64,000 nt of DNA. Source: a virus. The stretch covers positions 79,855-143,854 of the IMG/VR virus record IMGVR_UViG_3300042261_000588; one strand, given 5' to 3'. This document shows, piece after piece, positions 1 through 64,000 of the stretch; positions within the stretch are counted from its first letter, which is position 1; each line of letters starts with the position of its first letter. The position numbers and the translations under genes are program-made. The notes under the pieces were generated by a model. The model worked only from the letters and a program-made list of their open reading frames with translations, was not told the DNA's origin and ran no database searches.

Positions 1-389
1 TTGACCGTCTGGATGTGATGACCCCAGACATGGACATCATTGATCTCAAGACGCAGAAGAACGCCTTTGAACCGGACGAGCTAAGTGATAATTGGCAGGC
101 TCGAATTTACAATATCGGCGCAAGGCGTCTTAGGCCGGACATAACAGGGATTGCTACCGTTTCATTTTGGGTATTGCGCCATCAGGTTCAGAGGGTTATA
201 CTAAATTCCCAAGATGCGGATAACGACATTATTCGTCTTGCGAGTATAGTAGATGAGATTCGTGCATGCAAGGACCCTGAAGGCAAGCCTTCTGGATTGT
301 GTCCTTGGTGTCCGTATGAGAAGCAGTGTCCTACGAAGAATGGCAATGCAAGGTATCGGTTGAAAAATGCAAAAAACAAAAAAGCGTAG
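1..389 (+). CDS. PD-(D/E)XK Cas4/RecB-like nuclease, C-terminal part (5' truncated by window)
   Basis: D..IIDLKT motif, Q..IY motif, C-terminal CPWCPYEKQC cluster. Confidence 0.75.
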   Translation, partial: DRLDVMTPDMDIIDLKTQKNAFEPDELSDNWQARIYNIGARRLRPDITGIATVSFWVLRHQVQRVILNSQDADNDIIRLASIVDEIRACKDPEGKPSGLCPWCPYEKQCPTKNGNARYRLKNAKNKKA

Positions 390-832
390 TCCGGCGCATC
401 ATTTATCTAAGGGGTTCCACCCGAGTTAAAAGAGAATTGCCAAAAGTTGAAGACTGGGGTTTGCACAGAATGTGGTATGTTCCCTTACAGTGGAAGGCTT
501 ACCAGAAAGCACAAGTGTTTGAAAAAGACTCCACAATTGTTTGTGTAGATGGTGATAATTTCCTGTTCGATTTACAATGTAAAATCAGTAGAAACAAAGG
601 AGACAGTATGGATCAGCTATGGATATGTGGAAAACTCATCGCCAAAGTTGAGTTTTCTGAAAGGAGCGAAGCGAGTGAAAGATAAACTCAAACGCCTTGT
701 TCGGCGTTTTCTATGGGGGTGGATTGGCTTGCTGGGCGACAATCTCATAGTGTGGCACGCCCGCAAGACAGGACGCCCCGGTGTGGAAAACTCGCCGGGA
801 CCAATTCAACAGTGGTGCAGGGAGCAGTGGCG

Positions 833-1054
833 ATGACGCCGAACAGTGAATGGGAAGATACTGGAATTGTGTGGGCATTTCAGGGAGTCTTCGATGATGA
901 AAAGAAGGCCGACGCTGCATGTAAGGATGCGAGCTATTTCATCTTCCCGGCAGTCTTGAATCAGGAATTGCCTCGTGAAGACAAGGATGCTGAAAACGTA
1001 AGGTTTCCTCGAATTGAAGAAGACATCCCTTCTGTCGAGCAAGAAGGAAAGTAG
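833..1054 (+). CDS. hypothetical protein
   Basis: ATG overlapping upstream TGA; protein-like composition. Confidence 0.5.
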   Translation: MTPNSEWEDTGIVWAFQGVFDDEKKADAACKDASYFIFPAVLNQELPREDKDAENVRFPRIEEDIPSVEQEGK

Positions 1055-1057
1055 GAC

Positions 1058-1654
1058 TTGAATATGTCAGAAGAACAAGAGAAGTATGTTGCCGGTCAGT
1101 CTTTTTGCGGGCTCGATCTTTCGTTGACCAACACAGGATTCTGTCTTAAAAATGGGAGCACTATAACCATTGACACAATCAAGACGGAGCCGAAGAACTT
1201 CAAGAACGACTTGGATCGTCTGATTCACATTAGGAATACCATTATCTCCAAGCTTCCAGTAGGTGTGAAAATGGTTTGCATCGAGGACTTTTTCGTACCA
1301 TCCAACAGACTTCAGATCGGGTCCGGCATAAAGTTGGCTATGTTAGGAACGGCTATTAGGTTGTCTCTGTATGAGAGAGGTATTCCTTTCGTGATCGTAT
1401 CACCCCTTCAGCTTAAGAAATTCGTCACCGGAAAGGGCGTTGGCGACAAGAGCATGATTCTACGGGAAGTTTTCAAACGATGGGGGATCGATGCCAAGGA
1501 TGACAATCAGGCAGACGCATCTGTTCTTTCGTATTTGGCAGAGGCATTACTATCTGAAATAACCGATGATACTCCAAAGTTTCAAGCGGAGGTCATTCGG
1601 ACTGTTAGGCAGGATAGACCCAGATACAATGTCAATGCAGAGTGGGCCGTATAG
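1058..1654 (+). CDS. ruvC: RuvC-like Holliday junction resolvase
   Basis: GLDLSLTNTG, CIED, LKKFVTGKG..DK, DNQADA motifs. Confidence 0.85.
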   Translation: MNMSEEQEKYVAGQSFCGLDLSLTNTGFCLKNGSTITIDTIKTEPKNFKNDLDRLIHIRNTIISKLPVGVKMVCIEDFFVPSNRLQIGSGIKLAMLGTAIRLSLYERGIPFVIVSPLQLKKFVTGKGVGDKSMILREVFKRWGIDAKDDNQADASVLSYLAEALLSEITDDTPKFQAEVIRTVRQDRPRYNVNAEWAV

Positions 1655-1806
1655 GGAAACAAATTGGGGGAAATAACATGGACAAAGAAACACTGAACGC
1701 GTACACTATCTGGATTGCTCGTGAGGCTATAGTGGGGGACAATACATTCGGCAGTCCGAGTTGCAAGTGCGGCGCTTGAGCAAGCAGAAGAGGACGAATA
1801 GGAGGA

Positions 1807-2793
1807 TTGTTCATGCTAAGATTCGATGCTCATTGTCATGTTTTTAATGGCCGAATTCTGGCCGATGCAACTAGGATGATGGCTAAGCCAGAAGTGGCCA
1901 AGGCTTCGTGGTTTAGTTGGATTACAGAGACTATCCTCAGTCTTATTCGATCTGAGTCTGGGAATAATCAATTCATCTGCAGGTCTATCAAGAGACGTTT
2001 TCCAGATGATACTCCTGCTACGATCCCTCTTGCAATGGACATACAATATCTCTTTACTCCTCCTTTGAAACAGTGTGAGATGTCTGGAGTCGAGGGCAAG
2101 CCACTTTCCATAAATTCTGGGCTGATGGATCAGATCAATGCTCTTAAGAAGCTATCGGCTCGTGGAAATTGCTTTCCATTCTTTCCAGTTGATCCTAGAC
2201 GGCCTGGAATCGTCAAGGCGGTGCTTGATGGCAATATTGTGACGAAGAAGAAGGGTGGGTTCTATGGAGTTAAGTTATACCCTCGCTTGGGGTATCATCC
2301 TCAATCAAGCAATCTATGTGACCTCTATCGCTACTGTGAGGCCAAGAAGATTCCCATAACATCACATGCTGGTGCGGGTGGATTTCCACCATTCGGAACG
2401 AATTCTGGCTGGTTCTCAAACCCCGAGGAATTCAGGCCAATCTTAAATCAGTTCCCTGATCTGAGAATCGACTTCGCACACTGGGGAATTGGGAATGATG
2501 CGTGGTCTGAATCAATTCTGTCGTTGATGCATGACTTTCCGAATGTCTACTCCGACTTGGCGTGTTTCAACTCGCCGGGAGACTTACCCAAATTCATTCG
2601 TAAGTATCTGGGGAATTCTCTTGTTCTCAAAAGGACCTTGTATGGAAGCGATTTCGATGTGTTCTACCTTACAGAAACAAAATTCGATATGGATTCATAT
2701 TTGGATTCATTTATCAATCTAGTAGGGATGGATGATTTGGATAGTATGATGTGTTTGAATCCGGTAAAATTTTTAGGTATCGAGCCGAGATAG
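1807..2793 (+). CDS. amidohydrolase family (TIM-barrel metal-dependent hydrolase)
   Basis: DAHCH, GVKLYP, ITSH, DFAHWG, NVYSDLA, YGSDF motifs. Confidence 0.85.
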   Translation: MFMLRFDAHCHVFNGRILADATRMMAKPEVAKASWFSWITETILSLIRSESGNNQFICRSIKRRFPDDTPATIPLAMDIQYLFTPPLKQCEMSGVEGKPLSINSGLMDQINALKKLSARGNCFPFFPVDPRRPGIVKAVLDGNIVTKKKGGFYGVKLYPRLGYHPQSSNLCDLYRYCEAKKIPITSHAGAGGFPPFGTNSGWFSNPEEFRPILNQFPDLRIDFAHWGIGNDAWSESILSLMHDFPNVYSDLACFNSPGDLPKFIRKYLGNSLVLKRTLYGSDFDVFYLTETKFDMDSYLDSFINLVGMDDLDSMMCLNPVKFLGIEPR

Positions 2794-2805
2794 AAGGAGT
2801 GGGAT

Positions 2806-3027
2806 ATGCCTCGTAAGATCGTCGACAGTTCATGTAATCAGAGAACTCTTTGGGAGATCAAGGTGCCTAATCGGGAGCCTAATCGGGAGCCAGCTTCAGG
2901 CGTTACTTGTCCGTCATGTGGCGGAGAAATGACCAGAGGTTCGGTTCCTTGTCCAGATGGTAAGCCTTGGTGCATTGTCAATCATCAAGGACTTCAGTGT
3001 TCTAAATGCAGTAAGTTTTGGAATTGA
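2806..3027 (+). CDS. small zinc-ribbon protein
   Basis: CPSC...CSKC; GGAG RBS. Confidence 0.55.
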   Translation: MPRKIVDSSCNQRTLWEIKVPNREPNREPASGVTCPSCGGEMTRGSVPCPDGKPWCIVNHQGLQCSKCSKFWN

Positions 3028-3363
3028 TTGGAATATAAAATGAGTGTTTATCTTGCACACCTGATCGGCGACTACCTATTGCAAACGGACCGGATGGCTA
3101 TCGGGAAGAAGAAGTCGTCTTGGATTTGTCTCGTTCATGTTCTGACATATTTGATTCCATTTATATTCACGCCATTGGTTTGGTGGAAGCTGGCTCTGAT
3201 AGGGCTACAGCACTTCTTACAGGACAGATGGAACTTCGTTCCTTGGTTTATGTGTGTTAAGGGTAGTGGTCAGTTTACCCTCCCTCCTTGTGGTCCATGG
3301 TCGGTGATTGTGACCGATAACATCCTACATATCTTGTTTATCGCTTGGATCGCTTCGATCTGA
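3028..3363 (+). CDS. DUF3307-like membrane protein
   Basis: AHLIGDYLLQ...H..QD...DNILH motifs, hydrophobic. Confidence 0.75.
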   Translation: MEYKMSVYLAHLIGDYLLQTDRMAIGKKKSSWICLVHVLTYLIPFIFTPLVWWKLALIGLQHFLQDRWNFVPWFMCVKGSGQFTLPPCGPWSVIVTDNILHILFIAWIASI

Positions 3364-3365
3364 AA

Positions 3366-4334
3366 TCAGATCGCCTGCTCAAGCGAGTCAGTCAAGACAG
3401 TCCGTAGTGTCCTAATCGGAGAGGGCGGACGACCACTGAACGTGAAGTGTAGAGAATCACCAACCTTCATTTTAGCCCATCGAATCTCTTTCATTGCTTT
3501 TCGGATCGCTTTCATTGTCAAGCAGTGTTGTTCGACAGTTATCCCAATATGTTTCTTGAGCTTATCTAGACCGATAAAGTAATGATTTCTACCCGCTTGC
3601 ATTCCCAACCAAAGTCTTAGACAAAGCACACACATGGAGTTTGTTTCTACTTCGTTTAATGGGACGAACCATGGATTTTCATTCAGCATGTTCAAGTATT
3701 CTTTCGATATATGAATTTCAATACTATGATCTTGTCGATGATGACCACAGATAACGCCGACGACTTGGAGTTGATTGAGAGCATCATCTAATGACGCGAA
3801 GAATGATTTTCCAGGTTTCTTACCAATCAATTCTGCAAAACGTCTACGATGTACGTTCAAAATCCTACTTTCGACATGACCGTTCATCAAGTGCCAGCCA
3901 ATACCTAGTAGAGTTTGATAAGCAATCAATCCAACCGTCCCTGCTCGCCGAATCTTCGTCGAATGATTGGGAATGAGATTAAGCATTCGAGGGATGACAC
4001 ACCAAGTGTCTTTGTTGACCGGCTGATAGGAGGTTGATAGGACTCTTCCAGGATGTCTGGACTCATGGCATTTAAGACAAAGGGAGTAACCTTCCAACAT
4101 GTCGTTCTCGTGATAGGAGATAGCATGGTTGAATGTTTCCTCCTCATCTCCGTAAAACTTCCATAGCCCTAAAAGAACATGATAGAGATCGATCATGTGA
4201 TGCGTTTCAAGCTTCTCAGTGGAATGACATTTAACACAAGCGATGCCACGATTACGTTTCTCCCATCCAGAATATGCCAGAGATGAACGAACTCGATGGT
4301 CTAATGTTTTGAGGATAACTGATTGATTTTGCAT
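3366..4334 (-). CDS. HNH-like zinc domain fused to Rep_3/TrfA-like tandem winged-helix (candidate replication initiator)
   Basis: CVKC..LETHH...CLKCH N-terminus; FAELIGKKPGKSFFASLDDALNQL and IGLDKLKKHIGI resemble WH1/WH2 of Rep proteins. Confidence 0.55.
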   Translation of the reverse strand: MQNQSVILKTLDHRVRSSLAYSGWEKRNRGIACVKCHSTEKLETHHMIDLYHVLLGLWKFYGDEEETFNHAISYHENDMLEGYSLCLKCHESRHPGRVLSTSYQPVNKDTWCVIPRMLNLIPNHSTKIRRAGTVGLIAYQTLLGIGWHLMNGHVESRILNVHRRRFAELIGKKPGKSFFASLDDALNQLQVVGVICGHHRQDHSIEIHISKEYLNMLNENPWFVPLNEVETNSMCVLCLRLWLGMQAGRNHYFIGLDKLKKHIGITVEQHCLTMKAIRKAMKEIRWAKMKVGDSLHFTFSGRPPSPIRTLRTVLTDSLEQAI

Positions 4335-4355
4335 GTTCGATTATACTCTTGATAC

Positions 4356-4500
4356 TTACACTCACGAAATGCGGTATTTACACTCACTTTGGGTTTTTTA
4401 CAGCAAATTTTATAATCTGTTGTCGTGTGGGTGGTTATGGTCTGTTTTTCGAACAAACGATTTATAGCTTTTCAGGTGGTTATTATATTATTACACTCAT
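4356..4500. repeat. three TTACACTCA direct repeats in AT-rich divergent intergenic region (iteron/operator-like)
   Basis: copies at 4356, 4378, 4491. Confidence 0.55.
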
Positions 4501-4586
4501 ACTTTGCTGTATTCGGCAGTAGTTTCCTGCAAATAACTGTGATAATTTTTCGATATTTTACTAAGTGTTAGTGGGGAGTATAATTT

Positions 4587-4973
4587 ATGAGATCAGAGAG
4601 AATAGCAAATAGCTTAGTTAAGCGGATTACTGGTAATTACTCTGTTTTTGGGTGGAATCATGTAGTTGATGGGATGGTAGATCGATTGGAAGACCTATCT
4701 TCTGAAATAAGTATTTCCAAGTTTGATAATCTGGATGCTGTAGCTGGATGGTCCAAGCTGGTCGAGAGGGAACAGATCGACTTATACGACGAGGTATTAT
4801 CTCGTGAGGTTGACGAACTTAGGGGTGAGTTGGCAAATATCTTAAATGAGGCAGAGTCAATCAATCGTTGGTGGAGCGACGAATTGAGAAAAATGAAGCA
4901 GAAATGTCAGAAGGTATCGAAAGACATGCTTAGTTTAGCCGCTAAGTTCAAGAAAATGGAGAAAAGATCATGA
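4587..4973 (+). CDS. tagged hypothetical protein (N-terminal ERIANSLV helix)
   Basis: ORF with GGAG RBS; shared tag. Confidence 0.65.
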   Translation: MRSERIANSLVKRITGNYSVFGWNHVVDGMVDRLEDLSSEISISKFDNLDAVAGWSKLVEREQIDLYDEVLSREVDELRGELANILNEAESINRWWSDELRKMKQKCQKVSKDMLSLAAKFKKMEKRS

Positions 4974-5464
4974 ATAGAGAAGAGCGGATTATTGGTCGTG
5001 TAGCTAGTAAGTCTCTAGAGAGTTGGCAGATGATGGACATCAGTAAGGTATTGCGTAGAGAGCAAAATTTAAGGGGGAAGATAGCTGATGCGATTAGAGA
5101 CATCAAGACATGGATGGCAGACATACGACATGATAACACGATGAAGATGGCGGCAGAGGAAGCGATGAGTGCGCTCGTAGGTGCATTGAAGGCGACGGAC
5201 ATACTAATTGGCATTAGTTTGGGTGAGATGCATGGGGAGATGACTTATCTAGCCGGAGAGAAGACGGCTGCGAACAATTGGATGAATATAATTCACATGA
5301 GGAGGGATTTAGATGATATGGTGGCACAAGCTAAGATGTGGGTAAGAAGCGAAAAGGATGCAACATCTGATGGTGGTTTTTCAAATGTTAAACATTATGA
5401 GTCTGTAGTGAGTGCTCTCGCCGAGTGCTCTGACAAACTTCGTAAAGTCGAACATATCACCTAA
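4970..5464 (+). CDS. tagged hypothetical protein (MNREERIIGRVAS)
   Basis: ORF, shared tag. Confidence 0.7.
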   Translation: MNREERIIGRVASKSLESWQMMDISKVLRREQNLRGKIADAIRDIKTWMADIRHDNTMKMAAEEAMSALVGALKATDILIGISLGEMHGEMTYLAGEKTAANNWMNIIHMRRDLDDMVAQAKMWVRSEKDATSDGGFSNVKHYESVVSALAECSDKLRKVEHIT

Positions 5465-5484
5465 TAAAAACTGGAGAAATTTCT

Positions 5485-5871
5485 ATGAAAGATGTTGATA
5501 AGATTATTGAGCGTGTAGCCAAGGGGGTTACTGGGGCTGGCAAGTGGGGTTGGGAAATATTTGAAGTCAATAAGACAGGGGCCTTGCTTCAAATCAGACA
5601 TGATACATTGGCGAGATTCATCAAATTGGGAGAGTTGACTAGAATCACGAATGAGATGGCTGGAAAGGTTAGGTCTGATTTGGCTCAGTTGGTAGCTTAT
5701 GGGTTATCGATCAACATGGCGAAAATAGAGATTGGTGAGAAAGAAGTTGCTATCGAGGATGGCAAGATCACTATTTTTGTTAATGTGACTGTGAAGTGGT
5801 TGCCGGGAGAACAAAATATAGTCTGGGAAGATATTTATGAGGGGATGCGAGATAATGGGCTATTGCGTTAA
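5485..5871 (+). CDS. tagged hypothetical protein (DKIIERVAK)
   Basis: ORF, shared tag. Confidence 0.7.
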   Translation: MKDVDKIIERVAKGVTGAGKWGWEIFEVNKTGALLQIRHDTLARFIKLGELTRITNEMAGKVRSDLAQLVAYGLSINMAKIEIGEKEVAIEDGKITIFVNVTVKWLPGEQNIVWEDIYEGMRDNGLLR

Positions 5872-5946
5872 GAAATATTGGGAGTCGGTAATTATCAAGC
5901 CATTGGTCGACGAGTGGGTGTACGGTGATAATTAGGAGTTAAGAAT

Positions 5947-6573
5947 ATGAATAGAGAAGTGAAGATAGCTAATCGGGTGATGATGGCGGCGACGTTTTCT
6001 CAGTTTGAGCAAGCTCTTAAGCAGCATGACTGGACGTATAATTACAGTGATGATGGTAGGGTATGGCGTCGTGGCGAGGCACAAGCCAAGGATATTGAGT
6101 CTATGGCTAAGGAGTTGGTATTGGTTGATGCTGATCGGACGGTTGATTTATACAACAAGTATGGTCGAGAAGGATGGAGCGGGGACTGGACTGATGTTAC
6201 GGCTGATAAGTGGATGAATATTCATAGGCATGAGGCTGAGTTGGCGGCGTATCGCAAGACATTGGAAAAGGAGATACGGGAAGGTGGGCGTTTATTTGGT
6301 ACGCCTATAGCGGGGAAGTGGTCAGATAATGGATGGATTGGGTATCCGCCGAATTTCACGTTATTAGTTCGAGGAAAGGATCATTCTGAGTTCACCATTG
6401 TATTATCTGGTACGGGTCGTGGGAGTCATTTAGCGATTCGGAAGGGGACATTGGTAGCACAGGAGAAGGTGGAAGGGTATTACAGCATCGTGGGTGGGGT
6501 AAAGCCAGAGGAAGTTGCTCGAACGATTCAGAAGATGTATAAGGATTTGGTAGAGAGAGGGGTTATTGAGTGA
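5947..6573 (+). CDS. tagged hypothetical protein (MNREVKIANRV)
   Basis: ORF, shared tag. Confidence 0.7.
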   Translation: MNREVKIANRVMMAATFSQFEQALKQHDWTYNYSDDGRVWRRGEAQAKDIESMAKELVLVDADRTVDLYNKYGREGWSGDWTDVTADKWMNIHRHEAELAAYRKTLEKEIREGGRLFGTPIAGKWSDNGWIGYPPNFTLLVRGKDHSEFTIVLSGTGRGSHLAIRKGTLVAQEKVEGYYSIVGGVKPEEVARTIQKMYKDLVERGVIE

Positions 6574-7274
6574 TACCTCGTGGGATACAGGCATGGAGCA
6601 AGAACAAGAAGGTGGAGCGGACAGCACCTGGTTCCAAGAATCATTACAAGGTCACTTACTGGGATGGGCAGGAGAAGTGGACGGATCAATACCCCGGAGC
6701 CGGGAAGCCGGGTAAAAGAGAACAAAAACTGGAAAATAAGAAGCAGGGAAGACCATCGGTTCAGGATGCAAAGGGGACATTGGCAGCAGCAGTGAAGAAG
6801 TATGTTAGTGGAGGGGAGAAGGGAATATTAGAGAATGCTGTAGATAATGTGATTGTTCACTTAGGTCGTGAGATGGCTAAAGAGACAATCAGAAAATATC
6901 TGAAAGAGAACAAGACAGATGAAGATGGGAAGGTGAAAGAGGCGCAGGGTGTGATACGGGATCGGATGACGGACAAACTAAGGGGCAAGAAGGTTATGAA
7001 TGGCAGGATAGACAAGATAGCGAGTCGAGTGGCGGGTTCTACTTATCCGACTATGCAGCAGGTAGAACATGCCGAGTTGTATCAGTTGGTGCATTGGAAT
7101 CGGTATTTGCCTAGTCCGGGAGAATGGGCGATAGGCGGTAGGAATAGGGCAGAATTTGAGAGGGCGTTAAATCACGAGGCACCGATCATCACTCGGATCG
7201 TCGAAAGAATTAAGGAATTGGGTGGTATCACGCCATCAGTGAGTAAGGCGGTTGGTTGGGATAGGTATCGGTAG
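6570..7274 (+). CDS. hypothetical protein with internal RIDKIASRVAG tag
   Basis: ORF, shared tag. Confidence 0.65.
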   Translation: MIPRGIQAWSKNKKVERTAPGSKNHYKVTYWDGQEKWTDQYPGAGKPGKREQKLENKKQGRPSVQDAKGTLAAAVKKYVSGGEKGILENAVDNVIVHLGREMAKETIRKYLKENKTDEDGKVKEAQGVIRDRMTDKLRGKKVMNGRIDKIASRVAGSTYPTMQQVEHAELYQLVHWNRYLPSPGEWAIGGRNRAEFERALNHEAPIITRIVERIKELGGITPSVSKAVGWDRYR

Positions 7275-7569
7275 GGGGCTAGGACCGTCAAGGCGTGGCT
7301 TTATAGGTAGGGGCTATGGCCATGGTAGTGGGGCAGGGCATCAAAACTCGATTTTAAGGGCTCTGGGTGTGTTGTGGCTTGAATAAAGAAAGAGTAGAGT
7401 TTAGAAATGATTATTTTAAGATATTGGCTTTGTTTTTGTGAGTGGTTATTACGATTAGGGAGGACGCTAGAAGTTATAGCAGATGAGGAGAAGACAATCT
7501 AGAGGTTTAAAATGAATTGGGTATCAAGCAATTCATATGGGTATTTTATTAGGAATTGGGGATAGAGTA

Positions 7570-9381
7570 ATGGGATTGGAGAGGACAAACAGGATTCGAA
7601 GGATGGTCTCAAGTCTCATGGTGACAGCCTCAGAGATTTTAGGTAGCTCTGCGTGGATGAAGGGGTGGATTGATCCACACGGGAATTTTCATGCGATTCC
7701 TGGTGGATTAACGCATGAACATCTTGCTCGTAAAATATGGGATGGGAAGACTGAGACAGAGGATATGGCATCTCCGCTTTGGGGATCAAAACAGATGTAT
7801 AAAAATGGGTGGGCTAGGGTAGTCCCATATGGGAGAGACACGCTTTCAGCGGAGGTTTCTAGAGGAGTTCGATCACTAACATACTCTCAGCTTGAAAAGT
7901 TAAAGGACTTGGCGATAGAAGAAGGGATGACTAGCATAAGATTGGATAATGGAAACTCATTGACGGCAATCTGGGAGGACGAAGATTTGTTGGTTGCTCG
8001 ATCCAAAGTTGGTTTTGAGTTCCCTTCACAGGATGCCATGAGCAAATACCTTAAGGATCATCCCAAGGCGAAGAAAGAAAATCATTGGGTTCAAGATCAA
8101 AAACCGAAGAAAAATCTTCAGGAAAATGCTCCTAAAACTGAAGAAAAAGCTGATGATTCTGGCAAGGCTGGGAAATTCAGAGTGCCGGAACACAAGTTGT
8201 TGAAGTTCGAAATGGACGGGGATTTGGGGAACATGGACAATTGGAGGGCAAGGATAGTTCTCGGCAACTCGATGGGCGAAGACAAGAAGGTCGGGGATAT
8301 GGATAAGATCGGTTATGTGGCGTTCAGCACGGTGAATGATGAGATTGTGCCGATAGCGAGAGCCGACGAGCATCAGGCAGGATATGAGTTGTTATATCAT
8401 CTGGATAAGAATGGTGCGATCAGGAGCAGACCACAGGATTTTATCACATTGTTTAATGGAAGCAATTATCCGCATTGCACGACGAAAGATACGAAGGCGT
8501 ATGCAAGTGCGGTGAAGAAGTGGTTGGCTTGTGGTGGTCCAAATGTGTGCGTTCACTCCCAGAAAAATGGAAAGAATTATGTGACTGACATGGAAGAATA
8601 TGCGGCATTAGGGGGAGATGTGCCGTATGAACAAAAGGGACCGTCAAAGGCTGGGCGTGAGATTTTAGATCACTTGGAAGGTGCGATTGGTAGTTTAAGA
8701 GAAGGTAAGGATAAAGAAGCCCTTGAACATGCTAAAAAGTTAGCAAATAGGTTAGAAGTTTTTAGAAGTTATGTAGGTTATCCAGACGTATTTATTGATG
8801 AGTTGGATAAGATGGAGAAGGACAGGGATATATCGGGTCTTGGCAGGGCAATTAAGGCAGTAGCGAAAGATATTTGGGATCATCTCAAAGAGGAACGTGA
8901 TCGTAAATATTCGTATGTGTCGGGGCTTTACGGAACAGGAGATGATGCAGATAAGAGGTTGGAGAAAGCGGCTGGTGCAGACACAGAGCCTCCTAAGAAG
9001 GAAGGCGAGACCGAGAGACCTCGTTTATCTGATGTTGGGCATAATATCGTTAGTCATTTAGAGAAGGCGGCGAAGGCAGGAATTCAGGAATTTGGCCGTG
9101 GAATTGATCGAATGAAAGATTCGGCAATGGATTTAATTTTTTATTTACAGCCTATGATGGAGGATGTAGATGATTTAGGACCTGCCTTAGAGAGATTGCA
9201 TCGTGCGATGGCAGGGGAGGATAGTGACGAGATACAACAAGCGTTGTTCTCGTATAACGGGGTTAAGAATTTATTGCATCAGCGGTTGAGGAAGTTGATG
9301 GCGGATGGTGTGGTGAAGGACAAGCATTTTGGAGATGTGAAGTCGGCTTTTGAGGAGTTTGAGAGGTTGGGACAGATTTGA
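7570..9381 (+). CDS. multidomain tagged protein
   Basis: long ORF; GWIDPHGNFH..H..GWARV domain; EFPSQDAMSKYLKDHP module. Confidence 0.7.
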   Translation: MGLERTNRIRRMVSSLMVTASEILGSSAWMKGWIDPHGNFHAIPGGLTHEHLARKIWDGKTETEDMASPLWGSKQMYKNGWARVVPYGRDTLSAEVSRGVRSLTYSQLEKLKDLAIEEGMTSIRLDNGNSLTAIWEDEDLLVARSKVGFEFPSQDAMSKYLKDHPKAKKENHWVQDQKPKKNLQENAPKTEEKADDSGKAGKFRVPEHKLLKFEMDGDLGNMDNWRARIVLGNSMGEDKKVGDMDKIGYVAFSTVNDEIVPIARADEHQAGYELLYHLDKNGAIRSRPQDFITLFNGSNYPHCTTKDTKAYASAVKKWLACGGPNVCVHSQKNGKNYVTDMEEYAALGGDVPYEQKGPSKAGREILDHLEGAIGSLREGKDKEALEHAKKLANRLEVFRSYVGYPDVFIDELDKMEKDRDISGLGRAIKAVAKDIWDHLKEERDRKYSYVSGLYGTGDDADKRLEKAAGADTEPPKKEGETERPRLSDVGHNIVSHLEKAAKAGIQEFGRGIDRMKDSAMDLIFYLQPMMEDVDDLGPALERLHRAMAGEDSDEIQQALFSYNGVKNLLHQRLRKLMADGVVKDKHFGDVKSAFEEFERLGQI

Positions 9382-9485
9382 TTTCATCTGGGATATTTGC
9401 GAGCTAACAAATAACCTTGCCAAAAATGCAATCTGGTATGTTATGCGGACGGTATCCTGGATGGATTTTCAAGAGGAGGATGAGG

Positions 9486-9992
9486 ATGAGTATTGCAAGC
9501 GACATTGTTTCAGTAGCCAAGGACTTAATAGCTGGTGAAGGTTTGTTCGACATAATGTCAGAAATGATGAAGGGCATGAAGATAATGATCTACACGCCAG
9601 ATGTAGGTGATGTTCAACTTATTGGAGGTAGTTATGCTCCTTCTCCAACTACTTTCATACCACGGAGAAAGAGTTGTGTGGCTATGCTTGTTTCGAGTAT
9701 CACAGTAATGCCAGAGAGGCCGTATATCAATGCGGAGGTTGTGCCGGGTCGGCGATACATGATGGTTATTACTATAACGACCGCTGGTGGTCACATGTCA
9801 GATAAGATTGAGGCCCCGCTGATTTTGAGGGCTAACGCCGAGGATGATCTTAATCGGTTTTTACAAACATATGTTCCTCATTTGGTTTCTAGATATTTGC
9901 GGGAACATGGAGCGAAGATGATGGAAGTGAGTGAAGGGATTCACAAGAGCATTTCAGAGATGTATGACGGTGGTCGTGACATGGGTGACTGA
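9486..9992 (+). CDS. tagged hypothetical protein (IASDIVSVAKDLIA)
   Basis: GAGGAGG RBS, shared tag. Confidence 0.65.
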   Translation: MSIASDIVSVAKDLIAGEGLFDIMSEMMKGMKIMIYTPDVGDVQLIGGSYAPSPTTFIPRRKSCVAMLVSSITVMPERPYINAEVVPGRRYMMVITITTAGGHMSDKIEAPLILRANAEDDLNRFLQTYVPHLVSRYLREHGAKMMEVSEGIHKSISEMYDGGRDMGD

Positions 9993-10141
9993 TAAAGGAG
10001 ACGACCATGAAGACGAGAAGAGGATCAGATACAGAGGTTTTTAGGAGGATGTTGTAGACTTAGAATATCTGAATGATGGATTGGATCACTTACTTCTTTA
10101 TCATTAAAGAATCACTATAAGACTCTTAGTGAAAGGTTTTT

Positions 10142-10363
10142 ATGATTATTGATCCATGGCTTAGTGTAGATCAAGTTGGGTTGGTATGCCAGTCTTGTGC
10201 CGAGTCTATGAAGAACAAGGGGATTAAGGCGATCAGGGCGTCTGTGTTGAGGAATGCTCAGATAACGTGGCAGGAGTGTGTGGACAAAGCGATTAAGAAG
10301 AATATGGCGAAGGATGCTGGCGCGTTGTGTGGATGGTTGAAGAGTAGGGATCAGAGTGTCTAA
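10142..10363 (+). CDS. small Cys-rich hypothetical protein
   Basis: ORF with RBS; CQSC. Confidence 0.55.
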   Translation: MIIDPWLSVDQVGLVCQSCAESMKNKGIKAIRASVLRNAQITWQECVDKAIKKNMAKDAGALCGWLKSRDQSV

Positions 10364-10697
10364 ACAGGGGGAATCATGAATAGGGAAATCTAGGATTGCC
10401 GAGCGGATTGTTGCGAGGTATCCTGATACAGCCAACAGAGCAGGAGCGTAACTCTGGCGTGAGCAGGCAGAGGAGCCTCGACGGAAAGAGGGAATTCGTC
10501 CTCGCAAGGAAGATTAGGTCATCTATAGATGCCAGCGACGTGAATTTAGAGAGGATAAGCTATGAAAAAAAGTAAAAACGGGAAGGGTAAGATTTTTATC
10601 GACTTGCTTTTAATTCTTCTCGTTGCTTGTTTTTTTATGGGTTTGATTCTGTTTTCTTTTCAGGGTTTGTCTAACATTCTTAATTCGGGAGTAGCGA

Positions 10698-11789
10698 ATG
10701 AGATCAGTTCTAAATAATCGAGTTTCGAGAATTGCCGATATTGTGGCCGAACACCGCTCTTCGCAGTCAAGAATCTCCGCTATTGTAGATAGAATTATTG
10801 CTCTTGAGTTTGATAATCGCAAGCAGATGGAAGACTATCGGCGCGAACATGATGTTAGGCCGGGAACAAAACTGGTTGTAAAAACTCCGGCGAAGCATCA
10901 AACCGGTCCTTTGGAAAGTCCGTCTTCACCTCGACCACGTCATCTGACGAGCAAGGCGGTTTATACTAAGAAGGATGGGTGGAGAGCAGTAGATGGGAAA
11001 GAGTTGCCAGAGCATGTAAGGAAGCAAGCTATTCCTCCGGCGTGGAAAGACGTTCATTACGATCCTAATCCAAAAGCAGACTTAGTTGTTCAAGGCAGGG
11101 ATTCTAAAGGTCGGATTCAGAGTCGGTATTCTGATTCTCACAAGGCAATGGTTGCAGCAGAGAAGTTTGCCAGAATATCAGAGTTGATCAAGAAGATAGG
11201 CGAGATCAAAGGTGAGAATGAGAAGAATGGTAAAGGGGGCAAGAAAGATGATGCGGAATGTTTGAGACTGATTATGGAGACAGGGATTCGTCCGGGAAGC
11301 GATCGGGATACGAAGGCTGAGAAGCAGGCTTATGGTGCGACGACATTACGGGGGCGTCATGTGGTCGTCAAAAAAGATGGTGTTCATCTAGATTTTATTG
11401 GAAAGAAGGGGGTTCATCTTGACATCCCGGTAATGGATAAAAAGACGGCTGAAAATTTGTTGGGTCGTGCAAAAGAGGCTGGTAAATCAGGGCGTCTTTT
11501 CAACACGAATGAGGGCAAGTTATTGGAGTATACACACACACTTGATGGTGGTGGTTTCAAGGTTAAGGATATGAGAACGATGGTTGGAACAACGACGGCA
11601 ATCAGTTTGGTAAAGAAAATGCCCGTGCCGCAATCTGAATCTGAATACAGAAAGCAAGTAAAAGAAGTTGCTGTTTCTGTTTCAAAAAAACTAGGCAATA
11701 CACCAGTCGTTTGTCTTCAAGCTTATATCAGCCCGGTCGTTTTTACAACATGGAGACAAATTGGGTGGGAATTAAAGGGGGCGGCATGA
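10698..11789 (+). CDS. DNA topoisomerase IB (bacterial/poxvirus-like) with N-terminal tag
   Basis: IPPAWKDV, GRDSKGRIQSRY, TGIRPGS, GATTL, FIGKKG, KDMRT, LGNTPVVC..AYI. Confidence 0.9.
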   Translation: MRSVLNNRVSRIADIVAEHRSSQSRISAIVDRIIALEFDNRKQMEDYRREHDVRPGTKLVVKTPAKHQTGPLESPSSPRPRHLTSKAVYTKKDGWRAVDGKELPEHVRKQAIPPAWKDVHYDPNPKADLVVQGRDSKGRIQSRYSDSHKAMVAAEKFARISELIKKIGEIKGENEKNGKGGKKDDAECLRLIMETGIRPGSDRDTKAEKQAYGATTLRGRHVVVKKDGVHLDFIGKKGVHLDIPVMDKKTAENLLGRAKEAGKSGRLFNTNEGKLLEYTHTLDGGGFKVKDMRTMVGTTTAISLVKKMPVPQSESEYRKQVKEVAVSVSKKLGNTPVVCLQAYISPVVFTTWRQIGWELKGAA

Positions 11790-11950
11790 AAAAGGTTTTT
11801 GACTTGGATGCTGATGTTGAGTTTGGCACGGATGTTTTGCCGGACTGGAGAAAGGCAGATGATGTCGCCGATACAGACGATGAAGAAATGAAAGAAACCC
11901 CGATAGACGTGTTGATGATTCTAGGGTTCGATCCAAAAGAATTATTTTGA
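11786..11950 (+). CDS. small acidic protein
   Basis: ATGA overlap with topoisomerase stop codon. Confidence 0.5.
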   Translation: MKKVFDLDADVEFGTDVLPDWRKADDVADTDDEEMKETPIDVLMILGFDPKELF

Positions 11951-13725
11951 TGAATACTAAGGTCATAGAGTTGACAAAGCCATTTGATAGTGCAGCACTT
12001 GAATGTGACGGCATGACTAGGGTATTGAGAACAGTTCTTTCAGATAATCATATTTCACATACTCCAAAGGTTGGACGGGTGGAGTGGAATGGAAAATACT
12101 TCAGTCCACATTTTTGGATCGAGCTGCCTAATGGTGATGTAGTGGACTATAGACTTCGGATGTGGTTTGGTGGACAGGCACCGCATGGAGTTTTCAATCC
12201 AGAGAAATCAGGGGTGATCTACGAAGGACGGACGGCGAACATGCCGGTGTTGACAGATTTTCTGTTTGGTGTGCTGGCAGGTAAACCGAGAGTTGCTGGC
12301 GTCAAAGAGGTGGTAGATAAAATAACCAAGAGAATCAGGGACAGCGAATTGGTTCAACGATTGACGGATAAAGTGCTTCGATTCATTAAAACCAAGCATC
12401 CTTCTGATGATCTAACACCAGAGGAAGTGGCTGCGATTTATAGACAGGAAGATTATGGTGATGATTTTGACATGCCGGGAGGTCAAGAGTTGGATGTGGG
12501 TTGGACGAATCATGCAGAGTATCGATGTGATTTAAGGGATGTTGATCCATCAAGAGTGAATGAGACCATTAGAGATTTTGCCGAGACACATCCTCATCAA
12601 CATAAGATGGTAAATTTGACGAATCGGAGTTTAGGGAAGGCGGTAGTGGACGTGAATACAATGACAACCCCGGAAGAGGCTCGTGTTGTTACAGTAATGG
12701 CAAACGACGATATTGAATCCAGTCTTCTCATCTCAACTCTTTCTGAGTTGGGTGTAGTTGGGTTGTCAAAGGTTGCTGGACCCAATGATATTAGATGGCA
12801 GGCCGTCTTTATGATGGGTTCATCGGGTTCTGGGAAGTCACACTATCGAGAGAAGACTTACTTGAAATACATGAAGTTCAAGGTGGTTGATCCAGATGCG
12901 TTGGTTATGGCACATCCTGATTACGATCCAGAGAGACCCTATCTCCTACATGAGTGGTCGAAAGATGTGAGTGATGTGGAGTTCAACTCAATCATAAGTA
13001 ATGGGACTGGCGATCCTGTTGTCGTAGACGGAACGGGTAGAAATCCCGAAGGAATCTTGAGGAAGATGGCTGCGGCGAAGAAGAATGGCTATAGGATTTT
13101 TCTCGTTTATATTTGGGTTCCAGTAGAGGTATCGATATGGAGAAATAGGAATCGTTCCAGATTTGTGCCGGAAGAGAAGATCGTGAATGTGTATAAGGGA
13201 TATGATGAATCTTTTGCAAGGCTTCGGGGTTATGCGGATAGTTTTAAGGTGATTCCGAATTACACAAGCGAAGATTTGAGAGCTGCTAAAAAAGACATTG
13301 AGGTTTATCCTGCACCGCAAAAAGTGAGACCGCCAAGGCCAGGAGACAGTGATTATGGGAAAGACGAGATGAGTAAGGCAGCTTCAGATGTCATCTTGTT
13401 TCCGGGACAAGGAAACGGTAACGATGACGGGGATCAGACTCATAACTACAGGCTCGGGAGTGTGAAGACGTTCTACCAGATTGATAGTGAGGGTGGTAAG
13501 AAACACGAACATCACTGGCGCAAGACTTGTGTGGAGTGCGGAGGCGTCGATACTTGTCGCTGTTCCGCTCCGAAGGTGGATGTTTCAGGGATTTGCTATG
13601 ATTGTTGTGAAAAAGAAGGTATCGACTTTAAAACAGGGAAGAAGATTGTGATCTCTGCCGTAAAGGACAGGCAGGCGAGAATTGTTGATCGTCTTATTCA
13701 GAAGGTGCTTGAAAGGAAATTATGA
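11947..13725 (+). CDS. polyprotein incl. DUF4258/RelE-like module, zeta-toxin/AAA_33 P-loop kinase, zinc finger
   Basis: WTNHAEYRCDLR; MGSSGSGKS, VDPD, VVDGTG, RNRNRSR; CVEC..CRC..CYDC. Confidence 0.75.
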   Translation: MMNTKVIELTKPFDSAALECDGMTRVLRTVLSDNHISHTPKVGRVEWNGKYFSPHFWIELPNGDVVDYRLRMWFGGQAPHGVFNPEKSGVIYEGRTANMPVLTDFLFGVLAGKPRVAGVKEVVDKITKRIRDSELVQRLTDKVLRFIKTKHPSDDLTPEEVAAIYRQEDYGDDFDMPGGQELDVGWTNHAEYRCDLRDVDPSRVNETIRDFAETHPHQHKMVNLTNRSLGKAVVDVNTMTTPEEARVVTVMANDDIESSLLISTLSELGVVGLSKVAGPNDIRWQAVFMMGSSGSGKSHYREKTYLKYMKFKVVDPDALVMAHPDYDPERPYLLHEWSKDVSDVEFNSIISNGTGDPVVVDGTGRNPEGILRKMAAAKKNGYRIFLVYIWVPVEVSIWRNRNRSRFVPEEKIVNVYKGYDESFARLRGYADSFKVIPNYTSEDLRAAKKDIEVYPAPQKVRPPRPGDSDYGKDEMSKAASDVILFPGQGNGNDDGDQTHNYRLGSVKTFYQIDSEGGKKHEHHWRKTCVECGGVDTCRCSAPKVDVSGICYDCCEKEGIDFKTGKKIVISAVKDRQARIVDRLIQKVLERKL

Positions 13726-16403
13726 CCAAGATTTTGTGGCACATCTCGAATAGTCTGTTCAAGAGGTTTGACCCGAGGATGACGGCTCAGGGGATCATTT
13801 GGTTTGCAGAAGACGGGAATCATCTAGTCAAGGACTTGCATGGGGCATCTGTCAACAATAGATTGCCAGTATACTTATACAAGTGCGAAGTAAGGATGGG
13901 TAAAGTTGCGGGCTGGGATGAGTATGATAAGAAGGGGCTCGGACAATTAAGAGATGATGGATTTGACACAATCGAGCTTGATGGCGACGTGGCAGTTTTA
14001 AACAAGAACTTCATTAGAATTCTGGGAGTGCAGCAGATTGGAAAGAAGGAGCATGTAATGACAGCATCAGAAAACAAGTGTAAGGTAATTAGGCCACCGG
14101 AAGTGTTTGACTTCAAGCAGCCTCCTGAGCCGCCAGTAGTCTTTTTGGGTGGTGCTATTGATATGGGGCAGGCAGAAGATTGGCAGTCAAAACTTGCCGA
14201 GACTCTCGATGATGTTTCATGTGTGTTGCTCAATCCCAGACGCAATGATTGGGATTCTTCATGGGAGCAGAGCATTCATAATCCCCAGTTCAAGGAGCAA
14301 GTTGAGTGGGAATTGAAGGGTTTGGAGCAGGCGACTTTTGTTGTGATTGTCTTGCCGAAGGATTCCAAGGCTCCGATTTCGCTTTTGGAACTTGGGTTGC
14401 ATGTGATTGGCAGGCGGATGATTGTCTTCTGTCAGGAAGGGTACTGGCGCAAGGGGAATGTGGATGTGGTTTGCAATCGGTATGGGGTGCCTGTTTACGA
14501 GGATTTCGACTCTTTTGCGACTTTTGTGAAGGCGAGGATTTTGGAAACGACGGCGGGAGCGCATGAGCCGGAAGTATTGCCCGAAGGGACGGTACAGCAG
14601 CAGAAACAGCATTTCGTCGTGGCGTCGGATCGGATGGCATGGCGAATCATGGCAAGAGAGTTCGTAATTGGAACGAAGGAGGTGCGTGTGGCTTCAAATA
14701 TGAGTGCGTCTAAAAATAAAAAGGTGGTTTGTCCTGACTGCGGTCAGATGGTTGGTGTTAGGTTGGTTCCAGGAGGAGGATCGTGGAATCATTTCATTAC
14801 ACATATGGATCGCAAGGGAGATCACTGCAAGGGATCGGGATGGTCAGTTCCTAAATATCCAGATAAGGAAGAGTGGGGAAAGCAGGAGCGTGTATCAAGT
14901 AGATCGAGATATTGTTCCGTGCCGAGATATTGTGATTTTTACAAGGCGGTGAATGGCAAGTGGTATATGAACTTGGCGAATGATGAGGATGGGGGGTATC
15001 GCGACTCAGAAACATACGGTCCATTTGAATCACTTGATAGTGCTAAGAAGTACTTGCATAATTTCTCGAATCCGGGCTCCTATCGGACGGATGATAGTGG
15101 AAAGAAGTCTGTTCCAACTCATAGTCCAAATGGACGGCCTGTGCAAAAACCGGAAAGTCGTACGTGGAGCAGCAAAATGATGGCAACAATGACAGTTAAA
15201 GAAGGCGATATTTGCAATGTTAGTGGTCATACGGAGGCAGAAGCTGATCCGATGGCCGGAGAGAATCTGACGAGTCTTTTCTTGACATTACAGTCTTGGG
15301 CTACTAGGAAGGCCAATAGCCTGCATTTCGGGGCACCAGTGGCCTTGCAGATACTGGACAGGCTGGATGATGTGGAGACAGCATTGAAGGGCAAGATGGG
15401 TCTCCGTGGGCGGGAAGCGGTCATTGCGCTATTGAAAGCTATGAAAGGCTGCTTTACTATGGATGCTCAGCCGATTCCGGCTCTGATTCACAGATACGGC
15501 GTGGATGCGATTCGGGAGTGTGCAGGTCGTCGTTCTGCATCGGTTGAGTCCGGCATGGGAGATACTCACCCATTTGGTTCTCCTTTGCGTGGCAGACCGG
15601 ATTACGGCGAAAGAGATGGGGAAGTTGGAGAAAAATACGGATTGAAATTACCAAGTGAGGGTATAATGACATCGGAGGATAAGAATATGAGTGTTACAGC
15701 AGAGACTTTACGAGTCCGTGTAATTGCAGACAGGATCGCCTCTATGGCGAAAGAGTTTTTAGGATCGGAGAGATGGGATGGCGAGATACAGGGACAACAT
15801 ATACGGTTTCAATGGGTAGATCGTAGTGAGCGTCAATATCGGCTAACAGAGATGCCCATGCCAGGAAAGAAGCGTCTGAGGGTAAGGTCTGGTGGATTCC
15901 CAGCATGGTTGGGAGGATCACAGAAGAGGGAATATGGATTCTTGCTGATGGCAAATGTTGCACCTCGCATCAAGGCGTCGATGACATACGAGCAAGCAGC
16001 GTCCGAGATTGATAAGAGAATGAAGGAGTTGGTGGCCGAGTCGAATGACAAGTCTTCAGAACCAAAACAAGAGCAGGATTTGATTTCGGGGCCATGGGAG
16101 ACGTTGGTGTTCTATCTTGAAGTTGAGCCTGCGGATATGAAGCCATTTGTTGTTGATGCTAAGGATTTTAAGGTTTCTGTTGGTTGGGATAAGTTTGAGG
16201 CATACGATCCGTCTTCGATTTTTGAACAGTCTGATCCGTTCTACACGAAGTATCAATCAAAGAGTCCTACGGCTGCACGTAAGATGTATAAGGTCTTAAA
16301 CGCCGATCCAGACGCATTGAAGAACGTCTCTTGGAGCGACTTTGGTGGTTGGATGAGGAGGAGTGGAATTAGCTATGACAGTCATTCGAGTCAGTGGCAT
16401 TAA
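13722..16403 (+). CDS. polyprotein incl. ART-like domain, nucleoside 2-deoxyribosyltransferase-like domain, zinc ribbon and unknown domains
   Basis: LWHIS..F..F..GIIWFA; VFLGGAI..DWQ..LNPRR..QVEWEL..SLLELG..RKGNV; CPDC. Confidence 0.75.
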   Translation: MTKILWHISNSLFKRFDPRMTAQGIIWFAEDGNHLVKDLHGASVNNRLPVYLYKCEVRMGKVAGWDEYDKKGLGQLRDDGFDTIELDGDVAVLNKNFIRILGVQQIGKKEHVMTASENKCKVIRPPEVFDFKQPPEPPVVFLGGAIDMGQAEDWQSKLAETLDDVSCVLLNPRRNDWDSSWEQSIHNPQFKEQVEWELKGLEQATFVVIVLPKDSKAPISLLELGLHVIGRRMIVFCQEGYWRKGNVDVVCNRYGVPVYEDFDSFATFVKARILETTAGAHEPEVLPEGTVQQQKQHFVVASDRMAWRIMAREFVIGTKEVRVASNMSASKNKKVVCPDCGQMVGVRLVPGGGSWNHFITHMDRKGDHCKGSGWSVPKYPDKEEWGKQERVSSRSRYCSVPRYCDFYKAVNGKWYMNLANDEDGGYRDSETYGPFESLDSAKKYLHNFSNPGSYRTDDSGKKSVPTHSPNGRPVQKPESRTWSSKMMATMTVKEGDICNVSGHTEAEADPMAGENLTSLFLTLQSWATRKANSLHFGAPVALQILDRLDDVETALKGKMGLRGREAVIALLKAMKGCFTMDAQPIPALIHRYGVDAIRECAGRRSASVESGMGDTHPFGSPLRGRPDYGERDGEVGEKYGLKLPSEGIMTSEDKNMSVTAETLRVRVIADRIASMAKEFLGSERWDGEIQGQHIRFQWVDRSERQYRLTEMPMPGKKRLRVRSGGFPAWLGGSQKREYGFLLMANVAPRIKASMTYEQAASEIDKRMKELVAESNDKSSEPKQEQDLISGPWETLVFYLEVEPADMKPFVVDAKDFKVSVGWDKFEAYDPSSIFEQSDPFYTKYQSKSPTAARKMYKVLNADPDALKNVSWSDFGGWMRRSGISYDSHSSQWH

Positions 16404-16467
16404 ATCCATTTTTTCTTTATATTTGGCCCTTTCGTAGAGGGTTTGACAAAAATGAGGTTGGAGGTTT

Positions 16468-17274
16468 ATGAATCGAACAGTATTGGCTAGTCGTCTGTTA
16501 GAGATTGCGAGTGATGTTTCTGTATTAGCGCAGTCACGGGATAGTGTTATTGCAGGCATGGCAAAGACGATCAATTCGTTTCAATTGGGTCCAGAGGTAG
16601 TCGCATCTGCAAAAGCTGTTGCGAAGTTGGCTCAGGACTTTAAGGATCATCATGCTGATTTGATTGCACAGATAGCAGCTATGGAGAGAGCAGTAGACGC
16701 AAAGCGTGATGTTCTCAAGGCGTATTACAAGGATTGGAAGACAGAGACTGGATATGAGAGGTCTCGCCGTGAGTTGCTTGCGCAGGCATCCACTTGTATG
16801 CAAGTTGGTGACGCCATGACAGAACTTGCTGATGACCTATCCATTGTCAAAAGGGAGTCGGAGCAAGAGTCGTATAAAGAGAAATACAATATTTTGGTTT
16901 CGACTTTGAATGAGGCGGAATTGAATAAATATCGTAGAATCTTAGATTCTTTCTTTTCCAAACAGATCACCGAGTTGAAGACTGGTGTTAAGGAACTGGA
17001 TGGTGCGGTGAAGGAGTGGCATGATAGTGCTCAGGCGATTGCCGATGAGAGAGGCGTTAGATTGCCGAAGGCAAGTGATAATATTCGTCAGGCAGGCGTT
17101 GTGGATGAATTCATGGATGTTCTTAAGGGAATTATCCCCAAGTTGAAGGTGAGCCTCCAGAGGTGGGGGCAGAATCTTTGGAGGAACATCACGCAAAACA
17201 GCAGTCAATTAAGCGACATCAGTCAGAAGCTGCTTGATATGACAAGTAAGGCGCATGAAGTGTTGGCTTCGTAG
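16468..17274 (+). CDS. tagged coiled-coil protein
   Basis: LASRLLEIASDV tag; helical. Confidence 0.7.
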   Translation: MNRTVLASRLLEIASDVSVLAQSRDSVIAGMAKTINSFQLGPEVVASAKAVAKLAQDFKDHHADLIAQIAAMERAVDAKRDVLKAYYKDWKTETGYERSRRELLAQASTCMQVGDAMTELADDLSIVKRESEQESYKEKYNILVSTLNEAELNKYRRILDSFFSKQITELKTGVKELDGAVKEWHDSAQAIADERGVRLPKASDNIRQAGVVDEFMDVLKGIIPKLKVSLQRWGQNLWRNITQNSSQLSDISQKLLDMTSKAHEVLAS

Positions 17275-17296
17275 TCTTGTGTGGGAAGGGCATGTT

Positions 17297-17914
17297 TTGA
17301 AACGGCGAATTGCGTTTTCATATGGCTGTGTGATGGTGAGACTCCCAGAACCTCTCTCTGAAGAAGTTAGAAGTTATGGAGCTTCCATACCTTCGGCTTA
17401 TCTGGTAAAGGGCAACGAGGATGCTCCGTCGGGTTTATCAAATGATGTTCATATTACCGTCAAATATGGACTCTTGGAAGATGACCTAGAGAAGGTTGCA
17501 GGAGTCATAGCAGGGACAGAGCCGATTGTGGTGAGACTTGGTCGTGCGAGCATCTTTCATAATGAGAGTCAGGCAGTTCTTAAATTGGGTGTCGAGAGTC
17601 CGGGTCTGAAGGCGTTACATCATAAGTTGGCTGGTTCTCTTCGTAATGTCAACACATACCGGGATTATCGTCCACATGTTACAGTAGCATACATGGTGAA
17701 AAAGGAAGATGACCCTTATTACTATCGCACGTTTTTTAATGACAGTTTTGAGGGTAGGGAGTTCACGGTTGGACAGATATTACTTTCTAGGTCGAATGGA
17801 CAGAAGTTTGAAATTTCATTTGGAGGGGATGTCAAATCAATAGAATCCGAAAGAATAGATCGGATAGCCAGCGTCGTGTCTGATTCGGCATTAAGAATCT
17901 CACAGAGAAGGTAA
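17297..17914 (+). CDS. 2H phosphoesterase (2'-5' RNA ligase / Acb1-like fold)
   Basis: HITV and HVTV motifs; C-terminal ERIDRIASVV tag. Confidence 0.8.
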   Translation: MKRRIAFSYGCVMVRLPEPLSEEVRSYGASIPSAYLVKGNEDAPSGLSNDVHITVKYGLLEDDLEKVAGVIAGTEPIVVRLGRASIFHNESQAVLKLGVESPGLKALHHKLAGSLRNVNTYRDYRPHVTVAYMVKKEDDPYYYRTFFNDSFEGREFTVGQILLSRSNGQKFEISFGGDVKSIESERIDRIASVVSDSALRISQRR

Positions 17915-17947
17915 ACGTAAAACGTATAATATGAAAAGGAGACAAGG

Positions 17948-18373
17948 ATGAATGTTGAAGAGGTTAAGGGTGCAATTATCAAGTATGGCAGCCAACGAGC
18001 GGCGGCTAGGAAGTTAGGTCTCACAAGAGGCCAACTGAGGCATATCTTAGGGATAGGAAGAGGAACTTTTAAGGTAATTAATTCGGTTCCTAGAAATACG
18101 ATGAGTCGATCAACAAGCGCCAAATCGCTCAAGGATTTCAGGATGTTGTATGATAAAAACGTGATCGTTCCAAGGAAGATTAAGGAGGCTTTAAAGCGAC
18201 TAGGTGTTAATGGTTGGACATACGAGGCCGAGCTTATTCACGATGCTGGCATATCGCAGACGGATATGGGAAATTTCAGACATCTGTTTTCAGACTTCTA
18301 TGTGGAGATGAAGTTGAAGAGGGTGTGGGCGGGTTCTGCGAAATTTGCACAAACACTGAGAGGCATGATATGA
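17948..18373 (+). CDS. HTH DNA-binding protein
   Basis: GSQRAAARKLGLTRGQLR. Confidence 0.7.
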   Translation: MNVEEVKGAIIKYGSQRAAARKLGLTRGQLRHILGIGRGTFKVINSVPRNTMSRSTSAKSLKDFRMLYDKNVIVPRKIKEALKRLGVNGWTYEAELIHDAGISQTDMGNFRHLFSDFYVEMKLKRVWAGSAKFAQTLRGMI

Positions 18374-19227
18374 AAAAGAGAACACTGGGAGATTTTGAAG
18401 TGGCTCATGGACAGCCGAAGATCGCTCGTATGGAACGCCAGCTTGAAGTGGAGCGGGCAAAGGTTTCTGCATTGTCTGATGTTCAAGGGAAAGTTCGCAA
18501 GGTTGTTTCAAAGGGCAATACATTCGTTTTCGGTTTGTTCGGAGACACTCAGACTGGAAGTATATATTCAGCTCCAGAGTGTTGGAAGGCGTGGGCAGAA
18601 CATGCCAAGGCTCGTGGCGCAACAGCTCTCTATCATACCGGCGATGTTTTGGATGGGCATCGTATTTATAAGGGGCAGGAATTTGAACTGCGTGATGTGG
18701 GCATGGAGAGACAGTTGGAGCGTCTTGTAAAGGATGCGCCAGATGTGGGTATCCCGGTGGAGTTTATCGTAGGAAATCACGATTTGTCCCTCAAACATCT
18801 CGCCGGTGTAAACATTGGGAAGGCTATCGAAGAGAGGATGTTGAAAGCCGGGCAGAAGTGGAAATTCCTCGGAGAGGAAACAGGCTATGTGGAAGTGATG
18901 ACTCCCATAGGTAAGATATTCAGGCTGAGATTGTTACATCCTGGCGGTGGTAGCAGTTACGCAATTTCCTATAGACTTCAGAAGATCATTGAGTCGTTAG
19001 AAGGCGGAACAAAACCCGATATGCTGGCAGTCGGTCACTATCACAAGGCTGAGATGTTGCCGAATTATCGGAACGTATGTGGAATTCAGACTGGGGCATT
19101 CCAGTGGCAATCTCCATTCATGGCAAGAATGGGCTTGGCGGCTCATGTCGGTGGATGGATCGTTGAGGTAACAACGGGTGCGGACTTAATCTCCATTCGT
19201 GGAGAGTTTGTCGCATTCTTTAGATAA
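18370..19227 (+). CDS. calcineurin-like metallophosphoesterase
   Basis: GDTQ, GDVLDG, GNHD, GHYH. Confidence 0.85.
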   Translation: MKKRTLGDFEVAHGQPKIARMERQLEVERAKVSALSDVQGKVRKVVSKGNTFVFGLFGDTQTGSIYSAPECWKAWAEHAKARGATALYHTGDVLDGHRIYKGQEFELRDVGMERQLERLVKDAPDVGIPVEFIVGNHDLSLKHLAGVNIGKAIEERMLKAGQKWKFLGEETGYVEVMTPIGKIFRLRLLHPGGGSSYAISYRLQKIIESLEGGTKPDMLAVGHYHKAEMLPNYRNVCGIQTGAFQWQSPFMARMGLAAHVGGWIVEVTTGADLISIRGEFVAFFR

Positions 19228-19247
19228 AGGAAGAAAGGAAGAAAAGA

Positions 19248-19631
19248 ATGAAAAAGAGAGAAGTTGCATCAGAGTTGGTTAAGATCGCTAAGAGTTTGTT
19301 GGCTCTTCCGATGACGTTTAATTCACCATCGACGGAAACAACTCGGTGGGCTAAGAAGACGTTGATGCTTGCACTGAATGTGGATGCAAGTTGGAAACAG
19401 ATATACGAATCGTTTATGACAGTCCAAGAAGGTGGTAGTAATAAGTTCCACTACTTTGGAGTCTTCAAGTCTCGCACGGGGGGGTGTGTTGGCGGTAACG
19501 CCTATGGGCGAATCGGATATAATCCTAGAGCCATCGAGGTAGCTCGTGGTAGCGAGAGCTCGGTTATGTCGAGTGTTCGTGAGAAGGCCAGCGACAAACA
19601 GAGAAAGGGTTATCGAGTAACCGAAGTGTAA
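19248..19631 (+). CDS. WGR-domain protein with N-terminal tag
   Basis: EGGSNKF..YGRIG..KQRKGY; EVASELVKIAKSLLA tag. Confidence 0.7.
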   Translation: MKKREVASELVKIAKSLLALPMTFNSPSTETTRWAKKTLMLALNVDASWKQIYESFMTVQEGGSNKFHYFGVFKSRTGGCVGGNAYGRIGYNPRAIEVARGSESSVMSSVREKASDKQRKGYRVTEV

Positions 19632-19681
19632 TAGACTTCATGTCGGCGGAAGAAGGGTAAAGCCTATGGCTGATGCAAAAC

Positions 19682-19867
19682 ATGGCTTATGACGCCAAGA
19701 AAAAGGAAGTCAGCCGCCGCATGAGGTTACTGGAAGATTAGCTTGAAAAGCATGATCGTCGGCAGAAGAATCGTCCGAATGAAACAGAGTTTGTCAAAGA
19801 CTTGGATGATGTTGTGAAAAGTCTGGACGAACTTATGAGAGAGTTGGGGGTGATTTATGCCTTATAA
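19682..19867 (+). pseudogene. short ORF interrupted by one in-frame TAG
   Basis: MAYDAKKKEVSRRMRLLED*LEKHDRRQKNR... continues as protein-like sequence. Confidence 0.4.
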
Positions 19868-20174
19868 TCCTGATAATCCTCCAGATGTGATACGTCGTAA
19901 GTTGCCGAAGGAAAAACAGAGGAAGTGGTGTGAGGTTTTCAACTCGGTATTTGATAAGACTAAAAGCGAGGAAAAAGCATTTCAAACAGCTTGGAGTGTA
20001 GTTAAGAAATCCTCTTGTAACTGCGACGTAGATAAGGGTTGTGGCGGCAACTGTGGCTGTTTTGGACAGCTTATTGGGCCGTCTGAGAGTGAAGGTTCTA
20101 TAGCAGATGCTACTAGGACTCAAGACATCCTTAATGCAAAAGAGTTGTTGGTTCTAGCTAGAAGTCTGATTTAG
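19857..20174 (+). CDS. chaB: ChaB family protein with C-terminal tag
   Basis: PY...P..IR..LP...Q..W..VFNS....EEKAF..AWSVVK; ELLVLARSLI. Confidence 0.75.
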   Translation: MPYNPDNPPDVIRRKLPKEKQRKWCEVFNSVFDKTKSEEKAFQTAWSVVKKSSCNCDVDKGCGGNCGCFGQLIGPSESEGSIADATRTQDILNAKELLVLARSLI

Positions 20175-20381
20175 GGAGAAAAATGAGAGATGAGAATGGA
20201 ATTTATATTGGCAACCAACATTGTGGTCATTGGAGGGGTGCTGAAAAGATCGAGGAGAGGACATGTTGCGGAGGAAGGAAGTCAAAGTTCGCCTTTGTTC
20301 GATGTGTTGCAAACGGGATCGTTCTTGCTGATGTGAAGTGTATGAGTCAGTGTGAGGATGCAATACCTAAAGGGGAATAAT

Positions 20382-21236
20382 ATGAAGAAAAGGATCGTAA
20401 CTGCTTTTGCTTTAGTTTTGGCAGGATGTGTGACAATACCAAATGGAGGTAATATTCCCATGAATGAGACAGACAACATGATTGGAGCATCAAACAGAGT
20501 TGCAGTTTGTATTGGGTTGACTTCTGTTAATCCTGGTGCCTATCAGGGATGGGCAGGCGATTGTCCTGGATGTGATATTGATGCAAAGGGTCTTTATAGA
20601 CTCTTTTTGAATGAAGGATTTTCTGCTCATCTCATACTTAATTCGGCTGCCACATGGGAGTATGTTCGTAATACAATTTTGGATTCATCCAAATTTCTCA
20701 AGGCGGGCGATTTATTGGTCGTTTCGATTTCTGGTCATGGAGGTCAAATACCGGACGACGATGGTGATGAACCAAGTGGTCAGGATTCCACCCTCTGCTT
20801 ACGTGATGGACAGGTGCGTGATGATGACTTCCTAAAGATGATTCAAAAGCTTCCCAATGGCATACGGCTCGTGCTTATAAATGATCAATGTCATAGTGAG
20901 GGAAATTTCAAGGCGTTGTGGCGTCAGGTGAAGCGTGGTGTCACTCTGGGATCATCGGGTAAGAAGGTAGCTATTCCTTTGATTCGTGGAGTGGGTACAA
21001 ATCAAGTTCAACTCATTCAGTTTGCAGGATGTCGTGAAGCTAATTATTCATACGGATCGTCAAAAGGTGGGACGTGGACTCAGAATCTTCTATCAGCATA
21101 CAAGCCAGAACTAACATGGAGACAGTGGTTTGACAATGCTAATAAGTTGATGCCTAGACAACAGGTTCCAGTCTGGACTCTCTATCCTGAAGGGGGCGTA
21201 TCAGAAGAATTTATCAACGGATCGGTGCTTCGGTAG
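20382..21236 (+). CDS. caspase-family (metacaspase) lipoprotein
   Basis: lipobox LAGC; SGHGGQ and DQCHS dyad. Confidence 0.85.
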   Translation: MKKRIVTAFALVLAGCVTIPNGGNIPMNETDNMIGASNRVAVCIGLTSVNPGAYQGWAGDCPGCDIDAKGLYRLFLNEGFSAHLILNSAATWEYVRNTILDSSKFLKAGDLLVVSISGHGGQIPDDDGDEPSGQDSTLCLRDGQVRDDDFLKMIQKLPNGIRLVLINDQCHSEGNFKALWRQVKRGVTLGSSGKKVAIPLIRGVGTNQVQLIQFAGCREANYSYGSSKGGTWTQNLLSAYKPELTWRQWFDNANKLMPRQQVPVWTLYPEGGVSEEFINGSVLR

Positions 21237-21253
21237 TATAATGAGGCGAGGTA

Positions 21254-21574
21254 ATGTGCCTCGGCAATATGAGGAGGGTGTTTATGGAGAAGGTAGATCG
21301 TTTATTTCTTGAGAAGGACTGTCCGCATTGTGGAGTGATTCGTGCGGAAGTTGATATGGTTGCTGTCACTCAGGATTCTTTCCGGGGGCAAGCAGATCAA
21401 AAGTTTTTCGTTTTCTCTGCGCTCTCAAATGAGGCGTCTATAGACCTCCTAGAGAAATATGGACTGGCTGGCAAAAATATGCCGGTTCTTGTCACATATG
21501 AAGGAGAGGTTCGGACTGATACGAACCAAATTCTCGGCTGGCTGCGTGTGAACAAGATGTCTACTCAGGGTTGA
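21254..21574 (+). CDS. glutaredoxin/thioredoxin-like protein
   Basis: CPHC and MPVL cis-Pro region. Confidence 0.6.
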   Translation: MCLGNMRRVFMEKVDRLFLEKDCPHCGVIRAEVDMVAVTQDSFRGQADQKFFVFSALSNEASIDLLEKYGLAGKNMPVLVTYEGEVRTDTNQILGWLRVNKMSTQG

Positions 21575-21592
21575 CAACAGGTTAATTCCTGA

Positions 21593-22201
21593 ATGATCGG
21601 CACTCTTCACATCGTTTTGGCAATGAAGCCACTTGAAGGCAATTTCGTGCAAAATGCCTTCAAGCACGGTGTTGCTGGTTTGAACATCGACGGTTCTAGA
21701 ATTTCTGGTCCAAAGGGTGATGGCGTATGGGGTACTAGTAACAAGACGATCAATCGGGACAGGAAGTTCAATGCGTCGCCTACTATGGGGGAATACCGGA
21801 GTGAGGCGCATGCAGGGGGCAGATGGCCCTCCAATGTTATTCTTGGTCATCTAGAGGGTTGTCGATGCGTTGGTAACAAGAAAGTAGCCGGAGAGAAGTT
21901 CAGAGGATTGAAGGGAACGAAGGCTCGGTCTTGGAAGAATCAAAGCGTTGACGGCATCAATCGAGTTGGTCATGCTGATGCAGATGGCAAGGAGACTGTA
22001 GAAGCATGGGACTGTCAAGAAGGATGTCCTGCGAAGGCTATGGACGAACAAAGTGGAGTGCGAAAGACAACTTGGGTGTCAAAGTCGCACAAGAACAATC
22101 GTAAGGATGGTTTTCTTGGAGCGGTGGGGCATCCAGGAGAACAGGGATTTAATGATTCTGGTGGTGCTTCACGATTTTTTAAGCAGGTGAAGGAAAGATG
22201 A
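21593..22201 (+). CDS. free-standing DNA MTase internal segment, copy 1
   Basis: HIVLAMKPLEG..GLNIDGSRI..GRWPSNV..GGASRFFK; no catalytic or SAM motifs. Confidence 0.75.
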   Translation: MIGTLHIVLAMKPLEGNFVQNAFKHGVAGLNIDGSRISGPKGDGVWGTSNKTINRDRKFNASPTMGEYRSEAHAGGRWPSNVILGHLEGCRCVGNKKVAGEKFRGLKGTKARSWKNQSVDGINRVGHADADGKETVEAWDCQEGCPAKAMDEQSGVRKTTWVSKSHKNNRKDGFLGAVGHPGEQGFNDSGGASRFFKQVKER

Positions 22202-24714
22202 ATAAAAACACAAGAGATCAGATCAGGCAGTGGATTGCACAAAAGCAAGTTTCGGTAGTTGAGTTACCAACTTCTGTTGAAGTTCAAACTCAACCAACTC
22301 AACCAACTCAACCAACTCAACCAACGGAATTGGTGGAGCCTCGATCAGTCATTCGTGATGAAATCATTCTTGGAAACTGCATCAAAGAGTTGAAAAGGAT
22401 TCCTAGCAATACTTTCACTGCAGTCATTTGCGATCCGCCGTATGGATTGGAGTTCATGGGCAAGGAGTTCGATTCACCGTGGAAGCAGTTGTCAGGATGG
22501 CAAAACGGTGGTGGATTCTCGAAGCCGGGAATTGGGGATCGCAAGACGGAATGGCCTTCGTTTAGTTCGACATCACTCTATGGAGGAGCTAATCCAACCT
22601 GTGGGACTTGTGGAGGCAGGGCAAGGGGAGAGAAAAAGTGTTCTTGCGAGACTCCGAATTGGAAGCCCATTGGGAAGCGAAAGAATCCTGAGAATGAGGG
22701 ATTGCAGGATGATGTAACCAGCATGGGCCTTGCTAAACAGATGAAGATGTTTCAGGAGTGGAACGAGGCTTGGGCAAAGGAAGTTTTGCGGGTGCTTAAG
22801 CCGGGTGGACATCTCCTGTCATTCGGTGGGTGCTATGATGAACACACGGAAGTTTTAACCAAGAGAGGCTGGGTGCGATTTCCAGATGTAAGGGAGGATG
22901 ATTTATTCGCATCTCTGATTCCCGAAACGCATATCGTGGAATGGCTCCCGGCCATCGAACGAGTGTGTTTGAGGCATACTGGCCCGATGTATCACTACAA
23001 GACCAATCTGATCGATCTCGTAGTGACGCCGAACCATAAGATGTTTGTGTCCACGGTTGGGGATAAGGAGCATTTCAGACTTGTAAGGGCAGACGAACAT
23101 GGCAAGGCGATCCGAATGACGAAGACGAGTAGTGGGCAACTGGGAAGTGTGGCGGGTGGAGATTTCATATTGCCAGCAACGACGATTTCGGTTGGACATG
23201 GACACATTCGAGAAGTCCCCGAAAAACGTATTCCGATGAGTGCTTGGTTGCCGTTCTTTGGAATGTGGATTGCTGAAGGAAGTGCGTCTGTTGTCAAAGT
23301 CAAAACGGGTTATGGGTACAACGTGTCTATTGCTCATTTTGATCTTGATAATCTTCGAGAAATCAAGAGGTTGCTCGCTCCGTATTTCAATGCGATCATC
23401 GACGAGAAGCGTGGGAAGATGCGGATCAACGACAAGCAACTGACTGAGTATCTTCGTCAATTCGGAAAGGCGTGGGAGAAGTACATTCCAGAGTGGTTGA
23501 AGGGGTTGGATCAGGACGGGATACGGACATTTCTTGACTGGTATGCGAGGGTGGATGGAGACGACGATGGTCGAATCTATACTTGTTCTCATCATCTGAG
23601 GGATGGGGTGCAAGAGATTGCGATGTATGCCGGATGGGCGGCAGATTGGACTGTTGCTTGTCCGAAAAAGATGCCGCCAAAGATTCGTGATGGAGAGATT
23701 CACTCTCGTCGTCCGCATTACATAATTCGATTACTAAAGGCACAGATAAGGCCATCTTTGTATACTGGCGGGAAAGGCGGCAGGACCGAGATTTCAGAAG
23801 AGGAATGGGACGGCGGAAATGTGTACTGTGTGGAACTTATCAGAAATCATACACTCTATGTAAGAAGGAATGGGAAGGCGGTGTGGTGTGGTAACACTCG
23901 AACCTATCATCGGATGGTTTGTGGGATCGAGGATGCTGGTTTTCAGATTCGGGATAAGATAGATGAGTATTGCGAGCTTGACGGCTATCTGGCTTGGGTT
24001 CATGGACAAGGCTTTCCAAAAAGTTTGAATATCGGAAAGCAGATGGAGAAAATGGAGCGTGGGTGTTCACAGGGAAGACCCGATCCAGAGAGTCCTATGC
24101 ATGGGAAGTGGAAAGGTGGAAAGTCTTTCGGTGGTGGGCAAGCGATGTGGGCAGAAGGAGATGTTGTCAAATCAGAGGATAAGGAATTGACAGGTGATGC
24201 AAAATTGTGGGAAGGATACGGGACCAGTTTAAAGCCGGCGCATGAGCCTATTGCCGTTTTTGGTAAGGATTCAGAGCCTTTGAATCCAGACGTTTCTTTC
24301 AAGTATGAAGCCAAAGCTTCTGGAAAGGAACGCAATGCGGGTTGTGAGAATCTATTCTGGCTGAAAGGGGATGACGGCAAGGATGTCTTAATCTCGAAAG
24401 AAGACTATGACAGGATGGCAGTCGAGAATGAGTCTCGGAAGGATGAAGAAGGATTTCAGAAACATAACATTTCACAGGGCAACAATCATCCGACTGTAAA
24501 GCCATTGGACTTGATGAGATATTTAGTCCGTATGGCCAAAATGCCTGGCGACAATCTGATTCTCGATCCTTTTATGGGCAGTGGGACTCTCGGAGTTGCC
24601 TGTGTTCTGGAAGGATGTAACTTCGTGGGTATTGATATGGACGAGAACTATGTCAAGATAGCGCAGGCACGAGTGGACTATGCCAAGAAACATGGGGAAG
24701 ACGGATATAAGTGA
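22198..24714 (+). CDS. N4/N6 DNA methyltransferase (beta type) with intein
   Basis: DPPYGL, GFPKS, LKPAHEP, HPTVKP, DPFMGSGT. Confidence 0.9.
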   Translation: MNKNTRDQIRQWIAQKQVSVVELPTSVEVQTQPTQPTQPTQPTELVEPRSVIRDEIILGNCIKELKRIPSNTFTAVICDPPYGLEFMGKEFDSPWKQLSGWQNGGGFSKPGIGDRKTEWPSFSSTSLYGGANPTCGTCGGRARGEKKCSCETPNWKPIGKRKNPENEGLQDDVTSMGLAKQMKMFQEWNEAWAKEVLRVLKPGGHLLSFGGCYDEHTEVLTKRGWVRFPDVREDDLFASLIPETHIVEWLPAIERVCLRHTGPMYHYKTNLIDLVVTPNHKMFVSTVGDKEHFRLVRADEHGKAIRMTKTSSGQLGSVAGGDFILPATTISVGHGHIREVPEKRIPMSAWLPFFGMWIAEGSASVVKVKTGYGYNVSIAHFDLDNLREIKRLLAPYFNAIIDEKRGKMRINDKQLTEYLRQFGKAWEKYIPEWLKGLDQDGIRTFLDWYARVDGDDDGRIYTCSHHLRDGVQEIAMYAGWAADWTVACPKKMPPKIRDGEIHSRRPHYIIRLLKAQIRPSLYTGGKGGRTEISEEEWDGGNVYCVELIRNHTLYVRRNGKAVWCGNTRTYHRMVCGIEDAGFQIRDKIDEYCELDGYLAWVHGQGFPKSLNIGKQMEKMERGCSQGRPDPESPMHGKWKGGKSFGGGQAMWAEGDVVKSEDKELTGDAKLWEGYGTSLKPAHEPIAVFGKDSEPLNPDVSFKYEAKASGKERNAGCENLFWLKGDDGKDVLISKEDYDRMAVENESRKDEEGFQKHNISQGNNHPTVKPLDLMRYLVRMAKMPGDNLILDPFMGSGTLGVACVLEGCNFVGIDMDENYVKIAQARVDYAKKHGEDGYK
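22288..22325 (+). repeat. 9-bp tandem repeat (ACTCAACCA)x4 encoding QPT
   Basis: direct reading. Confidence 0.85.
22831..23895 (+). mobile_element. intein with LAGLIDADG-type homing endonuclease (355 aa)
   Basis: CYDEHTEVLT start, TPNH block B, GMWIAEGS, VWCGN|T end. Confidence 0.9.
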
Positions 24715-25352
24715 CCGGAACTCTTCATATTGTTCTTGCAATGAAACCGATAGAAGGCAATTTTGTACAAAATGCCTTCAAGCATGGTGTTGCAGGTTTG
24801 AATATCGACGGGGCTAGGATCGGGTTTGCCAGTGAAAAGGATTTCAAGTCAGCGAAGTTCGGGACGCAGACAGACATAAGAGGCGGAGGGTTTGGCTCCA
24901 AGAGACCTTCTGATGGAAACGTATTGGCTAAAGGAGTCGAGGCTGACGCCAAGGGTAGATGGCCGTCAAATGTCTTGCTCGGTCATCTTTCCGGCTGCAA
25001 GAAGATTGGAGTAAAGAAGGTCAGTGGGACGGCCACTTCTAATGGCGACGCAGAAATTGGCAAAGAGAGTAATGGCGTGGTAAAGTCATTGCGACGTGGT
25101 AAGTTCATAAATAGGACTATTGATGGTAAAGAAACGGTAGATGCGTGGGAGTGTCAAGAAGGCTGTCCTATTAAGGCCATGGATAAACAGAGTGGGAACA
25201 AGTGTGGGGCTGCCGCACCAGTTAAAGGGACAGAAGAGAGTGAGACTGGACAGAATGGGATTTATGGCAGATATAAGAGAGTCGCCAGTTCTTTCCATGA
25301 TGATGGTGTCGGTGGTGCTTCACGATTTTTCAAACAGGTAAAGGGAGATTGA
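24711..25352 (+). CDS. free-standing DNA MTase internal segment, copy 2
   Basis: paralog of 21593-22201 with near-identical termini and divergent middle. Confidence 0.75.
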   Translation: MTGTLHIVLAMKPIEGNFVQNAFKHGVAGLNIDGARIGFASEKDFKSAKFGTQTDIRGGGFGSKRPSDGNVLAKGVEADAKGRWPSNVLLGHLSGCKKIGVKKVSGTATSNGDAEIGKESNGVVKSLRRGKFINRTIDGKETVDAWECQEGCPIKAMDKQSGNKCGAAAPVKGTEESETGQNGIYGRYKRVASSFHDDGVGGASRFFKQVKGD

Positions 25353-25759
25353 CTATGAATGAATGTAAGAAGATCGCTGTTGACTTTGATGGGGTTCTGG
25401 TAAAGTGTTTGCCATCGGATGTTGGTTACGTTCCTGATCGGTTCGGAGAGCCTATCCTCGTGATGATTGAACGAGTCAGGGGCTGGCTGTCAGAGGGTAA
25501 GGATGTTGTGATCTTTACAGCTCGTGTTCATCCAGCGAATCCAGAAGAAGCTGAGATTGCTAGGTTGGCTATTCAGAGGTTTTGCCTCAACAACTTCGGG
25601 ATTGTCATGGAAGTCACTTGCATGAAGTCTCCAAAGATGGCTCGGTTTTATGATGATCTGGCTGTGACGGTGGAGCAAGATACTGGCAGAATCCTGACTC
25701 CGGGATTCGATGAAGAAAGAGAAGCTCCTGACGCACTTGGATCGTTGCTTTCGGAGTAG
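25349..25759 (+). CDS. HAD-superfamily phosphatase
   Basis: IAVDFDGVL, IFTAR, YDD. Confidence 0.8.
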   Translation: MTMNECKKIAVDFDGVLVKCLPSDVGYVPDRFGEPILVMIERVRGWLSEGKDVVIFTARVHPANPEEAEIARLAIQRFCLNNFGIVMEVTCMKSPKMARFYDDLAVTVEQDTGRILTPGFDEEREAPDALGSLLSE

Positions 25760-25767
25760 AATGATCC

Positions 25768-26598
25768 ATGAATAATGAATTAAAATCTCCGGTTACGTTT
25801 CAGGGTGCCAAAGTCCGGTTGGCAAGTCAAATCGTTGATGTTCTATGGGCGGGTAAAGATACGAAGTATTTCGATCTCTGTTGTGGCGGAGGTTCGATCT
25901 CGTTAGAGTTGTTTCGTCGAGGAGTCACTCCTGAGAATATCACCATGATTGATGCCGGACCTTGGGGCAACTTTTGGCAGGCTATAGCCAATGGAAGTTT
26001 TGATCTGAGCGTCTTGAAGATGTTGTTGGATATGGTTCCGAATGATAAGGGCAAGATTAGGGATCATATCGAGCGGTTGTCGAATACCAATGCCAGTGTA
26101 ATGACTCCTTATGTCTATCTTGTGCTTCAAGCCAGCAGTTTTGGAGGCAAGGCGATATGGCGTGAAGGGGACAAGTGGAAGAATACGACGTTTAGGGGCT
26201 ACTGGGAGCCCAAGGATGGCTGTAACAGGCAGTCCCATGTAAACCCTATGATGCCTATGCCGGACGAGCTGTATCGCCGTGTAGAGGCTATTGTGAGAAG
26301 CGAGCTTTATGGCAGGGTCAAAGGACGGCAGGATGTATTACCCGGATGCATAGAAGGTTTGGGACATGGTGTGGCATACATTGATCCTCCTTACAAGGGT
26401 GCTACTGGTTATGGACGGTTTTTCGATGTGATTTCGGCGGCGAAGAAGTTTGGTGGTGTCTGCTACGTTACAGAAGGAGTTCCACTGACGGAAGAAGCTT
26501 ACAAGCTTTCGGAACACAGACAAAAGGGTGGAGTTAGTGGGAATCGAGAAAGGAAACAGGAAGAATGGATAAGCATATTCAGAAACAAGGCACTGTAA
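25768..26598 (+). CDS. Dam-like (D12 class) adenine methyltransferase
   Basis: FQGAK, DLCCGGGS, YIDPPY. Confidence 0.8.
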   Translation: MNNELKSPVTFQGAKVRLASQIVDVLWAGKDTKYFDLCCGGGSISLELFRRGVTPENITMIDAGPWGNFWQAIANGSFDLSVLKMLLDMVPNDKGKIRDHIERLSNTNASVMTPYVYLVLQASSFGGKAIWREGDKWKNTTFRGYWEPKDGCNRQSHVNPMMPMPDELYRRVEAIVRSELYGRVKGRQDVLPGCIEGLGHGVAYIDPPYKGATGYGRFFDVISAAKKFGGVCYVTEGVPLTEEAYKLSEHRQKGGVSGNRERKQEEWISIFRNKAL

Positions 26599-27932
26599 CA
26601 GATAATGAAATCGTTTCGGTGTTTCCCGTCGAGGCTCGTAAACGGTTATTGCCGACGTTAATTTCCAGATTGGTCATGGGAGCTAATGTAATTAGTCCTT
26701 GGCATGGGAGGCAAGACGTTGTTGTTATCGAGGATGTGTATGGATTGACGAAATTAAGCGTTCAGGACTTCGCCATAGCCAAGGAAGTTGCGGAGAGGAT
26801 TACCAAGGAACTTGGATTACAAATGATTGTGCCGTCACATCAAGTATTGGTTATTCGAGACAGGGCGCAGGAGATTGTCGCTTCGATGACGGATTGTCGT
26901 GCGGGCAAGAAGGGCATTATCATGCTCAAGGATCAAGGTGGTTGTGGATATTGGAGGATGTCGCTTCCTGCAAAATACATTAATCGGGATGGGATATACA
27001 TTGATGTTACCGGAGGGACATTGGGATTAGATGGTTTGTTGGAGTATGATACGATCTTTGTTCAGCGTGTATGCAATTGGGATTACTTACTTGTTTTGGA
27101 GAGATTGAAGAAAGCTGGGAAAAGGATCGTTTACGATGTTGATGATGATATTTTTGCAATTCCGAGTGACAATCCTGCCTCAAAGGGAATGGGACGATCA
27201 GAGCAGATGGCGGCGGTTGAGTGCATGAAGATTGCTGATGTTGTTACAACTACGACAAGTATATTGCAGGAACGATTTACTTCATTGCTTGGTCGTGCTC
27301 CGGTTGTAGTGCCTAATGCTATTGACCCAGATGACGGTTGGAATCCAACTCCGATGACGGGAAGTCCGGATGGCAAGAAGAGAATTTTCTGGCAGGGAAG
27401 CAACACACATGACGAAGACTGGAATGAGTGTTTTGATGCAGTAGATCGAGTCATGAAAAAGAGGTCGGATGTTAGAGTCGTCATCATGGGGTTCTTGCCC
27501 ACTCTAGTGAAGGAGAGTCTCGGAGAGCCACATTGGAAGGATCGGGTTGAATACATTGGGTCGATGGCTCCAGAGGCATATTTCAGACTTATTAAACATG
27601 TTCGAGGGGATGTGGGACTGGCACCACTTCGGCATGAACACTTTAATCTTGGCAAATCGTCCATAAAGTGGATCGAGAACAGTGTCATCGGTATGCCAAC
27701 AGTTGCATCGGATGTTGCGCCTTATTCAGATGTGATAGAACATGGAGTCGATGGATTCATTTGTTCGGATACGGATGAGTGGGAAGACGCCATTGATGTG
27801 TGTCTTGATAATGATAGTGTGAGACGGCAGGTGGTTGAAAATGCTCGGGTAAAGGTGCGTCGGGAGTTCAACATCAAGACAGTTTCTGAGACATGGCGGA
27901 GAGTGTTGGTTGGAGATGATCGAAATGGGTGA
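26565..27932 (+). CDS. GT-B glycosyltransferase
   Basis: GCGYWR..P, YDVDDD, KSSIKWIE..G.PTVAS. Confidence 0.85.
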   Translation: MDKHIQKQGTVTDNEIVSVFPVEARKRLLPTLISRLVMGANVISPWHGRQDVVVIEDVYGLTKLSVQDFAIAKEVAERITKELGLQMIVPSHQVLVIRDRAQEIVASMTDCRAGKKGIIMLKDQGGCGYWRMSLPAKYINRDGIYIDVTGGTLGLDGLLEYDTIFVQRVCNWDYLLVLERLKKAGKRIVYDVDDDIFAIPSDNPASKGMGRSEQMAAVECMKIADVVTTTTSILQERFTSLLGRAPVVVPNAIDPDDGWNPTPMTGSPDGKKRIFWQGSNTHDEDWNECFDAVDRVMKKRSDVRVVIMGFLPTLVKESLGEPHWKDRVEYIGSMAPEAYFRLIKHVRGDVGLAPLRHEHFNLGKSSIKWIENSVIGMPTVASDVAPYSDVIEHGVDGFICSDTDEWEDAIDVCLDNDSVRRQVVENARVKVRREFNIKTVSETWRRVLVGDDRNG

Positions 27933-28201
27933 TTAAATAGTGGATAGGAACATTTCAGTCTGTATTGAGAACAAATGTCTGGAGTGAAATTCAAGTGATC
28001 TGGTTGTTCCGAGTGATTGCCCGTATGAGATATTCCACCCTTTGGAATTAGATACGAGCAGAATGCAGATTAAGAAATGGATTGATATGCAAATACTGAA
28101 GTGGAGGGATAAGAACTTGGGAAAGATTGATGGCTCCTAGTTGGGTGGTTCATAGTAACATTTCCTTTATATTTATCCTATCTATGAAAGGGAGAATAAT
28201 C

Positions 28202-29155
28202 ATGAGAGACTTTTTTGCTGGCTTGAGACTGGTGTTGGCTTATACTAATCTAGAGAAGATGAATATTGGGGCTATTGCTCATCAGTTCATCCGTGATACG
28301 ATTATCCCCAGTCTTCAGAAAAGGAGGGGAAAAGCGAAGACGGATACTGATATAGATAGGTATGACCGGCTGATCGAGCAATATGAGTTGTATTCAGATA
28401 TGAGGAATCCCGAAGCGAAGGTTTTTGATTCTGTGGCGGCAAATATTATTCGTCGTCGTGCCCAGCAGTCTGGTTTGAATGATGAGGATACGGAAGACTT
28501 GATGCAGACATTGGCTCTTGGATTTTTCCAGCCATTACGTGTGGATGGAAACGATCTCAGGCAAACGATGGAGAAGTATATGAAGGATCAGGAAAAGGGT
28601 CCTCTATTTCTGAAAAACTATTGGGCTCATATTGTAGACCTTCGGACGAAGTATTTCATTCGTGAATGGCAGAGAAAGCATCAGGAAACGACTTTTCCTC
28701 GTGAGGAGAACGATGAAGGTGAAGAACTTGACCCAATGGTCAATATACGCGCTCCGTCTCAAACAGATGAAGGTTATGTTCGCCAAGTAATGAAGGATTT
28801 GGAGAGTTATGTCCATAAGAATGCTCGTAACTCCAAATATTCAGAATTGTTTGATGTTTGGTTCGACCTTGCTCAGAAGAAGGGCGCTGATAAAGTGAAT
28901 ATGCATCGGGATGTTTATCCGGTGCTTAGAGATCGTGGATTTGAAGGAACTGAGCCAACTTTCAATTATCACTGGATGGCACTCAAGCAGATCATTGCGA
29001 GATTCTTCCAAAATGAGCTTGATGGCGAGGGATATAGTGGAATCAAAAAGATTCTTCGGATGAGTTCTGTGGAGTTTGTCGCATATGCTGAGTATCGCAA
29101 GCGTCTGGCTGCTTGGATGCTTAGTGGAGCTGTTCGCAATCTGTTAGAATCTTAA
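28202..29155 (+). CDS. possible divergent sigma-factor-like protein
   Basis: DTEDLMQTLAL...YWAHIVDLRTKYFIR resembles sigma region 2. Confidence 0.4.
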   Translation: MRDFFAGLRLVLAYTNLEKMNIGAIAHQFIRDTIIPSLQKRRGKAKTDTDIDRYDRLIEQYELYSDMRNPEAKVFDSVAANIIRRRAQQSGLNDEDTEDLMQTLALGFFQPLRVDGNDLRQTMEKYMKDQEKGPLFLKNYWAHIVDLRTKYFIREWQRKHQETTFPREENDEGEELDPMVNIRAPSQTDEGYVRQVMKDLESYVHKNARNSKYSELFDVWFDLAQKKGADKVNMHRDVYPVLRDRGFEGTEPTFNYHWMALKQIIARFFQNELDGEGYSGIKKILRMSSVEFVAYAEYRKRLAAWMLSGAVRNLLES

Positions 29156-29222
29156 GCGATAGTTGGTTCAAGACTGACGAGTGCGGCAATGCCGTGCTAC
29201 GATTTATGAATGGAGATGAAGT

Positions 29223-29699
29223 ATGGTTCCGGCCTATGATTACGGTTGTAGTAACTGTGATAAAACATTTGAGGTTCGGCATCCTATGAAGGAATCGCCG
29301 ATTGTCGTCTGTCCCAAATGTTCGTCTCGTTCTACATATAAGGTTCCTACCTTAATTGGGATTGTAACTCGTTCCAGTCGATCTATCGGGATGGATCGTG
29401 CCGTGGACCAGGTAAAACGGAATGTCGAGATGCAGGATGAGATGAGGAGAGATATGGGTATCGAGAATATTTCCCCTCTTCGTGGTTCCACAATGAAGCA
29501 GATCTATGATGATGCCAAGGCTCAGAAATCAGAGATCAAGGAAAGCATGGCGGCACAAGCAGAGAAGAGGTCAAAGGAGACGGCTTTAAAGCAAAGGGAG
29601 TGGTCAAGAAAGGCTTTGCAGAGGATGCCACAGAGACGGAAAGAGATGTCTGAGAGAAAGGCTGCTGAAGCGTCAGCTAAAAGGGCTATCAGGATTTGA
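29223..29699 (+). CDS. FmdB-family zinc-ribbon protein
   Basis: PAYDYGCSNCDKTFEV...CPKC. Confidence 0.75.
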   Translation: MVPAYDYGCSNCDKTFEVRHPMKESPIVVCPKCSSRSTYKVPTLIGIVTRSSRSIGMDRAVDQVKRNVEMQDEMRRDMGIENISPLRGSTMKQIYDDAKAQKSEIKESMAAQAEKRSKETALKQREWSRKALQRMPQRRKEMSERKAAEASAKRAIRI

Positions 29700-29980
29700 A
29701 AAAGAAACCAGAAACAGATGTTAATATCACATGCGAAGTGTTTCGCGTGCTTCGGAGTGACCCGGTAGGTGATACATCAACCAATCGGGCCGAACTCAGA
29801 ATTGTAAAATGGTCAGGAGGTAAAACACGAGTATTGGAAAAACGAAGGGTTTGGAATCTAAAGAACGGGACTTTGCGTTGCAGACAATTAGTAGGACTTT
29901 CTGCCGATGATGTAGAGTGCATCGTGGCAAACAAAAACGAAATCATAACGATCTTACAAGGAGTTTCAAATGAAGCATGA
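29696..29980 (+). CDS. PC4/YdbC-like ssDNA-binding protein
   Basis: ELRIVKW...LEKRRVW...GLS pattern. Confidence 0.5.
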   Translation: MKKKPETDVNITCEVFRVLRSDPVGDTSTNRAELRIVKWSGGKTRVLEKRRVWNLKNGTLRCRQLVGLSADDVECIVANKNEIITILQGVSNEA

Positions 29981-31874
29981 TCTTCCGACTGCCTACCAAG
30001 AATTCATTCATTTATCGAGATACGCCAGATGGATAGATGGCGAGGGAAGACGGGAAACATGGCATGAGACTGTAGATCGGTATATTACATTCTTCGATAA
30101 GACTTGTGGTGGAAAGATTCCCAAAGAGACGTTGGAGGAGATTAGGGAGGCTATTCTAAATCTTGAGGTGATGCCTTCTATGCGTTGTTTGATGACGGCG
30201 GGAAAGGCTTTGGAGCTAGACCATGCCGCAGCTTTTAACTGCTCTACAATGGCTATCAATCACCCATTCGCATTTGATGAGTTGTTGTATTTATTGATGC
30301 TTGGAACAGGATGCGGGATTTCGGTTGAGCGTCAATTTTTAGTGAGTCTGCCCGTTATCGCCGAAAGTTTTCGAACATCGAAAAGTGTTATTAAAGTCGA
30401 GGACTCCAGAATTGGATGGGCAAATGCTCTTCGAGAGATGATTGGGATGTTGTATCAAGGTCGTATTCCTGAATGGGATGTATCTGGTGTGCGTCCAGCA
30501 GGAGCTAAGTTAAAGACTTTTGGTGGAAGGTCTAGCGGACCAGAACCTTTGGTTGATTTGTTTAAATTTGTGATTGAGATATTCAAGGGAGCATCTGGAA
30601 GAAGGTTGAATTCGATAGAATGTCACGATATTTGCTGTAAGATCGCCGAAGTTGTTGTCTCTGGTGGAGTCAGGCGTAGCGCTATTCTATCTTTGACAAA
30701 TCCGTCGGATGATAGAATGAGACATGCTAAAGATGGCAATTGGTTCGAGACAACTCCGTGGAGATCAATGGCGAACATCAGTGCTGCATACACCGAGAAG
30801 CCAAGTATGGATGTATTCTTCAGGGAGTGGTTAGCACTATATGAATCAAAAAGTGGAGAGCGTGGAATCTTCAATCGTGAGGCAGCAAAAGCGCAAGCAT
30901 TGAAGTATGGTCGTCGTGATCCCAATCACGAGTTTCTATGCAATCCTTGTTCGGAAATTTTGGCACGAGATCAAGGGTTGTGCAATCTATCCGAGGTTGT
31001 TATACGACCGAAAGATGATTTGAAGTCGCTGCTTAGAAAAGCGAGGATCGCCGCTATCATGGGGACAATGCAGGCAACTTTGACAAACTTTCGATATCTT
31101 CGTTCTACATGGAAGAAAAATGCCGACGAAGAAGCCTTGTTGGGAGTTAGCTTGACAGGAATCATGGACAACGAAGTTATGTCAGGTAGAAAAGGGAAAA
31201 GAGAACTGGCAGAAATTCTTGAAAAATTGAGGCTTCATGTAGTGTCAGTGAACAAGGAATGGTCTAAGATTCTCGGAATCAATCAAGCAGCAGCGACGAC
31301 TTGTATAAAGCCGAGCGGAACTGTCGGTCAGTTGAATGACTGTGCCAGCGGAATTCATCCTCGTTACTCAGGAATGTATATCAGGAGAGTCCGTTGTGAT
31401 AAGCATGATCCTCTGGCAAAAATGATGATAGATGCCGGATTCCCAGCAGAAGATGATGTGATGAGGCCAGAGCGTCAGGTGGTATTCTCCTTTCCAATGA
31501 GATCGCCGGAGGGAGCAATTACTACTGATGATGTGACGGCAATTGAGCAGCTTGAATTGTGGAAAGTCTATCAGACACATTGGGCTGAACATAAGATCAG
31601 CATGACAGTTTATGTTGGAGAGTCGGAGTGGATGGAGGTTGGTGCATGGGTTTATAAAAACTTCGACTTGATGAGTGGCATAGCTTTTCTGCCTCGCATC
31701 CATCATAGTTATAAGCAAACTCCTTATGAGACTATAACTGAAAATAAGTGTGTTGAACTTGAGGCAGGAATGCCAAAGGATGTGGATTGGTCGAAGATTA
31801 GGGAATATGAGAAGGATGACGCAACTACCAATGCCAGAGAGATTGCCTGTTCAGCAGGTCAATGCGAGCTTTAA
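29970..31874 (+). CDS. nrdJ: class II (B12-dependent) ribonucleotide reductase
   Basis: MPSMR, FNC, GGVRRSA, NPCSE, CNLSE, CIKPSGT, C-terminal CSAGQCEL. Confidence 0.93.
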   Translation: MKHDLPTAYQEFIHLSRYARWIDGEGRRETWHETVDRYITFFDKTCGGKIPKETLEEIREAILNLEVMPSMRCLMTAGKALELDHAAAFNCSTMAINHPFAFDELLYLLMLGTGCGISVERQFLVSLPVIAESFRTSKSVIKVEDSRIGWANALREMIGMLYQGRIPEWDVSGVRPAGAKLKTFGGRSSGPEPLVDLFKFVIEIFKGASGRRLNSIECHDICCKIAEVVVSGGVRRSAILSLTNPSDDRMRHAKDGNWFETTPWRSMANISAAYTEKPSMDVFFREWLALYESKSGERGIFNREAAKAQALKYGRRDPNHEFLCNPCSEILARDQGLCNLSEVVIRPKDDLKSLLRKARIAAIMGTMQATLTNFRYLRSTWKKNADEEALLGVSLTGIMDNEVMSGRKGKRELAEILEKLRLHVVSVNKEWSKILGINQAAATTCIKPSGTVGQLNDCASGIHPRYSGMYIRRVRCDKHDPLAKMMIDAGFPAEDDVMRPERQVVFSFPMRSPEGAITTDDVTAIEQLELWKVYQTHWAEHKISMTVYVGESEWMEVGAWVYKNFDLMSGIAFLPRIHHSYKQTPYETITENKCVELEAGMPKDVDWSKIREYEKDDATTNAREIACSAGQCEL

Positions 31875-32128
31875 GCGTGAAAGGATTATGAGCGACCCTT
31901 TTCAAAGTGCTTGACTTGGCTCGACAAGTGAATGGAGGAACAGGTCGGGAATTTACTGGTGAGTTCCATCCAGACCATGAAGCTGTCGAGGCATGGAGAA
32001 CGCCGTTATCACAAAAAGATGATGGGGAGTTCAGGTATGGAAATAAGAGTCCGACAGAATTACGTCGGATGATCGAGGGTCCCGGAGGAGTATGGGAAGA
32101 ATTATGAGTGAAAGATTTTTAAGGGAGT

Positions 32129-32770
32129 GTGATTATGCTGTCTGATCCGATTGTGAAAAAGATGAAGTTGGCAGAATTGAAGCCAGCAGACTATAACCCG
32201 AGAAAGATTACCGACGAGGCGTTTGATGGACTTGGAGAGTCAATCTCTCAGTTCGGCATGCTTTCTCATATTGTTTGGAACAAGAGAAGTGGGAATATCG
32301 TAGGAGGACATCAGCGATATAAACATCTCATAAAGATGGGCGAAGTCGAAACAGATGTCGTTGTTGTCGACTTGGATGACAACGAAGAAGTCGCTCTTAA
32401 CATCACCCTGAATAGTAAAATGGTGAGAGGTGATTTTACGAGCGACGTAATGGATATTCTCAGAGAGACTGAGGCACGACTAGGAAGCGCCTTTCAAAAA
32501 ATCGGATTGCTCGATCTTTTTGGACATCTAAAAAGTCGTGGATTAGAAAAAGAGCCCAAGAAAAAGAAGACTACTAAAACTAGTGAGCCGAAGAAGTCGA
32601 AAACATCTAGTAGTTCTTTAAATGATGGCGACGTTGAGCCTCCGAAGAGTGATGGAAAGCCGCAGGCTATGATAACTTGTCCAAAGTGCCGGAGTCAGTG
32701 GAAGTTGACTGATAACGAGGTTGTTTACAACGGGGTGTTGAATCAGGGCAATAAGATTGGAGCCAATTAA
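32129..32770 (+). CDS. ParB/Srx-like domain protein, type A, C-terminal CxxC
   Basis: PADYNPRKI, IVGGHQR, CPKC. Confidence 0.85.
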   Translation: MIMLSDPIVKKMKLAELKPADYNPRKITDEAFDGLGESISQFGMLSHIVWNKRSGNIVGGHQRYKHLIKMGEVETDVVVVDLDDNEEVALNITLNSKMVRGDFTSDVMDILRETEARLGSAFQKIGLLDLFGHLKSRGLEKEPKKKKTTKTSEPKKSKTSSSSLNDGDVEPPKSDGKPQAMITCPKCRSQWKLTDNEVVYNGVLNQGNKIGAN

Positions 32771-33312
32771 TGTTGATCAAGAAGTGGGAAACCAGAGTCG
32801 TAAAATTGAGTGATGTTGTTCCACAGAGCAACAATCCTAGAGTCATTGATCTTGCATCTCTTAATGGCCTACGGGCATCGCTGGGTCGTTTTGGGTATGT
32901 GGAGCTTGTCGTCTGGAATGAGCGAACGAGGCATATCATCAGCGGGCATCAGAGGTTCGCCGTATTGCAACAGGAGGGCGTCATAGAGGCCCCTATGATC
33001 GTGGTGGACATGTCCGTGGAAGAAGAGATGGGCGCAAGTCTCACTATGAACAATCCCATGATTGAGGGCGAGTTTGATGAGCCGGTCATGGAGCTTCTCG
33101 GACAAATAGAGAAATCGGTTCCCGAATTGTTCAAAGCAGTTCGGATGGAGGAACTTAGGTCATCTCTTGACAAGAGCATGGATAGGAATTTAGGAGATAG
33201 CGACACACCTGACAGAGGAGATGATGTGGACTGGGACACGGAATGCCCTTGTTGTGGAAACAAATGGAAAGTGGAAAGTTCGGATATAATAGTCGTAAAG
33301 GGTAATGTATGA
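32770..33312 (+). CDS. ParB/Srx-like domain protein, type B
   Basis: NNPRVID, ISGHQR, CPCC. Confidence 0.85.
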   Translation: MLIKKWETRVVKLSDVVPQSNNPRVIDLASLNGLRASLGRFGYVELVVWNERTRHIISGHQRFAVLQQEGVIEAPMIVVDMSVEEEMGASLTMNNPMIEGEFDEPVMELLGQIEKSVPELFKAVRMEELRSSLDKSMDRNLGDSDTPDRGDDVDWDTECPCCGNKWKVESSDIIVVKGNV

Positions 33313-33869
33313 ACTGTTTGATGGAACGAAAAAAGTTGGCTGATCTCAATCCTGCGGAATACAATCCTCGTGAGATCAGGCAAGAATCTCTTGATGGACT
33401 GCAAGGGTCTATTGATCGTTTCGGAGTGTTAGTTCCTATTATCTGGAATAGGCGTTCTGGGCGTATTGTTGGAGGACATCAACGATACAAGGTATTGACA
33501 TCTAAGGGTGTTGAGGAAACAGATGTCGTTGTTGTCGACTTGGATAACAACGAAGAAGTTGCTCTCAATATCACCTTGAACAATCCTGCCACTAGAGGGA
33601 AATTCACCAAGAGCGTGGTCGGATTATTAGAGCAGTCTGAAAAAACAATGAAGGAAGAATTTAAGAAGGTTGGACTTTCGGATATGTTGAATTATCTGAG
33701 CCGCTTCAAGTTTGATGGTCCGGCGGGGTCTGGAGAGACTGGGAGTGGCAAGGGCAAGGGCAAAGGTGAGGGAAAGATCAAAGAGGGGATGAAGTGTCCG
33801 AGGTGTCAGAGTATTTGGAGAAAATCTGATGGTGAAGTGCTTTATAGAAGTGGGGTGGCCAATGGGTGA
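33309..33869 (+). CDS. ParB/Srx-like domain protein, type A
   Basis: PAEYNPREI, IVGGHQR, CPRC. Confidence 0.85.
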   Translation: MNCLMERKKLADLNPAEYNPREIRQESLDGLQGSIDRFGVLVPIIWNRRSGRIVGGHQRYKVLTSKGVEETDVVVVDLDNNEEVALNITLNNPATRGKFTKSVVGLLEQSEKTMKEEFKKVGLSDMLNYLSRFKFDGPAGSGETGSGKGKGKGEGKIKEGMKCPRCQSIWRKSDGEVLYRSGVANG

Positions 33870-34425
33870 TCTGGGCAAAGTTGAAGTTCGGGTCATCAAG
33901 TTTGCCGAAGTAATACCGATGCCGAATAATCCGCGGGTCATTGATGATGTGGCACTGAATGGCCTGAAGGCGTCGCTAGATCGTTTCGGTTATGTTGAGC
34001 CTATCGTCTGGAACAAGAGGACTGGACATATCGTGGGAGGGCATCAGCGATTTAAGGTGCTCAACATGCAGGGATTGATTGAAGCTCAGATGGTTGTCGT
34101 GGATATGAATCCTGACGACGAGATGTCAGCGAATCTGACTTTGAATAATCCAGAGATCGAAGGTGAGTTTTCCGAGAAGGCATTGGAACTCCTAAAGGCT
34201 CTCAAAGGAGAAGAGTCTGATTTGTTTGGAAAACTTAGGATGGACGATTTGATGGGTAATCTTGAAAAGCGTTTCGTTCAAGTAAATGATAAGTCTTACG
34301 AGAATAAGGAGATCGATATACAGGAGTTGGTTTCCGGCTGTAATGACAAGTGTCCTTGTTGTGGGTTTGTATGGACGGCGGATGATAAAGACCAAGTTGA
34401 CTTGGAGACACTAAAAGATGGTTGA
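33862..34425 (+). CDS. ParB/Srx-like domain protein, type B
   Basis: NNPRVID, IVGGHQR, CPCC. Confidence 0.85.
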   Translation: MGDLGKVEVRVIKFAEVIPMPNNPRVIDDVALNGLKASLDRFGYVEPIVWNKRTGHIVGGHQRFKVLNMQGLIEAQMVVVDMNPDDEMSANLTLNNPEIEGEFSEKALELLKALKGEESDLFGKLRMDDLMGNLEKRFVQVNDKSYENKEIDIQELVSGCNDKCPCCGFVWTADDKDQVDLETLKDG

Positions 34426-35488
34426 CGGTCACAGATTCCCTTATTGTTGGAAGAGGACTGATTTAGACCGTGTTCGGAAGCATGGTCACACGGTCTTGTC
34501 TACATTTGCTTGCGGCGGTGGATCGTCATTCGGTTATAAGATGGCAGGATTTGATGTGATCGGATTCAACGAGATTGATAAGGAAATGGTCTCGCTTTAT
34601 CTGGCGAATCATCATCCCAAGTTTACTTTTCATGAGCCGATTCAGACTTTCAAGAATCGGACAGACTTGCCTGATGAATTATTCAATCTGGATATATTGG
34701 ATTCTAGTCCTCCATGCAGTTTGTTTTCCATAGCGGGCGATAGGGAAGAAAACTGGGGAAAGAGTAAGAAGTTTAGAGAAGGACAGGCCGATCAGATATT
34801 GTCGGACTTGTTTTTCGACTATCTCGATCTCGTAGGGAAGCTGAGACCGAAGGTAACTGTCGCAGAGAATGTCAAGGGAATGCTCCTTGGTAAAGCAAAG
34901 GGATATTGTGATCTGATTTTCAAGCGGTATGATAGTCTTGGCTATGACGTTCAGTTGTTCTTAATCAATGCCGCAACACTAGGTGTTCCACAGAGGCGAG
35001 AGAGGGTATTCTTCGTCGCTCGAAGAAGGGACTTGAATCTTCCTAAGTTGGTTTTGAATATTAAGGAAAAGCCGATCACATTCAGGGATTTATCTGGCAA
35101 GCTACCATTTCAGGATTTGAAGGATACGGATGCAAATGATGTGTCGAGGGCATTCTGGCACAAGACAATACCAGGGAAAGGTTTCGAGGATGCATCAGGT
35201 GGAAACTATTTCAATCATAAACGACTTGCATTAGATGAGCCAACTCTGACTTTGACTGCCGGTTGTTGTCTCCAACATCCAACGGAGATGAGGAATATCA
35301 GTTGGATCGAGGCGTGTTTGATTGGATCATATCCTTATGACTATGATTTTCTCGATAAGGGTTGGAAGATGAAGGTGTATTGCATTGGGATGAGTGTCCC
35401 ACCAGTGATGACCGCTCAGATAGCAGCACAGATTGCCGAGCAATGGTTTGGGGTAAAGGCAGAACAGATTGATGAGGCATGGAAGTGA
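34418..35488 (+). CDS. dcm: C5 cytosine DNA methyltransferase
   Basis: FACGGG, SPPC, ENV, QRRERVF. Confidence 0.9.
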   Translation: MVDGHRFPYCWKRTDLDRVRKHGHTVLSTFACGGGSSFGYKMAGFDVIGFNEIDKEMVSLYLANHHPKFTFHEPIQTFKNRTDLPDELFNLDILDSSPPCSLFSIAGDREENWGKSKKFREGQADQILSDLFFDYLDLVGKLRPKVTVAENVKGMLLGKAKGYCDLIFKRYDSLGYDVQLFLINAATLGVPQRRERVFFVARRRDLNLPKLVLNIKEKPITFRDLSGKLPFQDLKDTDANDVSRAFWHKTIPGKGFEDASGGNYFNHKRLALDEPTLTLTAGCCLQHPTEMRNISWIEACLIGSYPYDYDFLDKGWKMKVYCIGMSVPPVMTAQIAAQIAEQWFGVKAEQIDEAWK

Positions 35489-36966
35489 CAGGGAAACATA
35501 GATTTCCTTATTGTTGGAAGAGGACTGATTTGAGTCGTGTGAAGAAACACGGTCACACGGTCTTTTCCACTTTTGCTTGTGGAGGAGGGTCTTCTTTCGG
35601 ATACAAGATGGCTGGTTTTGACTTGATAGGATGCAATGAGATTGATAAGGAGATGATGAATTTCTATCAAGCCAATCATCATCCAAGGTATCCATTCCTG
35701 GAGCCGATACAAACCTTTAAGAGTCGGACTGATCTTCCCGATGAGTTGTTCAATCTGGACGTTTTAGATGGTAGTCCGCCTTGTTTTGTTGCGGGCACTC
35801 TCATATTTACAATTAAGGGAGTCGTTCCGATAGAGATGATTAAGGAAGGGGACATCGTTTTGACCCACCTCGGAAGATGGAGGAAGGTGGTAGCAACGAT
35901 GAGCAGGATGAGTCCTACAGTTTTGGTGGACAATCGTATTGAGGCTACTCCAGATCACAGATTTTATGCGAGAAAGTCTGGGGACGATATTCCAGAATGG
36001 GTTAAGGCAAAGGATTTAGAGGGATTTTATCTTGCATCATATCACGAAAATTATAAAGATATGGGCGGGTGGATATGGAAGAAGCTAACGAGGCCGGTGG
36101 TGCCAGCTTCCGAACTAACAGAAGTATTCGATTTTGAGGTTGAGGAGGACCATAGTTTTGTGGCCGACGGATATGTGGTTCATAATTGCTCAACTTTTTC
36201 AATGGCTGGTGATAGAGAGAAGGGCTGGGGTAAGAATAAAAAGTTTCGAGAAGGACAGGCAGAACAGGTTCTTTCAGACCTGTTTTTCGAGTATCTTGAT
36301 CTCGTAGGGAAGCTGAGACCCAAGATCGCCGTAGCCGAGAATGTTCAGGGGATGTTGACGGGCAAAGCAAAGGGATATTGCAAGCTCATCGTGGATCGTT
36401 TCAACTCAATGGGGTATGACGCCCAATTGTTTCTGCTGAATGCGGCAACGATGGGAGTGCCACAATTCAGGGAAAGGGTGTTCTTTATTGCCAGAAGGAG
36501 AGACTTGAATCTTCCGGCATTGAATATGGCATTCAATGAGCCAATCATACCATTTAAAGAGGTTGTGGAGGCATTGCCGTTTCAGGACTTGTCTGGGATA
36601 GCCCCAAATCAGGTTGATAGGGCTTATTGGCACAGGACTAGACCCGGCGATACATATTCCACCGTGTCAGGAGGAAGCTATTTTAGTTGGTGCCGATTGA
36701 GTATGGATAGAGTTAGTCCAACCGTGCTTGCCACGGAGAACATGAAGTATCCAACAGAGATGAGGAATTTAAGTTGGGTAGAGATATGTTTGATTGGGTC
36801 ATATCCGTATGATTATGATTTTCTTGGTGTTACGAGGAATAAGAGAGTATACTGTGTGGGTATGAGTGTTCCACCAGTAATGATGGCACAGATCGCTGCG
36901 AAGATTGCAGAGCAGTGTTTTGGAGTGGATGCAGATAAAATTGATGAGGCTTGGAGAAAAAAATGA
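35479..36966 (+). CDS. dcm: C5 cytosine DNA methyltransferase with mini-intein
   Basis: paralog of previous gene; SPP|intein|CSTFS, ENV, RERVF. Confidence 0.9.
   Translation: MEVTGKHRFPYCWKRTDLSRVKKHGHTVFSTFACGGGSSFGYKMAGFDLIGCNEIDKEMMNFYQANHHPRYPFLEPIQTFKSRTDLPDELFNLDVLDGSPPCFVAGTLIFTIKGVVPIEMIKEGDIVLTHLGRWRKVVATMSRMSPTVLVDNRIEATPDHRFYARKSGDDIPEWVKAKDLEGFYLASYHENYKDMGGWIWKKLTRPVVPASELTEVFDFEVEEDHSFVADGYVVHNCSTFSMAGDREKGWGKNKKFREGQAEQVLSDLFFEYLDLVGKLRPKIAVAENVQGMLTGKAKGYCKLIVDRFNSMGYDAQLFLLNAATMGVPQFRERVFFIARRRDLNLPALNMAFNEPIIPFKEVVEALPFQDLSGIAPNQVDRAYWHRTRPGDTYSTVSGGSYFSWCRLSMDRVSPTVLATENMKYPTEMRNLSWVEICLIGSYPYDYDFLGVTRNKRVYCVGMSVPPVMMAQIAAKIAEQCFGVDADKIDEAWRKK
35782..36186 (+). mobile_element. 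mini-intein (135 aa) inserted immediately before the catalytic Cys
   Basis: CFVAGT start, TPDH, VVHN|C end; no endonuclease. Confidence 0.9.
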
Positions 36967-37787
36967 AAATCCTGACATTGGATGGTGGTGGGGTTTTTGG
37001 GCGAGTACAGTCACGCATATTGGCAGAGGCGAACTGTTATGACAAGTTCGACGTACTCGCAGGGACATCTATTGGTGCTCCACAAATATTGGCAATAGCT
37101 CTTGGTAAGCAAGATATGGTGAAGCCACCATTCTTTGACAAATGGATGTATCCTGTATTCAAAACGAATTGGTTTAGAAGGATCAATATCTTTCAGCCGG
37201 AGTATCCCGATACAGGACTAAATGCTGCATTACAGGATGTGTTCGATTCATCGGTGTTAGGCGATGTAAAGAAACCCGTGTTTATTACTGCGGCGAATAT
37301 CGGTCAAAAGACATTGAAGGTGTTTTCATCTCTTAATTTTGATGATCAATCATGGCCGTGTTGGGAAGTTTGCCGGGCAGCAACAGCAGCAGAAACCTAT
37401 TTCGCTCCTTGGAAGGGATTTGCAGATGGAGGTATCTATGCTAATAATCCTAGCATGGTTGCTCTTGCTGGTGTGGTGAGAGTACTCAAGGCAAAGATGG
37501 AAGATATTGAGATTCTCTCCATAGGTACAGGCAGGAAAGTAGATGGAGGAAAACCTCCCAGTGGCAGAATGACCACGGCATTGTGGGTATTGAGAGCTAT
37601 GTTAAATGGTTCCGCCAGCGAAATGCACGAATACTTTGTTAAGTCTCTCCCTATTAAGAAGTTTGTTCGTATACAATTTGGTATGGATTCAGATTGGGAG
37701 ATGGATAACCCAAAGGATATGCATAGGGCAGAACGCAAGTGGGCAGTTGACATCATGGAGGCCGTTAAAACTGTCAAGGAATTCTAA
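36963..37787 (+). CDS. patatin-like phospholipase
   Basis: DGGG, GTSIG, DGGIYANNP. Confidence 0.9.
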   Translation: MKILTLDGGGVFGRVQSRILAEANCYDKFDVLAGTSIGAPQILAIALGKQDMVKPPFFDKWMYPVFKTNWFRRINIFQPEYPDTGLNAALQDVFDSSVLGDVKKPVFITAANIGQKTLKVFSSLNFDDQSWPCWEVCRAATAAETYFAPWKGFADGGIYANNPSMVALAGVVRVLKAKMEDIEILSIGTGRKVDGGKPPSGRMTTALWVLRAMLNGSASEMHEYFVKSLPIKKFVRIQFGMDSDWEMDNPKDMHRAERKWAVDIMEAVKTVKEF

Positions 37788-37797
37788 GGAGGTTCTT

Positions 37798-38214
37798 ATG
37801 GCATCATTTGGGGAAATTTTAGCATCCTTTAAAAAGGATGAGGAAGCCGAAAATATCGTGGCTGTCATTAATGATGATGAGCTTCAAAATGGACTAATTG
37901 CTTGGAAGTCTGTCAGAATCAAGTATAAGACTGCCACAGACTGTAATGAGAGTGACCCTACAGCAAAGTGGAATTGGCTATGGGATCAGATCGATTATGA
38001 TTCTCAGGCATTTGGTGTTGTTGCCGGTGCAAAAGCACAGGATGTGGGTAGGTTGATCGCTCGATTGATTGGATTGAGGCTGATATACCCAGATGGAACG
38101 ATCAATACTTTATCAAAACAATACCTTCAGACGATAATTATGAGCAAGATTCGTCAATCTGCACCTAGAGGACAAAGATCCGCTGCACAATCCGGCTCGG
38201 TTCAACAGAAATAA
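37798..38214 (+). CDS. hypothetical protein
   Basis: AGGAGG RBS + ATG. Confidence 0.65.
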   Translation: MASFGEILASFKKDEEAENIVAVINDDELQNGLIAWKSVRIKYKTATDCNESDPTAKWNWLWDQIDYDSQAFGVVAGAKAQDVGRLIARLIGLRLIYPDGTINTLSKQYLQTIIMSKIRQSAPRGQRSAAQSGSVQQK

Positions 38215-38249
38215 TTAAAAACAAGTTTGTGTTTTGTGTATAATGGGGC

Positions 38250-38696
38250 ATGAGTGGGCTTGTTGGCAAATATGTTTGTTGGGGTGATGAGGATGGGATG
38301 TTCTGTTGGGGTCGCATCAAAGCAGAAGTCGTTATTAATACGGCTGAAGGTCCCAAGGATGCATTTGTTTTGGATCAGAGGATGACTGGTCCGCATAACA
38401 TTCCTGAAAGAATCCAGAGGTATTCTCGGGATACGCTTCTTCGGAAGGATATGATTGATGTTGATATGGACATCTTTGACCGAGATGTTCAGGAATTTGA
38501 ATCGGTATCAAATGACGATTTGTTCTTGTTGATGATGGATGCAGAGGCAGAACTTGAAAGCATGAAAGAGCAGAAGAATTTAGGGCCGTTGAATATGTTG
38601 AAATCGCTTCTAGGACAAACTGGGGGAGAGAATGTGGCGGCAGAATTGTTGAAGAAGAGGATGGCAATAACACAGGACGATGTCCTGAAAGTATAG
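38250..38696 (+). CDS. hypothetical protein
   Basis: ORF immediately after TATAAT (possibly leaderless). Confidence 0.6.
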   Translation: MSGLVGKYVCWGDEDGMFCWGRIKAEVVINTAEGPKDAFVLDQRMTGPHNIPERIQRYSRDTLLRKDMIDVDMDIFDRDVQEFESVSNDDLFLLMMDAEAELESMKEQKNLGPLNMLKSLLGQTGGENVAAELLKKRMAITQDDVLKV

Positions 38697-38698
38697 AA

Positions 38699-38965
38699 GT
38701 GGAGAAGGCAATGGCAACAGAACCAGTAAGCATGACAATGGCGAATCACGAAGCGTTGATCGGTTTGTATGCTGTGTTTTATCGGAATTCTCAAAAGGTT
38801 CCGGCTAAGATCCTTCGGATTGAGAAAGGTAATCCGAATAAAATCGAGTACGAGTTGATTGCAGGTCCTGAGACGGGTCAGGTGTGGAGGAGCAAATTTG
38901 ATGACTCTCAGAAAGCGAAGTTTTATGACGAAGAAAGTCTCGTATTAGCTTTGTTGGAACCATAA
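38699..38965 (+). CDS. hypothetical protein
   Basis: ORF in operon. Confidence 0.55.
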   Translation: MEKAMATEPVSMTMANHEALIGLYAVFYRNSQKVPAKILRIEKGNPNKIEYELIAGPETGQVWRSKFDDSQKAKFYDEESLVLALLEP

Positions 38966-38966
38966 A

Positions 38967-39206
38967 ATGGCAAATTTAAAAATATGTAGGAAGTGCAGTA
39001 ATGGACTGGAGTTCTATCCTGCACTTCTTGATCATACTGATAAAAAAGTGTGCGGGACGCAGGTCTGGTGCATATTATCGGCTATATATATCGAATGGGA
39101 TTCCGAGGTGCCAGAAAAATGCCCGTATCGGATGGAACATATTGTGTCTCAGGATGCCATTTCCGATCTTGCAGATGAATCAATAGAGATGAAGGAGTCA
39201 AAATGA
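38967..39206 (+). CDS. small Cys-containing protein
   Basis: ORF in operon, overlaps iscS start. Confidence 0.55.
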   Translation: MANLKICRKCSNGLEFYPALLDHTDKKVCGTQVWCILSAIYIEWDSEVPEKCPYRMEHIVSQDAISDLADESIEMKESK

Positions 39207-40381
39207 AGCCGAATTTTCAATTACAAGATATTGAAGTCTATATGGATAATGCGGCGACAACAGCCATAGATGAAGAGGTTGTTTCAGCTATGAGACCATA
39301 CTTAGAGGAGCGGTATGGCAATCCTGAGACTGTATATCGTCTTGGAAGGGAGTCGAGGAAAGCCGTCGAGGACTCTCGTGCGACTATCGCAGATATTCTG
39401 AAATGCACCCCAGAGGAGATATTCTTCACTTCTGGCGGCACCGAGGCGAATAACTGGGCTATCAAGGGCATTCGTCTTCAGGGATATGGAGGAATTATAG
39501 TCGGAGCCATCGAACATGCGTCTGTCTTAGAGCCTGCCAGCAGTGTTTTTGGAAAAGCAGATAAGAGAGCACTTTTTGAGATTCCGGTCGACTCATTCGG
39601 TCTTGTCGACTTGAATGCGCTTGAAACACACCTTCAAATGCCACAAGGGAAGCAGTGGCTCGTCTCCATTCAGTATGCCAATAACGAGATTGGGACAGTG
39701 CAGCCGGTTGAAAAGATCGCCGAGCTGTGCAAGAAGTATGGGGCAGTCTTCCATTGTGACGCAGTTCAGGCATTCGGGAAGATCGATTTCGACGTGGACG
39801 ATGTGGGTGCGGACATGATTTCATTATCGGCACACAAGATTCACGGTCCGATGGGTATGGGCGCTCTCTACGTCAAGAAGGGCACCCTTCTTGAGCCTCT
39901 GTTACATGGGGGTGGACAGGAGAGGGGGATGAGGTCTGGAACGCTGGCAGTGCCAGAGATAGTGGGGTTTGCGAAGGCTGCGGAGCTGGCTATGGAAGTA
40001 CTTCCAAAACAGATGCCGAGATTGATGCGTATTTCAGAGTGGTTGGCTGAGCAGTTGAGGCTTTCTAGTGACGGGAGACGTAACGGTCATACGACACAAC
40101 GGCTTCCCAATATCGTGAGCATAACCTTTCCGGGAATAGAATCCGAGGTCGTCTGCGGGATCATGTGCTCGAAATACAAGTCATGTCTGTCGGCTGGATC
40201 GGCTTGCTCGACGACGAAGAGGCGTTCTCATGTCCTGGAAGCCATAGGGCGGGACCATCGTGATGTTCTGTCGACGCTGAGGATCAGTTTGAGTCGGTAT
40301 AACTCGGATAGTGATGTGATGGTTGCCATGGGTCATATCCAAACAGCAATTAAACAATCGAAGGCAAGAGAGCTGATTTGA
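39203..40381 (+). CDS. iscS: cysteine desulfurase (IscS/NifS)
   Basis: YMDNAATT, FTSGGTEAN, HCDAVQ, SAHKIHGP, SAGSAC. Confidence 0.93.
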   Translation: MKPNFQLQDIEVYMDNAATTAIDEEVVSAMRPYLEERYGNPETVYRLGRESRKAVEDSRATIADILKCTPEEIFFTSGGTEANNWAIKGIRLQGYGGIIVGAIEHASVLEPASSVFGKADKRALFEIPVDSFGLVDLNALETHLQMPQGKQWLVSIQYANNEIGTVQPVEKIAELCKKYGAVFHCDAVQAFGKIDFDVDDVGADMISLSAHKIHGPMGMGALYVKKGTLLEPLLHGGGQERGMRSGTLAVPEIVGFAKAAELAMEVLPKQMPRLMRISEWLAEQLRLSSDGRRNGHTTQRLPNIVSITFPGIESEVVCGIMCSKYKSCLSAGSACSTTKRRSHVLEAIGRDHRDVLSTLRISLSRYNSDSDVMVAMGHIQTAIKQSKARELI

Positions 40382-40484
40382 AAAAGGTATCTAAGAAAGA
40401 AAAGCCTGTCGATATCAAGGAAGTGAATGTCGATGTTGGCGAACGTGATGATGTAGTGGTGGTGTCTTTCAATAAGGTGGTGTC

Positions 40485-41060
40485 ATGGATAGGATTGGAA
40501 CCAGTGCAGGCGATAAAGCTGGCGGAGAGCCTCAAAGCGTCAGCGGTGGGGATACTGAGAAGCACTCCGAAGTCTCAGAAAGACTGATCTATCAGCGTGT
40601 GATCTGTGGAATATTCCTATTCTTGATCTGCATATCCTCAGTCATCGGTTTTGCAGCATCGAAGTTGTCTTGGTATTTTGCGATACCGTTTGGGATATTC
40701 GGTGGGTTGATCGGCATGTTCTTGGGGATAGGAATAGAATGGATACGCTTAAGTATTGAAATCACGGATGTCAAAAAGGAACTCATCTTAGAAAGGATGA
40801 TGAATGATGCCAAGTGTCGTAAGCAGACACGTAAAGCCGTTGATGATGCAAGGCATGAGTATGTTAGTTTGGCTATCGAGTCAGCTAGGGTATTGGCAAA
40901 CCGAGTGGCGAACAGGATCATCGCAAGACATGCCAGCCGGCTCCTCGAAGCTGAATATAGAGAGGCAACGATACAGGATACTGACGAGATTGTTGAGGAT
41001 GAATTGAAGTCGTTGAAGCAGTCAATTCGGGACGAGTTTGATGCTGAAAAAAATATTTGA
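40485..41060 (+). CDS. membrane protein, two TM helices (start uncertain)
   Basis: hydrophobic segments then coiled coil. Confidence 0.5.
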   Translation: MDRIGTSAGDKAGGEPQSVSGGDTEKHSEVSERLIYQRVICGIFLFLICISSVIGFAASKLSWYFAIPFGIFGGLIGMFLGIGIEWIRLSIEITDVKKELILERMMNDAKCRKQTRKAVDDARHEYVSLAIESARVLANRVANRIIARHASRLLEAEYREATIQDTDEIVEDELKSLKQSIRDEFDAEKNI

Positions 41061-41069
41061 AGATTTTTG

Positions 41070-41099
41070 TTGCAATGTTTCAGGCAGATGGAGTATAGT
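41070..41099 (+). promoter_or_regulatory. sigma70-like promoter of tRNA region
   Basis: TTGCAA-N18-TATAGT. Confidence 0.6.
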
Positions 41100-41141
41100 A
41101 TCTCTGTGCGGTAGAAAAGGCCGTAAGGAGTGGATGAGAAA

Positions 41142-41249
41142 ATGAGACTGATACATACAGGTAAAGAGCAGAAGCCGATGGCAGGAGCGATTGAAGATCG
41201 CCCAGCCACGTGGTTTTCACTCTTTTCTGTCTTGTTCAATCAGGATTAA
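41142..41249 (+). CDS. putative attenuator leader peptide (35 aa)
   Basis: AAGGAG RBS; MRLIHTGKEQKPMAGAIEDRPATWFSLFSVLFNQD. Confidence 0.6.
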   Translation: MRLIHTGKEQKPMAGAIEDRPATWFSLFSVLFNQD

Positions 41250-41282
41250 AGCAAGAAGAAGACAAGACAGAAAAGAGTGAAG

Positions 41283-41311
41283 ACCGCAGCCGAAAGGCAG
41301 GCGGTTTTTTT
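41283..41311 (+). terminator. intrinsic terminator overlapping an antiterminator helix
   Basis: ACCGC-A-GCC-GAAA-GGC-AG-GCGGT then T run. Confidence 0.75.
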
Positions 41312-41319
41312 ATTTTCCT

Positions 41320-41344
41320 TATTTTACTGATGAGTCGGTAATGT
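41320..41344 (+). promoter_or_regulatory. TATT-N13-GGTAATGT motif
   Basis: 1 of 7 copies. Confidence 0.55.
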
Positions 41345-41633
41345 GGGGTATGTCGGGACGAGAACGACGAGCGATCATTGACAACTGAATATCGAAATGC
41401 GAAACAGCCACCCGGCTGTAGGCAGGTTGGAGCCATTTTGCGGACGAAGCCCTTCGGGGTTCGACGTTCGATGTGAGTGGATGACTGTAGCCGAAATGCG
41501 GGTGGTTGTCTTCGCTCCATACTGCCTTGGTTCTCGACTAGGGGCCGAATTTGATGTTCGGCGAACCCGCAGAGGGGGCGTAGTGTAGACTCAGCACTCG
41601 GTTGGGATTGCGAGGGTAGTACAGAGCGGAGAT

Positions 41634-41709
41634 GTCCCTATCTGCTAACTGGTGAGGCAATCAGATTCTCAATCTGATAATCCGGGTTCGAGTCCCGGTG
41701 GGGATGCCA
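41634..41709 (+). tRNA. tRNA-Glu(CTC)
   Basis: cloverleaf, TCAGA-ttCTCaa-TCTGA, CCA. Confidence 0.9.
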
Positions 41710-41797
41710 ATATAAGTATGGAGATGTGGGGCGAAGTCGGCAGCAGCGAAGCGGGTTTGGGCGTCTCATAAGAGTGATTGGAGACGATCCACCAAGA

Positions 41798-42008
41798 AGA
41801 AGTAGGATTTATGATCATGGGAATACGACTCGAAAAGTCGCCGGACGGATAGGTGAATGTACAGCACCACAGTAAGTCTGGACTACCCATGATCGGATGG
41901 AGACACCTGCCAGATCAATGAAGTGTGAAAGCCGAGGGGCGGCCCGAACGGATAGTTCATGCAGAGATCAAGTGGTGTGGCTACCGGGGAGAAGCACCCG
42001 GCCTATTT
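41798..42008 (+). ncRNA. structured ncRNA candidate
   Basis: terminal AAGTAGG/CCTATTT, GATCATGGG/CCCATGATC, CCGGG/CCCGG stems; no ORF. Confidence 0.45.
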
Positions 42009-42024
42009 ATGAAATGACGGTGAT

Positions 42025-42100
42025 GCGAGTGTAGCTCAGTTGGTAGAGTAACTGACTCTTAATCAGTGGGTCGTCGGTTCAAATCCGTCCACTCGTACCA
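42025..42100 (+). tRNA. tRNA-Lys(CTT)
   Basis: cloverleaf, CCA. Confidence 0.93.
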
Positions 42101-42184
42101 GTTTACGGGCCTGAGTCTAGTGACAGTCCAGATGAATCATCCAGATGACCGGAGAACTTACCTCCGGCGGGTCCATCAGTTTTT

Positions 42185-42355
42185 GAACAGCGGCGTGGAA
42201 AGCATAGCCCCTCGAAAGGTTATTAGAGACACGCTAGGTCAAGCAGGTCATGTGGCCGAAAGCTCCACACTGCCATAGTAGAGATGATGGCGAACGGTAG
42301 TAAGATGCTCGTACTCAGAGAGGTGGAGATAGCCGGGGTAGCGTCCGGCCTGTTC
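42185..42355 (+). ncRNA. tRNA-scaffold ncRNA family member A
   Basis: GAACAG/CTGTTC closing stem, GCGTG-GAAAG..AGA-CACGC, GCCGG-GGTAGCGT-CCGGC. Confidence 0.6.
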
Positions 42356-42678
42356 GATTCAGCTTGCAAGAGGTGAGCCGAGACCGTAGGCATACGGTAA
42401 TCATTTACAAAAACCCTGATGAGTTGATGGCCTTCGGCCTGATGAGTTGATGGGTGTAAATGTTTGGCTGAGACCTACCGAGGATAGACGATACGTGGTG
42501 TATAGAGCACGCCCGAAGGGAGGATCAGGTTCGAGTCCTGAACGTTGGAACAATTTCTTGCTGCAAGGCAACAGTGAAATCCCTCATAACTTTTCAATTT
42601 CGTACTTGCGAGTCAGGCCACGATTCAATGCAGTGATGTACGACTGCGATAGTGGATAAACCAGACCGCCCAATTTTT

Positions 42679-42860
42679 AGGAGCAAGCAGCACGGGAGGC
42701 AGACGTGCCGACGAATGCCGCAGTAGAGCAAAGTCGGGTGGACGAACATTGTCGAACCGGGAGCAGTAATGCAACCCGTGGATGTCCAAGGTAAAGCCCT
42801 TAGCGGGGTTGGAAGTAGGATGAACAGTCCGCTGATCGGGGTGGCGTCCGATCTGCTCCT
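42679..42860 (+). ncRNA. tRNA-scaffold ncRNA family member B
   Basis: AGGAGCA/TGCTCCT, GCACG..AGA-CGTGC, GATCGG-GGTGGCGT-CCGATC. Confidence 0.55.
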
Positions 42861-42868
42861 TTTTTTAT

Positions 42869-42946
42869 GTTGGCCGTAGCTCAATTTGGCAGAGCGTCTG
42901 ATTGTGGGTCAGAATGTTGCGAGTTCAAACCTCGTCGGTCAACCCA
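42869..42946 (+). tRNA. tRNA-His(GTG)
   Basis: G-1:C73, GTG anticodon, CCA. Confidence 0.88.
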
Positions 42947-42955
42947 TAAGGAAAG

Positions 42956-43027
42956 CATGGCACACTTCAGCGTGATGGCTACTTCTACTTCTATGAAAAA
43001 AGCCTTTGTGCAATCATCGGTGCCATG
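42956..43027 (+). ncRNA. Y-RNA-like RNA 1 (short, no tRNA module)
   Basis: CATGGCAC-ACTTCAG...TACTTC...GGTGCCATG. Confidence 0.6.
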
Positions 43028-43043
43028 TGATCCTTGCCATTCT

Positions 43044-43152
43044 GAAGGCACACCTCAGTTGAGGGATACTTCGTTTGTTCGATTCAAACCCTCGGCAGAT
43101 GCCGGGGATGCCCTGTTGGTGGGCGTTTCTCTCAGCGATTATTGGTGCCTTT
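43044..43152 (+). ncRNA. Y-RNA-like (YrlA-like) RNA 2 with permuted tRNA module
   Basis: T-arm, closed acceptor stem, D-arm order inside shared terminal stem. Confidence 0.65.
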
Positions 43153-43164
43153 GATTTCACTTTT

Positions 43165-43307
43165 TCAGGTCACACTTCAGGGTAGGGATACTTCATTCCA
43201 ACCGCTAATCGAGGTTCGATTCCTCGTCTCTCGACCATAACATCGGGAGATCGTCTAATGGCTAGGACAGCGGCACAAGACACCTTGCTCGCTTATTGGT
43301 GATCTGA
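43165..43307 (+). ncRNA. Y-RNA-like (YrlA-like) RNA 3 with permuted tRNA module
   Basis: CGAGG-TTCGATT-CCTCG, TCTCTCGA/TCGGGAGA, GTCT-AATGGCT-AGGAC. Confidence 0.7.
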
Positions 43308-43312
43308 TTTTC

Positions 43313-43389
43313 GGGCTCATAGCTCAGTTGGTTAGAGCACGGGACTCATAATCCCTTGGTCGCAGGTTCGAGTCTTGCTGAGCCCACCA
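43313..43389 (+). tRNA. tRNA-Ile2/Met(CAT)
   Basis: CAT anticodon, GGGCTCA acceptor suggests Ile2. Confidence 0.88.
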
Positions 43390-43395
43390 TCTTAT

Positions 43396-43471
43396 AGGCA
43401 TGTAACTCAGTTGGTAGAGTGCAACTCTGATACGGTTGATGTACCTGGTTCAATTCCAGGCATGCCTACCA
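43396..43471 (+). tRNA. tRNA-Ile(GAT)
   Basis: cloverleaf, CCA. Confidence 0.88.
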
Positions 43472-43531
43472 TGAATTCAAAAAGAAAGGACGGTGATTGC
43501 AATGAAATGCGATGGTAAACGAGTGTAAAGA

Positions 43532-43606
43532 GGATGCGTAGCTCAGAGGTAGAGCAGTTGGCTTTTAACCAACGGGTCGAGATTTCAAAATTCTCCGCAT
43601 CCACCA
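43532..43606 (+). tRNA. tRNA-Lys(TTT)
   Basis: cloverleaf, CCA. Confidence 0.88.
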
Positions 43607-43620
43607 AAATAGATTTTCTG

Positions 43621-43760
43621 TGAGGCACACTTCAGCGAAGAGTTACTTCAATGTTAATGACGTGGTTGTTGGTTCAACTCCAACCTCCGGAGTCGCAAGA
43701 TTCCGGAGTAGCTCAATGGTAGAGCACGAAAATCTCTCTTCGCGTTTTTTTGGTGCCTCA
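43621..43760 (+). ncRNA. Y-RNA-like (YrlA-like) RNA 4 with permuted tRNA module
   Basis: TGAGGCAC/GTGCCTCA, TACTTC, GTTGG-TTCAACT-CCAAC, CTCCGGAGTC-GCAA-GATTCCGGAG, GCTC-AATGGTA-GAGC. Confidence 0.7.
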
Positions 43761-43897
43761 CGGACCTATTTCATTCTATTCTACGACAGGTTTACCGGAA
43801 TTGCCTGTCGTAGTCTGCATACCCGGTTCAGCACCGGCTACCCGGAGGATGTGCCGCCAAGAAGCCAGTTTCCCGGAGTTCTGACAAACCGGGATTT

Positions 43898-43972
43898 GCC
43901 CCCGTCGTCTAGTGGCTAGGACGCTGGTTTTTCAAGCCGGAGAAGGCGGATCGATACCGCTCGGGGGTGCCA
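43898..43972 (+). tRNA. tRNA-Glu(TTC)
   Basis: cloverleaf, CCA. Confidence 0.88.
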
Positions 43973-43996
43973 ACTTCCAATGGAATGGTGTATAAT

Positions 43997-44073
43997 GTGC
44001 CTATAGCTCAATTGGACAGAGCACTTGACTACGGACGAGAAGGCGGCTGGTTCAAATCCAGTCAGGAGCACCA
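43997..44073 (+). tRNA. tRNA-Arg(ACG), degenerate stems
   Basis: D and T arms clear; acceptor and anticodon stems imperfect. Confidence 0.6.
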
Positions 44074-44212
44074 AGAAAGATTTTTTAATTTGGGGGGGTA
44101 AAGGGTTGGATGGATGCACGCCGCCCGAGCGGTCTGTCCAGTCTGCGTAAAGCAATCTGTCCGGTGCAGCGCCTCGTGGGCGTAGGATGGAAAAGTTGCT
44201 CCCTCCTTTTTT

Positions 44213-44287
44213 GGAGATGTGGCAGACCGGTAATGCGCCTGATTGTCTATCAGGTTTATGCGAGTTCAATTCTCGTCATCTTCGCCA
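44213..44287 (+). tRNA. tRNA-Asp(GTC)
   Basis: CCTGA-ttGTCta-TCAGG, CCA. Confidence 0.82.
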
Positions 44288-44394
44288 ACGCTTGTTCGGG
44301 ATCAGGAGAAGCAGAAACCGCCTCTGTTCGTTAGGAGGGTAATCCCCCGATGCCAACTTGGATGTGTTCCATGGCAAGCATCTATTTCAGTTAT

Positions 44395-44480
44395 GCCGAG
44401 TTGGCTCAGCGGCGACAGCAACGGCTTCGTAAGTCGTCATGGTAACTACATCGGGGGTTCGAGTCCCTCACTCGGCTCCA
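44395..44480 (+). tRNA. tRNA-Thr(CGT) with long variable arm
   Basis: GCC acceptor start, U73, CGT anticodon. Confidence 0.82.
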
Positions 44481-44612
44481 TGAAATATTTTTTCACATTT
44501 TACTGTGGGTCGAGTATAATATCTTGATCGGTATAGCAGCGAGCCAAAGTGGCTCCGATTAAGACGGTCATAGTTGGCCGTTGAATCGCTGAGGTAATTA
44601 GGAGAAGTTCAA

Positions 44613-45119
44613 ATGATTAGACGTGCAGTTGTGACGGTGTTGGCTGTTATGGGGCTGTGTCTTGCCGGATGCAAGATGTCGCCGAGTGAGATCAATGCGA
44701 TGTCAGAAGCCTCTGGCGTAGCGGCAACGGTGATCTGGATGTCCTATGACAATCCATCAGTCGAGCAGAAAACTGAAGTCGCCAATGTTCTTGGCGTCGT
44801 AACGGAGAACATCGGAATTGTCGGGACAAATTCGTATACTTCCGTGTTCATGCCGAAGGTTATGGCGTATGTTGTTGCCAGTCAGGATATTCCGGCCAAT
44901 GACAAGCCCATTGTCATCGCTGGGTCGCTGGCAGTTTTCGGAGGTATTGACCTGTTGTTTGCAAGTCATCCTGAATGGAAGGAAGACACGCAGAATGTCG
45001 GGTCGTATGTCAAGTCATTCATTACTGGCGTACAGCTCTCTCTGGCTTTGCCGGCAACGGACTCGAAGGTTATGAAGGCAACCGAGAATTACAAGGCACG
45101 CTCAGCACTCAAGAAGTAA
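44613..45119 (+). CDS. lipoprotein
   Basis: signal peptide + LAGC lipobox. Confidence 0.75.
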   Translation: MIRRAVVTVLAVMGLCLAGCKMSPSEINAMSEASGVAATVIWMSYDNPSVEQKTEVANVLGVVTENIGIVGTNSYTSVFMPKVMAYVVASQDIPANDKPIVIAGSLAVFGGIDLLFASHPEWKEDTQNVGSYVKSFITGVQLSLALPATDSKVMKATENYKARSALKK

Positions 45120-45184
45120 GATAAGTATCAGCGTGGTTCTTGAAGGGGCGTTTCGATGAAGAGTCGGACGCCTCTTGTATTTAT

Positions 45185-45271
45185 GCCAACGTGACCTGAA
45201 TTGGTAAAGGCCCTGATTTGTAATCAGGTAGTTCCGAAAGGATCGTGCAGGTTCGATGCCTGTCGTTGGCT
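45185..45271 (+). tRNA. tRNA-Thr(TGT) with long variable arm, no encoded CCA
   Basis: CCTGA-ttTGTaa-TCAGG; TCC-GAAA-GGA variable arm. Confidence 0.8.
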
Positions 45272-45509
45272 CGGGAAGCAAAGTTGGGGCACCTCTACGT
45301 GGTGCTGACTAGAAACAGCAGGAGTGCTGGCTAAGACCCCAATCGAAGGTTGATGATGGTAAGGAACCTCATAGCCTTTTATTCTTTGAAATAGGTGAAT
45401 GTCGAGACATCAATGAGGCAGAGTTCGATGCTTTGTTCAAGACAGGCTTGTGCTTTGCGGTTGTCATTATTCTGAATGGATGCTAATTTTGCAGGGAGGA
45501 ACAAGAAGT

Positions 45510-45585
45510 AGGCGTGTGGTCCAATTGGTCGGGCACCGGTCTCCAAAACCGGACTATGTGGGTTCGAGTCCCGCCACACCTGCCA
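45510..45585 (+). tRNA. tRNA-Trp(CCA)
   Basis: cloverleaf, CCA. Confidence 0.92.
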
Positions 45586-46033
45586 AAACCAGAGAGGTGG
45601 ATTCGACTTCCGCTCACCATGCCAATCTGATCCGCAAAAAAATCTGAAGAAAAATCTACAATTTTTGTTTGACTTATCCCGTTGATTTGGTGTAATATGG
45701 ACTGGAATGATGAGTCATGGAAGAGTTGTAAAATGATCAGAACTTCAAATCACTGGAAGTTGGTTGTCGGCTAGAGCGCTTTCAGCTTGCGGAAAACAAG
45801 TCAGGAGTCTATAGTTCCTGATGTTCAAAAGTCTCATAGAATAAAAATCTATGAAAAGGCAACTGAGTAGAAATTTTTGGATTTATAGGTCAGTGGCAGA
45901 GGGAAAATGCACGGGTATGCCCGGTCTCAGGGTTCGGTTAGTGGGCGAGCTGATCTCTGAGTGAAAGATACCAATCTTTCCTGACCTATTAATCTTGTTG
46001 TGAAAACATTGTCTTGCCGGAGTATAATGAGAC

Positions 46034-46372
46034 ATGAATACTAAAAAAGGCAACGGGATTGAAGAACTCTGGAAACAAACGAAGAAGAAAATTCGTATGG
46101 ATCAGGTTCACACAGAAATTGATCACAAGGTTCTTGCCGCTGGTGATCTCTGTCAGGTCGTCCTTTACAATGACGATCATCATACAAGCTCTCATGTGGT
46201 AAAGTCTTTGATTGCGATTTTTCAACATTCACAGGCAATAGCTGAGAAGATCATGCTCGATGCTCATAATTCTGGACGGTCGGTTGCCGAGGTTGAGGAT
46301 TATGAGAAGGCAGTTGAACATGCCAAGCAATTAGCTGAGGCTGGTTTGAAAGCAGAAGTAGAGTCGTTTTAA
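46034..46372 (+). CDS. clpS: ClpS N-degron adaptor
   Basis: VVLYNDDHHT..VV..L...IMLDAHNSG. Confidence 0.85.
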   Translation: MNTKKGNGIEELWKQTKKKIRMDQVHTEIDHKVLAAGDLCQVVLYNDDHHTSSHVVKSLIAIFQHSQAIAEKIMLDAHNSGRSVAEVEDYEKAVEHAKQLAEAGLKAEVESF

Positions 46373-46513
46373 GCAAAACTGTAACAAGCCAAAGATAAAG
46401 TGCGACAACGCTGATAACTGCGCAGGCAAACAAGAAAAGTAGGAGAAGTAATGGAAGCACACTAGTTGGCGAAGTTGTTATTGGACAATTAATCTCGAAT
46501 GAAGAGTAATTTT

Positions 46514-46589
46514 GGGGCTATAGCACAATTGGTAATGCGGCAGCTTTGCAAGCTGTTCGGTACGAGTTCAAGTCTCGTTAGCTCCACCA
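46514..46589 (+). tRNA. tRNA-Ala(TGC)
   Basis: GGGGCTA acceptor with G3:U70, CCA. Confidence 0.92.
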
Positions 46590-46629
46590 AAAATTCGGGA
46601 GTGTTGGACCTTGTTGCGTCCGACTACCC

Positions 46630-46911
46630 ATGAACACAACAACCGCCAGCGGGCGGAAAGGAGCGCCTATGCGCATGTCCTCACGAAAAGGCCAGACGAT
46701 GGTCGAGTACATCATCATTGTCGTCGTGATTGCCATCACCCTGATCTTGCTCTTCTCCAATTTGGGCAAGGCCATTGGCAAGAAGGTCACCGGCGCGACA
46801 GCCGCCATAGACCAAGAGGTCGGTGAGGCGGCGGCGGCGACGTATGACACCCTGAGCGCCAATCCGGTTCGGGATTTAAATGCAGACGGGACGATGGTTG
46901 GCACGCCCTAA
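46630..46911 (+). CDS. Flp/Tad type IV pilin-like protein
   Basis: RKG|QTMVEY followed by hydrophobic helix. Confidence 0.8.
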   Translation: MNTTTASGRKGAPMRMSSRKGQTMVEYIIIVVVIAITLILLFSNLGKAIGKKVTGATAAIDQEVGEAAAATYDTLSANPVRDLNADGTMVGTP

Positions 46912-47077
46912 GCGGGAACGGGCACCATGGCAAGGGTGGCGATCAGGGCTCGTGATGCGCGTCGCCTCCGGTGCAGTAGTGGGCATTACACAAATTTGTT
47001 AGGCTTACAGAGAAGATATGGCGCGTAGCCGCGCCGATGTTCACCGCCGACGATAATCATCAAAAAGGAGAAGAAGT

Positions 47078-47491
47078 ATGAAGATTGGGTTTATGTCTTT
47101 GTTTTTCGTGTTTGTTGCAGGATGTGCCACTGGACCCTACACGCCGATTCGGACATCGAGTTTGAAGGGAGAAAAAGTCATTTATTTCGAGCAGGTAGAT
47201 CGGGTCCCGAAAGACGTATTGATGCTCTTGTGTGAGAAAAAGGATGACGGCACTATGAGTGCGAGAGTCATGCCTTGGATTGAACTTATCCCGATGATCG
47301 AGAAGCTGTCGGATGTCGCCCCAGAGATCGTCACTTCGTATAGCCAAGAGAGAATGGAAAACGCCATGATCACAAGGAGAATGCTGTTTCGTGGATATGA
47401 TGGCACGAATGACTTGGTGGAGATCGAGAGGATCATAAAGACGATGGGTGGAAACATCGAGAATTGGTCTGCGAAGAAGGACAAGCCGTGA
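47078..47491 (+). CDS. lipoprotein
   Basis: VAGC lipobox, AGGAG RBS. Confidence 0.7.
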   Translation: MKIGFMSLFFVFVAGCATGPYTPIRTSSLKGEKVIYFEQVDRVPKDVLMLLCEKKDDGTMSARVMPWIELIPMIEKLSDVAPEIVTSYSQERMENAMITRRMLFRGYDGTNDLVEIERIIKTMGGNIENWSAKKDKP

Positions 47492-47646
47492 GAAAGCCTA
47501 GACTGACAGAGGACATCGCTCGTGGCATTATGGGTTGGATGAGCTTCGGCAGATATTGCTGCTGACTCTGATCGTCTTGCGGTAGATATGGAAGTTATCA
47601 CAGAAGTTTGAACGCAACCCAGTGTCGTGGAGTGAAAAGTAATTTT

Positions 47647-47722
47647 GGCGGGTTAGCTCAGTTGGTAGAGCAATGGAATCATAATCCGTGCGTCGGGGGT
47701 TCGAACCCCTCATCCGCCACCA
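47647..47722 (+). tRNA. tRNA-Met(CAT) elongator
   Basis: cloverleaf, CCA. Confidence 0.92.
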
Positions 47723-47735
47723 TGTTTAATTATGA

Positions 47736-47813
47736 CGGTAAGTAGTTCAGTCTGCTTAGAACGCTCGGTTTGGGTCCGAGAGGCCGTGGGTTGAAATCCC
47801 ACCTTACCGACCA
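47736..47813 (+). tRNA. tRNA-Pro(TGG)
   Basis: cloverleaf, CCA. Confidence 0.88.
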
Positions 47814-47982
47814 CCGGCTCCAGAGGAGGTTCGGCAGGGAAGGACAAACAAGAAACGGAAGGAGATTGGGACAACATGGAAGCAATGATCGTCGTTGGGC
47901 CGGAGAAGAGACAAATGAAAAGGGACGGAGCCATGGACCTTGCGCGCGGAACCTTACAAACACCAACACCAAGGAGAAGAAG

Positions 47983-48540
47983 ATGAGTGATCTGAAGTTC
48001 AACTGTCCGCACTGCCAACAGTCCCTCGAAGCGCCCGAAGAACTCCTTGGCCAGACGATCAACTGCCCGTCATGTAATGGCCGCATTCAATTGCCAAGTC
48101 CACAGCCCCGGCAACCGGCCAAGCCATTGCCACCACCACAGAAGAAGGTCGTTCTCAACAAACCGCAAACGGCACCACCGCCACAAACCGGCCGGACAAA
48201 GCCCTGCCCGTTCTGCGGCGAACAGATCCTAGAAGTAGCGAAGAAATGCAAACACTGCGGCAGCACTGCCAGCCAAAGCAAGAAGCGCCTTCTTCCTGCC
48301 TTCTTGCTGTGCTTTTTCTTTGGCGTACTCGGTATCCATGCCTTCTACGTCGGCAAGGTCAGTCAAGGCATCGTCTTTCTGGTCCTCTTTTTTGGGGCAT
48401 TTGCCCTCGACGCCGCAAACAGTATGTTGAGTGAGTTGCCGGTACTACTGCTCTTCGTCTGCTTGTTCGGAGACCTCTTCCGCCTCGCGGTGGGAGCGTA
48501 CAAAGACACTGATGGAAACAAGATAACTCAGTGGATTTGA
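47983..48540 (+). CDS. zinc-ribbon + TM2 domain membrane protein
   Basis: CPHC..CPSC, CPFC..CKHC, LLCFFFGVLGIHAFYVGK. Confidence 0.85.
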   Translation: MSDLKFNCPHCQQSLEAPEELLGQTINCPSCNGRIQLPSPQPRQPAKPLPPPQKKVVLNKPQTAPPPQTGRTKPCPFCGEQILEVAKKCKHCGSTASQSKKRLLPAFLLCFFFGVLGIHAFYVGKVSQGIVFLVLFFGAFALDAANSMLSELPVLLLFVCLFGDLFRLAVGAYKDTDGNKITQWI

Positions 48541-48610
48541 GTGCATCGAGGCCAGATCAGAGCCGAACCAGCGCCTCCATTTTACGTCGCTTAGCGCCGA
48601 AGGGCTTCAA

Positions 48611-48940
48611 ATGATTGAGATCAAGAACGTCAAGACCTATAAGGGTGATGGATTCAGAGTTGATCGGTCTTCTCCTTTAGGAAACCCGTTCTTGGTTGAT
48701 GCCAAGACATCCCGGACGATGGCTATAGCACAATACCGGGAATGGCTCTTGAAGCGTCTGGAGACATACAATCCCACTTCCAAAGCTTTCATGGTGCTTG
48801 TCGAGTATTATCGTCGAGAGGGAAATATGACTTTGATTTGTCATTGCGCTCCGCTTCAATGTCACGCAGAGATCATAAGAGAGTTTGTCTTAGAGGCAGT
48901 TGATGTAATGGGAGATAAAAAAGTTGAAATCACGAGTTGA
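48611..48940 (+). CDS. DUF4326-like protein
   Basis: VDRSSPLGNPF...CHCAPLQCHAE. Confidence 0.8.
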   Translation: MIEIKNVKTYKGDGFRVDRSSPLGNPFLVDAKTSRTMAIAQYREWLLKRLETYNPTSKAFMVLVEYYRREGNMTLICHCAPLQCHAEIIREFVLEAVDVMGDKKVEITS

Positions 48941-49274
48941 CAAATTTGCCGCCAAGATGCGTAAGAACAAGTCGTGGCCTGAGAAGAAGCTTTGGGCTAA
49001 GATCAAGAACGATCAGCTAGGTGTTCGGTTCTATGCTCAGAAGGTCATTCTGGGTCACTACATCGCAGATTTCTATTGCCCAAAGGCTAATTTGGTCATC
49101 GAGACTGATGGCAAGCAGCATCTTAAGAAGGCGGCTCAGGAGCACGACAGGGAGCGTGATGAGGCGATGGCTAAAATAGGGATCAAGACAGTGAGGTTCA
49201 CGGCGCAGGAGGTTGCCAACAATCTTCCGGCTGTTGTCGTCATGATACAGAAGATCGTTCAAGAAAGAATCTGA
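48924..49274 (+). CDS. DUF559/Vsr-like endonuclease
   Basis: EKKLW..Q..YIADFYC..IETDG..H..D..RD. Confidence 0.85.
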   Translation: MKSRVDKFAAKMRKNKSWPEKKLWAKIKNDQLGVRFYAQKVILGHYIADFYCPKANLVIETDGKQHLKKAAQEHDRERDEAMAKIGIKTVRFTAQEVANNLPAVVVMIQKIVQERI

Positions 49275-49283
49275 TTCATTCCT

Positions 49284-49309
49284 TATTTGGGCAGGATTTT
49301 GGTAATGTA
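49284..49309 (+). promoter_or_regulatory. TATT-N13-GGTAATGTA motif
   Basis: repeated motif in an intergenic gap. Confidence 0.65.
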
Positions 49310-49363
49310 TGGGTGTAAGGGCGATACAAAACACAAAGCTGACTGGCGGCTTGCCAGCCAAGG

Positions 49364-49597
49364 ATGATTGACATGAAGAAGAACGCAACCGTGGAAGCCG
49401 TACAGCCCGACTTGTTGGAGTGCCCGTTCTGCGGGCCAGTCGAGATCGTTCACCGGTGGGCTGGCAACGTCGAGATCAAGCACAAGCCTGCGTGCTTTCT
49501 GCACGCGATCACTACACTGCACGGAGCGGCGCACATCGCGGCGTGGAATCGACGATACTCCAACGCCCGGCTTGATCGACAGGAGGAAGTACGATGA
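49364..49597 (+). CDS. Lar-like zinc-ribbon small protein
   Basis: LECPFCG...IAAWNRR. Confidence 0.55.
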   Translation: MIDMKKNATVEAVQPDLLECPFCGPVEIVHRWAGNVEIKHKPACFLHAITTLHGAAHIAAWNRRYSNARLDRQEEVR

Positions 49598-49710
49598 GTG
49601 GATGCAAAGAACACCCGGATGGACAGCGTGGTTGTATGTATTGCGCAGAGGTTGGGTTACTTGAGCGAATTGCCGAGCACCCCCCTGTACGGTCGGAGCC
49701 GTTGTTGTCG
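49558..49710 (+). mobile_element. attC-like site (long)
   Basis: CCAAC...GTTG ends, imperfect inverted repeat with bulged bases. Confidence 0.5.
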
Positions 49711-50116
49711 AACGATCCCGTTCAACAGCCGGGGATCGGACCGCAAGGAGACCGTATGACTGAGACAAACACAACGCGGGCTGCCGGTAGTTCTGCACAG
49801 GCTTGTTGGCCGGATGAGCGTGCCGAGGAATTGAAGGTCTTGCAACAACTGCTGGCGACCATCTCAGGGTTGAATCACGGTAGCGGCTTCGTCGAATCGC
49901 TCCAATGGTGCATCGCGGCTGCAAAATGTCTGCAGCACAGCGACATCGCAGGGTTGAGGTCGAGTTTCATCGACCACCTATTGCGCGACTGCGTTGCGGA
50001 GCGTACGGCCAAACAGCCCGCATAGCTGCGGCTAAAAGAACCTGAAGGCGGACAAGGTTTTGAATGCGTTGAGCGACGAGTGCCTTGCTCAGAGGATGAA
50101 TGGAGTGTAGGTCAAA

Positions 50117-50386
50117 ATGAGTAATAACGTCAAGAGGGTTATCACAGTTGTCAAGGAATCCGACCACAATGGTCGATTTGCTCTGAATGAGTGTCTGGTG
50201 ACAGAAGGGAGCATCTCGCGGACGGCTTACTGGTCTGACGGGACTCTGAAGGTGGAGCAGATGCAGGACAAGCTGATTGCTGAGGGTGCTAATCCAGCCA
50301 CTGTTGAGGAGTTTCGACAAGTCGTCTATGACTATGGTTACGAGAATGGAATGGAAGTGGTTGAGGAGGCTGTGGCGTTGGGATGA
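50117..50386 (+). CDS. hypothetical protein
   Basis: ORF with GGAG RBS. Confidence 0.6.
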   Translation: MSNNVKRVITVVKESDHNGRFALNECLVTEGSISRTAYWSDGTLKVEQMQDKLIAEGANPATVEEFRQVVYDYGYENGMEVVEEAVALG

Positions 50387-50392
50387 CATAAA

Positions 50393-50468
50393 GCACCAAT
50401 AGCTCAGTTGGTAGAGCGGGACCTTCCCAAGGTTCAGGTCGTCGGTTCAAACCCGATTTGGTGCTCCA
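50393..50468 (+). tRNA. tRNA-Gly(CCC)
   Basis: cloverleaf, U73, CCA. Confidence 0.88.
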
Positions 50469-50495
50469 ATAGTTGATGAAAAGAGGAGACAAGCG

Positions 50496-50729
50496 GTGAA
50501 AGTGATTGGATCAACGTGGTTCTCTGAGATGGGCAGCGCAACTCCGATTGGAATCGTTCTAGTCGAGTTTGACAAGGCAGAGCAGCAAGATTTTGGTGCG
50601 TTTGCCCTGGCGGCATATATTGGAACGTCTGCAGGTCTCTCAAAGGAGATGGACGAGGAAAGAATCGTGAAGAATGGTGCGAGGTTTCCTGTTTCTGCTG
50701 CCAAGATGATGATCGGGCGAGGAGTATGA
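50496..50729 (+). CDS. hypothetical protein
   Basis: GAGGAG RBS. Confidence 0.55.
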   Translation: MKVIGSTWFSEMGSATPIGIVLVEFDKAEQQDFGAFALAAYIGTSAGLSKEMDEERIVKNGARFPVSAAKMMIGRGV

Positions 50730-50977
50730 AAAATCGTGGAGTTCGCAGGGATCATGAAAAACGGATTAAGGCCAGAGTCAAGAAGGTCTTAATTTCCAAG
50801 AAGAATTTTTGCAAGTCTGCTTGTGAACCTTCCGAAGCGCCTACGAAGAAGGTGATTGGTCGGCTGGCGGCTGTTCACGGCGCTGCTTGTTCTTGCCAAA
50901 TGTGCGGAAATCCTCGAAGATATGCCAAGGGAAAAGGAAAGATCACGATGCAGGAGCGGAGGTTGAAAGCGATTTGA
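50726..50977 (+). CDS. small basic protein with CSCxMCGNPR motif
   Basis: motif recurrent in phage small proteins. Confidence 0.6.
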   Translation: MKNRGVRRDHEKRIKARVKKVLISKKNFCKSACEPSEAPTKKVIGRLAAVHGAACSCQMCGNPRRYAKGKGKITMQERRLKAI

Positions 50978-51075
50978 CTTACGACATCTACAACCCTGAC
51001 ACCATGTGATTCTGTTTCGGAATGTCGTGAATGACGCCGTTGTAGTCGGTTCAGAAAGGGTATAATGATTTAAGT

Positions 51076-51149
51076 GCGGGTGTAACTCAATGGTAGAGTG
51101 TCAGCCTTCCAAGCTGATTACGAGGGTTCGATTCCCTTCACCCGCTCCA
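51076..51149 (+). tRNA. tRNA-Gly(TCC)
   Basis: cloverleaf, CCA. Confidence 0.93.
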
Positions 51150-51165
51150 ATGATTAATGTGATTT

Positions 51166-51242
51166 GGCCCTATGGCGCAATTGGACAGCGCAGCGGTTTC
51201 CTAAACCGACGGTTGGGGGTTCGATTCCCTCTAGGGCCGCCA
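51166..51242 (+). tRNA. tRNA-Arg(CCT)
   Basis: cloverleaf, CCA. Confidence 0.92.
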
Positions 51243-51252
51243 ACGAAGATAT

Positions 51253-51329
51253 ACCCCCGTAGCTCAGATGTATAGAGCGGAAAATTTCTAATTTTCGGGT
51301 CGCAGGTTAGAGTCCTGCCGGGGGTACCA
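51253..51329 (+). tRNA. tRNA-Arg(TCT)
   Basis: cloverleaf, CCA. Confidence 0.88.
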
Positions 51330-51340
51330 AGATGTTTGAT

Positions 51341-51415
51341 GAGTCTATGGTGTAATGGATAGCACCTTACCCTACGAAGGTAATAGTCTGGGTTCAACTC
51401 CCGGTAGACTCACCA
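51341..51415 (+). tRNA. tRNA-Arg(ACG)
   Basis: cloverleaf, CCA. Confidence 0.9.
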
Positions 51416-51428
51416 GTTTGTAGGAGAT

Positions 51429-51502
51429 TGGCTCGTGGTGTAATTGGCAGCACGTCACGCTCCAGTGAAGGATTGCAGGTTCGATTCCTGCCGAGTCAAC
51501 CA
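51429..51502 (+). tRNA. tRNA-like gene with aberrant anticodon arm (identity undetermined)
   Basis: good acceptor, D and T arms, CCA; TCAC-GCTCCA-GTGA 6-nt loop. Confidence 0.65.
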
Positions 51503-51540
51503 AGTGTTTTCGATATTCAGATCAATGATGTTTTGGAGAT

Positions 51541-51617
51541 TGTCCTCTAGCTCAATTGGACAGAGCACCTGACTTTGACTCAGGTGGTTGGTGGTTCGAA
51601 TCCACCGGGGACAGCCA
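51541..51617 (+). tRNA. tRNA-Gln(TTG)
   Basis: cloverleaf, CCA. Confidence 0.92.
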
Positions 51618-51623
51618 GGAGAA

Positions 51624-52307
51624 ATGGAGTGTATTGTGACGACAGTGATTGGATGCAAGACTTTGGTATTGTCTTCTGACTGGAGGCCGATCAATGTTCT
51701 TCCTGTGTTAATGGCTATTAAGAAGGTCTTCTCTGGACGGGCTAAGTGCTTGGACCCGGAGTCATACCGTATTTATGACTACGAGGATTGGCTGACTGAG
51801 TGGAGCGATGTAGCGAAGGTCGCTCAGTATGCGAAAGATCGTGTCATCTCTTTGGCTGGCACGAATCTGGTATTGCCAGAAGTCATCGTCTGCACGGACT
51901 ATCACGGGTTAGGATTCAAGGTGAATCATCGGCGTAGCCCTAAGTTTAGTCGAAGAAATTTGGTCTTGAGAGACCAAAGCACCTGCCAATTTTGCGGGAA
52001 GAAGTTTCCCGTGCGTGAGTTGACGATGGACCATGTCATTCCTAGATCGAAGGGCGGAGAGGTTTCTTGGACGAATATCGTATGTGCATGTGTGTCTTGT
52101 AATAGACGCAAAGCCGACAAGAGTCTTGCTCAGGCAGGTATGAAGCTGATACGTCGTCCTGTGGCACCGACACACAATGATTTGCGTCTGGACCCTACGG
52201 ATCGGATTCGTATGCAGATCACCAGTCCCGCTCCGAAGACATGGGATGCGTTCCTTGGTGCAACGATAAATACGATGTATTGGAACACCTCGTTAAAGGA
52301 TGATTAA
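51624..52307 (+). CDS. HNH endonuclease
   Basis: RD..CQFCG..TMDHVIPRSKGG..WTNIV.AC..CN..K. Confidence 0.9.
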   Translation: MECIVTTVIGCKTLVLSSDWRPINVLPVLMAIKKVFSGRAKCLDPESYRIYDYEDWLTEWSDVAKVAQYAKDRVISLAGTNLVLPEVIVCTDYHGLGFKVNHRRSPKFSRRNLVLRDQSTCQFCGKKFPVRELTMDHVIPRSKGGEVSWTNIVCACVSCNRRKADKSLAQAGMKLIRRPVAPTHNDLRLDPTDRIRMQITSPAPKTWDAFLGATINTMYWNTSLKDD

Positions 52308-52330
52308 ATGGGAGATTGAAAAATATCCCT

Positions 52331-52356
52331 TATTCTGATCTCCTTTCGGTAATGTA
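52331..52356 (+). promoter_or_regulatory. TATT-N13-GGTAATGTA motif
   Basis: repeated motif. Confidence 0.7.
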
Positions 52357-53176
52357 TGGCTCGTAAGAGGTCAAACAGTTCTAGTCGGAAAGAGGCCAGA
52401 AATGCGGTAAGTAATGAAAACCTTGCGAGGGCAGCGGACGGTAAGCTGTTCTCGTAGAACCCGGAGTAGATGGTAGTCGGTGCTCCGGTGTGGGTCAAAA
52501 AGCCAGTCTACTCGTCTGCCAGACGGTGCTTAGAGCACAGCCAAAGGACTCGGAAGGATGGCCGAAAAAGGGAGTGGGCTGGCGGGTGATACCATGTGCC
52601 TCGAATTGGGTGAGAAGCCCGAAGTCGCTGGCAGGACCAAAGCCGTTGGTCCTGACCTGCGCAAATAGTTACGTGAAATAAAAACAAGGAGAAGTGTGCA
52701 AAAGCAAGATGTTCTGACGGATGTATGGCGTGAGCATACGGAATCCTGTAAGGACCACCATCATAACTGCCTTGGAAAGGACCACTATCATAACTGGCTT
52801 GAAGTGAAGATGGAAAGTAAGGGGAAGCCCAAGCCTGAAATGATGGCTTCGCAGGACACGAAGGATGCAGTGGCTACGAAGAAGATGGAAGAGAAGTTGT
52901 TCGGGCTGCTGCGAAGATGGCGGAGGTTTTGGCTGGCGATGCAGCTCTAATGGATCGATGGGCATTTGAATCGCAAAAAAACCATGGTTTGTCAACTCAT
53001 CTGTGTGCCTTGAAACAATCGTAAAGCAGATAAATCATCAAAGGATTCTGGCATGAAACTGATACGTCGTATGCAGATCGCCAGTCCCGCTCCGAAGACA
53101 TGGAAGGCGTTCCTTGGCTCAACGATAAATACGATGTATTGGGACACAGACCTGAAAAAATCGAAAAATATTTCCT

Positions 53177-53202
53177 AATTCTGACTTGTTTTTGGTAATG
53201 TA
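53177..53202 (+). promoter_or_regulatory. (A)ATT-N13-GGTAATGTA motif
   Basis: repeated motif. Confidence 0.65.
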
Positions 53203-53246
53203 TGATTGTAAGAGGCCAATAAAACAATCCGGGCAAGTAGGTTGAC

Positions 53247-54512
53247 ATGACTAAGATCACCACAGCGGATGTATCCGAGCTGCGTCAAAAGATTGCGGCC
53301 GACGCCTACGCCGCGCACCCCGGCGCGGCGGAGCAGAAATTAGCGTATGAAGACGCTGACTATCAGGATTGGTGTCCAGAGGCTACCGATCCCCGTTTCG
53401 GCGCGATGGCACGCGCCGAGGCGCAGTCTCAAGCGGACTGGGATGCCGCCGTCGAGCGGCTGATTGCCTCCCCTGCATACGCCGCCGCTGTTGCGGAGTT
53501 TGGCCGCGAGGCCGTCCGCGTTCGCATTGCGGGATGGTACGAAGGCAGCGTCGAGGTTGCGGCCACCCTCCGTGCCGAGGAGCAATTTGCGGCAGATCAC
53601 GAGGCGGTCGAGTTCGCCGAAAAGGCCGAGGCCGAGCGGCAGGAAGCCATCGCGGCGGCATGGTCGAATGTCGAAACGCTGGCCCAGCGGGCGAGTCTAC
53701 CCGTTGACCGGTCGAGCATCTACGGATCGACCAGCCGCGCCGAGTGTGGTGAGCACCCGGCCCGCTGGGTGGAGTCCGCCAGCATGTCAGACGACGGATA
53801 CCGGTCCGACGGCGAGGGCGGCCAGTATTACGCTGGCGTATCGCAGTCCGCGCACTCTGTCCGGTCGTCGCGGGTGGAACTCCGCGCAGACTGGCAGGCG
53901 CGGTGGGACGCGGCGCAGGCCAGCAAAGAGACGCTGGTGGCGTTTGTCGCCGCGTTCCGCGACGCCGTTGGTATCACGGCGGCAGAGCAGGCCGCCGAGG
54001 AAGACCGCCGTCGCGTTGCCGCCGACGCGGAGTTGCAGGCCGCCGAGCGCAATGCCGTCAGCGCAATCTGCGACGCGGCGCGGCTGCCAGACACGCGGGG
54101 CCGGAGTCCGGCGACGCGGCGGGAGTCCTCCACGCGGCGAGCCGACTTGGCCGCCGGACAGGCCGCACTCGCCGCCGTTTTGGCGGTTAAGTGCCCGACC
54201 GCTCTTGCCCGCGAGAGCCAAGAGCGCGAGGCCGGTAAACTCCGCGAGTATATCGCGGGGCGCGTGGCCTCAGCCGAACAGGCGGAGCGATGGGAGTCCG
54301 TCGTCGCCAAGTGCGACGACGCAAGCGACGACGACATCCGGGCGCTGATCGCGTCCGACTGGCTGTGGTCGTCCGAAGTCCGGGTGTGGCAGGCCCGGCT
54401 AGACCGTCGCGCCGGAGACCGCGAAGACAAGGCGCGAAAGGAAAAGTCCGAGCAGGCACGGAACGATTTTGGCCGGAGCGCATGGGGCGCACTGGCTGGG
54501 CTGAAACTGTAA
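53247..54512 (+). CDS. Ala-rich hypothetical protein (GC-rich island)
   Basis: long ORF downstream of promoter motif. Confidence 0.7.
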   Translation: MTKITTADVSELRQKIAADAYAAHPGAAEQKLAYEDADYQDWCPEATDPRFGAMARAEAQSQADWDAAVERLIASPAYAAAVAEFGREAVRVRIAGWYEGSVEVAATLRAEEQFAADHEAVEFAEKAEAERQEAIAAAWSNVETLAQRASLPVDRSSIYGSTSRAECGEHPARWVESASMSDDGYRSDGEGGQYYAGVSQSAHSVRSSRVELRADWQARWDAAQASKETLVAFVAAFRDAVGITAAEQAAEEDRRRVAADAELQAAERNAVSAICDAARLPDTRGRSPATRRESSTRRADLAAGQAALAAVLAVKCPTALARESQEREAGKLREYIAGRVASAEQAERWESVVAKCDDASDDDIRALIASDWLWSSEVRVWQARLDRRAGDREDKARKEKSEQARNDFGRSAWGALAGLKL

Positions 54513-54575
54513 CCGACAGTGGGAAATGACATCCAAAACCCGCGCCGGGCGGGAAGACCCGGCAAGGAGAATGAT

Positions 54576-54932
54576 ATGCGCATAATATGGTGCAGCCGAC
54601 ACAAGATTTCGGCCAAACAACTGATCGACCTGTGCCACACTGCGCAGATCGGCGATGACGTTGCAGTCGAAAACCGCAACGTCACATGGGCGGCGACGGC
54701 TGATGCGGCTGCGGACGCGGTGCACAACAGCGCACAATGGGAGGAATTGTATGCCGCAGCAGGGCGTGGCGGCATCATAGCGGGAGTTTTCCCGCCGGTG
54801 GCTCTGGAGACAAGGCGCCCCTTCGGGCAAACGGGTATCCGCCTCGCCTCGTCGGTATCACGGCAGGCGCCGGAACTCAGGGTCGGAGACGGGCCGATCC
54901 CGTTCGTGCACGTCCGCTGGGCGTTGCTGTGA
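54576..54932 (+). CDS. hypothetical protein
   Basis: AAGGAG RBS, MRIIWCSRH. Confidence 0.6.
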   Translation: MRIIWCSRHKISAKQLIDLCHTAQIGDDVAVENRNVTWAATADAAADAVHNSAQWEELYAAAGRGGIIAGVFPPVALETRRPFGQTGIRLASSVSRQAPELRVGDGPIPFVHVRWALL

Positions 54933-55737
54933 TCCACCAAACCCTCGCGTCGGGTGGGAAATCCCGACGGAAAAGCGGCACGATGAAGACGAAATGGCAC
55001 AAAGTCAAACGCGGTGACGGCAAGATCGTTGGTGAAATCCTGTTGGTATGGTGTGAAACGCTGGAGCGTTGGTGCTCGCTGGAAGGTGTCACCAAGTGGC
55101 GGAGCGCGTGAAGCCGAACGACAAAGCTGAGACTTTCGAAAGGAGCGAAGTATGAGAGCGGTCAAGGTAATAATCAACGGGGTGTGCACGGCCACGAAAG
55201 CGATGGAAGATTGGAACGGTTTACGGGACGTATTGGATGAATATTTTGGGATTGCTGGAGCAGAAATTCGTCCTGCGGAGGGGGAGGTGTTTGAAGGGTC
55301 TCGTTGTACTAGGTATGAGTTCAAGAATGGGGCGTGGTGGGTGTGGGTGCGCCCTCCGAAAGCGCTCTGGTGAGCGAGTGCTTACTTGTTTGACAAAACA
55401 AGTACAGGGTTGCGTGTGAGACAAAAGCCCGCGAGGGCAGAGAGAGTGACATGAAGACGACCAAGATCGGCACGACGGCGACGGAGATGACAAGCGACCG
55501 CTACCAGCAGCGGATCATCCGCGCGCAGCCGGGATACCGGCGCGGATCGCGGATGCGCGTGGCGCGGAGAGCAGGGAAAAAGACGTATAGGTTATACGTT
55601 GAGGTCGGCTCCAAGTGGATGGACGGCAGTCTTGAGGACATGCGCTGACAAAACCCCGCGCCGGGCGGTTTCCCGGCACGACCAGCCGCCAAAGGCGGCG
55701 GAGATGACAGCCCAAACGGACAGAAACGAGGGAACGA

Positions 55738-56756
55738 TGGAGCCGTATTACACGATCAGAGAGACGAGAAAAGGCGACTGGATCGTCTTTGATGGGAGGG
55801 GCGAAAACTTCCCGCAAACCCGTGGGGCGCAGGCACATGCGCAGGCGGAGGCGGACAAGATGAACGCAGCCTTTTGCGCTGAGAGCCAGCGCCGCGAGCA
55901 GGCGGCGGAGGCCGAGCGGGCGCGGCTGGCGGAGCGGCCTGACCTGACGCGAAGGTGGGCGGAGATCAGCGCGACGCGCCGCGAGTGGTATGGACTACTC
56001 AGACACCGCGAGGCGGAAGCCGGGAGTTGCGAAAGAGCGCTTATGAGGGGAATGGCCCACTTGGCCGCGCAGACGGAGACGGCGATCGAGGACTGCGAGA
56101 AGATGCGCTCGGTATACTCCACTCTGGAAGACACGCACCACCGGATCGCGGTGGCTTGCAGAGCTGGGCAGTGGGGAGAGGCTGAGCGAGAGATTGAAAG
56201 CGCCGAGGCGTATGTGTCTCGGTGGGCGTGGTCCTGCTATCATGTGCAGGAGGTAGCGCAAAACCAGCGTCGGTCGGTTTCTCTGAACGACCAGCCGCCA
56301 AAGGCGGCGGAGGCCGAGCTGGCGCGGCTGGCGGAGCGTCCTGATTTGACGCTGCGGTGGGTGACTCTCAGCACGACGCTCCGCGAGTGGTACAGACTAC
56401 TCAGGCACCGCGAGGTGTACGCCGGGCGCGTGGAGATGGCTGCGATTATGACGGATAAGGTACACATGGACGGACGCCCCCACAGTCTCGACTTGGTAGC
56501 GCAGGCGGCAGGCGCTCGCAAGGACTGCGCGAAAATGCGCGTGGTCTACCGTCCGCTTAGCGACATGCACGAGCGTATCGCGGTGGCTTGCCGCGCCGGG
56601 CAGTGGGGAGAGGCTGAGCGAGAGATTGTTCGCGCTGAGGAGTATGCGGCGCAATGGGAGTGGTCCTGCTACCATGTGCAGGAGGTAGCGCAAAACCCGC
56701 GCCGGGCGGTTTCCCAGCACGACCAGTCGGAAGTCCCTGCCTTCCTGCCTGTTTGA
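55738..56756 (+). CDS. hypothetical protein with internal tandem duplication
   Basis: two copies of LAERPDLT..IAVACRAGQWGEAEREI..WSCYHVQEVAQN. Confidence 0.65.
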
Positions 56757-56769
56757 GAGAAGGAGCTTC

Positions 56770-56988
56770 GTGATGAACATCTACGAGAAGATTGAAAGGA
56801 TGAGTCAGTCAGAACTACGAGTGGCTGCTGCAAAGATGGCGGAGCTACTGGCTGGCGATGTATCTCAAATGGATCGATGGGCATCTAAATCCGACGTTGA
56901 AGGTTGCTCCACGAGTCAGGGAGCAATCATGAGGTCGAGGGCGATGGTCATTCGGAGAGGGATGTCGTCGGTCGGAATCTGGATTTAA
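56770..56988 (+). CDS. hypothetical protein
   Basis: AAGGAG RBS; partial copy near 52910. Confidence 0.55.
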   Translation: MMNIYEKIERMSQSELRVAAAKMAELLAGDVSQMDRWASKSDVEGCSTSQGAIMRSRAMVIRRGMSSVGIWI

Positions 56989-56991
56989 TCT

Positions 56992-57176
56992 TGGGTGGCG
57001 ATGTGGAAAGCGGGCTTTCTTGGTAGGCGACCCCTAAAAGGTAGCTGGAAACTCGGATGGCCTAGAGACACATGAAACTGAATTGATGGGAGGTTAAGCC
57101 GTGCGTCGGTCTTACCATCAACGGAGGCTCATCAACGCACTGGATGTAGCCAGCAGAGTAGCGATCTGCCCACCCA
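56992..57176 (+). ncRNA. tRNA-scaffold ncRNA family member C
   Basis: TGGGTGG/CCACCCA, ATGTG-GAAAG..AGA-CACAT, GCAGA-GTAGCGA-TCTGC. Confidence 0.6.
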
Positions 57177-57452
57177 TTTAAACAAGGACGAGATAGAAGG
57201 TTAAGCCGTGCGTCGGTCTTACCATTAACGGAGGCTCATCGATAAAGCTCAGTTTCGCGAGGAACGAGCGTAAAACTGGAACGCCTTGTTGGGCGTTCCG
57301 TAAACGAAGAGGAAGACTATGCAATACCCAGAAACCGAACCGATTTGCTCTTGCGATGAATGTGTTTACAAATTCCCAAAGCAAGAGTGGTGCCATAGAC
57401 TTTCAGTAGAGTTGCCGAAGGGTAGGCGTTGTAGCCTTTCTATTCGCAAGAC

Positions 57453-57512
57453 GCCCAACGCCCCGCATCAGGCGCAAGCGGTAGCGAGTCGCCCTGAATG
57501 CGGTTGTTCGCA
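57453..57512 (+). mobile_element. attC-like site
   Basis: GCCCAAC...GTTCGC, CCGCATCAGGCG/CGCCCTGAATGCGG imperfect IR. Confidence 0.6.
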
Positions 57513-58017
57513 GGAGGATCAACGATGAAGTGCCACAAGTGCCAGAAGGAAATGACCATGACGCCGGTGTGCAGCGAGTGCGGCATCATCCCGATTGCAG
57601 ATGCATCGTTTCGGCAACGAGATGACGAAATCAAACGGCTACGATACGCGCTTGAGAAGATAGCCAACTGGACGGGCGGGACTGAGTGTCCAATGGAGAT
57701 TGCACGCAAGGCTCTCTCTGCCAACGCCCGGCTTGACCGGCAGGAGGAAGCGCGATGAAGACGACAGCCAAACAGCGGAAGCATCGCCGCGCTTCCTCCT
57801 GTACTGGTCGAAGCTGTTGTTCGGTTTTTCGTGCGACGTTCAAGGCGACGTTGGCGCATTGCAACCGATGTGGCAGCACGTTCAACAACATCGACGGGTG
57901 CCCGGTGTGCGGCACGGACAGGTATCTGACGCATGACTGCAATTAATAAACCAAACAACGCACTGGATGTAGCCAGCAGAGTAGCGATCTTCCCACCCAT
58001 TTAAACAAGGACGAGAT

Positions 58018-58347
58018 ATGAAAGAAAAAGACCATCCTTTTTACTGCTACAAGACCAACCAGCGCAAGTCGGCATGGAATACGCCGGGCTATCTGACAAA
58101 AACCGACTGGCAACTCGTGGAGAAACTCATTGACGCCTCTGCTGACGAGGAAAAGTTCTTGAAATTCATCTGTGGTTGGTTGACTTGTGATGAGCGGTTT
58201 GCTATCTTCTATCGGATACTGGGTTGGCCCGAAGGAAACACTTATTGTTACGACCCGGAGTATGTGGCCAACACATTCTATCCGGGATTCCTAAAACACA
58301 TTTTGGCGAAGCTTAAAGAGGCATTGGACAAGCATGAGCAAGGGTAA
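58018..58347 (+). CDS. hypothetical protein
   Basis: AAGGA RBS. Confidence 0.6.
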   Translation: MKEKDHPFYCYKTNQRKSAWNTPGYLTKTDWQLVEKLIDASADEEKFLKFICGWLTCDERFAIFYRILGWPEGNTYCYDPEYVANTFYPGFLKHILAKLKEALDKHEQG

Positions 58348-59014
58348 AAATAATGGTATCATAGTTATTGGGGATGTTCATGGTCGTTTCGGAGACATGA
58401 ACACTCTCATCAAAAAGAAGAAGCCGGAGCTTGTATTGGCTTGTGGGGACTTCGGTTATTGGCCCCGGTTTGCGAATCATGTAGATAAGTTCGGGAACAG
58501 AATCAAGATAACTGAACCGAAGGCTGGTAAGGCAAAGATTTACTGGTGTGATGGAAATCATGAGGATCATCATGCTCTGAAGGATGCCCCTCTGGATGGA
58601 CAGCTCTGGACTAACGTCTTCTATCAGCGTCGTGGAAGCACGATCACTCTACCTGATGGCAGAGTCGTGTTGTTTATGGGTGGGGCGGAGTCGGTTGACA
58701 AACAATCTCGAATTGAGGGGAAGACATGGTTTCCCGAGGAGAGCATCACTCAGGCGGATATTGACGCTATCCCTACTGGCAAGATAGACATTGTAATTAG
58801 TCATACCTGTCCGATGGAGTTCGAGATGCAAACGATGTATGGGAATCATCCCGAGAGGGGAAGTCGGATGGCATTGTCAATCATTCTAGAGAAGGTCCAG
58901 CCGAAGGAGTGGTTTTTCGGGCATTGGCATCAGAGGGTGTTCGGCGATTATTACGGCATTCGCTGGACGGCCCTGAATATGCTCATGGAGTCAGGATGTT
59001 GGACTTGGCTGTAA
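58334..59014 (+). CDS. metallophosphoesterase
   Basis: GDVHG, CGDFG, DGNHE, SHTCP, GHWH. Confidence 0.9.
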   Translation: MSKGKNNGIIVIGDVHGRFGDMNTLIKKKKPELVLACGDFGYWPRFANHVDKFGNRIKITEPKAGKAKIYWCDGNHEDHHALKDAPLDGQLWTNVFYQRRGSTITLPDGRVVLFMGGAESVDKQSRIEGKTWFPEESITQADIDAIPTGKIDIVISHTCPMEFEMQTMYGNHPERGSRMALSIILEKVQPKEWFFGHWHQRVFGDYYGIRWTALNMLMESGCWTWL

Positions 59015-59023
59015 AATCTTCCT

Positions 59024-59049
59024 TATTCTGACCTATTTTCGGTAATGTA
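59024..59049 (+). promoter_or_regulatory. TATT-N13-GGTAATGTA motif
   Basis: repeated motif. Confidence 0.7.
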
Positions 59050-59085
59050 TGGGTGTGAGTTAATGTTCAAGAAAGGCGGGATGCT

Positions 59086-59856
59086 ATGAAAAAGTTGGTT
59101 AGTAAGGTTGTCATTCTGGCTGTCATCTCCTTGGCTATGTTTGCCTCGGCGCAAACACCATGGGCAGGACATGCGAATTTTGGCGGCAAGGCCAGCAAGA
59201 CTGGAAAACCCACTGGCACTAAGAAATATAAGGTGGACTCTGGTGTTCAGAATAAAAAAACGATGGAAGACACATTTGGCACAATAAAGCCTCTGAGTTC
59301 ATCTGGCTCTGCCAAAGCCGATGCAAATACAGTGATTTGGGACGGTCAAAAAGTAACAATCCGAAGTGGTCAGGTCTTTAATGGATTTGTTTTAGAGCTT
59401 TCCTATGGGACGATAGGTGCGTGTTCAAACACATATCTGATTAAAGAAGGATCAACCGGTAAGATCGTCTTTTCAGAAAGTGAGAAGGACGCTTACTGCG
59501 AAACATTCAGGAAGATCGGCGAAGAGATGGAACGGGCTAAAACGAAAAGAGCTAAATCATTTACAAAGAGTATTCCGTGTTCTGTAGATGGGGTACAATT
59601 TGTGTTTGAATGGACTTCAAAGCCGATTGCGTCTTCAAATAAGAATGCCTTGGAGATTCCAAAAACAATCGATTCCTGTCGTGTTGTTTTTACGAAAACC
59701 GATCTTGTTACGAAGAATGTTTTAACAGGTATTTTTAACAAGCCTGAAATGTTAGGCGAGTTTCTCAAAATATTGACCTCGAAGGATCGGGACATCGTGG
59801 TGGAGTTCAATAAGAGAAATGGGACTCCATCTGATGCTGAGAAAAACTCCAAGTAA
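59086..59856 (+). CDS. exported protein (signal peptide)
   Basis: MKKLVSK + hydrophobic + ASA. Confidence 0.7.
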   Translation: MKKLVSKVVILAVISLAMFASAQTPWAGHANFGGKASKTGKPTGTKKYKVDSGVQNKKTMEDTFGTIKPLSSSGSAKADANTVIWDGQKVTIRSGQVFNGFVLELSYGTIGACSNTYLIKEGSTGKIVFSESEKDAYCETFRKIGEEMERAKTKRAKSFTKSIPCSVDGVQFVFEWTSKPIASSNKNALEIPKTIDSCRVVFTKTDLVTKNVLTGIFNKPEMLGEFLKILTSKDRDIVVEFNKRNGTPSDAEKNSK

Positions 59857-59867
59857 GATTCTTCTCG

Positions 59868-59894
59868 TATTCCGGTTGATTTTTTGGTAATGTA
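59868..59894 (+). promoter_or_regulatory. TATT-N14-GGTAATGTA motif
   Basis: repeated motif. Confidence 0.6.
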
Positions 59895-60076
59895 GTGATA
59901 TGGAAGAGACCAAAACTATCGAAGAACCACGCAAGGCAGTGGACTCAACCAATGCCGCCTATGGCGAAGTTCTGGCTGCCAGCCGAAAGGCTACAACTGC
60001 CGCTTACTGCGCTCATGCAGATGTTAAGGCTGTTTACACCGCTCTCGCCGACGCCATTTCGGGATAAGGAGACTCT

Positions 60077-60778
60077 ATGAACAGGTGGTGGATCGCTGAT
60101 ACCCATTTTAATCACGCAAACATAGCGAAGTATACAAATCGTCCTCAATTGAAGCCGGGCGACTTGGATGCGTCTGGGGAATGGGTATCTCCAGATGTCG
60201 CTTTTCAGCGTGCTGAGAAGATGAATGCCGATCTTATTCGTGATTGCAATCAACGGGTTAAGATGGGTGATACGGTGGTCTGCGTGGGTGACTTCTCCTG
60301 CCGTGGTGGAGAGAAGGGAGTTCGTGGTCTGCATGTCGCTCCTGCAATAATTCAGGCTCAGTTGAATGGCAATTGGGTAATTATCGATGGCAATCACGAC
60401 AAACAAAATGGCGTCAAGTCTGTTGCCAACTTCATGTCCTGTGAGATCGCCAAGTATCGAGTTGGTGTCCAGCATCGTCCGCTTCAAGATGAGGAAGCCT
60501 ATCTGAAGTGGAAGGCTCTTTCTCCCGCTGAGAAGGCGGCTAATCCGTGGCGAGATCGCATGTCCGATCAGTGGCGGGAGCATGAGTTTATTCACGCTTC
60601 CTACTGCCGGAGAATGTTTGACTTCATGATTTGTGGACACGTTCACAATGCATGGAAGGTCAAGAAGGTCGCTGGTATCTGGCATGTGAATGTCGGTGTG
60701 GATGTGAATCGCTATATGCCTATCAATGATCAAGAGGTTGTCCAGATTTACGAGAAGGCCGTGAGAGGTGTAGAATGA
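60077..60778 (+). CDS. calcineurin-like metallophosphoesterase
   Basis: ADTHF.H, VGDF, GNHD, CGHVH, NVGVD. Confidence 0.9.
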   Translation: MNRWWIADTHFNHANIAKYTNRPQLKPGDLDASGEWVSPDVAFQRAEKMNADLIRDCNQRVKMGDTVVCVGDFSCRGGEKGVRGLHVAPAIIQAQLNGNWVIIDGNHDKQNGVKSVANFMSCEIAKYRVGVQHRPLQDEEAYLKWKALSPAEKAANPWRDRMSDQWREHEFIHASYCRRMFDFMICGHVHNAWKVKKVAGIWHVNVGVDVNRYMPINDQEVVQIYEKAVRGVE

Positions 60779-61215
60779 CTAAGCAAGAACAAAAGATGCT
60801 TCAAGAGGTTGCTCTGAGGAACGCCATCGCAAGATATCGGGCAAAGTCCAAGACGGCATCGCTTCCAGAAGTGGGTATTTTCTGGATTGATCTCAAAGGG
60901 ACGATGTTCTCCGAGAGCGTTTCAATCAGGGACGCAGAGGATTTCGGAGACTTCAAAATCTTCGGTGGGGATCACTATAACTTGTGGTACAAGGCTGTGC
61001 GTGAAAACCCGCAGTGGGACGGTCTCGAATATGAGGATGTTCCTCGTGGTCGTGTTATCTGGCACAATATCCCGAAGAAGCCTGAGTTCGTCGTTTATCT
61101 GCCCAAGGAGATACTTCGGTATAAGGGCAAGGTGATTACTCAGTTCAATCTTCCAATTGGTCATGTTCGTTTCGATACGACCGACGAGCACTATCGGATG
61201 GTTGCTGGACAATAA
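60775..61215 (+). CDS. hypothetical protein
   Basis: VGIFW..H...YEDVPRGRV. Confidence 0.65.
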   Translation: MTKQEQKMLQEVALRNAIARYRAKSKTASLPEVGIFWIDLKGTMFSESVSIRDAEDFGDFKIFGGDHYNLWYKAVRENPQWDGLEYEDVPRGRVIWHNIPKKPEFVVYLPKEILRYKGKVITQFNLPIGHVRFDTTDEHYRMVAGQ

Positions 61216-61217
61216 CG

Positions 61218-61445
61218 ATGTGTGACGAAAAAGTCAAGCTGCGATTGAAGATGCCAGCAGACCTGAGCCGGACTGGAAAGGTCTATACAAGAGATGTGCC
61301 GATTGACGCTTGCATTGCTCCACTCGTTGACGCTCTGAACAAGGCTGGCATATTGACTCGACAATCGTGTTGTGGTCATGGTAAAGTCAATGGATTCATA
61401 GAGTTACAGGACGGAAGAACACTTATCATTCAAGGGAGTTTGTAA
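61218..61445 (+). CDS. small protein with IDACIAPLV..T..SCCGH motif
   Basis: ORF, recurrent phage motif. Confidence 0.6.
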   Translation: MCDEKVKLRLKMPADLSRTGKVYTRDVPIDACIAPLVDALNKAGILTRQSCCGHGKVNGFIELQDGRTLIIQGSL

Positions 61446-61448
61446 CAT

Positions 61449-61684
61449 GACATGGCGGGAGAAAGTAGACTCAGGTAACTGCTTCTAGAGCAGAAATACG
61501 ACCAGAGAAACGCCGGAGGCTGGCAGTGTTGGTCGGACCAGCACGCGCCATCAGGGCTTTGGACATCAGAAGTCAGAGCCCTGATGGCGGGCCGGTCCGA
61601 CACGGGTTTAAAAACCTAAAAGGCATTGTCAAGTGTCGGCGAATAATACTGGGAAAAGGGTTGAAATCTCCCGTCATGTCGCCA
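61449..61684 (+). ncRNA. tRNA-scaffold ncRNA candidate ending in GCCA
   Basis: GACATGGCGGGAGA/TCTCCCGTCATGTC, long internal hairpins, T run after. Confidence 0.6.
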
Positions 61685-61694
61685 TTTTTTTTCA

Positions 61695-61720
61695 TATTCT
61701 GACTGACTTTTGGTAATGTA
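61695..61720 (+). promoter_or_regulatory. TATT-N13-GGTAATGTA motif
   Basis: repeated motif. Confidence 0.7.
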
Positions 61721-61826
61721 TCGACATGAAGATCGAAGTTATTTTATTTTTCTCGCTTGCGATTCCACTCGCATACGCATGGGATGCTATTCGTGATTTA
61801 AGGAAAGAAATCAAGGAATTAAAGAA

Positions 61827-61898
61827 GGCCAACGCCGGGGCTCATGCTTCGGCACGTAGCGAAGCGGAGTGCCGATAGCATGAAGCCTATTGTTGGGC
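61827..61898 (+). mobile_element. attC-like site
   Basis: GGCCAAC..TCATGCT-TCGGCAC..GTGCCGA-T-AGCATGA..GTTGGGC. Confidence 0.65.
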
Positions 61899-62398
61899 CG
61901 TCTTCTGATTTCTGTCTAACGCCAGATGTTATTGCTGCGGATATTGTGCGTCATTTTGCGCCGACAGGATGTATGCTTGACCCGTGCAAGGGTGAAGGCG
62001 CATTCCTGCGCCACATGCCCGGTTCGGAATGGTGCGAGATTCGGGAGGGGCGGGACTTCTTCGAGTGGAATAGACCGGTTGACTGGATTGTGAGCAATCC
62101 GCCATATTCTTGTTTTCGGAAGTGGTTACGGCACAGCAGACAAATTGCAGAGAACATTGTGTATCTTGTTCCAGTGTTCAAGGCAACAAACTCCTGTCAG
62201 ATATGGAAAGATTCATTGTCGTGGGGGGAGGTAAGGGAAATGAGAATCTATATCAATTCTGGTATTCCGTGGCAACGAGGGCGACCATTATGTGCGACCC
62301 ATTGGCAGAAAGGTTATCACGGGGCAATGGATGTTTCATACTACAAGCCCAACGCCGGGGCTCATGCTTCGACACGAAGCGGAGGGCCGATAGCATGA
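61880..62398 (+). CDS. N6-adenine DNA methyltransferase (NPPY)
   Basis: LDPCKGEGAF, DFF, VSNPPYS. Confidence 0.85.
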   Translation: MKPIVGPSSDFCLTPDVIAADIVRHFAPTGCMLDPCKGEGAFLRHMPGSEWCEIREGRDFFEWNRPVDWIVSNPPYSCFRKWLRHSRQIAENIVYLVPVFKATNSCQIWKDSLSWGEVREMRIYINSGIPWQRGRPLCATHWQKGYHGAMDVSYYKPNAGAHASTRSGGPIA

Positions 62399-62413
62399 AG
62401 CCTATTGTTGTAC
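62347..62413 (+). mobile_element. attC-like site
   Basis: near-identical to 61827 site. Confidence 0.65.
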
Positions 62414-63090
62414 GTCTTTCCGATTCCGTGATGATCATCCACGGGGACTGCCGGGATGTTTCGGCAATGTTTTCAAATGCGGACTGCCTGTTTATGGACC
62501 CTCCGTTTGATGAGTGGGAGGGCGTTTCTGTGGACGGCAAAGAAACGACCGTCTGTTTCACAAACTGGCAGAACCGCAACTATGTCGAGCAAAAGTATGG
62601 AAAGCCGCGTTGCGAAATTGTGTGGCACTTCAAAGATGGAAGATGGGTTAGCCATACCCTTCCGCGCATAACACATGAATCAATTTTGATCTATGGGAAA
62701 ACTGGTGATGCTTATGTTGGTGAAAAGAATGCCGACATGACTCCGAAAAACAAGGGGGCCGGGTGTGTCGGGCGCGACAAAATGCCAAAAAGAATGTGGA
62801 CGCCGAGGGAACGGAAGGCAATCAACTCGGTGGTTGAGTTTCCGCGCAATGTTTCTGGATCAATGGGGTGCTGGGGGAAACCCGTTGAGTTGATGGATTT
62901 GCTTGTTCGTTGGGTTTGTCCGCAAAAAATGGTGGCTGACCCGTTTATGGGTAGCGCGTCGTGCGGAGTTGCCTGCATAAGAAACGGGATTCCGTACATA
63001 GGCGTAGAAAAAGACGCAGACACATTCGCCACGGCGCGGAAACGGCTGGAGCAGGTGGTGCTGAACGTGAAGGAGGTGCATCATGGTTGA
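62395..63090 (+). CDS. N4/N6 DNA methyltransferase
   Basis: HGDC, DPPF, KP, DPFMGS, IGVE. Confidence 0.85.
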   Translation: MKPIVVRLSDSVMIIHGDCRDVSAMFSNADCLFMDPPFDEWEGVSVDGKETTVCFTNWQNRNYVEQKYGKPRCEIVWHFKDGRWVSHTLPRITHESILIYGKTGDAYVGEKNADMTPKNKGAGCVGRDKMPKRMWTPRERKAINSVVEFPRNVSGSMGCWGKPVELMDLLVRWVCPQKMVADPFMGSASCGVACIRNGIPYIGVEKDADTFATARKRLEQVVLNVKEVHHG

Positions 63091-63355
63091 AGTCATTATC
63101 TACATGGGTCAGTGGCACTCGCGCACGACGATTCCGCGCCCTGTCTCTGGAGACACCATCCGGCATCGCGGGAGGTTGCTCCCGGTCAAAGCCGTGACGC
63201 TCCGGTCTGGATCGCCAATCGTCGAGGTGAGCGTGGACGAAATGCACACATATTCCGAGTGGGACATGCGCAACGACGGATGGGAGTTCACTCCGAACAG
63301 CGCGATATGCGTCAACGCCGAGGCTCACGGGCTGGCGACCGAAGGGAGGCGATAG
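63083..63355 (+). CDS. hypothetical protein
   Basis: AGGAGG RBS. Confidence 0.55.
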   Translation: MVEVIIYMGQWHSRTTIPRPVSGDTIRHRGRLLPVKAVTLRSGSPIVEVSVDEMHTYSEWDMRNDGWEFTPNSAICVNAEAHGLATEGRR

Positions 63356-63356
63356 C

Positions 63357-63677
63357 ATGGAGCCTACTACTGACACTACCGAAAGAAACAAGCGAATCTG
63401 GAAGAGCTACGTCTGGCACGGCGATAAGTGCTACTTCGTCTCTACGATAGAGCGCACCTTCGACACCTGTGGCGGGAGCAGAAGAGGTCAAGAGACACTC
63501 GTTTGGGACTACGACTGGGACAAATCAGAAAGAGGGGATTTGGTGCATCAAGGGAGAGGCGTGTGCGACCATGAGCGCATCTGCCGCTGTATAATCGCGG
63601 AGGGCATCATGCCGGATGAGGATGATCCTCGCACGGCACGGTTTTTTGGGGGATCAATAGCGCGAACACAAAGCTGA
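63357..63677 (+). CDS. hypothetical protein
   Basis: GGAGG RBS within attC-like element. Confidence 0.6.
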   Translation: MEPTTDTTERNKRIWKSYVWHGDKCYFVSTIERTFDTCGGSRRGQETLVWDYDWDKSERGDLVHQGRGVCDHERICRCIIAEGIMPDEDDPRTARFFGGSIARTQS

Positions 63678-63866
63678 CTGGCGGCTTGCCCGCCAAGGAG
63701 AACAAACCAAGGAGAACAAACCATGAAGAACAACCAGAAACCATCGCGGGCCAGCCGTAGTGCTCGACGCTCTCGTTCGCCGGCAAAGCAGTGGGCGCAA
63801 CAAATCCAAGAGGAGGGCATGCTGCCGGATGACCCAAATGATCCACTGTTGCAGGACTCTGATAAC

Positions 63867-63981
63867 AACGCCCGGCTTGACCGACAGGAGGAAGTACGAT
63901 GAGTGGATGCAAAGAACACCCGGACGGACAGCGTGGCTGTGGGGATTGTGCAGAGGTTGGGCTACTTGAGCGAATTGCCGA
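63867..63981 (+). repeat. ~115-bp copy of 49561-49677
   Basis: near-identical CAACGCCCGGCTTGA...GAATTGCCGAG. Confidence 0.85.
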
Positions 63982-64000
63982 GGGTCTTCCTGTGAATTCG

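Follow-up and report, generated by a model that had tools for sequence, protein, structure and literature searches.

A putative leader-peptide attenuator in front of the tRNA array of an uncultured phage and its relatives

Introduction

The trpL, hisL, thrL and ilvGMEDA leaders are multivalent leader-peptide attenuators of enterobacterial amino-acid operons. The leader of Bacillus subtilis vmlR (PMC9226507) and toiL, found upstream of topAI in Escherichia coli (PMC12121999), are attenuators in which a short upstream ORF (uORF) serves to sense translation stress, and toiL has been shown to respond to ribosome stalls at several positions (PMC12121999). In Salmonella, mgtP and mgtM are leader ORFs of the mgtCBR operon (PMC3641672).

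No leader-peptide attenuator described for tRNA genes was found in our literature searches. To our knowledge, the regulation of phage tRNA genes is barely known. The presence of these genes in phages has been explained by codon compensation and, lately, by escape from host tRNA-cleaving defences (PMC10264068, PMC11464382). Here we describe a cassette located in front of a phage tRNA array that is probably a ribosome-dependent (leader-peptide) transcription attenuator matched to the tRNA set of that array.

Results and Discussion

Source of the DNA and related lineages

The stretch of DNA analysed, referred to as the window, consists of the right-hand 64 kb of the 143.9-kb IMG/VR virus record IMGVR_UViG_3300042261_000588, whose estimated completeness is 67%. 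All genes are on the + strand and the GC skew is strong. Two features of the window are referred to in the comparison with other phages:

39203-40381, class-V aminotransferase / cysteine-desulfurase-like (NifS-like) gene (Pfam Aminotran_5, E 5e-74)
41634-51617, + strand, tRNA array (22 ARAGORN calls, interspersed with ORFs and non-coding RNA)

No cultured relative was found in the phage collection, where the matches were at the tRNA level only. The aminotransferase led to a contig, L003, with 65% protein identity, the same gene order and a homologous mini-ORF. A degenerate DNA pattern of the conserved core of the encoded peptide yielded five metagenome contigs, and a profile search of 1.8 billion representative proteins yielded four further homologous peptides of 34-37 amino acids, encoded by contigs with the same neighbourhood, one of them 318 kb long. 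Scans of viral contigs with the 191-amino acid neighbour, the helix arm and the first peptide pattern gave no new relatives. The pattern K-P-x-A-G-A-I-E occurred at 49 places in viral contigs, all of which, with the exception of the known relative, were discarded as chance occurrences lacking extended similarity.

The cassette is common to seven lineages of related uncultured phages. Each of them includes a promoter with the geometry of P1 (see below), Shine-Dalgarno-like purines, an ATG, a frame of 35-38 codons (stop included), an arm B rich in purines, a GC-rich hairpin that runs into a U tract, and then a GGTAATGT-like motif. The stretch that begins with the ATG and closes with the U tract measures 166-178 nt across the seven lineages, and in all of them the stop codon is found 25-34 nt 5′ of the terminator arm, in or beside the apical loop of the helix described below. 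Downstream tRNA genes are present in five of the seven, that is, in every lineage with a flank long enough to include them. A separate case is L060 (1079-1250), with the same leader ORF as L061 and L062, followed on its 3′ side by a long GA-rich repeat with no recognisable terminator; it is either a natural variant in which the switch was lost or an assembly artefact.

The tRNA array and neighbouring genes

The first gene of the array is tRNA-Glu(CUC), which starts at 41634, and syntenic arrays are found in the related lineages. Both tRNA-Thr genes of the window (44395-44480 and 45185-45272) are 86-88 nt long according to ARAGORN, a length that implies a long variable region, which is unusual for Thr. 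In L003, L010 and L072 the Thr(UGU) gene is likewise 86-87 nt. The array of L072, the 318-kb contig, includes a tRNA with a CUA (amber-reading) anticodon (12194-12267), and L003 has, at 8503-8573 and just ahead of tRNA-Glu, a tRNA-like gene for which a four-base anticodon (cgca) is called. Two sub-threshold Rfam matches lie inside the array of the window, one to YrlA (Y-RNA-like; 43635-43746, 33.6 bits vs 69) and one to an HDV-like ribozyme (45273-45343, 29.4 bits vs 44); these weak matches fit tRNA-like non-coding RNAs in the array.

The aminotransferase gene keeps its place in all lineages, two genes upstream of the leader with its tRNA array, and a role of its product as sulfur donor for tRNA thiolation (s2U34 of Lys, Glu and Gln tRNAs) is possible. 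Phages of this group also have several DNA methyltransferase genes on the 5′ side of the tRNA region, and the relatives carry in addition multiple ParB-N-like genes and a patatin-like gene (22198-24714 and 34418-36966 in the window, 451-6255 in L072).

Organization of the leader region

The region between the upstream operon and the terminator that precedes the array has the following elements:

41070-41099, + strand, P1, sigma70-like promoter (TTGCAA, 18-nt spacer, TATAGT; 9/12 matches), predicted start near 41106
41107-41125, + strand, small 5′ hairpin of the leader transcript predicted in MFE folds
41125-41130, + strand, Shine-Dalgarno-like AAGGAG, 11 nt 5′ of the ATG
41142-41249, + strand, leader ORF, 35 sense codons and TAA (41247-41249)
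41184-41203, + strand, hairpin P, candidate RNA polymerase pause hairpin inside the ORF, predicted at the same place in every lineage
41210-41236, + strand, arm A of the antiterminator helix, the 3′ part of the ORF (codons 23-32)
41261-41287, + strand, arm B, the last five nucleotides of which (41283-41287) double as the terminator 5′ arm
41283-41316, + strand, intrinsic terminator (ACCGC/GCGGU outer stem, GCC-GAAA-GGC inner hairpin, T7-A-T4 tract)

Most of this anatomy had been proposed in the initial annotation, namely a sigma70-like promoter, a 35-codon ORF using 18 different amino acids with no Cys or Tyr, a helix of about 25 bp sequestering the ACCGC strand of an adjoining terminator, and a tRNA array downstream. 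All of these elements are present at the positions given there. The helix comprises 27 bp by folding (41210-41236 with 41261-41287), and within it nucleotides 41283-41287 pair with 41210-41214.

Sites of the P1 type are found 19 times in the region, against 14.5 expected, so P1 taken alone is not significant, but its hexamers and their spacing are kept in all seven lineages. The small 5′ hairpin is found at the equivalent place in the predicted folds of L003 and L007. In the other lineages the conserved ATG is preceded, at 3-13 nt, by purine-rich runs that resemble a Shine-Dalgarno sequence.

The leader ORF has a coding signature

The leader frame is the only one open in all seven lineages, and every insertion or deletion found in it is a multiple of three. 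The minimum numbers of changes at the first, second and third codon positions are 23, 33 and 50 over the whole ORF (chi-square about 11, 2 degrees of freedom) and 13, 20 and 35 upstream of arm A. At one Pro codon all four third bases are seen across the lineages. The peptide shows a pattern of conserved blocks, W-H-T, K-E-Q-K-P and D-R-P-A, and in the latter two the amino acids are conserved despite synonymous codon changes. The Trp at codon 5 is kept by the other lineages and is absent from that of the window. No Pfam family matches the peptide.

The C-terminal third of the peptide is variable in length and sequence, as expected if the pairing of arm A constrains it. In the segment that forms hairpin P the amino acids change while the base pairs are kept (CGGUC/GACCG in L069, CGU/ACG in L065), and thus part of what appears as peptide conservation is RNA constraint. 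Taken together, the comparison of the lineages suggests translation of the leader ORF, parts of which are in addition constrained by the structure of the RNA.

Predicted competition of the terminator and the ORF for the same arm

The window includes an inverted repeat of 24 nt with 96% complementarity (41212-41235 and 41262-41285), and the fold of the leader has a z-score of −8.9, with none of 200 shuffled sequences folding as well. In the terminator, ACCGC (41283-41287) pairs with GCGGU (41301-41305) in a hairpin of −11.9 kcal/mol, whose internal loop causes a simple terminator scanner to miss it. A GC-rich hairpin (−11.9 to −17.9 kcal/mol) followed by a U tract is found in the same place in all lineages, although the stem sequences differ.

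For each lineage we folded the RNA as it stands ahead of the synthesis of the terminator 3′ arm. Without exception, the terminator 5′ arm was then paired with codons 22-28 of the ORF. The sequences that form this antiterminator vary, the stem being GUGGU:ACCGC in the window and CGGGG:CCCCG in L008, and the helix being GGGGCCUUC (9 bp) in L061, 11 bp long in L069 and 13 bp in L007. In L003 and L007 the pairing between the ORF and the terminator arm is a separate helix of 8-13 bp set off by an internal loop. Single pairing columns show U-A, C-G and A-U alternatives across the lineages.

The RNAalifold consensus obtained on a plain MAFFT alignment is the antiterminator, with compensatory changes in 9 of 18 pairs. 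Since purine-rich arm B is out of register by up to 3 columns in this alignment, counting of alignment pairs was replaced by a reading of the pairs from the individual folds of the lineages, with the well-aligned arm A as anchor, and by a permutation test. Cognate duplexes between ORF and terminator arm averaged about −18.5 kcal/mol, compared to −14.2 kcal/mol for permuted ones (p 0.0008-0.0075, all 5,040 permutations). The helix that sequesters the terminator 5′ arm is conserved with compensatory changes in the seven lineages.

In no lineage do the terminator and antiterminator states differ by more than about 5.5 kcal/mol. In the window the antiterminator is the more stable by 5.5 kcal/mol; L007 shows no difference between the states, and in L003 and L008 the terminator state is ahead by about 5 kcal/mol. 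For these last three lineages read-through upon lack of translation would consequently depend on kinetics; near-equal energies of the two states are typical of kinetically controlled attenuators.

Leader codons sample the anticodons of the array

The array has 19 distinct readable anticodons serving 13 amino acids. All 13 are present among the first 24 residues of the leader peptide, and 23 of these 24 residues belong to that set, the outsider being Leu. Each of these two properties alone is found in about 0.2% of the 24-residue segments of the phage's own ORFs, and both jointly in none of 32,740. At the codon level, the first 24 codons sample 17 of the 19 array anticodons, while the maximum among the same 32,740 segments was 15; the statistics of this match were chosen post hoc, after the data were seen. 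These codons cover both members of the isoacceptor pairs Lys UUU/CUU, Glu UUC/CUC and Thr UGU/CGU, and two of the array's three Arg tRNAs. On the other hand, the codons of arm A specify Phe, Ser, Leu and Val, none of which is served by the array, and a stall at these codons would favour termination.

The correspondence is imperfect. Codons CTG, GGT and GCC are unserved, anticodons Gly-CCC and Arg-CCT are unsampled, and codons 21-24 lie in the zone where a stall should favour termination. Mirroring of lineage-specific tRNAs by lineage-specific leader codons was looked for across the lineages and was not found: L073 encodes a tRNA-Ile(UAU), yet AUA is absent from its leader, and L072 and L073 have a Gly-GCC tRNA but no GGY codon.

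Direction of control

The effect of a ribosome was modelled by masking a footprint of 30 nt, codon by codon, in an equilibrium folding model. For the window, the probability of the terminator was near 0 in the ribosome-free RNA and also when the P site occupied codons 1-18. It rose to about 0.9 for codons 20-31 and fell back to 0 for the last five, at which the footprint hides no more than the loop and the lower helix re-forms. The scan was less crisp for L003, L007 and L008. When the ribosome is at the stop codon the top of the helix is covered, and on steric and kinetic grounds the local terminator hairpin should win the race.

A partner that would sequester arm A when there is no translation was not found in ribosome-free folds, where arm A pairs only with arm B and hairpin P is self-contained. 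The leader thus departs from the four-element trp-type design, with its anti-antiterminator (1:2 pairing), and as a consequence of the missing anti-antiterminator the predicted default without translation is read-through. The other parts of a leader-peptide attenuator can be recognised: a short ORF in the 5′ leader, judged from sequence evidence, an intrinsic terminator between this ORF and the tRNA genes, an antiterminator that is exclusive with the terminator and has one strand that a ribosome can cover, and codons that report the relevant supply (17/19 anticodons and 13/13 amino acids), the latter as an imperfect match tested post hoc.

According to the initial annotation, stalling at almost any codon, or no translation at all, would allow read-through, and the leader would act as a general sensor of translation capacity. 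The masking model agrees with the direction of this effect but restricts it to approximately codons 1-19, and the agreement of these codons with the anticodon set of the array points to an array-matched sensor instead of a general one.

The mechanism that we propose is as follows. Transcripts that begin at P1, or that come from the upstream operon, would carry the 35-codon ORF. Once arm B exits the polymerase it would pair with arm A, the terminator 5′ arm would be sequestered, and read-through into the array would be the default. A ribosome on arm A, or at the stop codon in the apical loop, would keep the helix from nucleating, so that the local terminator hairpin could form and transcription would end at 41306-41316. 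A ribosome delayed in codons 1 to about 19 would leave arm A free and permit read-through. The likely signal would be slow decoding of exactly those codons served by the phage's own tRNAs, and the output would be a negative feedback on tRNA supply.

A more specific version of this proposal, which we offer tentatively, is that the leader senses tRNA supply in the manner of a roster: like a test strip, it would list nearly all anticodons of the array, as part of an autoregulated circuit for counter-defence and homeostasis. Loss or shortage of any listed host tRNA, whether due to anticodon nucleases, codon-usage mismatch or host shut-off, would delay the ribosome before arm A and turn on transcription of the replacement tRNAs; when fast decoding is restored the array would be switched off.

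A second promoter-like motif and the spacer

The terminator is followed by another potential input to the array. The features of this region, and the other copies of the motif in the record, are:

41317-41345, + strand, P2, repeated phage-type promoter-like motif (TTATTCTGAC-like half, 9 nt, GGTAATGT)
41346-41633, + strand, spacer between P2 and the first tRNA, about 290 nt, partly conserved, non-coding
49275-49310, 52322-52357, 53168-53203, 59015-59050, 59860-59895 and 61686-61721, + strand, further copies of the motif in the window
848 and 68957-73468 (record positions), + strand, six copies of the motif to the left of the window

The sequence GGTAATGT has 9 copies on the + strand of the window, compared to 1.3 expected. 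The record has 13 copies of the full motif, composed of the TTATTCTGAC consensus, 9 nt and the downstream half, all of them on the + strand and most of them preceding genes. The consensus of the repeated intergenic + strand motif is TTATTCTGAC, 9 nt, GGTAATGTA, often with TGG next. In the copy at 41317-41345 the upstream half is weaker, but a version of P2 is located directly 3′ of the terminator in all lineages. Judging from these sequences, the motif probably represents a class of phage-specific promoters that differs from the sigma70-like P1, and the array probably has two inputs, P1, which is host-type and gated by the leader, and P2. The latter may drive the array regardless of the leader. 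Sole control of the array by a motif at 41320 had been named beforehand as an observation that would speak against the attenuator; the motif is a real repeated promoter-like element, and it would be unsafe to take the leader as the array's single control.

The spacer shares with L003 and other relatives blocks such as TTGACAACTGAAT, CTTCGCTCC.TACTGCC and GTAGTGTAG, its length differing among them, and it is probably a structured RNA; no Rfam family matches nucleotides 41346-41633. Two other candidates in this region were rejected. A TTGACA at 41379 has no −10 partner and is more likely part of the conserved RNA than a promoter, and a hammerhead ribozyme suggested by CUGAUGAG at 41328-41335 has no Rfam match and its motif is not kept in the relatives.

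Other explanations for the cassette

The leader ORF could be a stand-alone small-protein gene, in which case the terminator would be constitutive and insulate the upstream operon, the array would be transcribed from P2 only, and the helix would stabilise the mRNA or tune translation, its overlap with the terminator being non-regulatory. The peptide is in fact conserved beyond what simple codon sensing needs, a feature that the attenuator leaves unexplained, and both the repeated P2 motif immediately 3′ of the terminator in all lineages and the three lineages in which the terminator state is at least as stable as its alternative agree with such a gene. Against it, covariation specifically links the terminator 5′ arm to a segment of the ORF, and the separate 8-13-bp helix of L003 and L007 is not a chance extension of a hairpin. 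In addition, the C-terminal third varies as an RNA-constrained region would, the match between the leader and the array codons would be left unexplained, and the peptide belongs to no Pfam family. We consider this explanation unlikely. The conserved blocks of the peptide could also be accommodated by keeping the attenuator architecture and changing the signal, from tRNA supply to a programmed arrest of the nascent peptide in the exit tunnel, possibly with participation of a small molecule or factor. Known arrest peptides such as SecM and TnaC often end in Arg/Pro-containing motifs, and these ends, together with the conservation of the K-E-Q-K-P and D-R-P-A amino acids through synonymous changes, are in favour of an arrest. 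By eye, however, neither a RAGP or RAPP motif nor the spacing of TnaC could be recognised, the Trp at codon 5 that is kept elsewhere is absent from the lineage of the window, the conservation in hairpin P is in part that of the RNA, and the sampling of anticodons would have no explanation. An arrest peptide is thus quite improbable.

Two further explanations concern the RNA itself. The long duplex might be chiefly a processing site for RNase III that separates the leader or upstream mRNA from the tRNA precursor or sets the stability of the latter, and the near-perfect helix of the window, with its 27 bp, is long enough for this enzyme. In the other lineages, however, the helix is broken by internal loops and bulges and what stays is the pairing with the terminator arm; neither the coding signature nor the position of the stop codon in the loop would be explained. 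We believe that processing is very unlikely to be the main function of the duplex, although it could coexist with attenuation. An untranslated RNA, be it riboswitch-like or a T-box-like tRNA sensor, with an incidental ORF would agree with the strong conservation of the RNA structures. This is hardly credible in view of the single open frame with its in-frame insertions and deletions, the third-position bias and the conserved ATG preceded by Shine-Dalgarno-like runs, and because no Rfam family, T-box included, was found at threshold.

Comparison with known systems

If the attenuator and its match to the array are real, some phages measure the decoding of the codons that they can rescue and make tRNAs on demand, attenuation extends from amino-acid and synthetase genes to tRNA genes, and a cassette of about 250 nt constitutes a compact sensor of tRNA supply. 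Comparison with Rfam did not assign the cassette to a described family. No T-box was matched at E values up to 1 in nucleotides 40000-53000, and no leader family reached its gathering score, the best being Phe_leader (31.3 bits vs 55, E 0.063), a sub-threshold match that reflects shape only. Matches of the microRNA type on the helix were dismissed, as they merely reflect a long hairpin.

As it is the case for trpL, hisL, thrL and ilvGMEDA, the phage leader combines a short ORF, which in those leaders is translated, with an intrinsic terminator and an antiterminator that shares the terminator 5′ arm; in both cases the regulatory codons would report particular charged tRNAs and a hairpin in the leader could act as a pause. 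The two are unrelated in sequence, and the genes regulated by the phage leader would be phage tRNA genes instead of those for biosynthetic enzymes. While the enterobacterial leaders repeat one or two codons, that of the phage samples about 17 anticodons once or twice each. It also has three pairing elements instead of four, with the consequence that lack of translation is expected to lead to read-through and not to super-attenuation.

There is also a functional likeness to the leaders of vmlR and topAI, where a ribosome stalled on a short uORF re-folds the leader RNA and transcription continues. [quoted passage not shown] Both are antibiotic-responsive and control resistance or toxin genes, and their codons are unmatched to the downstream products. 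The mgtP and mgtM leader is alike in that the last codons of the ORF form the left arm of a stem-loop, so that translation past a given codon selects the structure (PMC3641672). Moreover, the Pro codons of mgtP report one charged tRNA (PMC3641672), and a choice of codons that reports supply is common to this leader and that of the phage. The mgtCBR leader differs in having no intrinsic terminator, in sensing a single amino acid, in the direction of the effect and in regulating a host gene (PMC3641672). Finally, the phage leader resembles the T-box riboswitches in that the status of tRNA would be linked to terminator read-through via an antiterminator. T-boxes, however, are untranslated and bind uncharged tRNA directly, whereas the phage leader includes an ORF with a coding signature.

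What the first reader, a model, noticed from the sequence alone, without database searches (positions are those of the whole stretch)
42185..61684. Dispersed family of tRNA-scaffold ncRNAs with large variable inserts
Seen: elements at 42185-42355, 42679-42860, 56992-57176 and 61449-61684 (possibly also 41798-42008) share one frame despite different sequence. The frame is a 6-7 bp closing stem, a D-like hairpin with GAAAG...AGA, a ~90-190 nt unrelated structured insert in place of the anticodon arm, and a T-like hairpin (GTRGCG loop in three) abutting the closing stem. Paired positions covary (GCGTG/CACGC, ATGTG/CACAT, GCACG/CGTGC). Inference: tRNA-elbow mimics used as stable, processed carriers of RNA payloads.
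Basis: partly seen in the sequence, partly recalled or inferred. Interest (0 to 1): 0.75.

Follow-up and report, generated by a model that had tools for sequence, protein, structure and literature searches.

The report
Phage tRNA-shaped RNAs with swappable inserts
Three of the flagged elements are genes of a widespread, uncatalogued family of phage small RNAs: a nearly invariant tRNA-shaped frame encloses an insert that differs from phage to phage, and its job is still unknown.

Summary
The window is the last 64 kb of a 144-kb freshwater phage contig with 22 tRNA genes. Three of the flagged elements (42183-42357, 42680-42859, 56992-57176, + strand) are real members of one RNA family. Covariance models built only from other phages hit exactly these three places in the window (E 1.5e-9, 1.4e-4, 2.4e-5).

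The frame has four fixed parts:
- a closing stem of at least 7 bp, then a 2-nt linker (CG);
- a 5-bp hairpin with loop GAAAGCAGA;
- a variable insert;
- a 5-bp hairpin with loop (A/G)GUAGCG(C/A/U) that abuts the closing stem.

I collected 196 unique members from phages and prophages. In them 16 of 17 pairs show compensatory changes. Inserts are almost all unrelated (179 clusters among 216 frame-insert combinations) and recombine freely with frames.

No Rfam 15 family matches. The elements at 61449-61684 and 41798-42008 are not members, although 41800-42008 has the same topology.

The closest known kind is the tRNA-like stable RNAs of phage T5 (RNA1, RNA2). They have the same topology but true T-loops and no model match. 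Processing by tRNA enzymes, elbow mimicry and any cargo function remain inferred.

Earlier reports of this scan describe the same or related families on other DNA.

The parts
42183..42357 (+). E1, a family member with two extra domains. P1 42183-42190 pairs with 42350-42357. Linker CG 42191-42192. P2 42193-42197 pairs with 42230-42234. The P2 loop, 42198-42229, is GAAAG + nested hairpin + AGAGA. Variable insert 42235-42330. Conserved A at 42331. P3 42332-42336 pairs with 42345-42349; loop GGUAGCGU 42337-42344.
   Evidence: R1 51.2 bits, E 2e-9. R2 55.9 bits, E 1.5e-9, filters off. The MFE fold gives the frame. Coordinates.
42680..42859 (+). E2, a family member. P1 is 42680-42685 plus G42687 (A42686 bulged) and pairs with 42853-42859. 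Linker CA. P2 42690-42694 pairs with 42704-42708, loop GGAGGCAGA. Insert 42709-42834. P3 42835-42839 pairs with 42848-42852, loop GGUGGCGU. A T7 run follows, then tRNA-His starts 10 nt downstream.
   Evidence: R1 29.5 bits, E 3e-4. R2 32.1 bits, E 1.4e-4. Fold. Terminator-like scan. tRNA-His at 42870-42946.
56992..57176 (+). E3, a family member 5.4 kb downstream of the tRNA array. P1 56992-56998 pairs with 57170-57176. Linker CG. P2 57001-57005 pairs with 57069-57073; its loop is GAAAG + 52-nt nested domain + UAGAGA. Insert 57074-57152. P3 57153-57157 pairs with 57165-57169, loop GUAGCGA.
   Evidence: R2 35.7 bits, E 2.4e-5. R1 21.3 bits, E 0.02. Fold.
41800..42008 (+). Sibling-type element, not a member. 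It lies between tRNA-Glu and tRNA-Lys. The 7-bp closing stem is 41800-41806 with 42002-42008. The 3' hairpin 41984-42001 (loop GAGAAGCA) abuts the closing stem.
   Evidence: Fold z -4.35, 0 of 200 shuffles. No R1 or R2 hit at E<=10. Its loop resembles that of a neighbouring element in locus L003 (GAUCAGCA).
61449..61684 (+). Not part of the family. A long, nearly perfect hairpin with a 14-bp closing stem, followed by T8.
   Evidence: MFE -119 kcal/mol, z -10.3. No R1 or R2 hit. No GTRGCG-loop hairpin.
41634..51617 (+). Array of 22 tRNA genes on the same strand, in which E1 and E2 are embedded.
   Evidence: ARAGORN; Rfam RF00005.

Best explanation
E1, E2 and E3 are genes for small non-coding RNAs of a large phage-borne family.

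Shown:
- The RNA folds into a four-way junction with the connectivity of a tRNA. The parts are a closing stem P1 (7 bp or more), a 2-nt linker, hairpin P2 (5 bp, loop GAAAGCAGA), a variable region in place of the anticodon arm, one conserved A, and hairpin P3 (5 bp, 8-nt loop (A/G)GUAGCG(C/A/U)). P3 runs straight into the 3' strand of P1.
- The frame is nearly invariant across phages of several bacterial phyla.
- The insert is hypervariable and is exchanged between frames by recombination.

Inferred:
- The RNA is transcribed on the strand of the tRNA genes.
- It is released as a discrete molecule by the host's tRNA- and RNA-processing nucleases. In tRNA arrays, RNase P cutting at the 5' end of the next tRNA and 3' trimming of the previous one would leave ends within a few nucleotides of P1. 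RNase P may also cut at P1 itself.
- The sealed P1-P3 coaxial stack and a loop-loop core make it nuclease-resistant.
- The two invariant loops are the recognition surface for a conserved partner, either a host protein or a tertiary contact.
- The insert is a displayed module that each phage can swap.

What the modules do is unknown.
For: Membership:
- Models from other phages hit only E1-E3 in the window.

Structure:
- 96.6-99.1% of cells are paired, and 16 of 17 (A4) or 16 of 18 (A3) pairs have compensatory changes. Slid controls give 27-42%.
- P3 stems covary when the search is anchored on P2. P1 and P2 covary when it is anchored on P3.

RNA on this strand:
- A G-U closing pair occurs in 68 of 72 P3 hairpins.
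- All 13 elements within 200 nt of a tRNA are co-oriented with it.

Spread:
- There are 196 unique members, 52-254 nt long.
- Full-length model hits occur in 13 bacterial genome loci, including alpha-, beta- and gammaproteobacteria, Gemmataceae and Verrucomicrobiia; whether they lie in prophages was not checked.
- The cultured Ochrobactrum phage POI1126 carries one between tRNA-Met and tRNA-Gln, 4 nt from the latter.

tRNA-like geometry:
- P1 is never shorter than 7 bp.
- The linker is 2 nt in 85 of 98 members (CG in 75).
- The P3 stem is 5 bp with no linker to P1.
- Linker nucleotide 2 is A rather than G preferentially when the third P2 pair is A-U. This hints at a 9-12-23-type base triple.

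Modularity:
- 179 insert clusters among 216 combinations. The closing stem GCTGCGG occurs with 13 different inserts.
- In two pairs of loci the upstream flanks are 93% identical while the inserts are unrelated.

Precedent:
- T5 RNA1 and RNA2, annotated as tRNA-like stable RNAs, fold to the same topology inside a tRNA cluster.
Against: - No expression or end-mapping data: no RNA run holds the sequence.
- The conserved loops are unlike D- and T-loops, so recognition by RNase P or other tRNA enzymes is not implied by sequence.
- No discriminator or CCA is encoded.
- P1 is often 9-10 bp rather than 7.
- About 90% of members are not near a detected tRNA gene, so they must have their own promoter and 3' end. 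I could not define either.
- No conserved protein neighbour was found that could be the partner.
- Inserts show no shared motif beyond a weak UAAGCC enrichment.
- Inserts show no excess antisense match to nearby phage DNA. A cargo function therefore has no positive evidence.
Confidence: 0.5

Rival explanations
1. The frame is the functional unit. It would act as a decoy, sponge or docking platform for a conserved host factor or for tRNA elbows. The insert would be only a tolerated, fast-evolving expansion with no function of its own.
For: - The frame is conserved at the nucleotide level across phyla, while the inserts share nothing.
- A 62-nt copy with almost no insert exists at L063 7436-7498.
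- The insert length range is very wide, 9 to about 190 nt.
Against: - Neutral drift does not explain unrelated inserts between 93%-identical flanks.
- It also does not explain the re-use of one insert type with five different closing stems.
- Some inserts are themselves conserved modules. L084 and L111 carry a permuted tRNA-like domain. The 23-nt core in E3 is also found in the tRNA array of phage Pokken.
Confidence: 0.25
2. The elements are cis-acting punctuation. They would be processing, stabilising or termination signals of phage transcripts, not trans-acting RNAs.
For: - E2 and about 10% of members are followed by a T-run.
- In Brucella phage Tb a decayed copy lies just upstream of an annotated terminator.
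- Many members lie at module boundaries near terminase or integrase genes.
Against: - 90% have no T-run.
- A simple processing signal needs neither two invariant loops nor a structured insert of 40-190 nt.
- Tandem copies occur in one array (L003, L079, this window).
Confidence: 0.12
3. The elements act at the DNA level, as recombination or cassette-boundary sites that explain the insert exchange. The apparent structure would be a by-product of inverted repeats.
For: - Inserts are exchanged precisely between conserved 30-nt flanks.
- Other first-stage notes report attC-like cassettes in the same genome (not tested).
Against: - Three nested helices are kept by compensatory changes.
- G-U pairs would be A-C mismatches on the other strand.
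- Orientation is strictly shared with neighbouring tRNAs.
- No recombinase is consistently nearby: integrase in about 6 of 60 loci.
Confidence: 0.05
4. The elements are decayed tRNA genes, that is, pseudogenes with insertions.
For: - Cloverleaf-like connectivity.
- E1 and E2 lie in a tRNA array.
Against: - Non-tRNA loops are invariant in about 200 unrelated phages.
- Compensatory changes keep all the stems.
- Neither RF00005 nor ARAGORN gives any signal.
Confidence: 0.03

Closest known systems
Phage T5 RNA1 and RNA2 (NC_005859 30501-30644 and 32959-33083; annotated 'tRNA-like stable RNA with unknown functions')
   Same: - They are encoded among phage tRNA genes on the same strand.
- The predicted fold has the same connectivity: a 7-8 bp closing stem, a 2-nt linker (CG in RNA2), a 5' hairpin, a large insert where the anticodon arm would be, and a 5-bp 3' hairpin that abuts the closing stem.
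- Their function is also unknown.
   Different: - The T5 RNAs keep a canonical T-loop (GGUUCRAnnCC), while this family has AGUAGCGM.
- R2 scores RNA2 at only 6.3 bits, E 1.6, and R1 finds nothing in T5.
- This family is mostly single-copy in temperate phages without tRNA arrays.
Phage T4 species 1 and 2 RNAs (rnaC, rnaD; NC_000866 70908-71171)
   Same: - They are small stable RNAs at the end of the T4 tRNA cluster.
- rnaC has a true T arm near its 3' end and contains GAGUAGCGU twice. That is the motif of this family's P3 loop.
   Different: - No covariance-model match; only local 10-nt hits at E above 1.
- The predicted fold does not show the P1/P2/P3 frame.
- The shared short motif may be chance.
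Bacterial and phage Y RNAs of the YrlA type (Rfam RF02553; Chen et al. 2014, PMC4201824)
   Same: - A modular design with a constant module closed by the 5' and 3' ends, plus a second module that is often a tRNA look-alike.
- Two members (L084, L111) carry a permuted tRNA-like domain as their insert.
- YrlA-like elements lie in the same array of this window (43635-43746; 33.6 bits, below the cut-off).
   Different: - E1-E3 get no RF02553 signal.
- The putative Ro60-binding motif GNCGAAN0-1G is not conserved in them.
- Members are not linked to a Ro60 gene.
- In YrlA the tRNA part is the module, not the frame.
tRNA (Rfam RF00005)
   Same: - Four-way junction connectivity.
- A closing stem of at least 7 bp and a 2-nt linker.
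- A 5-bp 3' hairpin stacked on the closing stem.
- Co-orientation and close spacing with tRNA genes where these are present.
   Different: - No anticodon arm.
- No D-loop or T-loop consensus.
- No CCA.
- No hit with ARAGORN or RF00005.

Membership tests
tRNA (RF00005) | Acceptor-like stem of 7 bp formed by the 5' and 3' ends | tested here: met
   P1 is at least 7 bp in all 196 unique members; the mode is 9 bp. E1 has 8 bp, E2 7 bp with a bulge, E3 7 bp.
tRNA (RF00005) | D-loop and T-loop consensus (A14, G18G19, A21; U54 U55 C56 R57 A58) | tested here: not met
   The loops are GAAAGCAGA and (A/G)GUAGCG(C/A/U). Neither matches.
tRNA (RF00005) | Anticodon arm (5-bp stem, 7-nt loop) | tested here: not met
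   It is replaced by an unconserved region of 9 to about 190 nt.
tRNA (RF00005) | Detected by ARAGORN or by the Rfam tRNA model | tested here: not met
   No call at E1-E3. No RF00005 match at E<=5. No match on the compact members at E<=1.
T5 RNA1/RNA2-type tRNA-like stable RNAs | Closing stem, 5' hairpin, insert, and a 3' hairpin abutting the closing stem, inside a phage tRNA cluster | tested here: met
   The folds of T5 RNA1 and RNA2 have the same topology as E1-E3. E1 and E2 lie inside the array.
T5 RNA1/RNA2-type tRNA-like stable RNAs | Sequence and structure homology (canonical T arm, model match) | tested here: not met
   R2 gives 6.3 bits, E 1.6, on RNA2. R1 finds nothing in the T5 genome. 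The P3 loop is not a T-loop.
T5 RNA1/RNA2-type tRNA-like stable RNAs | Accumulates as a discrete stable RNA in infected cells | not testable with these tools
   No RNA run holds the window sequence.
YrlA / Y RNA (RF02553) | Match to RF02553, the 5' GNCGAAN0-1G motif, and linkage to a Ro60 gene | tested here: not met
   No RF02553 hit on E1-E3. The motif is not enriched in the inserts. No conserved neighbour was found.
Intrinsic terminator | GC-rich hairpin followed directly by a U-run | tested here: not met
   At least 5 T within the 9 nt after P1 in only 20 of 196 members. E2 alone among E1-E3 has a T-run.
Any Rfam 15 family | cmscan match | tested here: not met
   Window 41000-62500 at E<=5. 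Five loci with compact members at E<=1. L084 and L111 at E<=1.

The most novel reading that the evidence does not exclude
Phages use this invariant tRNA-shaped frame as a natural display scaffold. The frame would guarantee folding, excision and stability, in the same way as the engineered tRNA scaffold used to express recombinant RNAs. Hundreds of different functional RNA modules (aptamers, decoys, tRNA-like domains) would be plugged into it and traded between phages by recombination within the conserved 30-nt arms. That would amount to a cassette system for small RNAs, comparable to what integrons are for genes.
Probability: 0.3. Interest if true: 0.8.

Novelty: new variant of a known kind. 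Interest (0 to 1): 0.62.

Why it matters
- If these RNAs are expressed, they are one of the more widespread phage non-coding RNA families still missing from RNA catalogues. They occur in hundreds of phage and prophage genomes across several bacterial phyla, including a cultured Ochrobactrum phage that could be tested at once.
- An almost frozen frame combined with a freely exchanged interior is unusual for bacterial small RNAs. It points to a specificity module under strong diversifying pressure or to a general carrier for RNA modules.
- The family gives a comparative handle on the T4 and T5 'stable RNAs', whose function is, as far as I know, still unknown.
- The frame itself could also serve as a compact natural scaffold for RNA expression.

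Tried and rejected
- Known families: Rfam at the gathering threshold and at relaxed E-values found only tRNAs, a sub-threshold YrlA hit and an HDV-like hit elsewhere.
- Literature: full-text searches for the conserved strings and for descriptions of such RNAs found nothing relevant. The supplement of the IMG/VR structured-RNA survey (PMC10690425) is not held, so I cannot say whether the family is among its 8,495 unnamed candidates.
- Close relatives: there is no megablast match of the array to cultured phages.
- Protein partner: blastp clustering of 1,894 neighbouring ORFs gave at most 6 of 68 loci sharing a family. A PHROG tally showed only terminase and integrase recurring.
- Antisense targets: there is no match of 13 nt or more between the E1-E3 inserts and their own genome. 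In 103 loci there is no excess over shuffled inserts.
- Insert origin: the E1 and E2 inserts match nothing in 50,697 phage records.
- Shared insert motif: only a weak UAAGCC enrichment was seen.
- Expression: no RNA holder was listed for the sequence.
- Bacterial scan: most of the 80 listed bacterial hits to the 19-mer are probably chance matches in GC-rich genomes. Only 13 carry the full element.
- Corrected assumption: I first took the 'terminator_1' annotated in Brucella phage Tb for P3. It is a separate hairpin about 40 nt downstream.
- Other ideas: readings as a T-loop, an interdigitated T-loop platform, SRP or 5S rRNA were considered from memory. No test was available, so none is claimed.

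Full report
**Setting**

The window is bases 79855-143854 of a 143,854-nt IMG/VR virus contig, estimated 67% complete. The DNA is held in freshwater and lake metagenome runs. ARAGORN and Rfam find 22 tRNA genes on the + strand between 41634 and 51617. The flagged elements lie in or near this array.

**Observation**

The frame consists of:
- a closing stem;
- a 5' hairpin whose loop starts with GRARG and ends with AGA;
- a structured middle;
- a 3' hairpin with a GTRGCG loop that abuts the closing stem.

A scan of the whole contig, both strands, finds only these three hairpins with that loop.

The fourth element, 61449-61684, folds into one long hairpin (z -10.3) and lacks the 3' motif. The fifth, 41798-42008, has the same topology (z -4.35) but other loop sequences and a 6-nt linker.

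**Relatives**

A first pattern scan of IMG/VR used only the loop and hairpin strings. It recovered compact versions of 97-131 nt in unrelated viral contigs. Their consensus is:
- P1 (7-11 bp), then linker CG;
- P2 GCGUG-GAAAGCAGA-CACGC;
- a variable region, then a conserved A;
- P3 GCCGG-loop-CCGGC, then P1'.

Model R1 was built from 11 such outside sequences. It hits E1 (51 bits, E 2e-9), E2 (E 3e-4) and E3 (E 0.02), and nothing else in the window.

Three further scans were each anchored on one hairpin only, so the other parts were unconstrained.
- With the anchor on P2, P3 turned out to be a 5-bp stem that covaries freely. Examples are GCCGG, GCAGG, GCUGG, GCCUC, GUCGG, AUCCG and GCUAG. The 8-nt loop is AGUAGCGC or AGUAGCGA. 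The GGUAGCGU loop of E1 and E2 is a minority form.
- With the anchor on P3, the linker is CG in 75 of 98 members. P2 is mostly GCGUG/CACGC, and the loop is GAAAGCAGA in 51 members, with a few close variants.

Model R2 was built from a MAFFT alignment of 43 compact, mutually dissimilar members. Run with filters off, it finds exactly three places in the window:

| Element | Bits | E-value |
|---|---|---|
| E1 | 55.9 | 1.5e-9 |
| E3 | 35.7 | 2.4e-5 |
| E2 | 32.1 | 1.4e-4 |
| next best hit | 12.1 | 2.1 |

**Structure support**

- On the MAFFT alignment, 96.6% of cells form standard pairs and 16 of 17 pairs have changes on both sides. Sliding the partners by 1-3 columns gives 33-40% paired, and none of 500 shuffles reaches the observed values.
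- On the 73-sequence model alignment the figures are 99.1% paired and 16 of 18 pairs.
- G-U pairs fix the strand; the P3 closing pair is G-U in 68 of 72 sequences.
- Every element within 200 nt of a tRNA gene has the orientation of that tRNA. That is 13 of 136 elements, against about 4 expected from random placement.
- P1 is never shorter than 7 bp in the 196 unique members. Lengths run from 52 to 254 nt, with a median of 142.
- The second linker nucleotide is A rather than G mostly when the third P2 pair is A-U instead of G-C. This is the pattern expected of a base triple like 9-12-23 of tRNA. I treat it only as a hint, because the sequences are related.

**Modularity**

- The inserts are essentially all different. 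216 frame-insert combinations give 179 insert clusters, of which 168 are singletons.
- Thirteen elements with the identical closing stem GCTGCGG carry thirteen unrelated inserts.
- One insert cluster occurs with five different closing stems.
- In two pairs of loci the 300 nt upstream are 93% identical and the frame is 83-100% identical, yet the inserts are unrelated.
- The P2 loop also accepts nested hairpins between GAAAG and (C)AGA. E1, E3, L070, L073 and L095 show this.
- A few inserts are recognisable modules. L084 and L111 carry a T arm, an acceptor 3' strand with CCA, a loop and the acceptor 5' strand. This is a permuted tRNA-like domain that weakly resembles permuted tmRNA.
- The E3 insert contains a 27-nt segment that recurs about 100 nt downstream in the window. 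Its 23-nt core is identical to a stretch in the tRNA array of Stenotrophomonas phage Pokken.

**Context**

- Members occur in viral contigs of about 4-270 kb, several with terminal repeats or classed as proviruses.
- Full-length matches also occur in genome contigs of Brucella, Sneathiella, Reyranella, Lichenihabitans, Variovorax, Gammaproteobacteria, Gemmataceae and Verrucomicrobiia. I did not check whether these lie in prophages.
- In cultured phages, Ochrobactrum phage POI1126 has a full copy between tRNA-Met and tRNA-Gln. The Brucella phages of the Tb group keep a decayed copy without P3.
- No protein family is consistently adjacent.
- Only 10% of members are followed by a T-run.

**Comparison with known RNAs**

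- Nothing in Rfam 15 matches.
- The T5 record annotates RNA1 and RNA2 in its tRNA cluster as 'tRNA-like stable RNA with unknown functions'. Their folds have the same connectivity, including a 2-nt linker and a 3' hairpin that abuts the closing stem. That hairpin, however, is a true T arm, and the models do not match.
- T4 rnaC and rnaD lie at the end of the T4 tRNA cluster. rnaC contains GAGUAGCGU twice, but neither RNA matches the model.
- The kind of element is therefore old: tRNA-shaped stable RNAs of phage tRNA clusters, of unknown function. This family, its non-tRNA loops, its spread outside tRNA arrays and the scale of insert exchange appear undescribed in what I could search.
- Earlier reports of this scan describe the same or sister families on other DNA. 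I used them only as leads to the T5 and T4 records, which I then checked myself.

**Mechanism**

Shown:
- a conserved, strand-specific, tRNA-connected fold;
- an invariant frame;
- exchangeable inserts.

Inferred:
- excision by tRNA-processing nucleases;
- stability conferred by the sealed P1-P3 stack;
- recognition of the two invariant loops by a conserved partner;
- display of the insert as the variable, functional part.

The main rival is that the frame alone is functional and the insert is only tolerated. I could not test expression, processing or binding.

Noticed in passing
window 42955-43310 and 43620-43770: Y-RNA-like elements sit among the tRNAs. They have closing stems GGCACACUUCAG...UUGGUGCC around a T arm, a loop-closed acceptor stem and a D arm. 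RF02553 (YrlA) scores 33.6 bits, below the 69-bit cut-off, at 43635-43746. Another first-stage finding (e1-5789338) covers them.
   Followed up: partly
window 45273-45343: A sub-threshold match to an HDV-like ribozyme (RF02682; 29.4 bits against a cut-off of 44; E 0.007 in a 2.5-kb search). It starts at the base right after tRNA-Thr (45185-45272). The position is that of a 3'-trailer-cleaving ribozyme.
   Followed up: partly
window 57092-57118 and 57199-57225: A 27-nt segment of the E3 insert is repeated about 100 nt downstream, outside the element. Its 23-nt core (AAGCCGUGCGUCGGUCUUACCAU) is identical to an unannotated stretch in the tRNA array of Stenotrophomonas phage Pokken (MN062186 19075-19097).
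   Followed up: partly
window 42416-42455 and 42518-42540: Between E1 and E2 lie a tandem repeat of CUGAUGAGUUGAUGG, which contains the hammerhead-like CUGAUGA box, and a perfect T-arm-like hairpin (UCAGGUUCGAGUCCUGA) without a detectable tRNA around it. The 320-nt gap as a whole is not unusually stable (z 0.2).
   Followed up: partly
window 61449-61684: A 236-nt, almost perfect long hairpin (z -10.3) followed by T8, between two + strand ORFs. It is unrelated to the family and I did not identify it.
   Followed up: partly
window 43997-44073 and 51429-51502: ARAGORN reports two tRNA-like genes with irregular anticodon loops (tRNA-???). The first scores 28.8 bits with RF00005, just under the cut-off.
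   Followed up: no
window 35479-36966: A C-5 cytosine DNA methylase ORF carries Hint and intein-splicing domain hits, so it is probably intein-interrupted. A class-V aminotransferase (NifS-like; 39203-40381) lies about 1.2 kb upstream of the first tRNA gene (tRNA-Glu, 41634).
   Followed up: no
L003 7700-8300 (minus strand); L084 331-467; L076 12485-12589: Tandem neighbours of family members have the same P1-linker-P2...P3-P1' topology but other loop sets. P2 loops are GAGAGA, GAUGGA or GAAGGAA; P3 loops are GCAAA, UAUCGAGC, UAUCAAGC or GAUCAGCA. This suggests several sister families. Window 41800-42008 resembles the GAnnAGCA type.
   Followed up: partly
L411 209-347 (T4 rnaC, minus strand): T4 species 1 RNA contains GAGUAGCGU twice. 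This is the motif of the family's invariant P3 loop. It could be a shared recognition motif or chance.
   Followed up: partly
window 52000-58000: GC content rises to 55-63% here, against about 45% in the rest of the window. The large ORFs in this stretch (53247-54512, 55599-56756) have no Pfam match. E3 sits at the end of the block, which may be acquired DNA.
   Followed up: no
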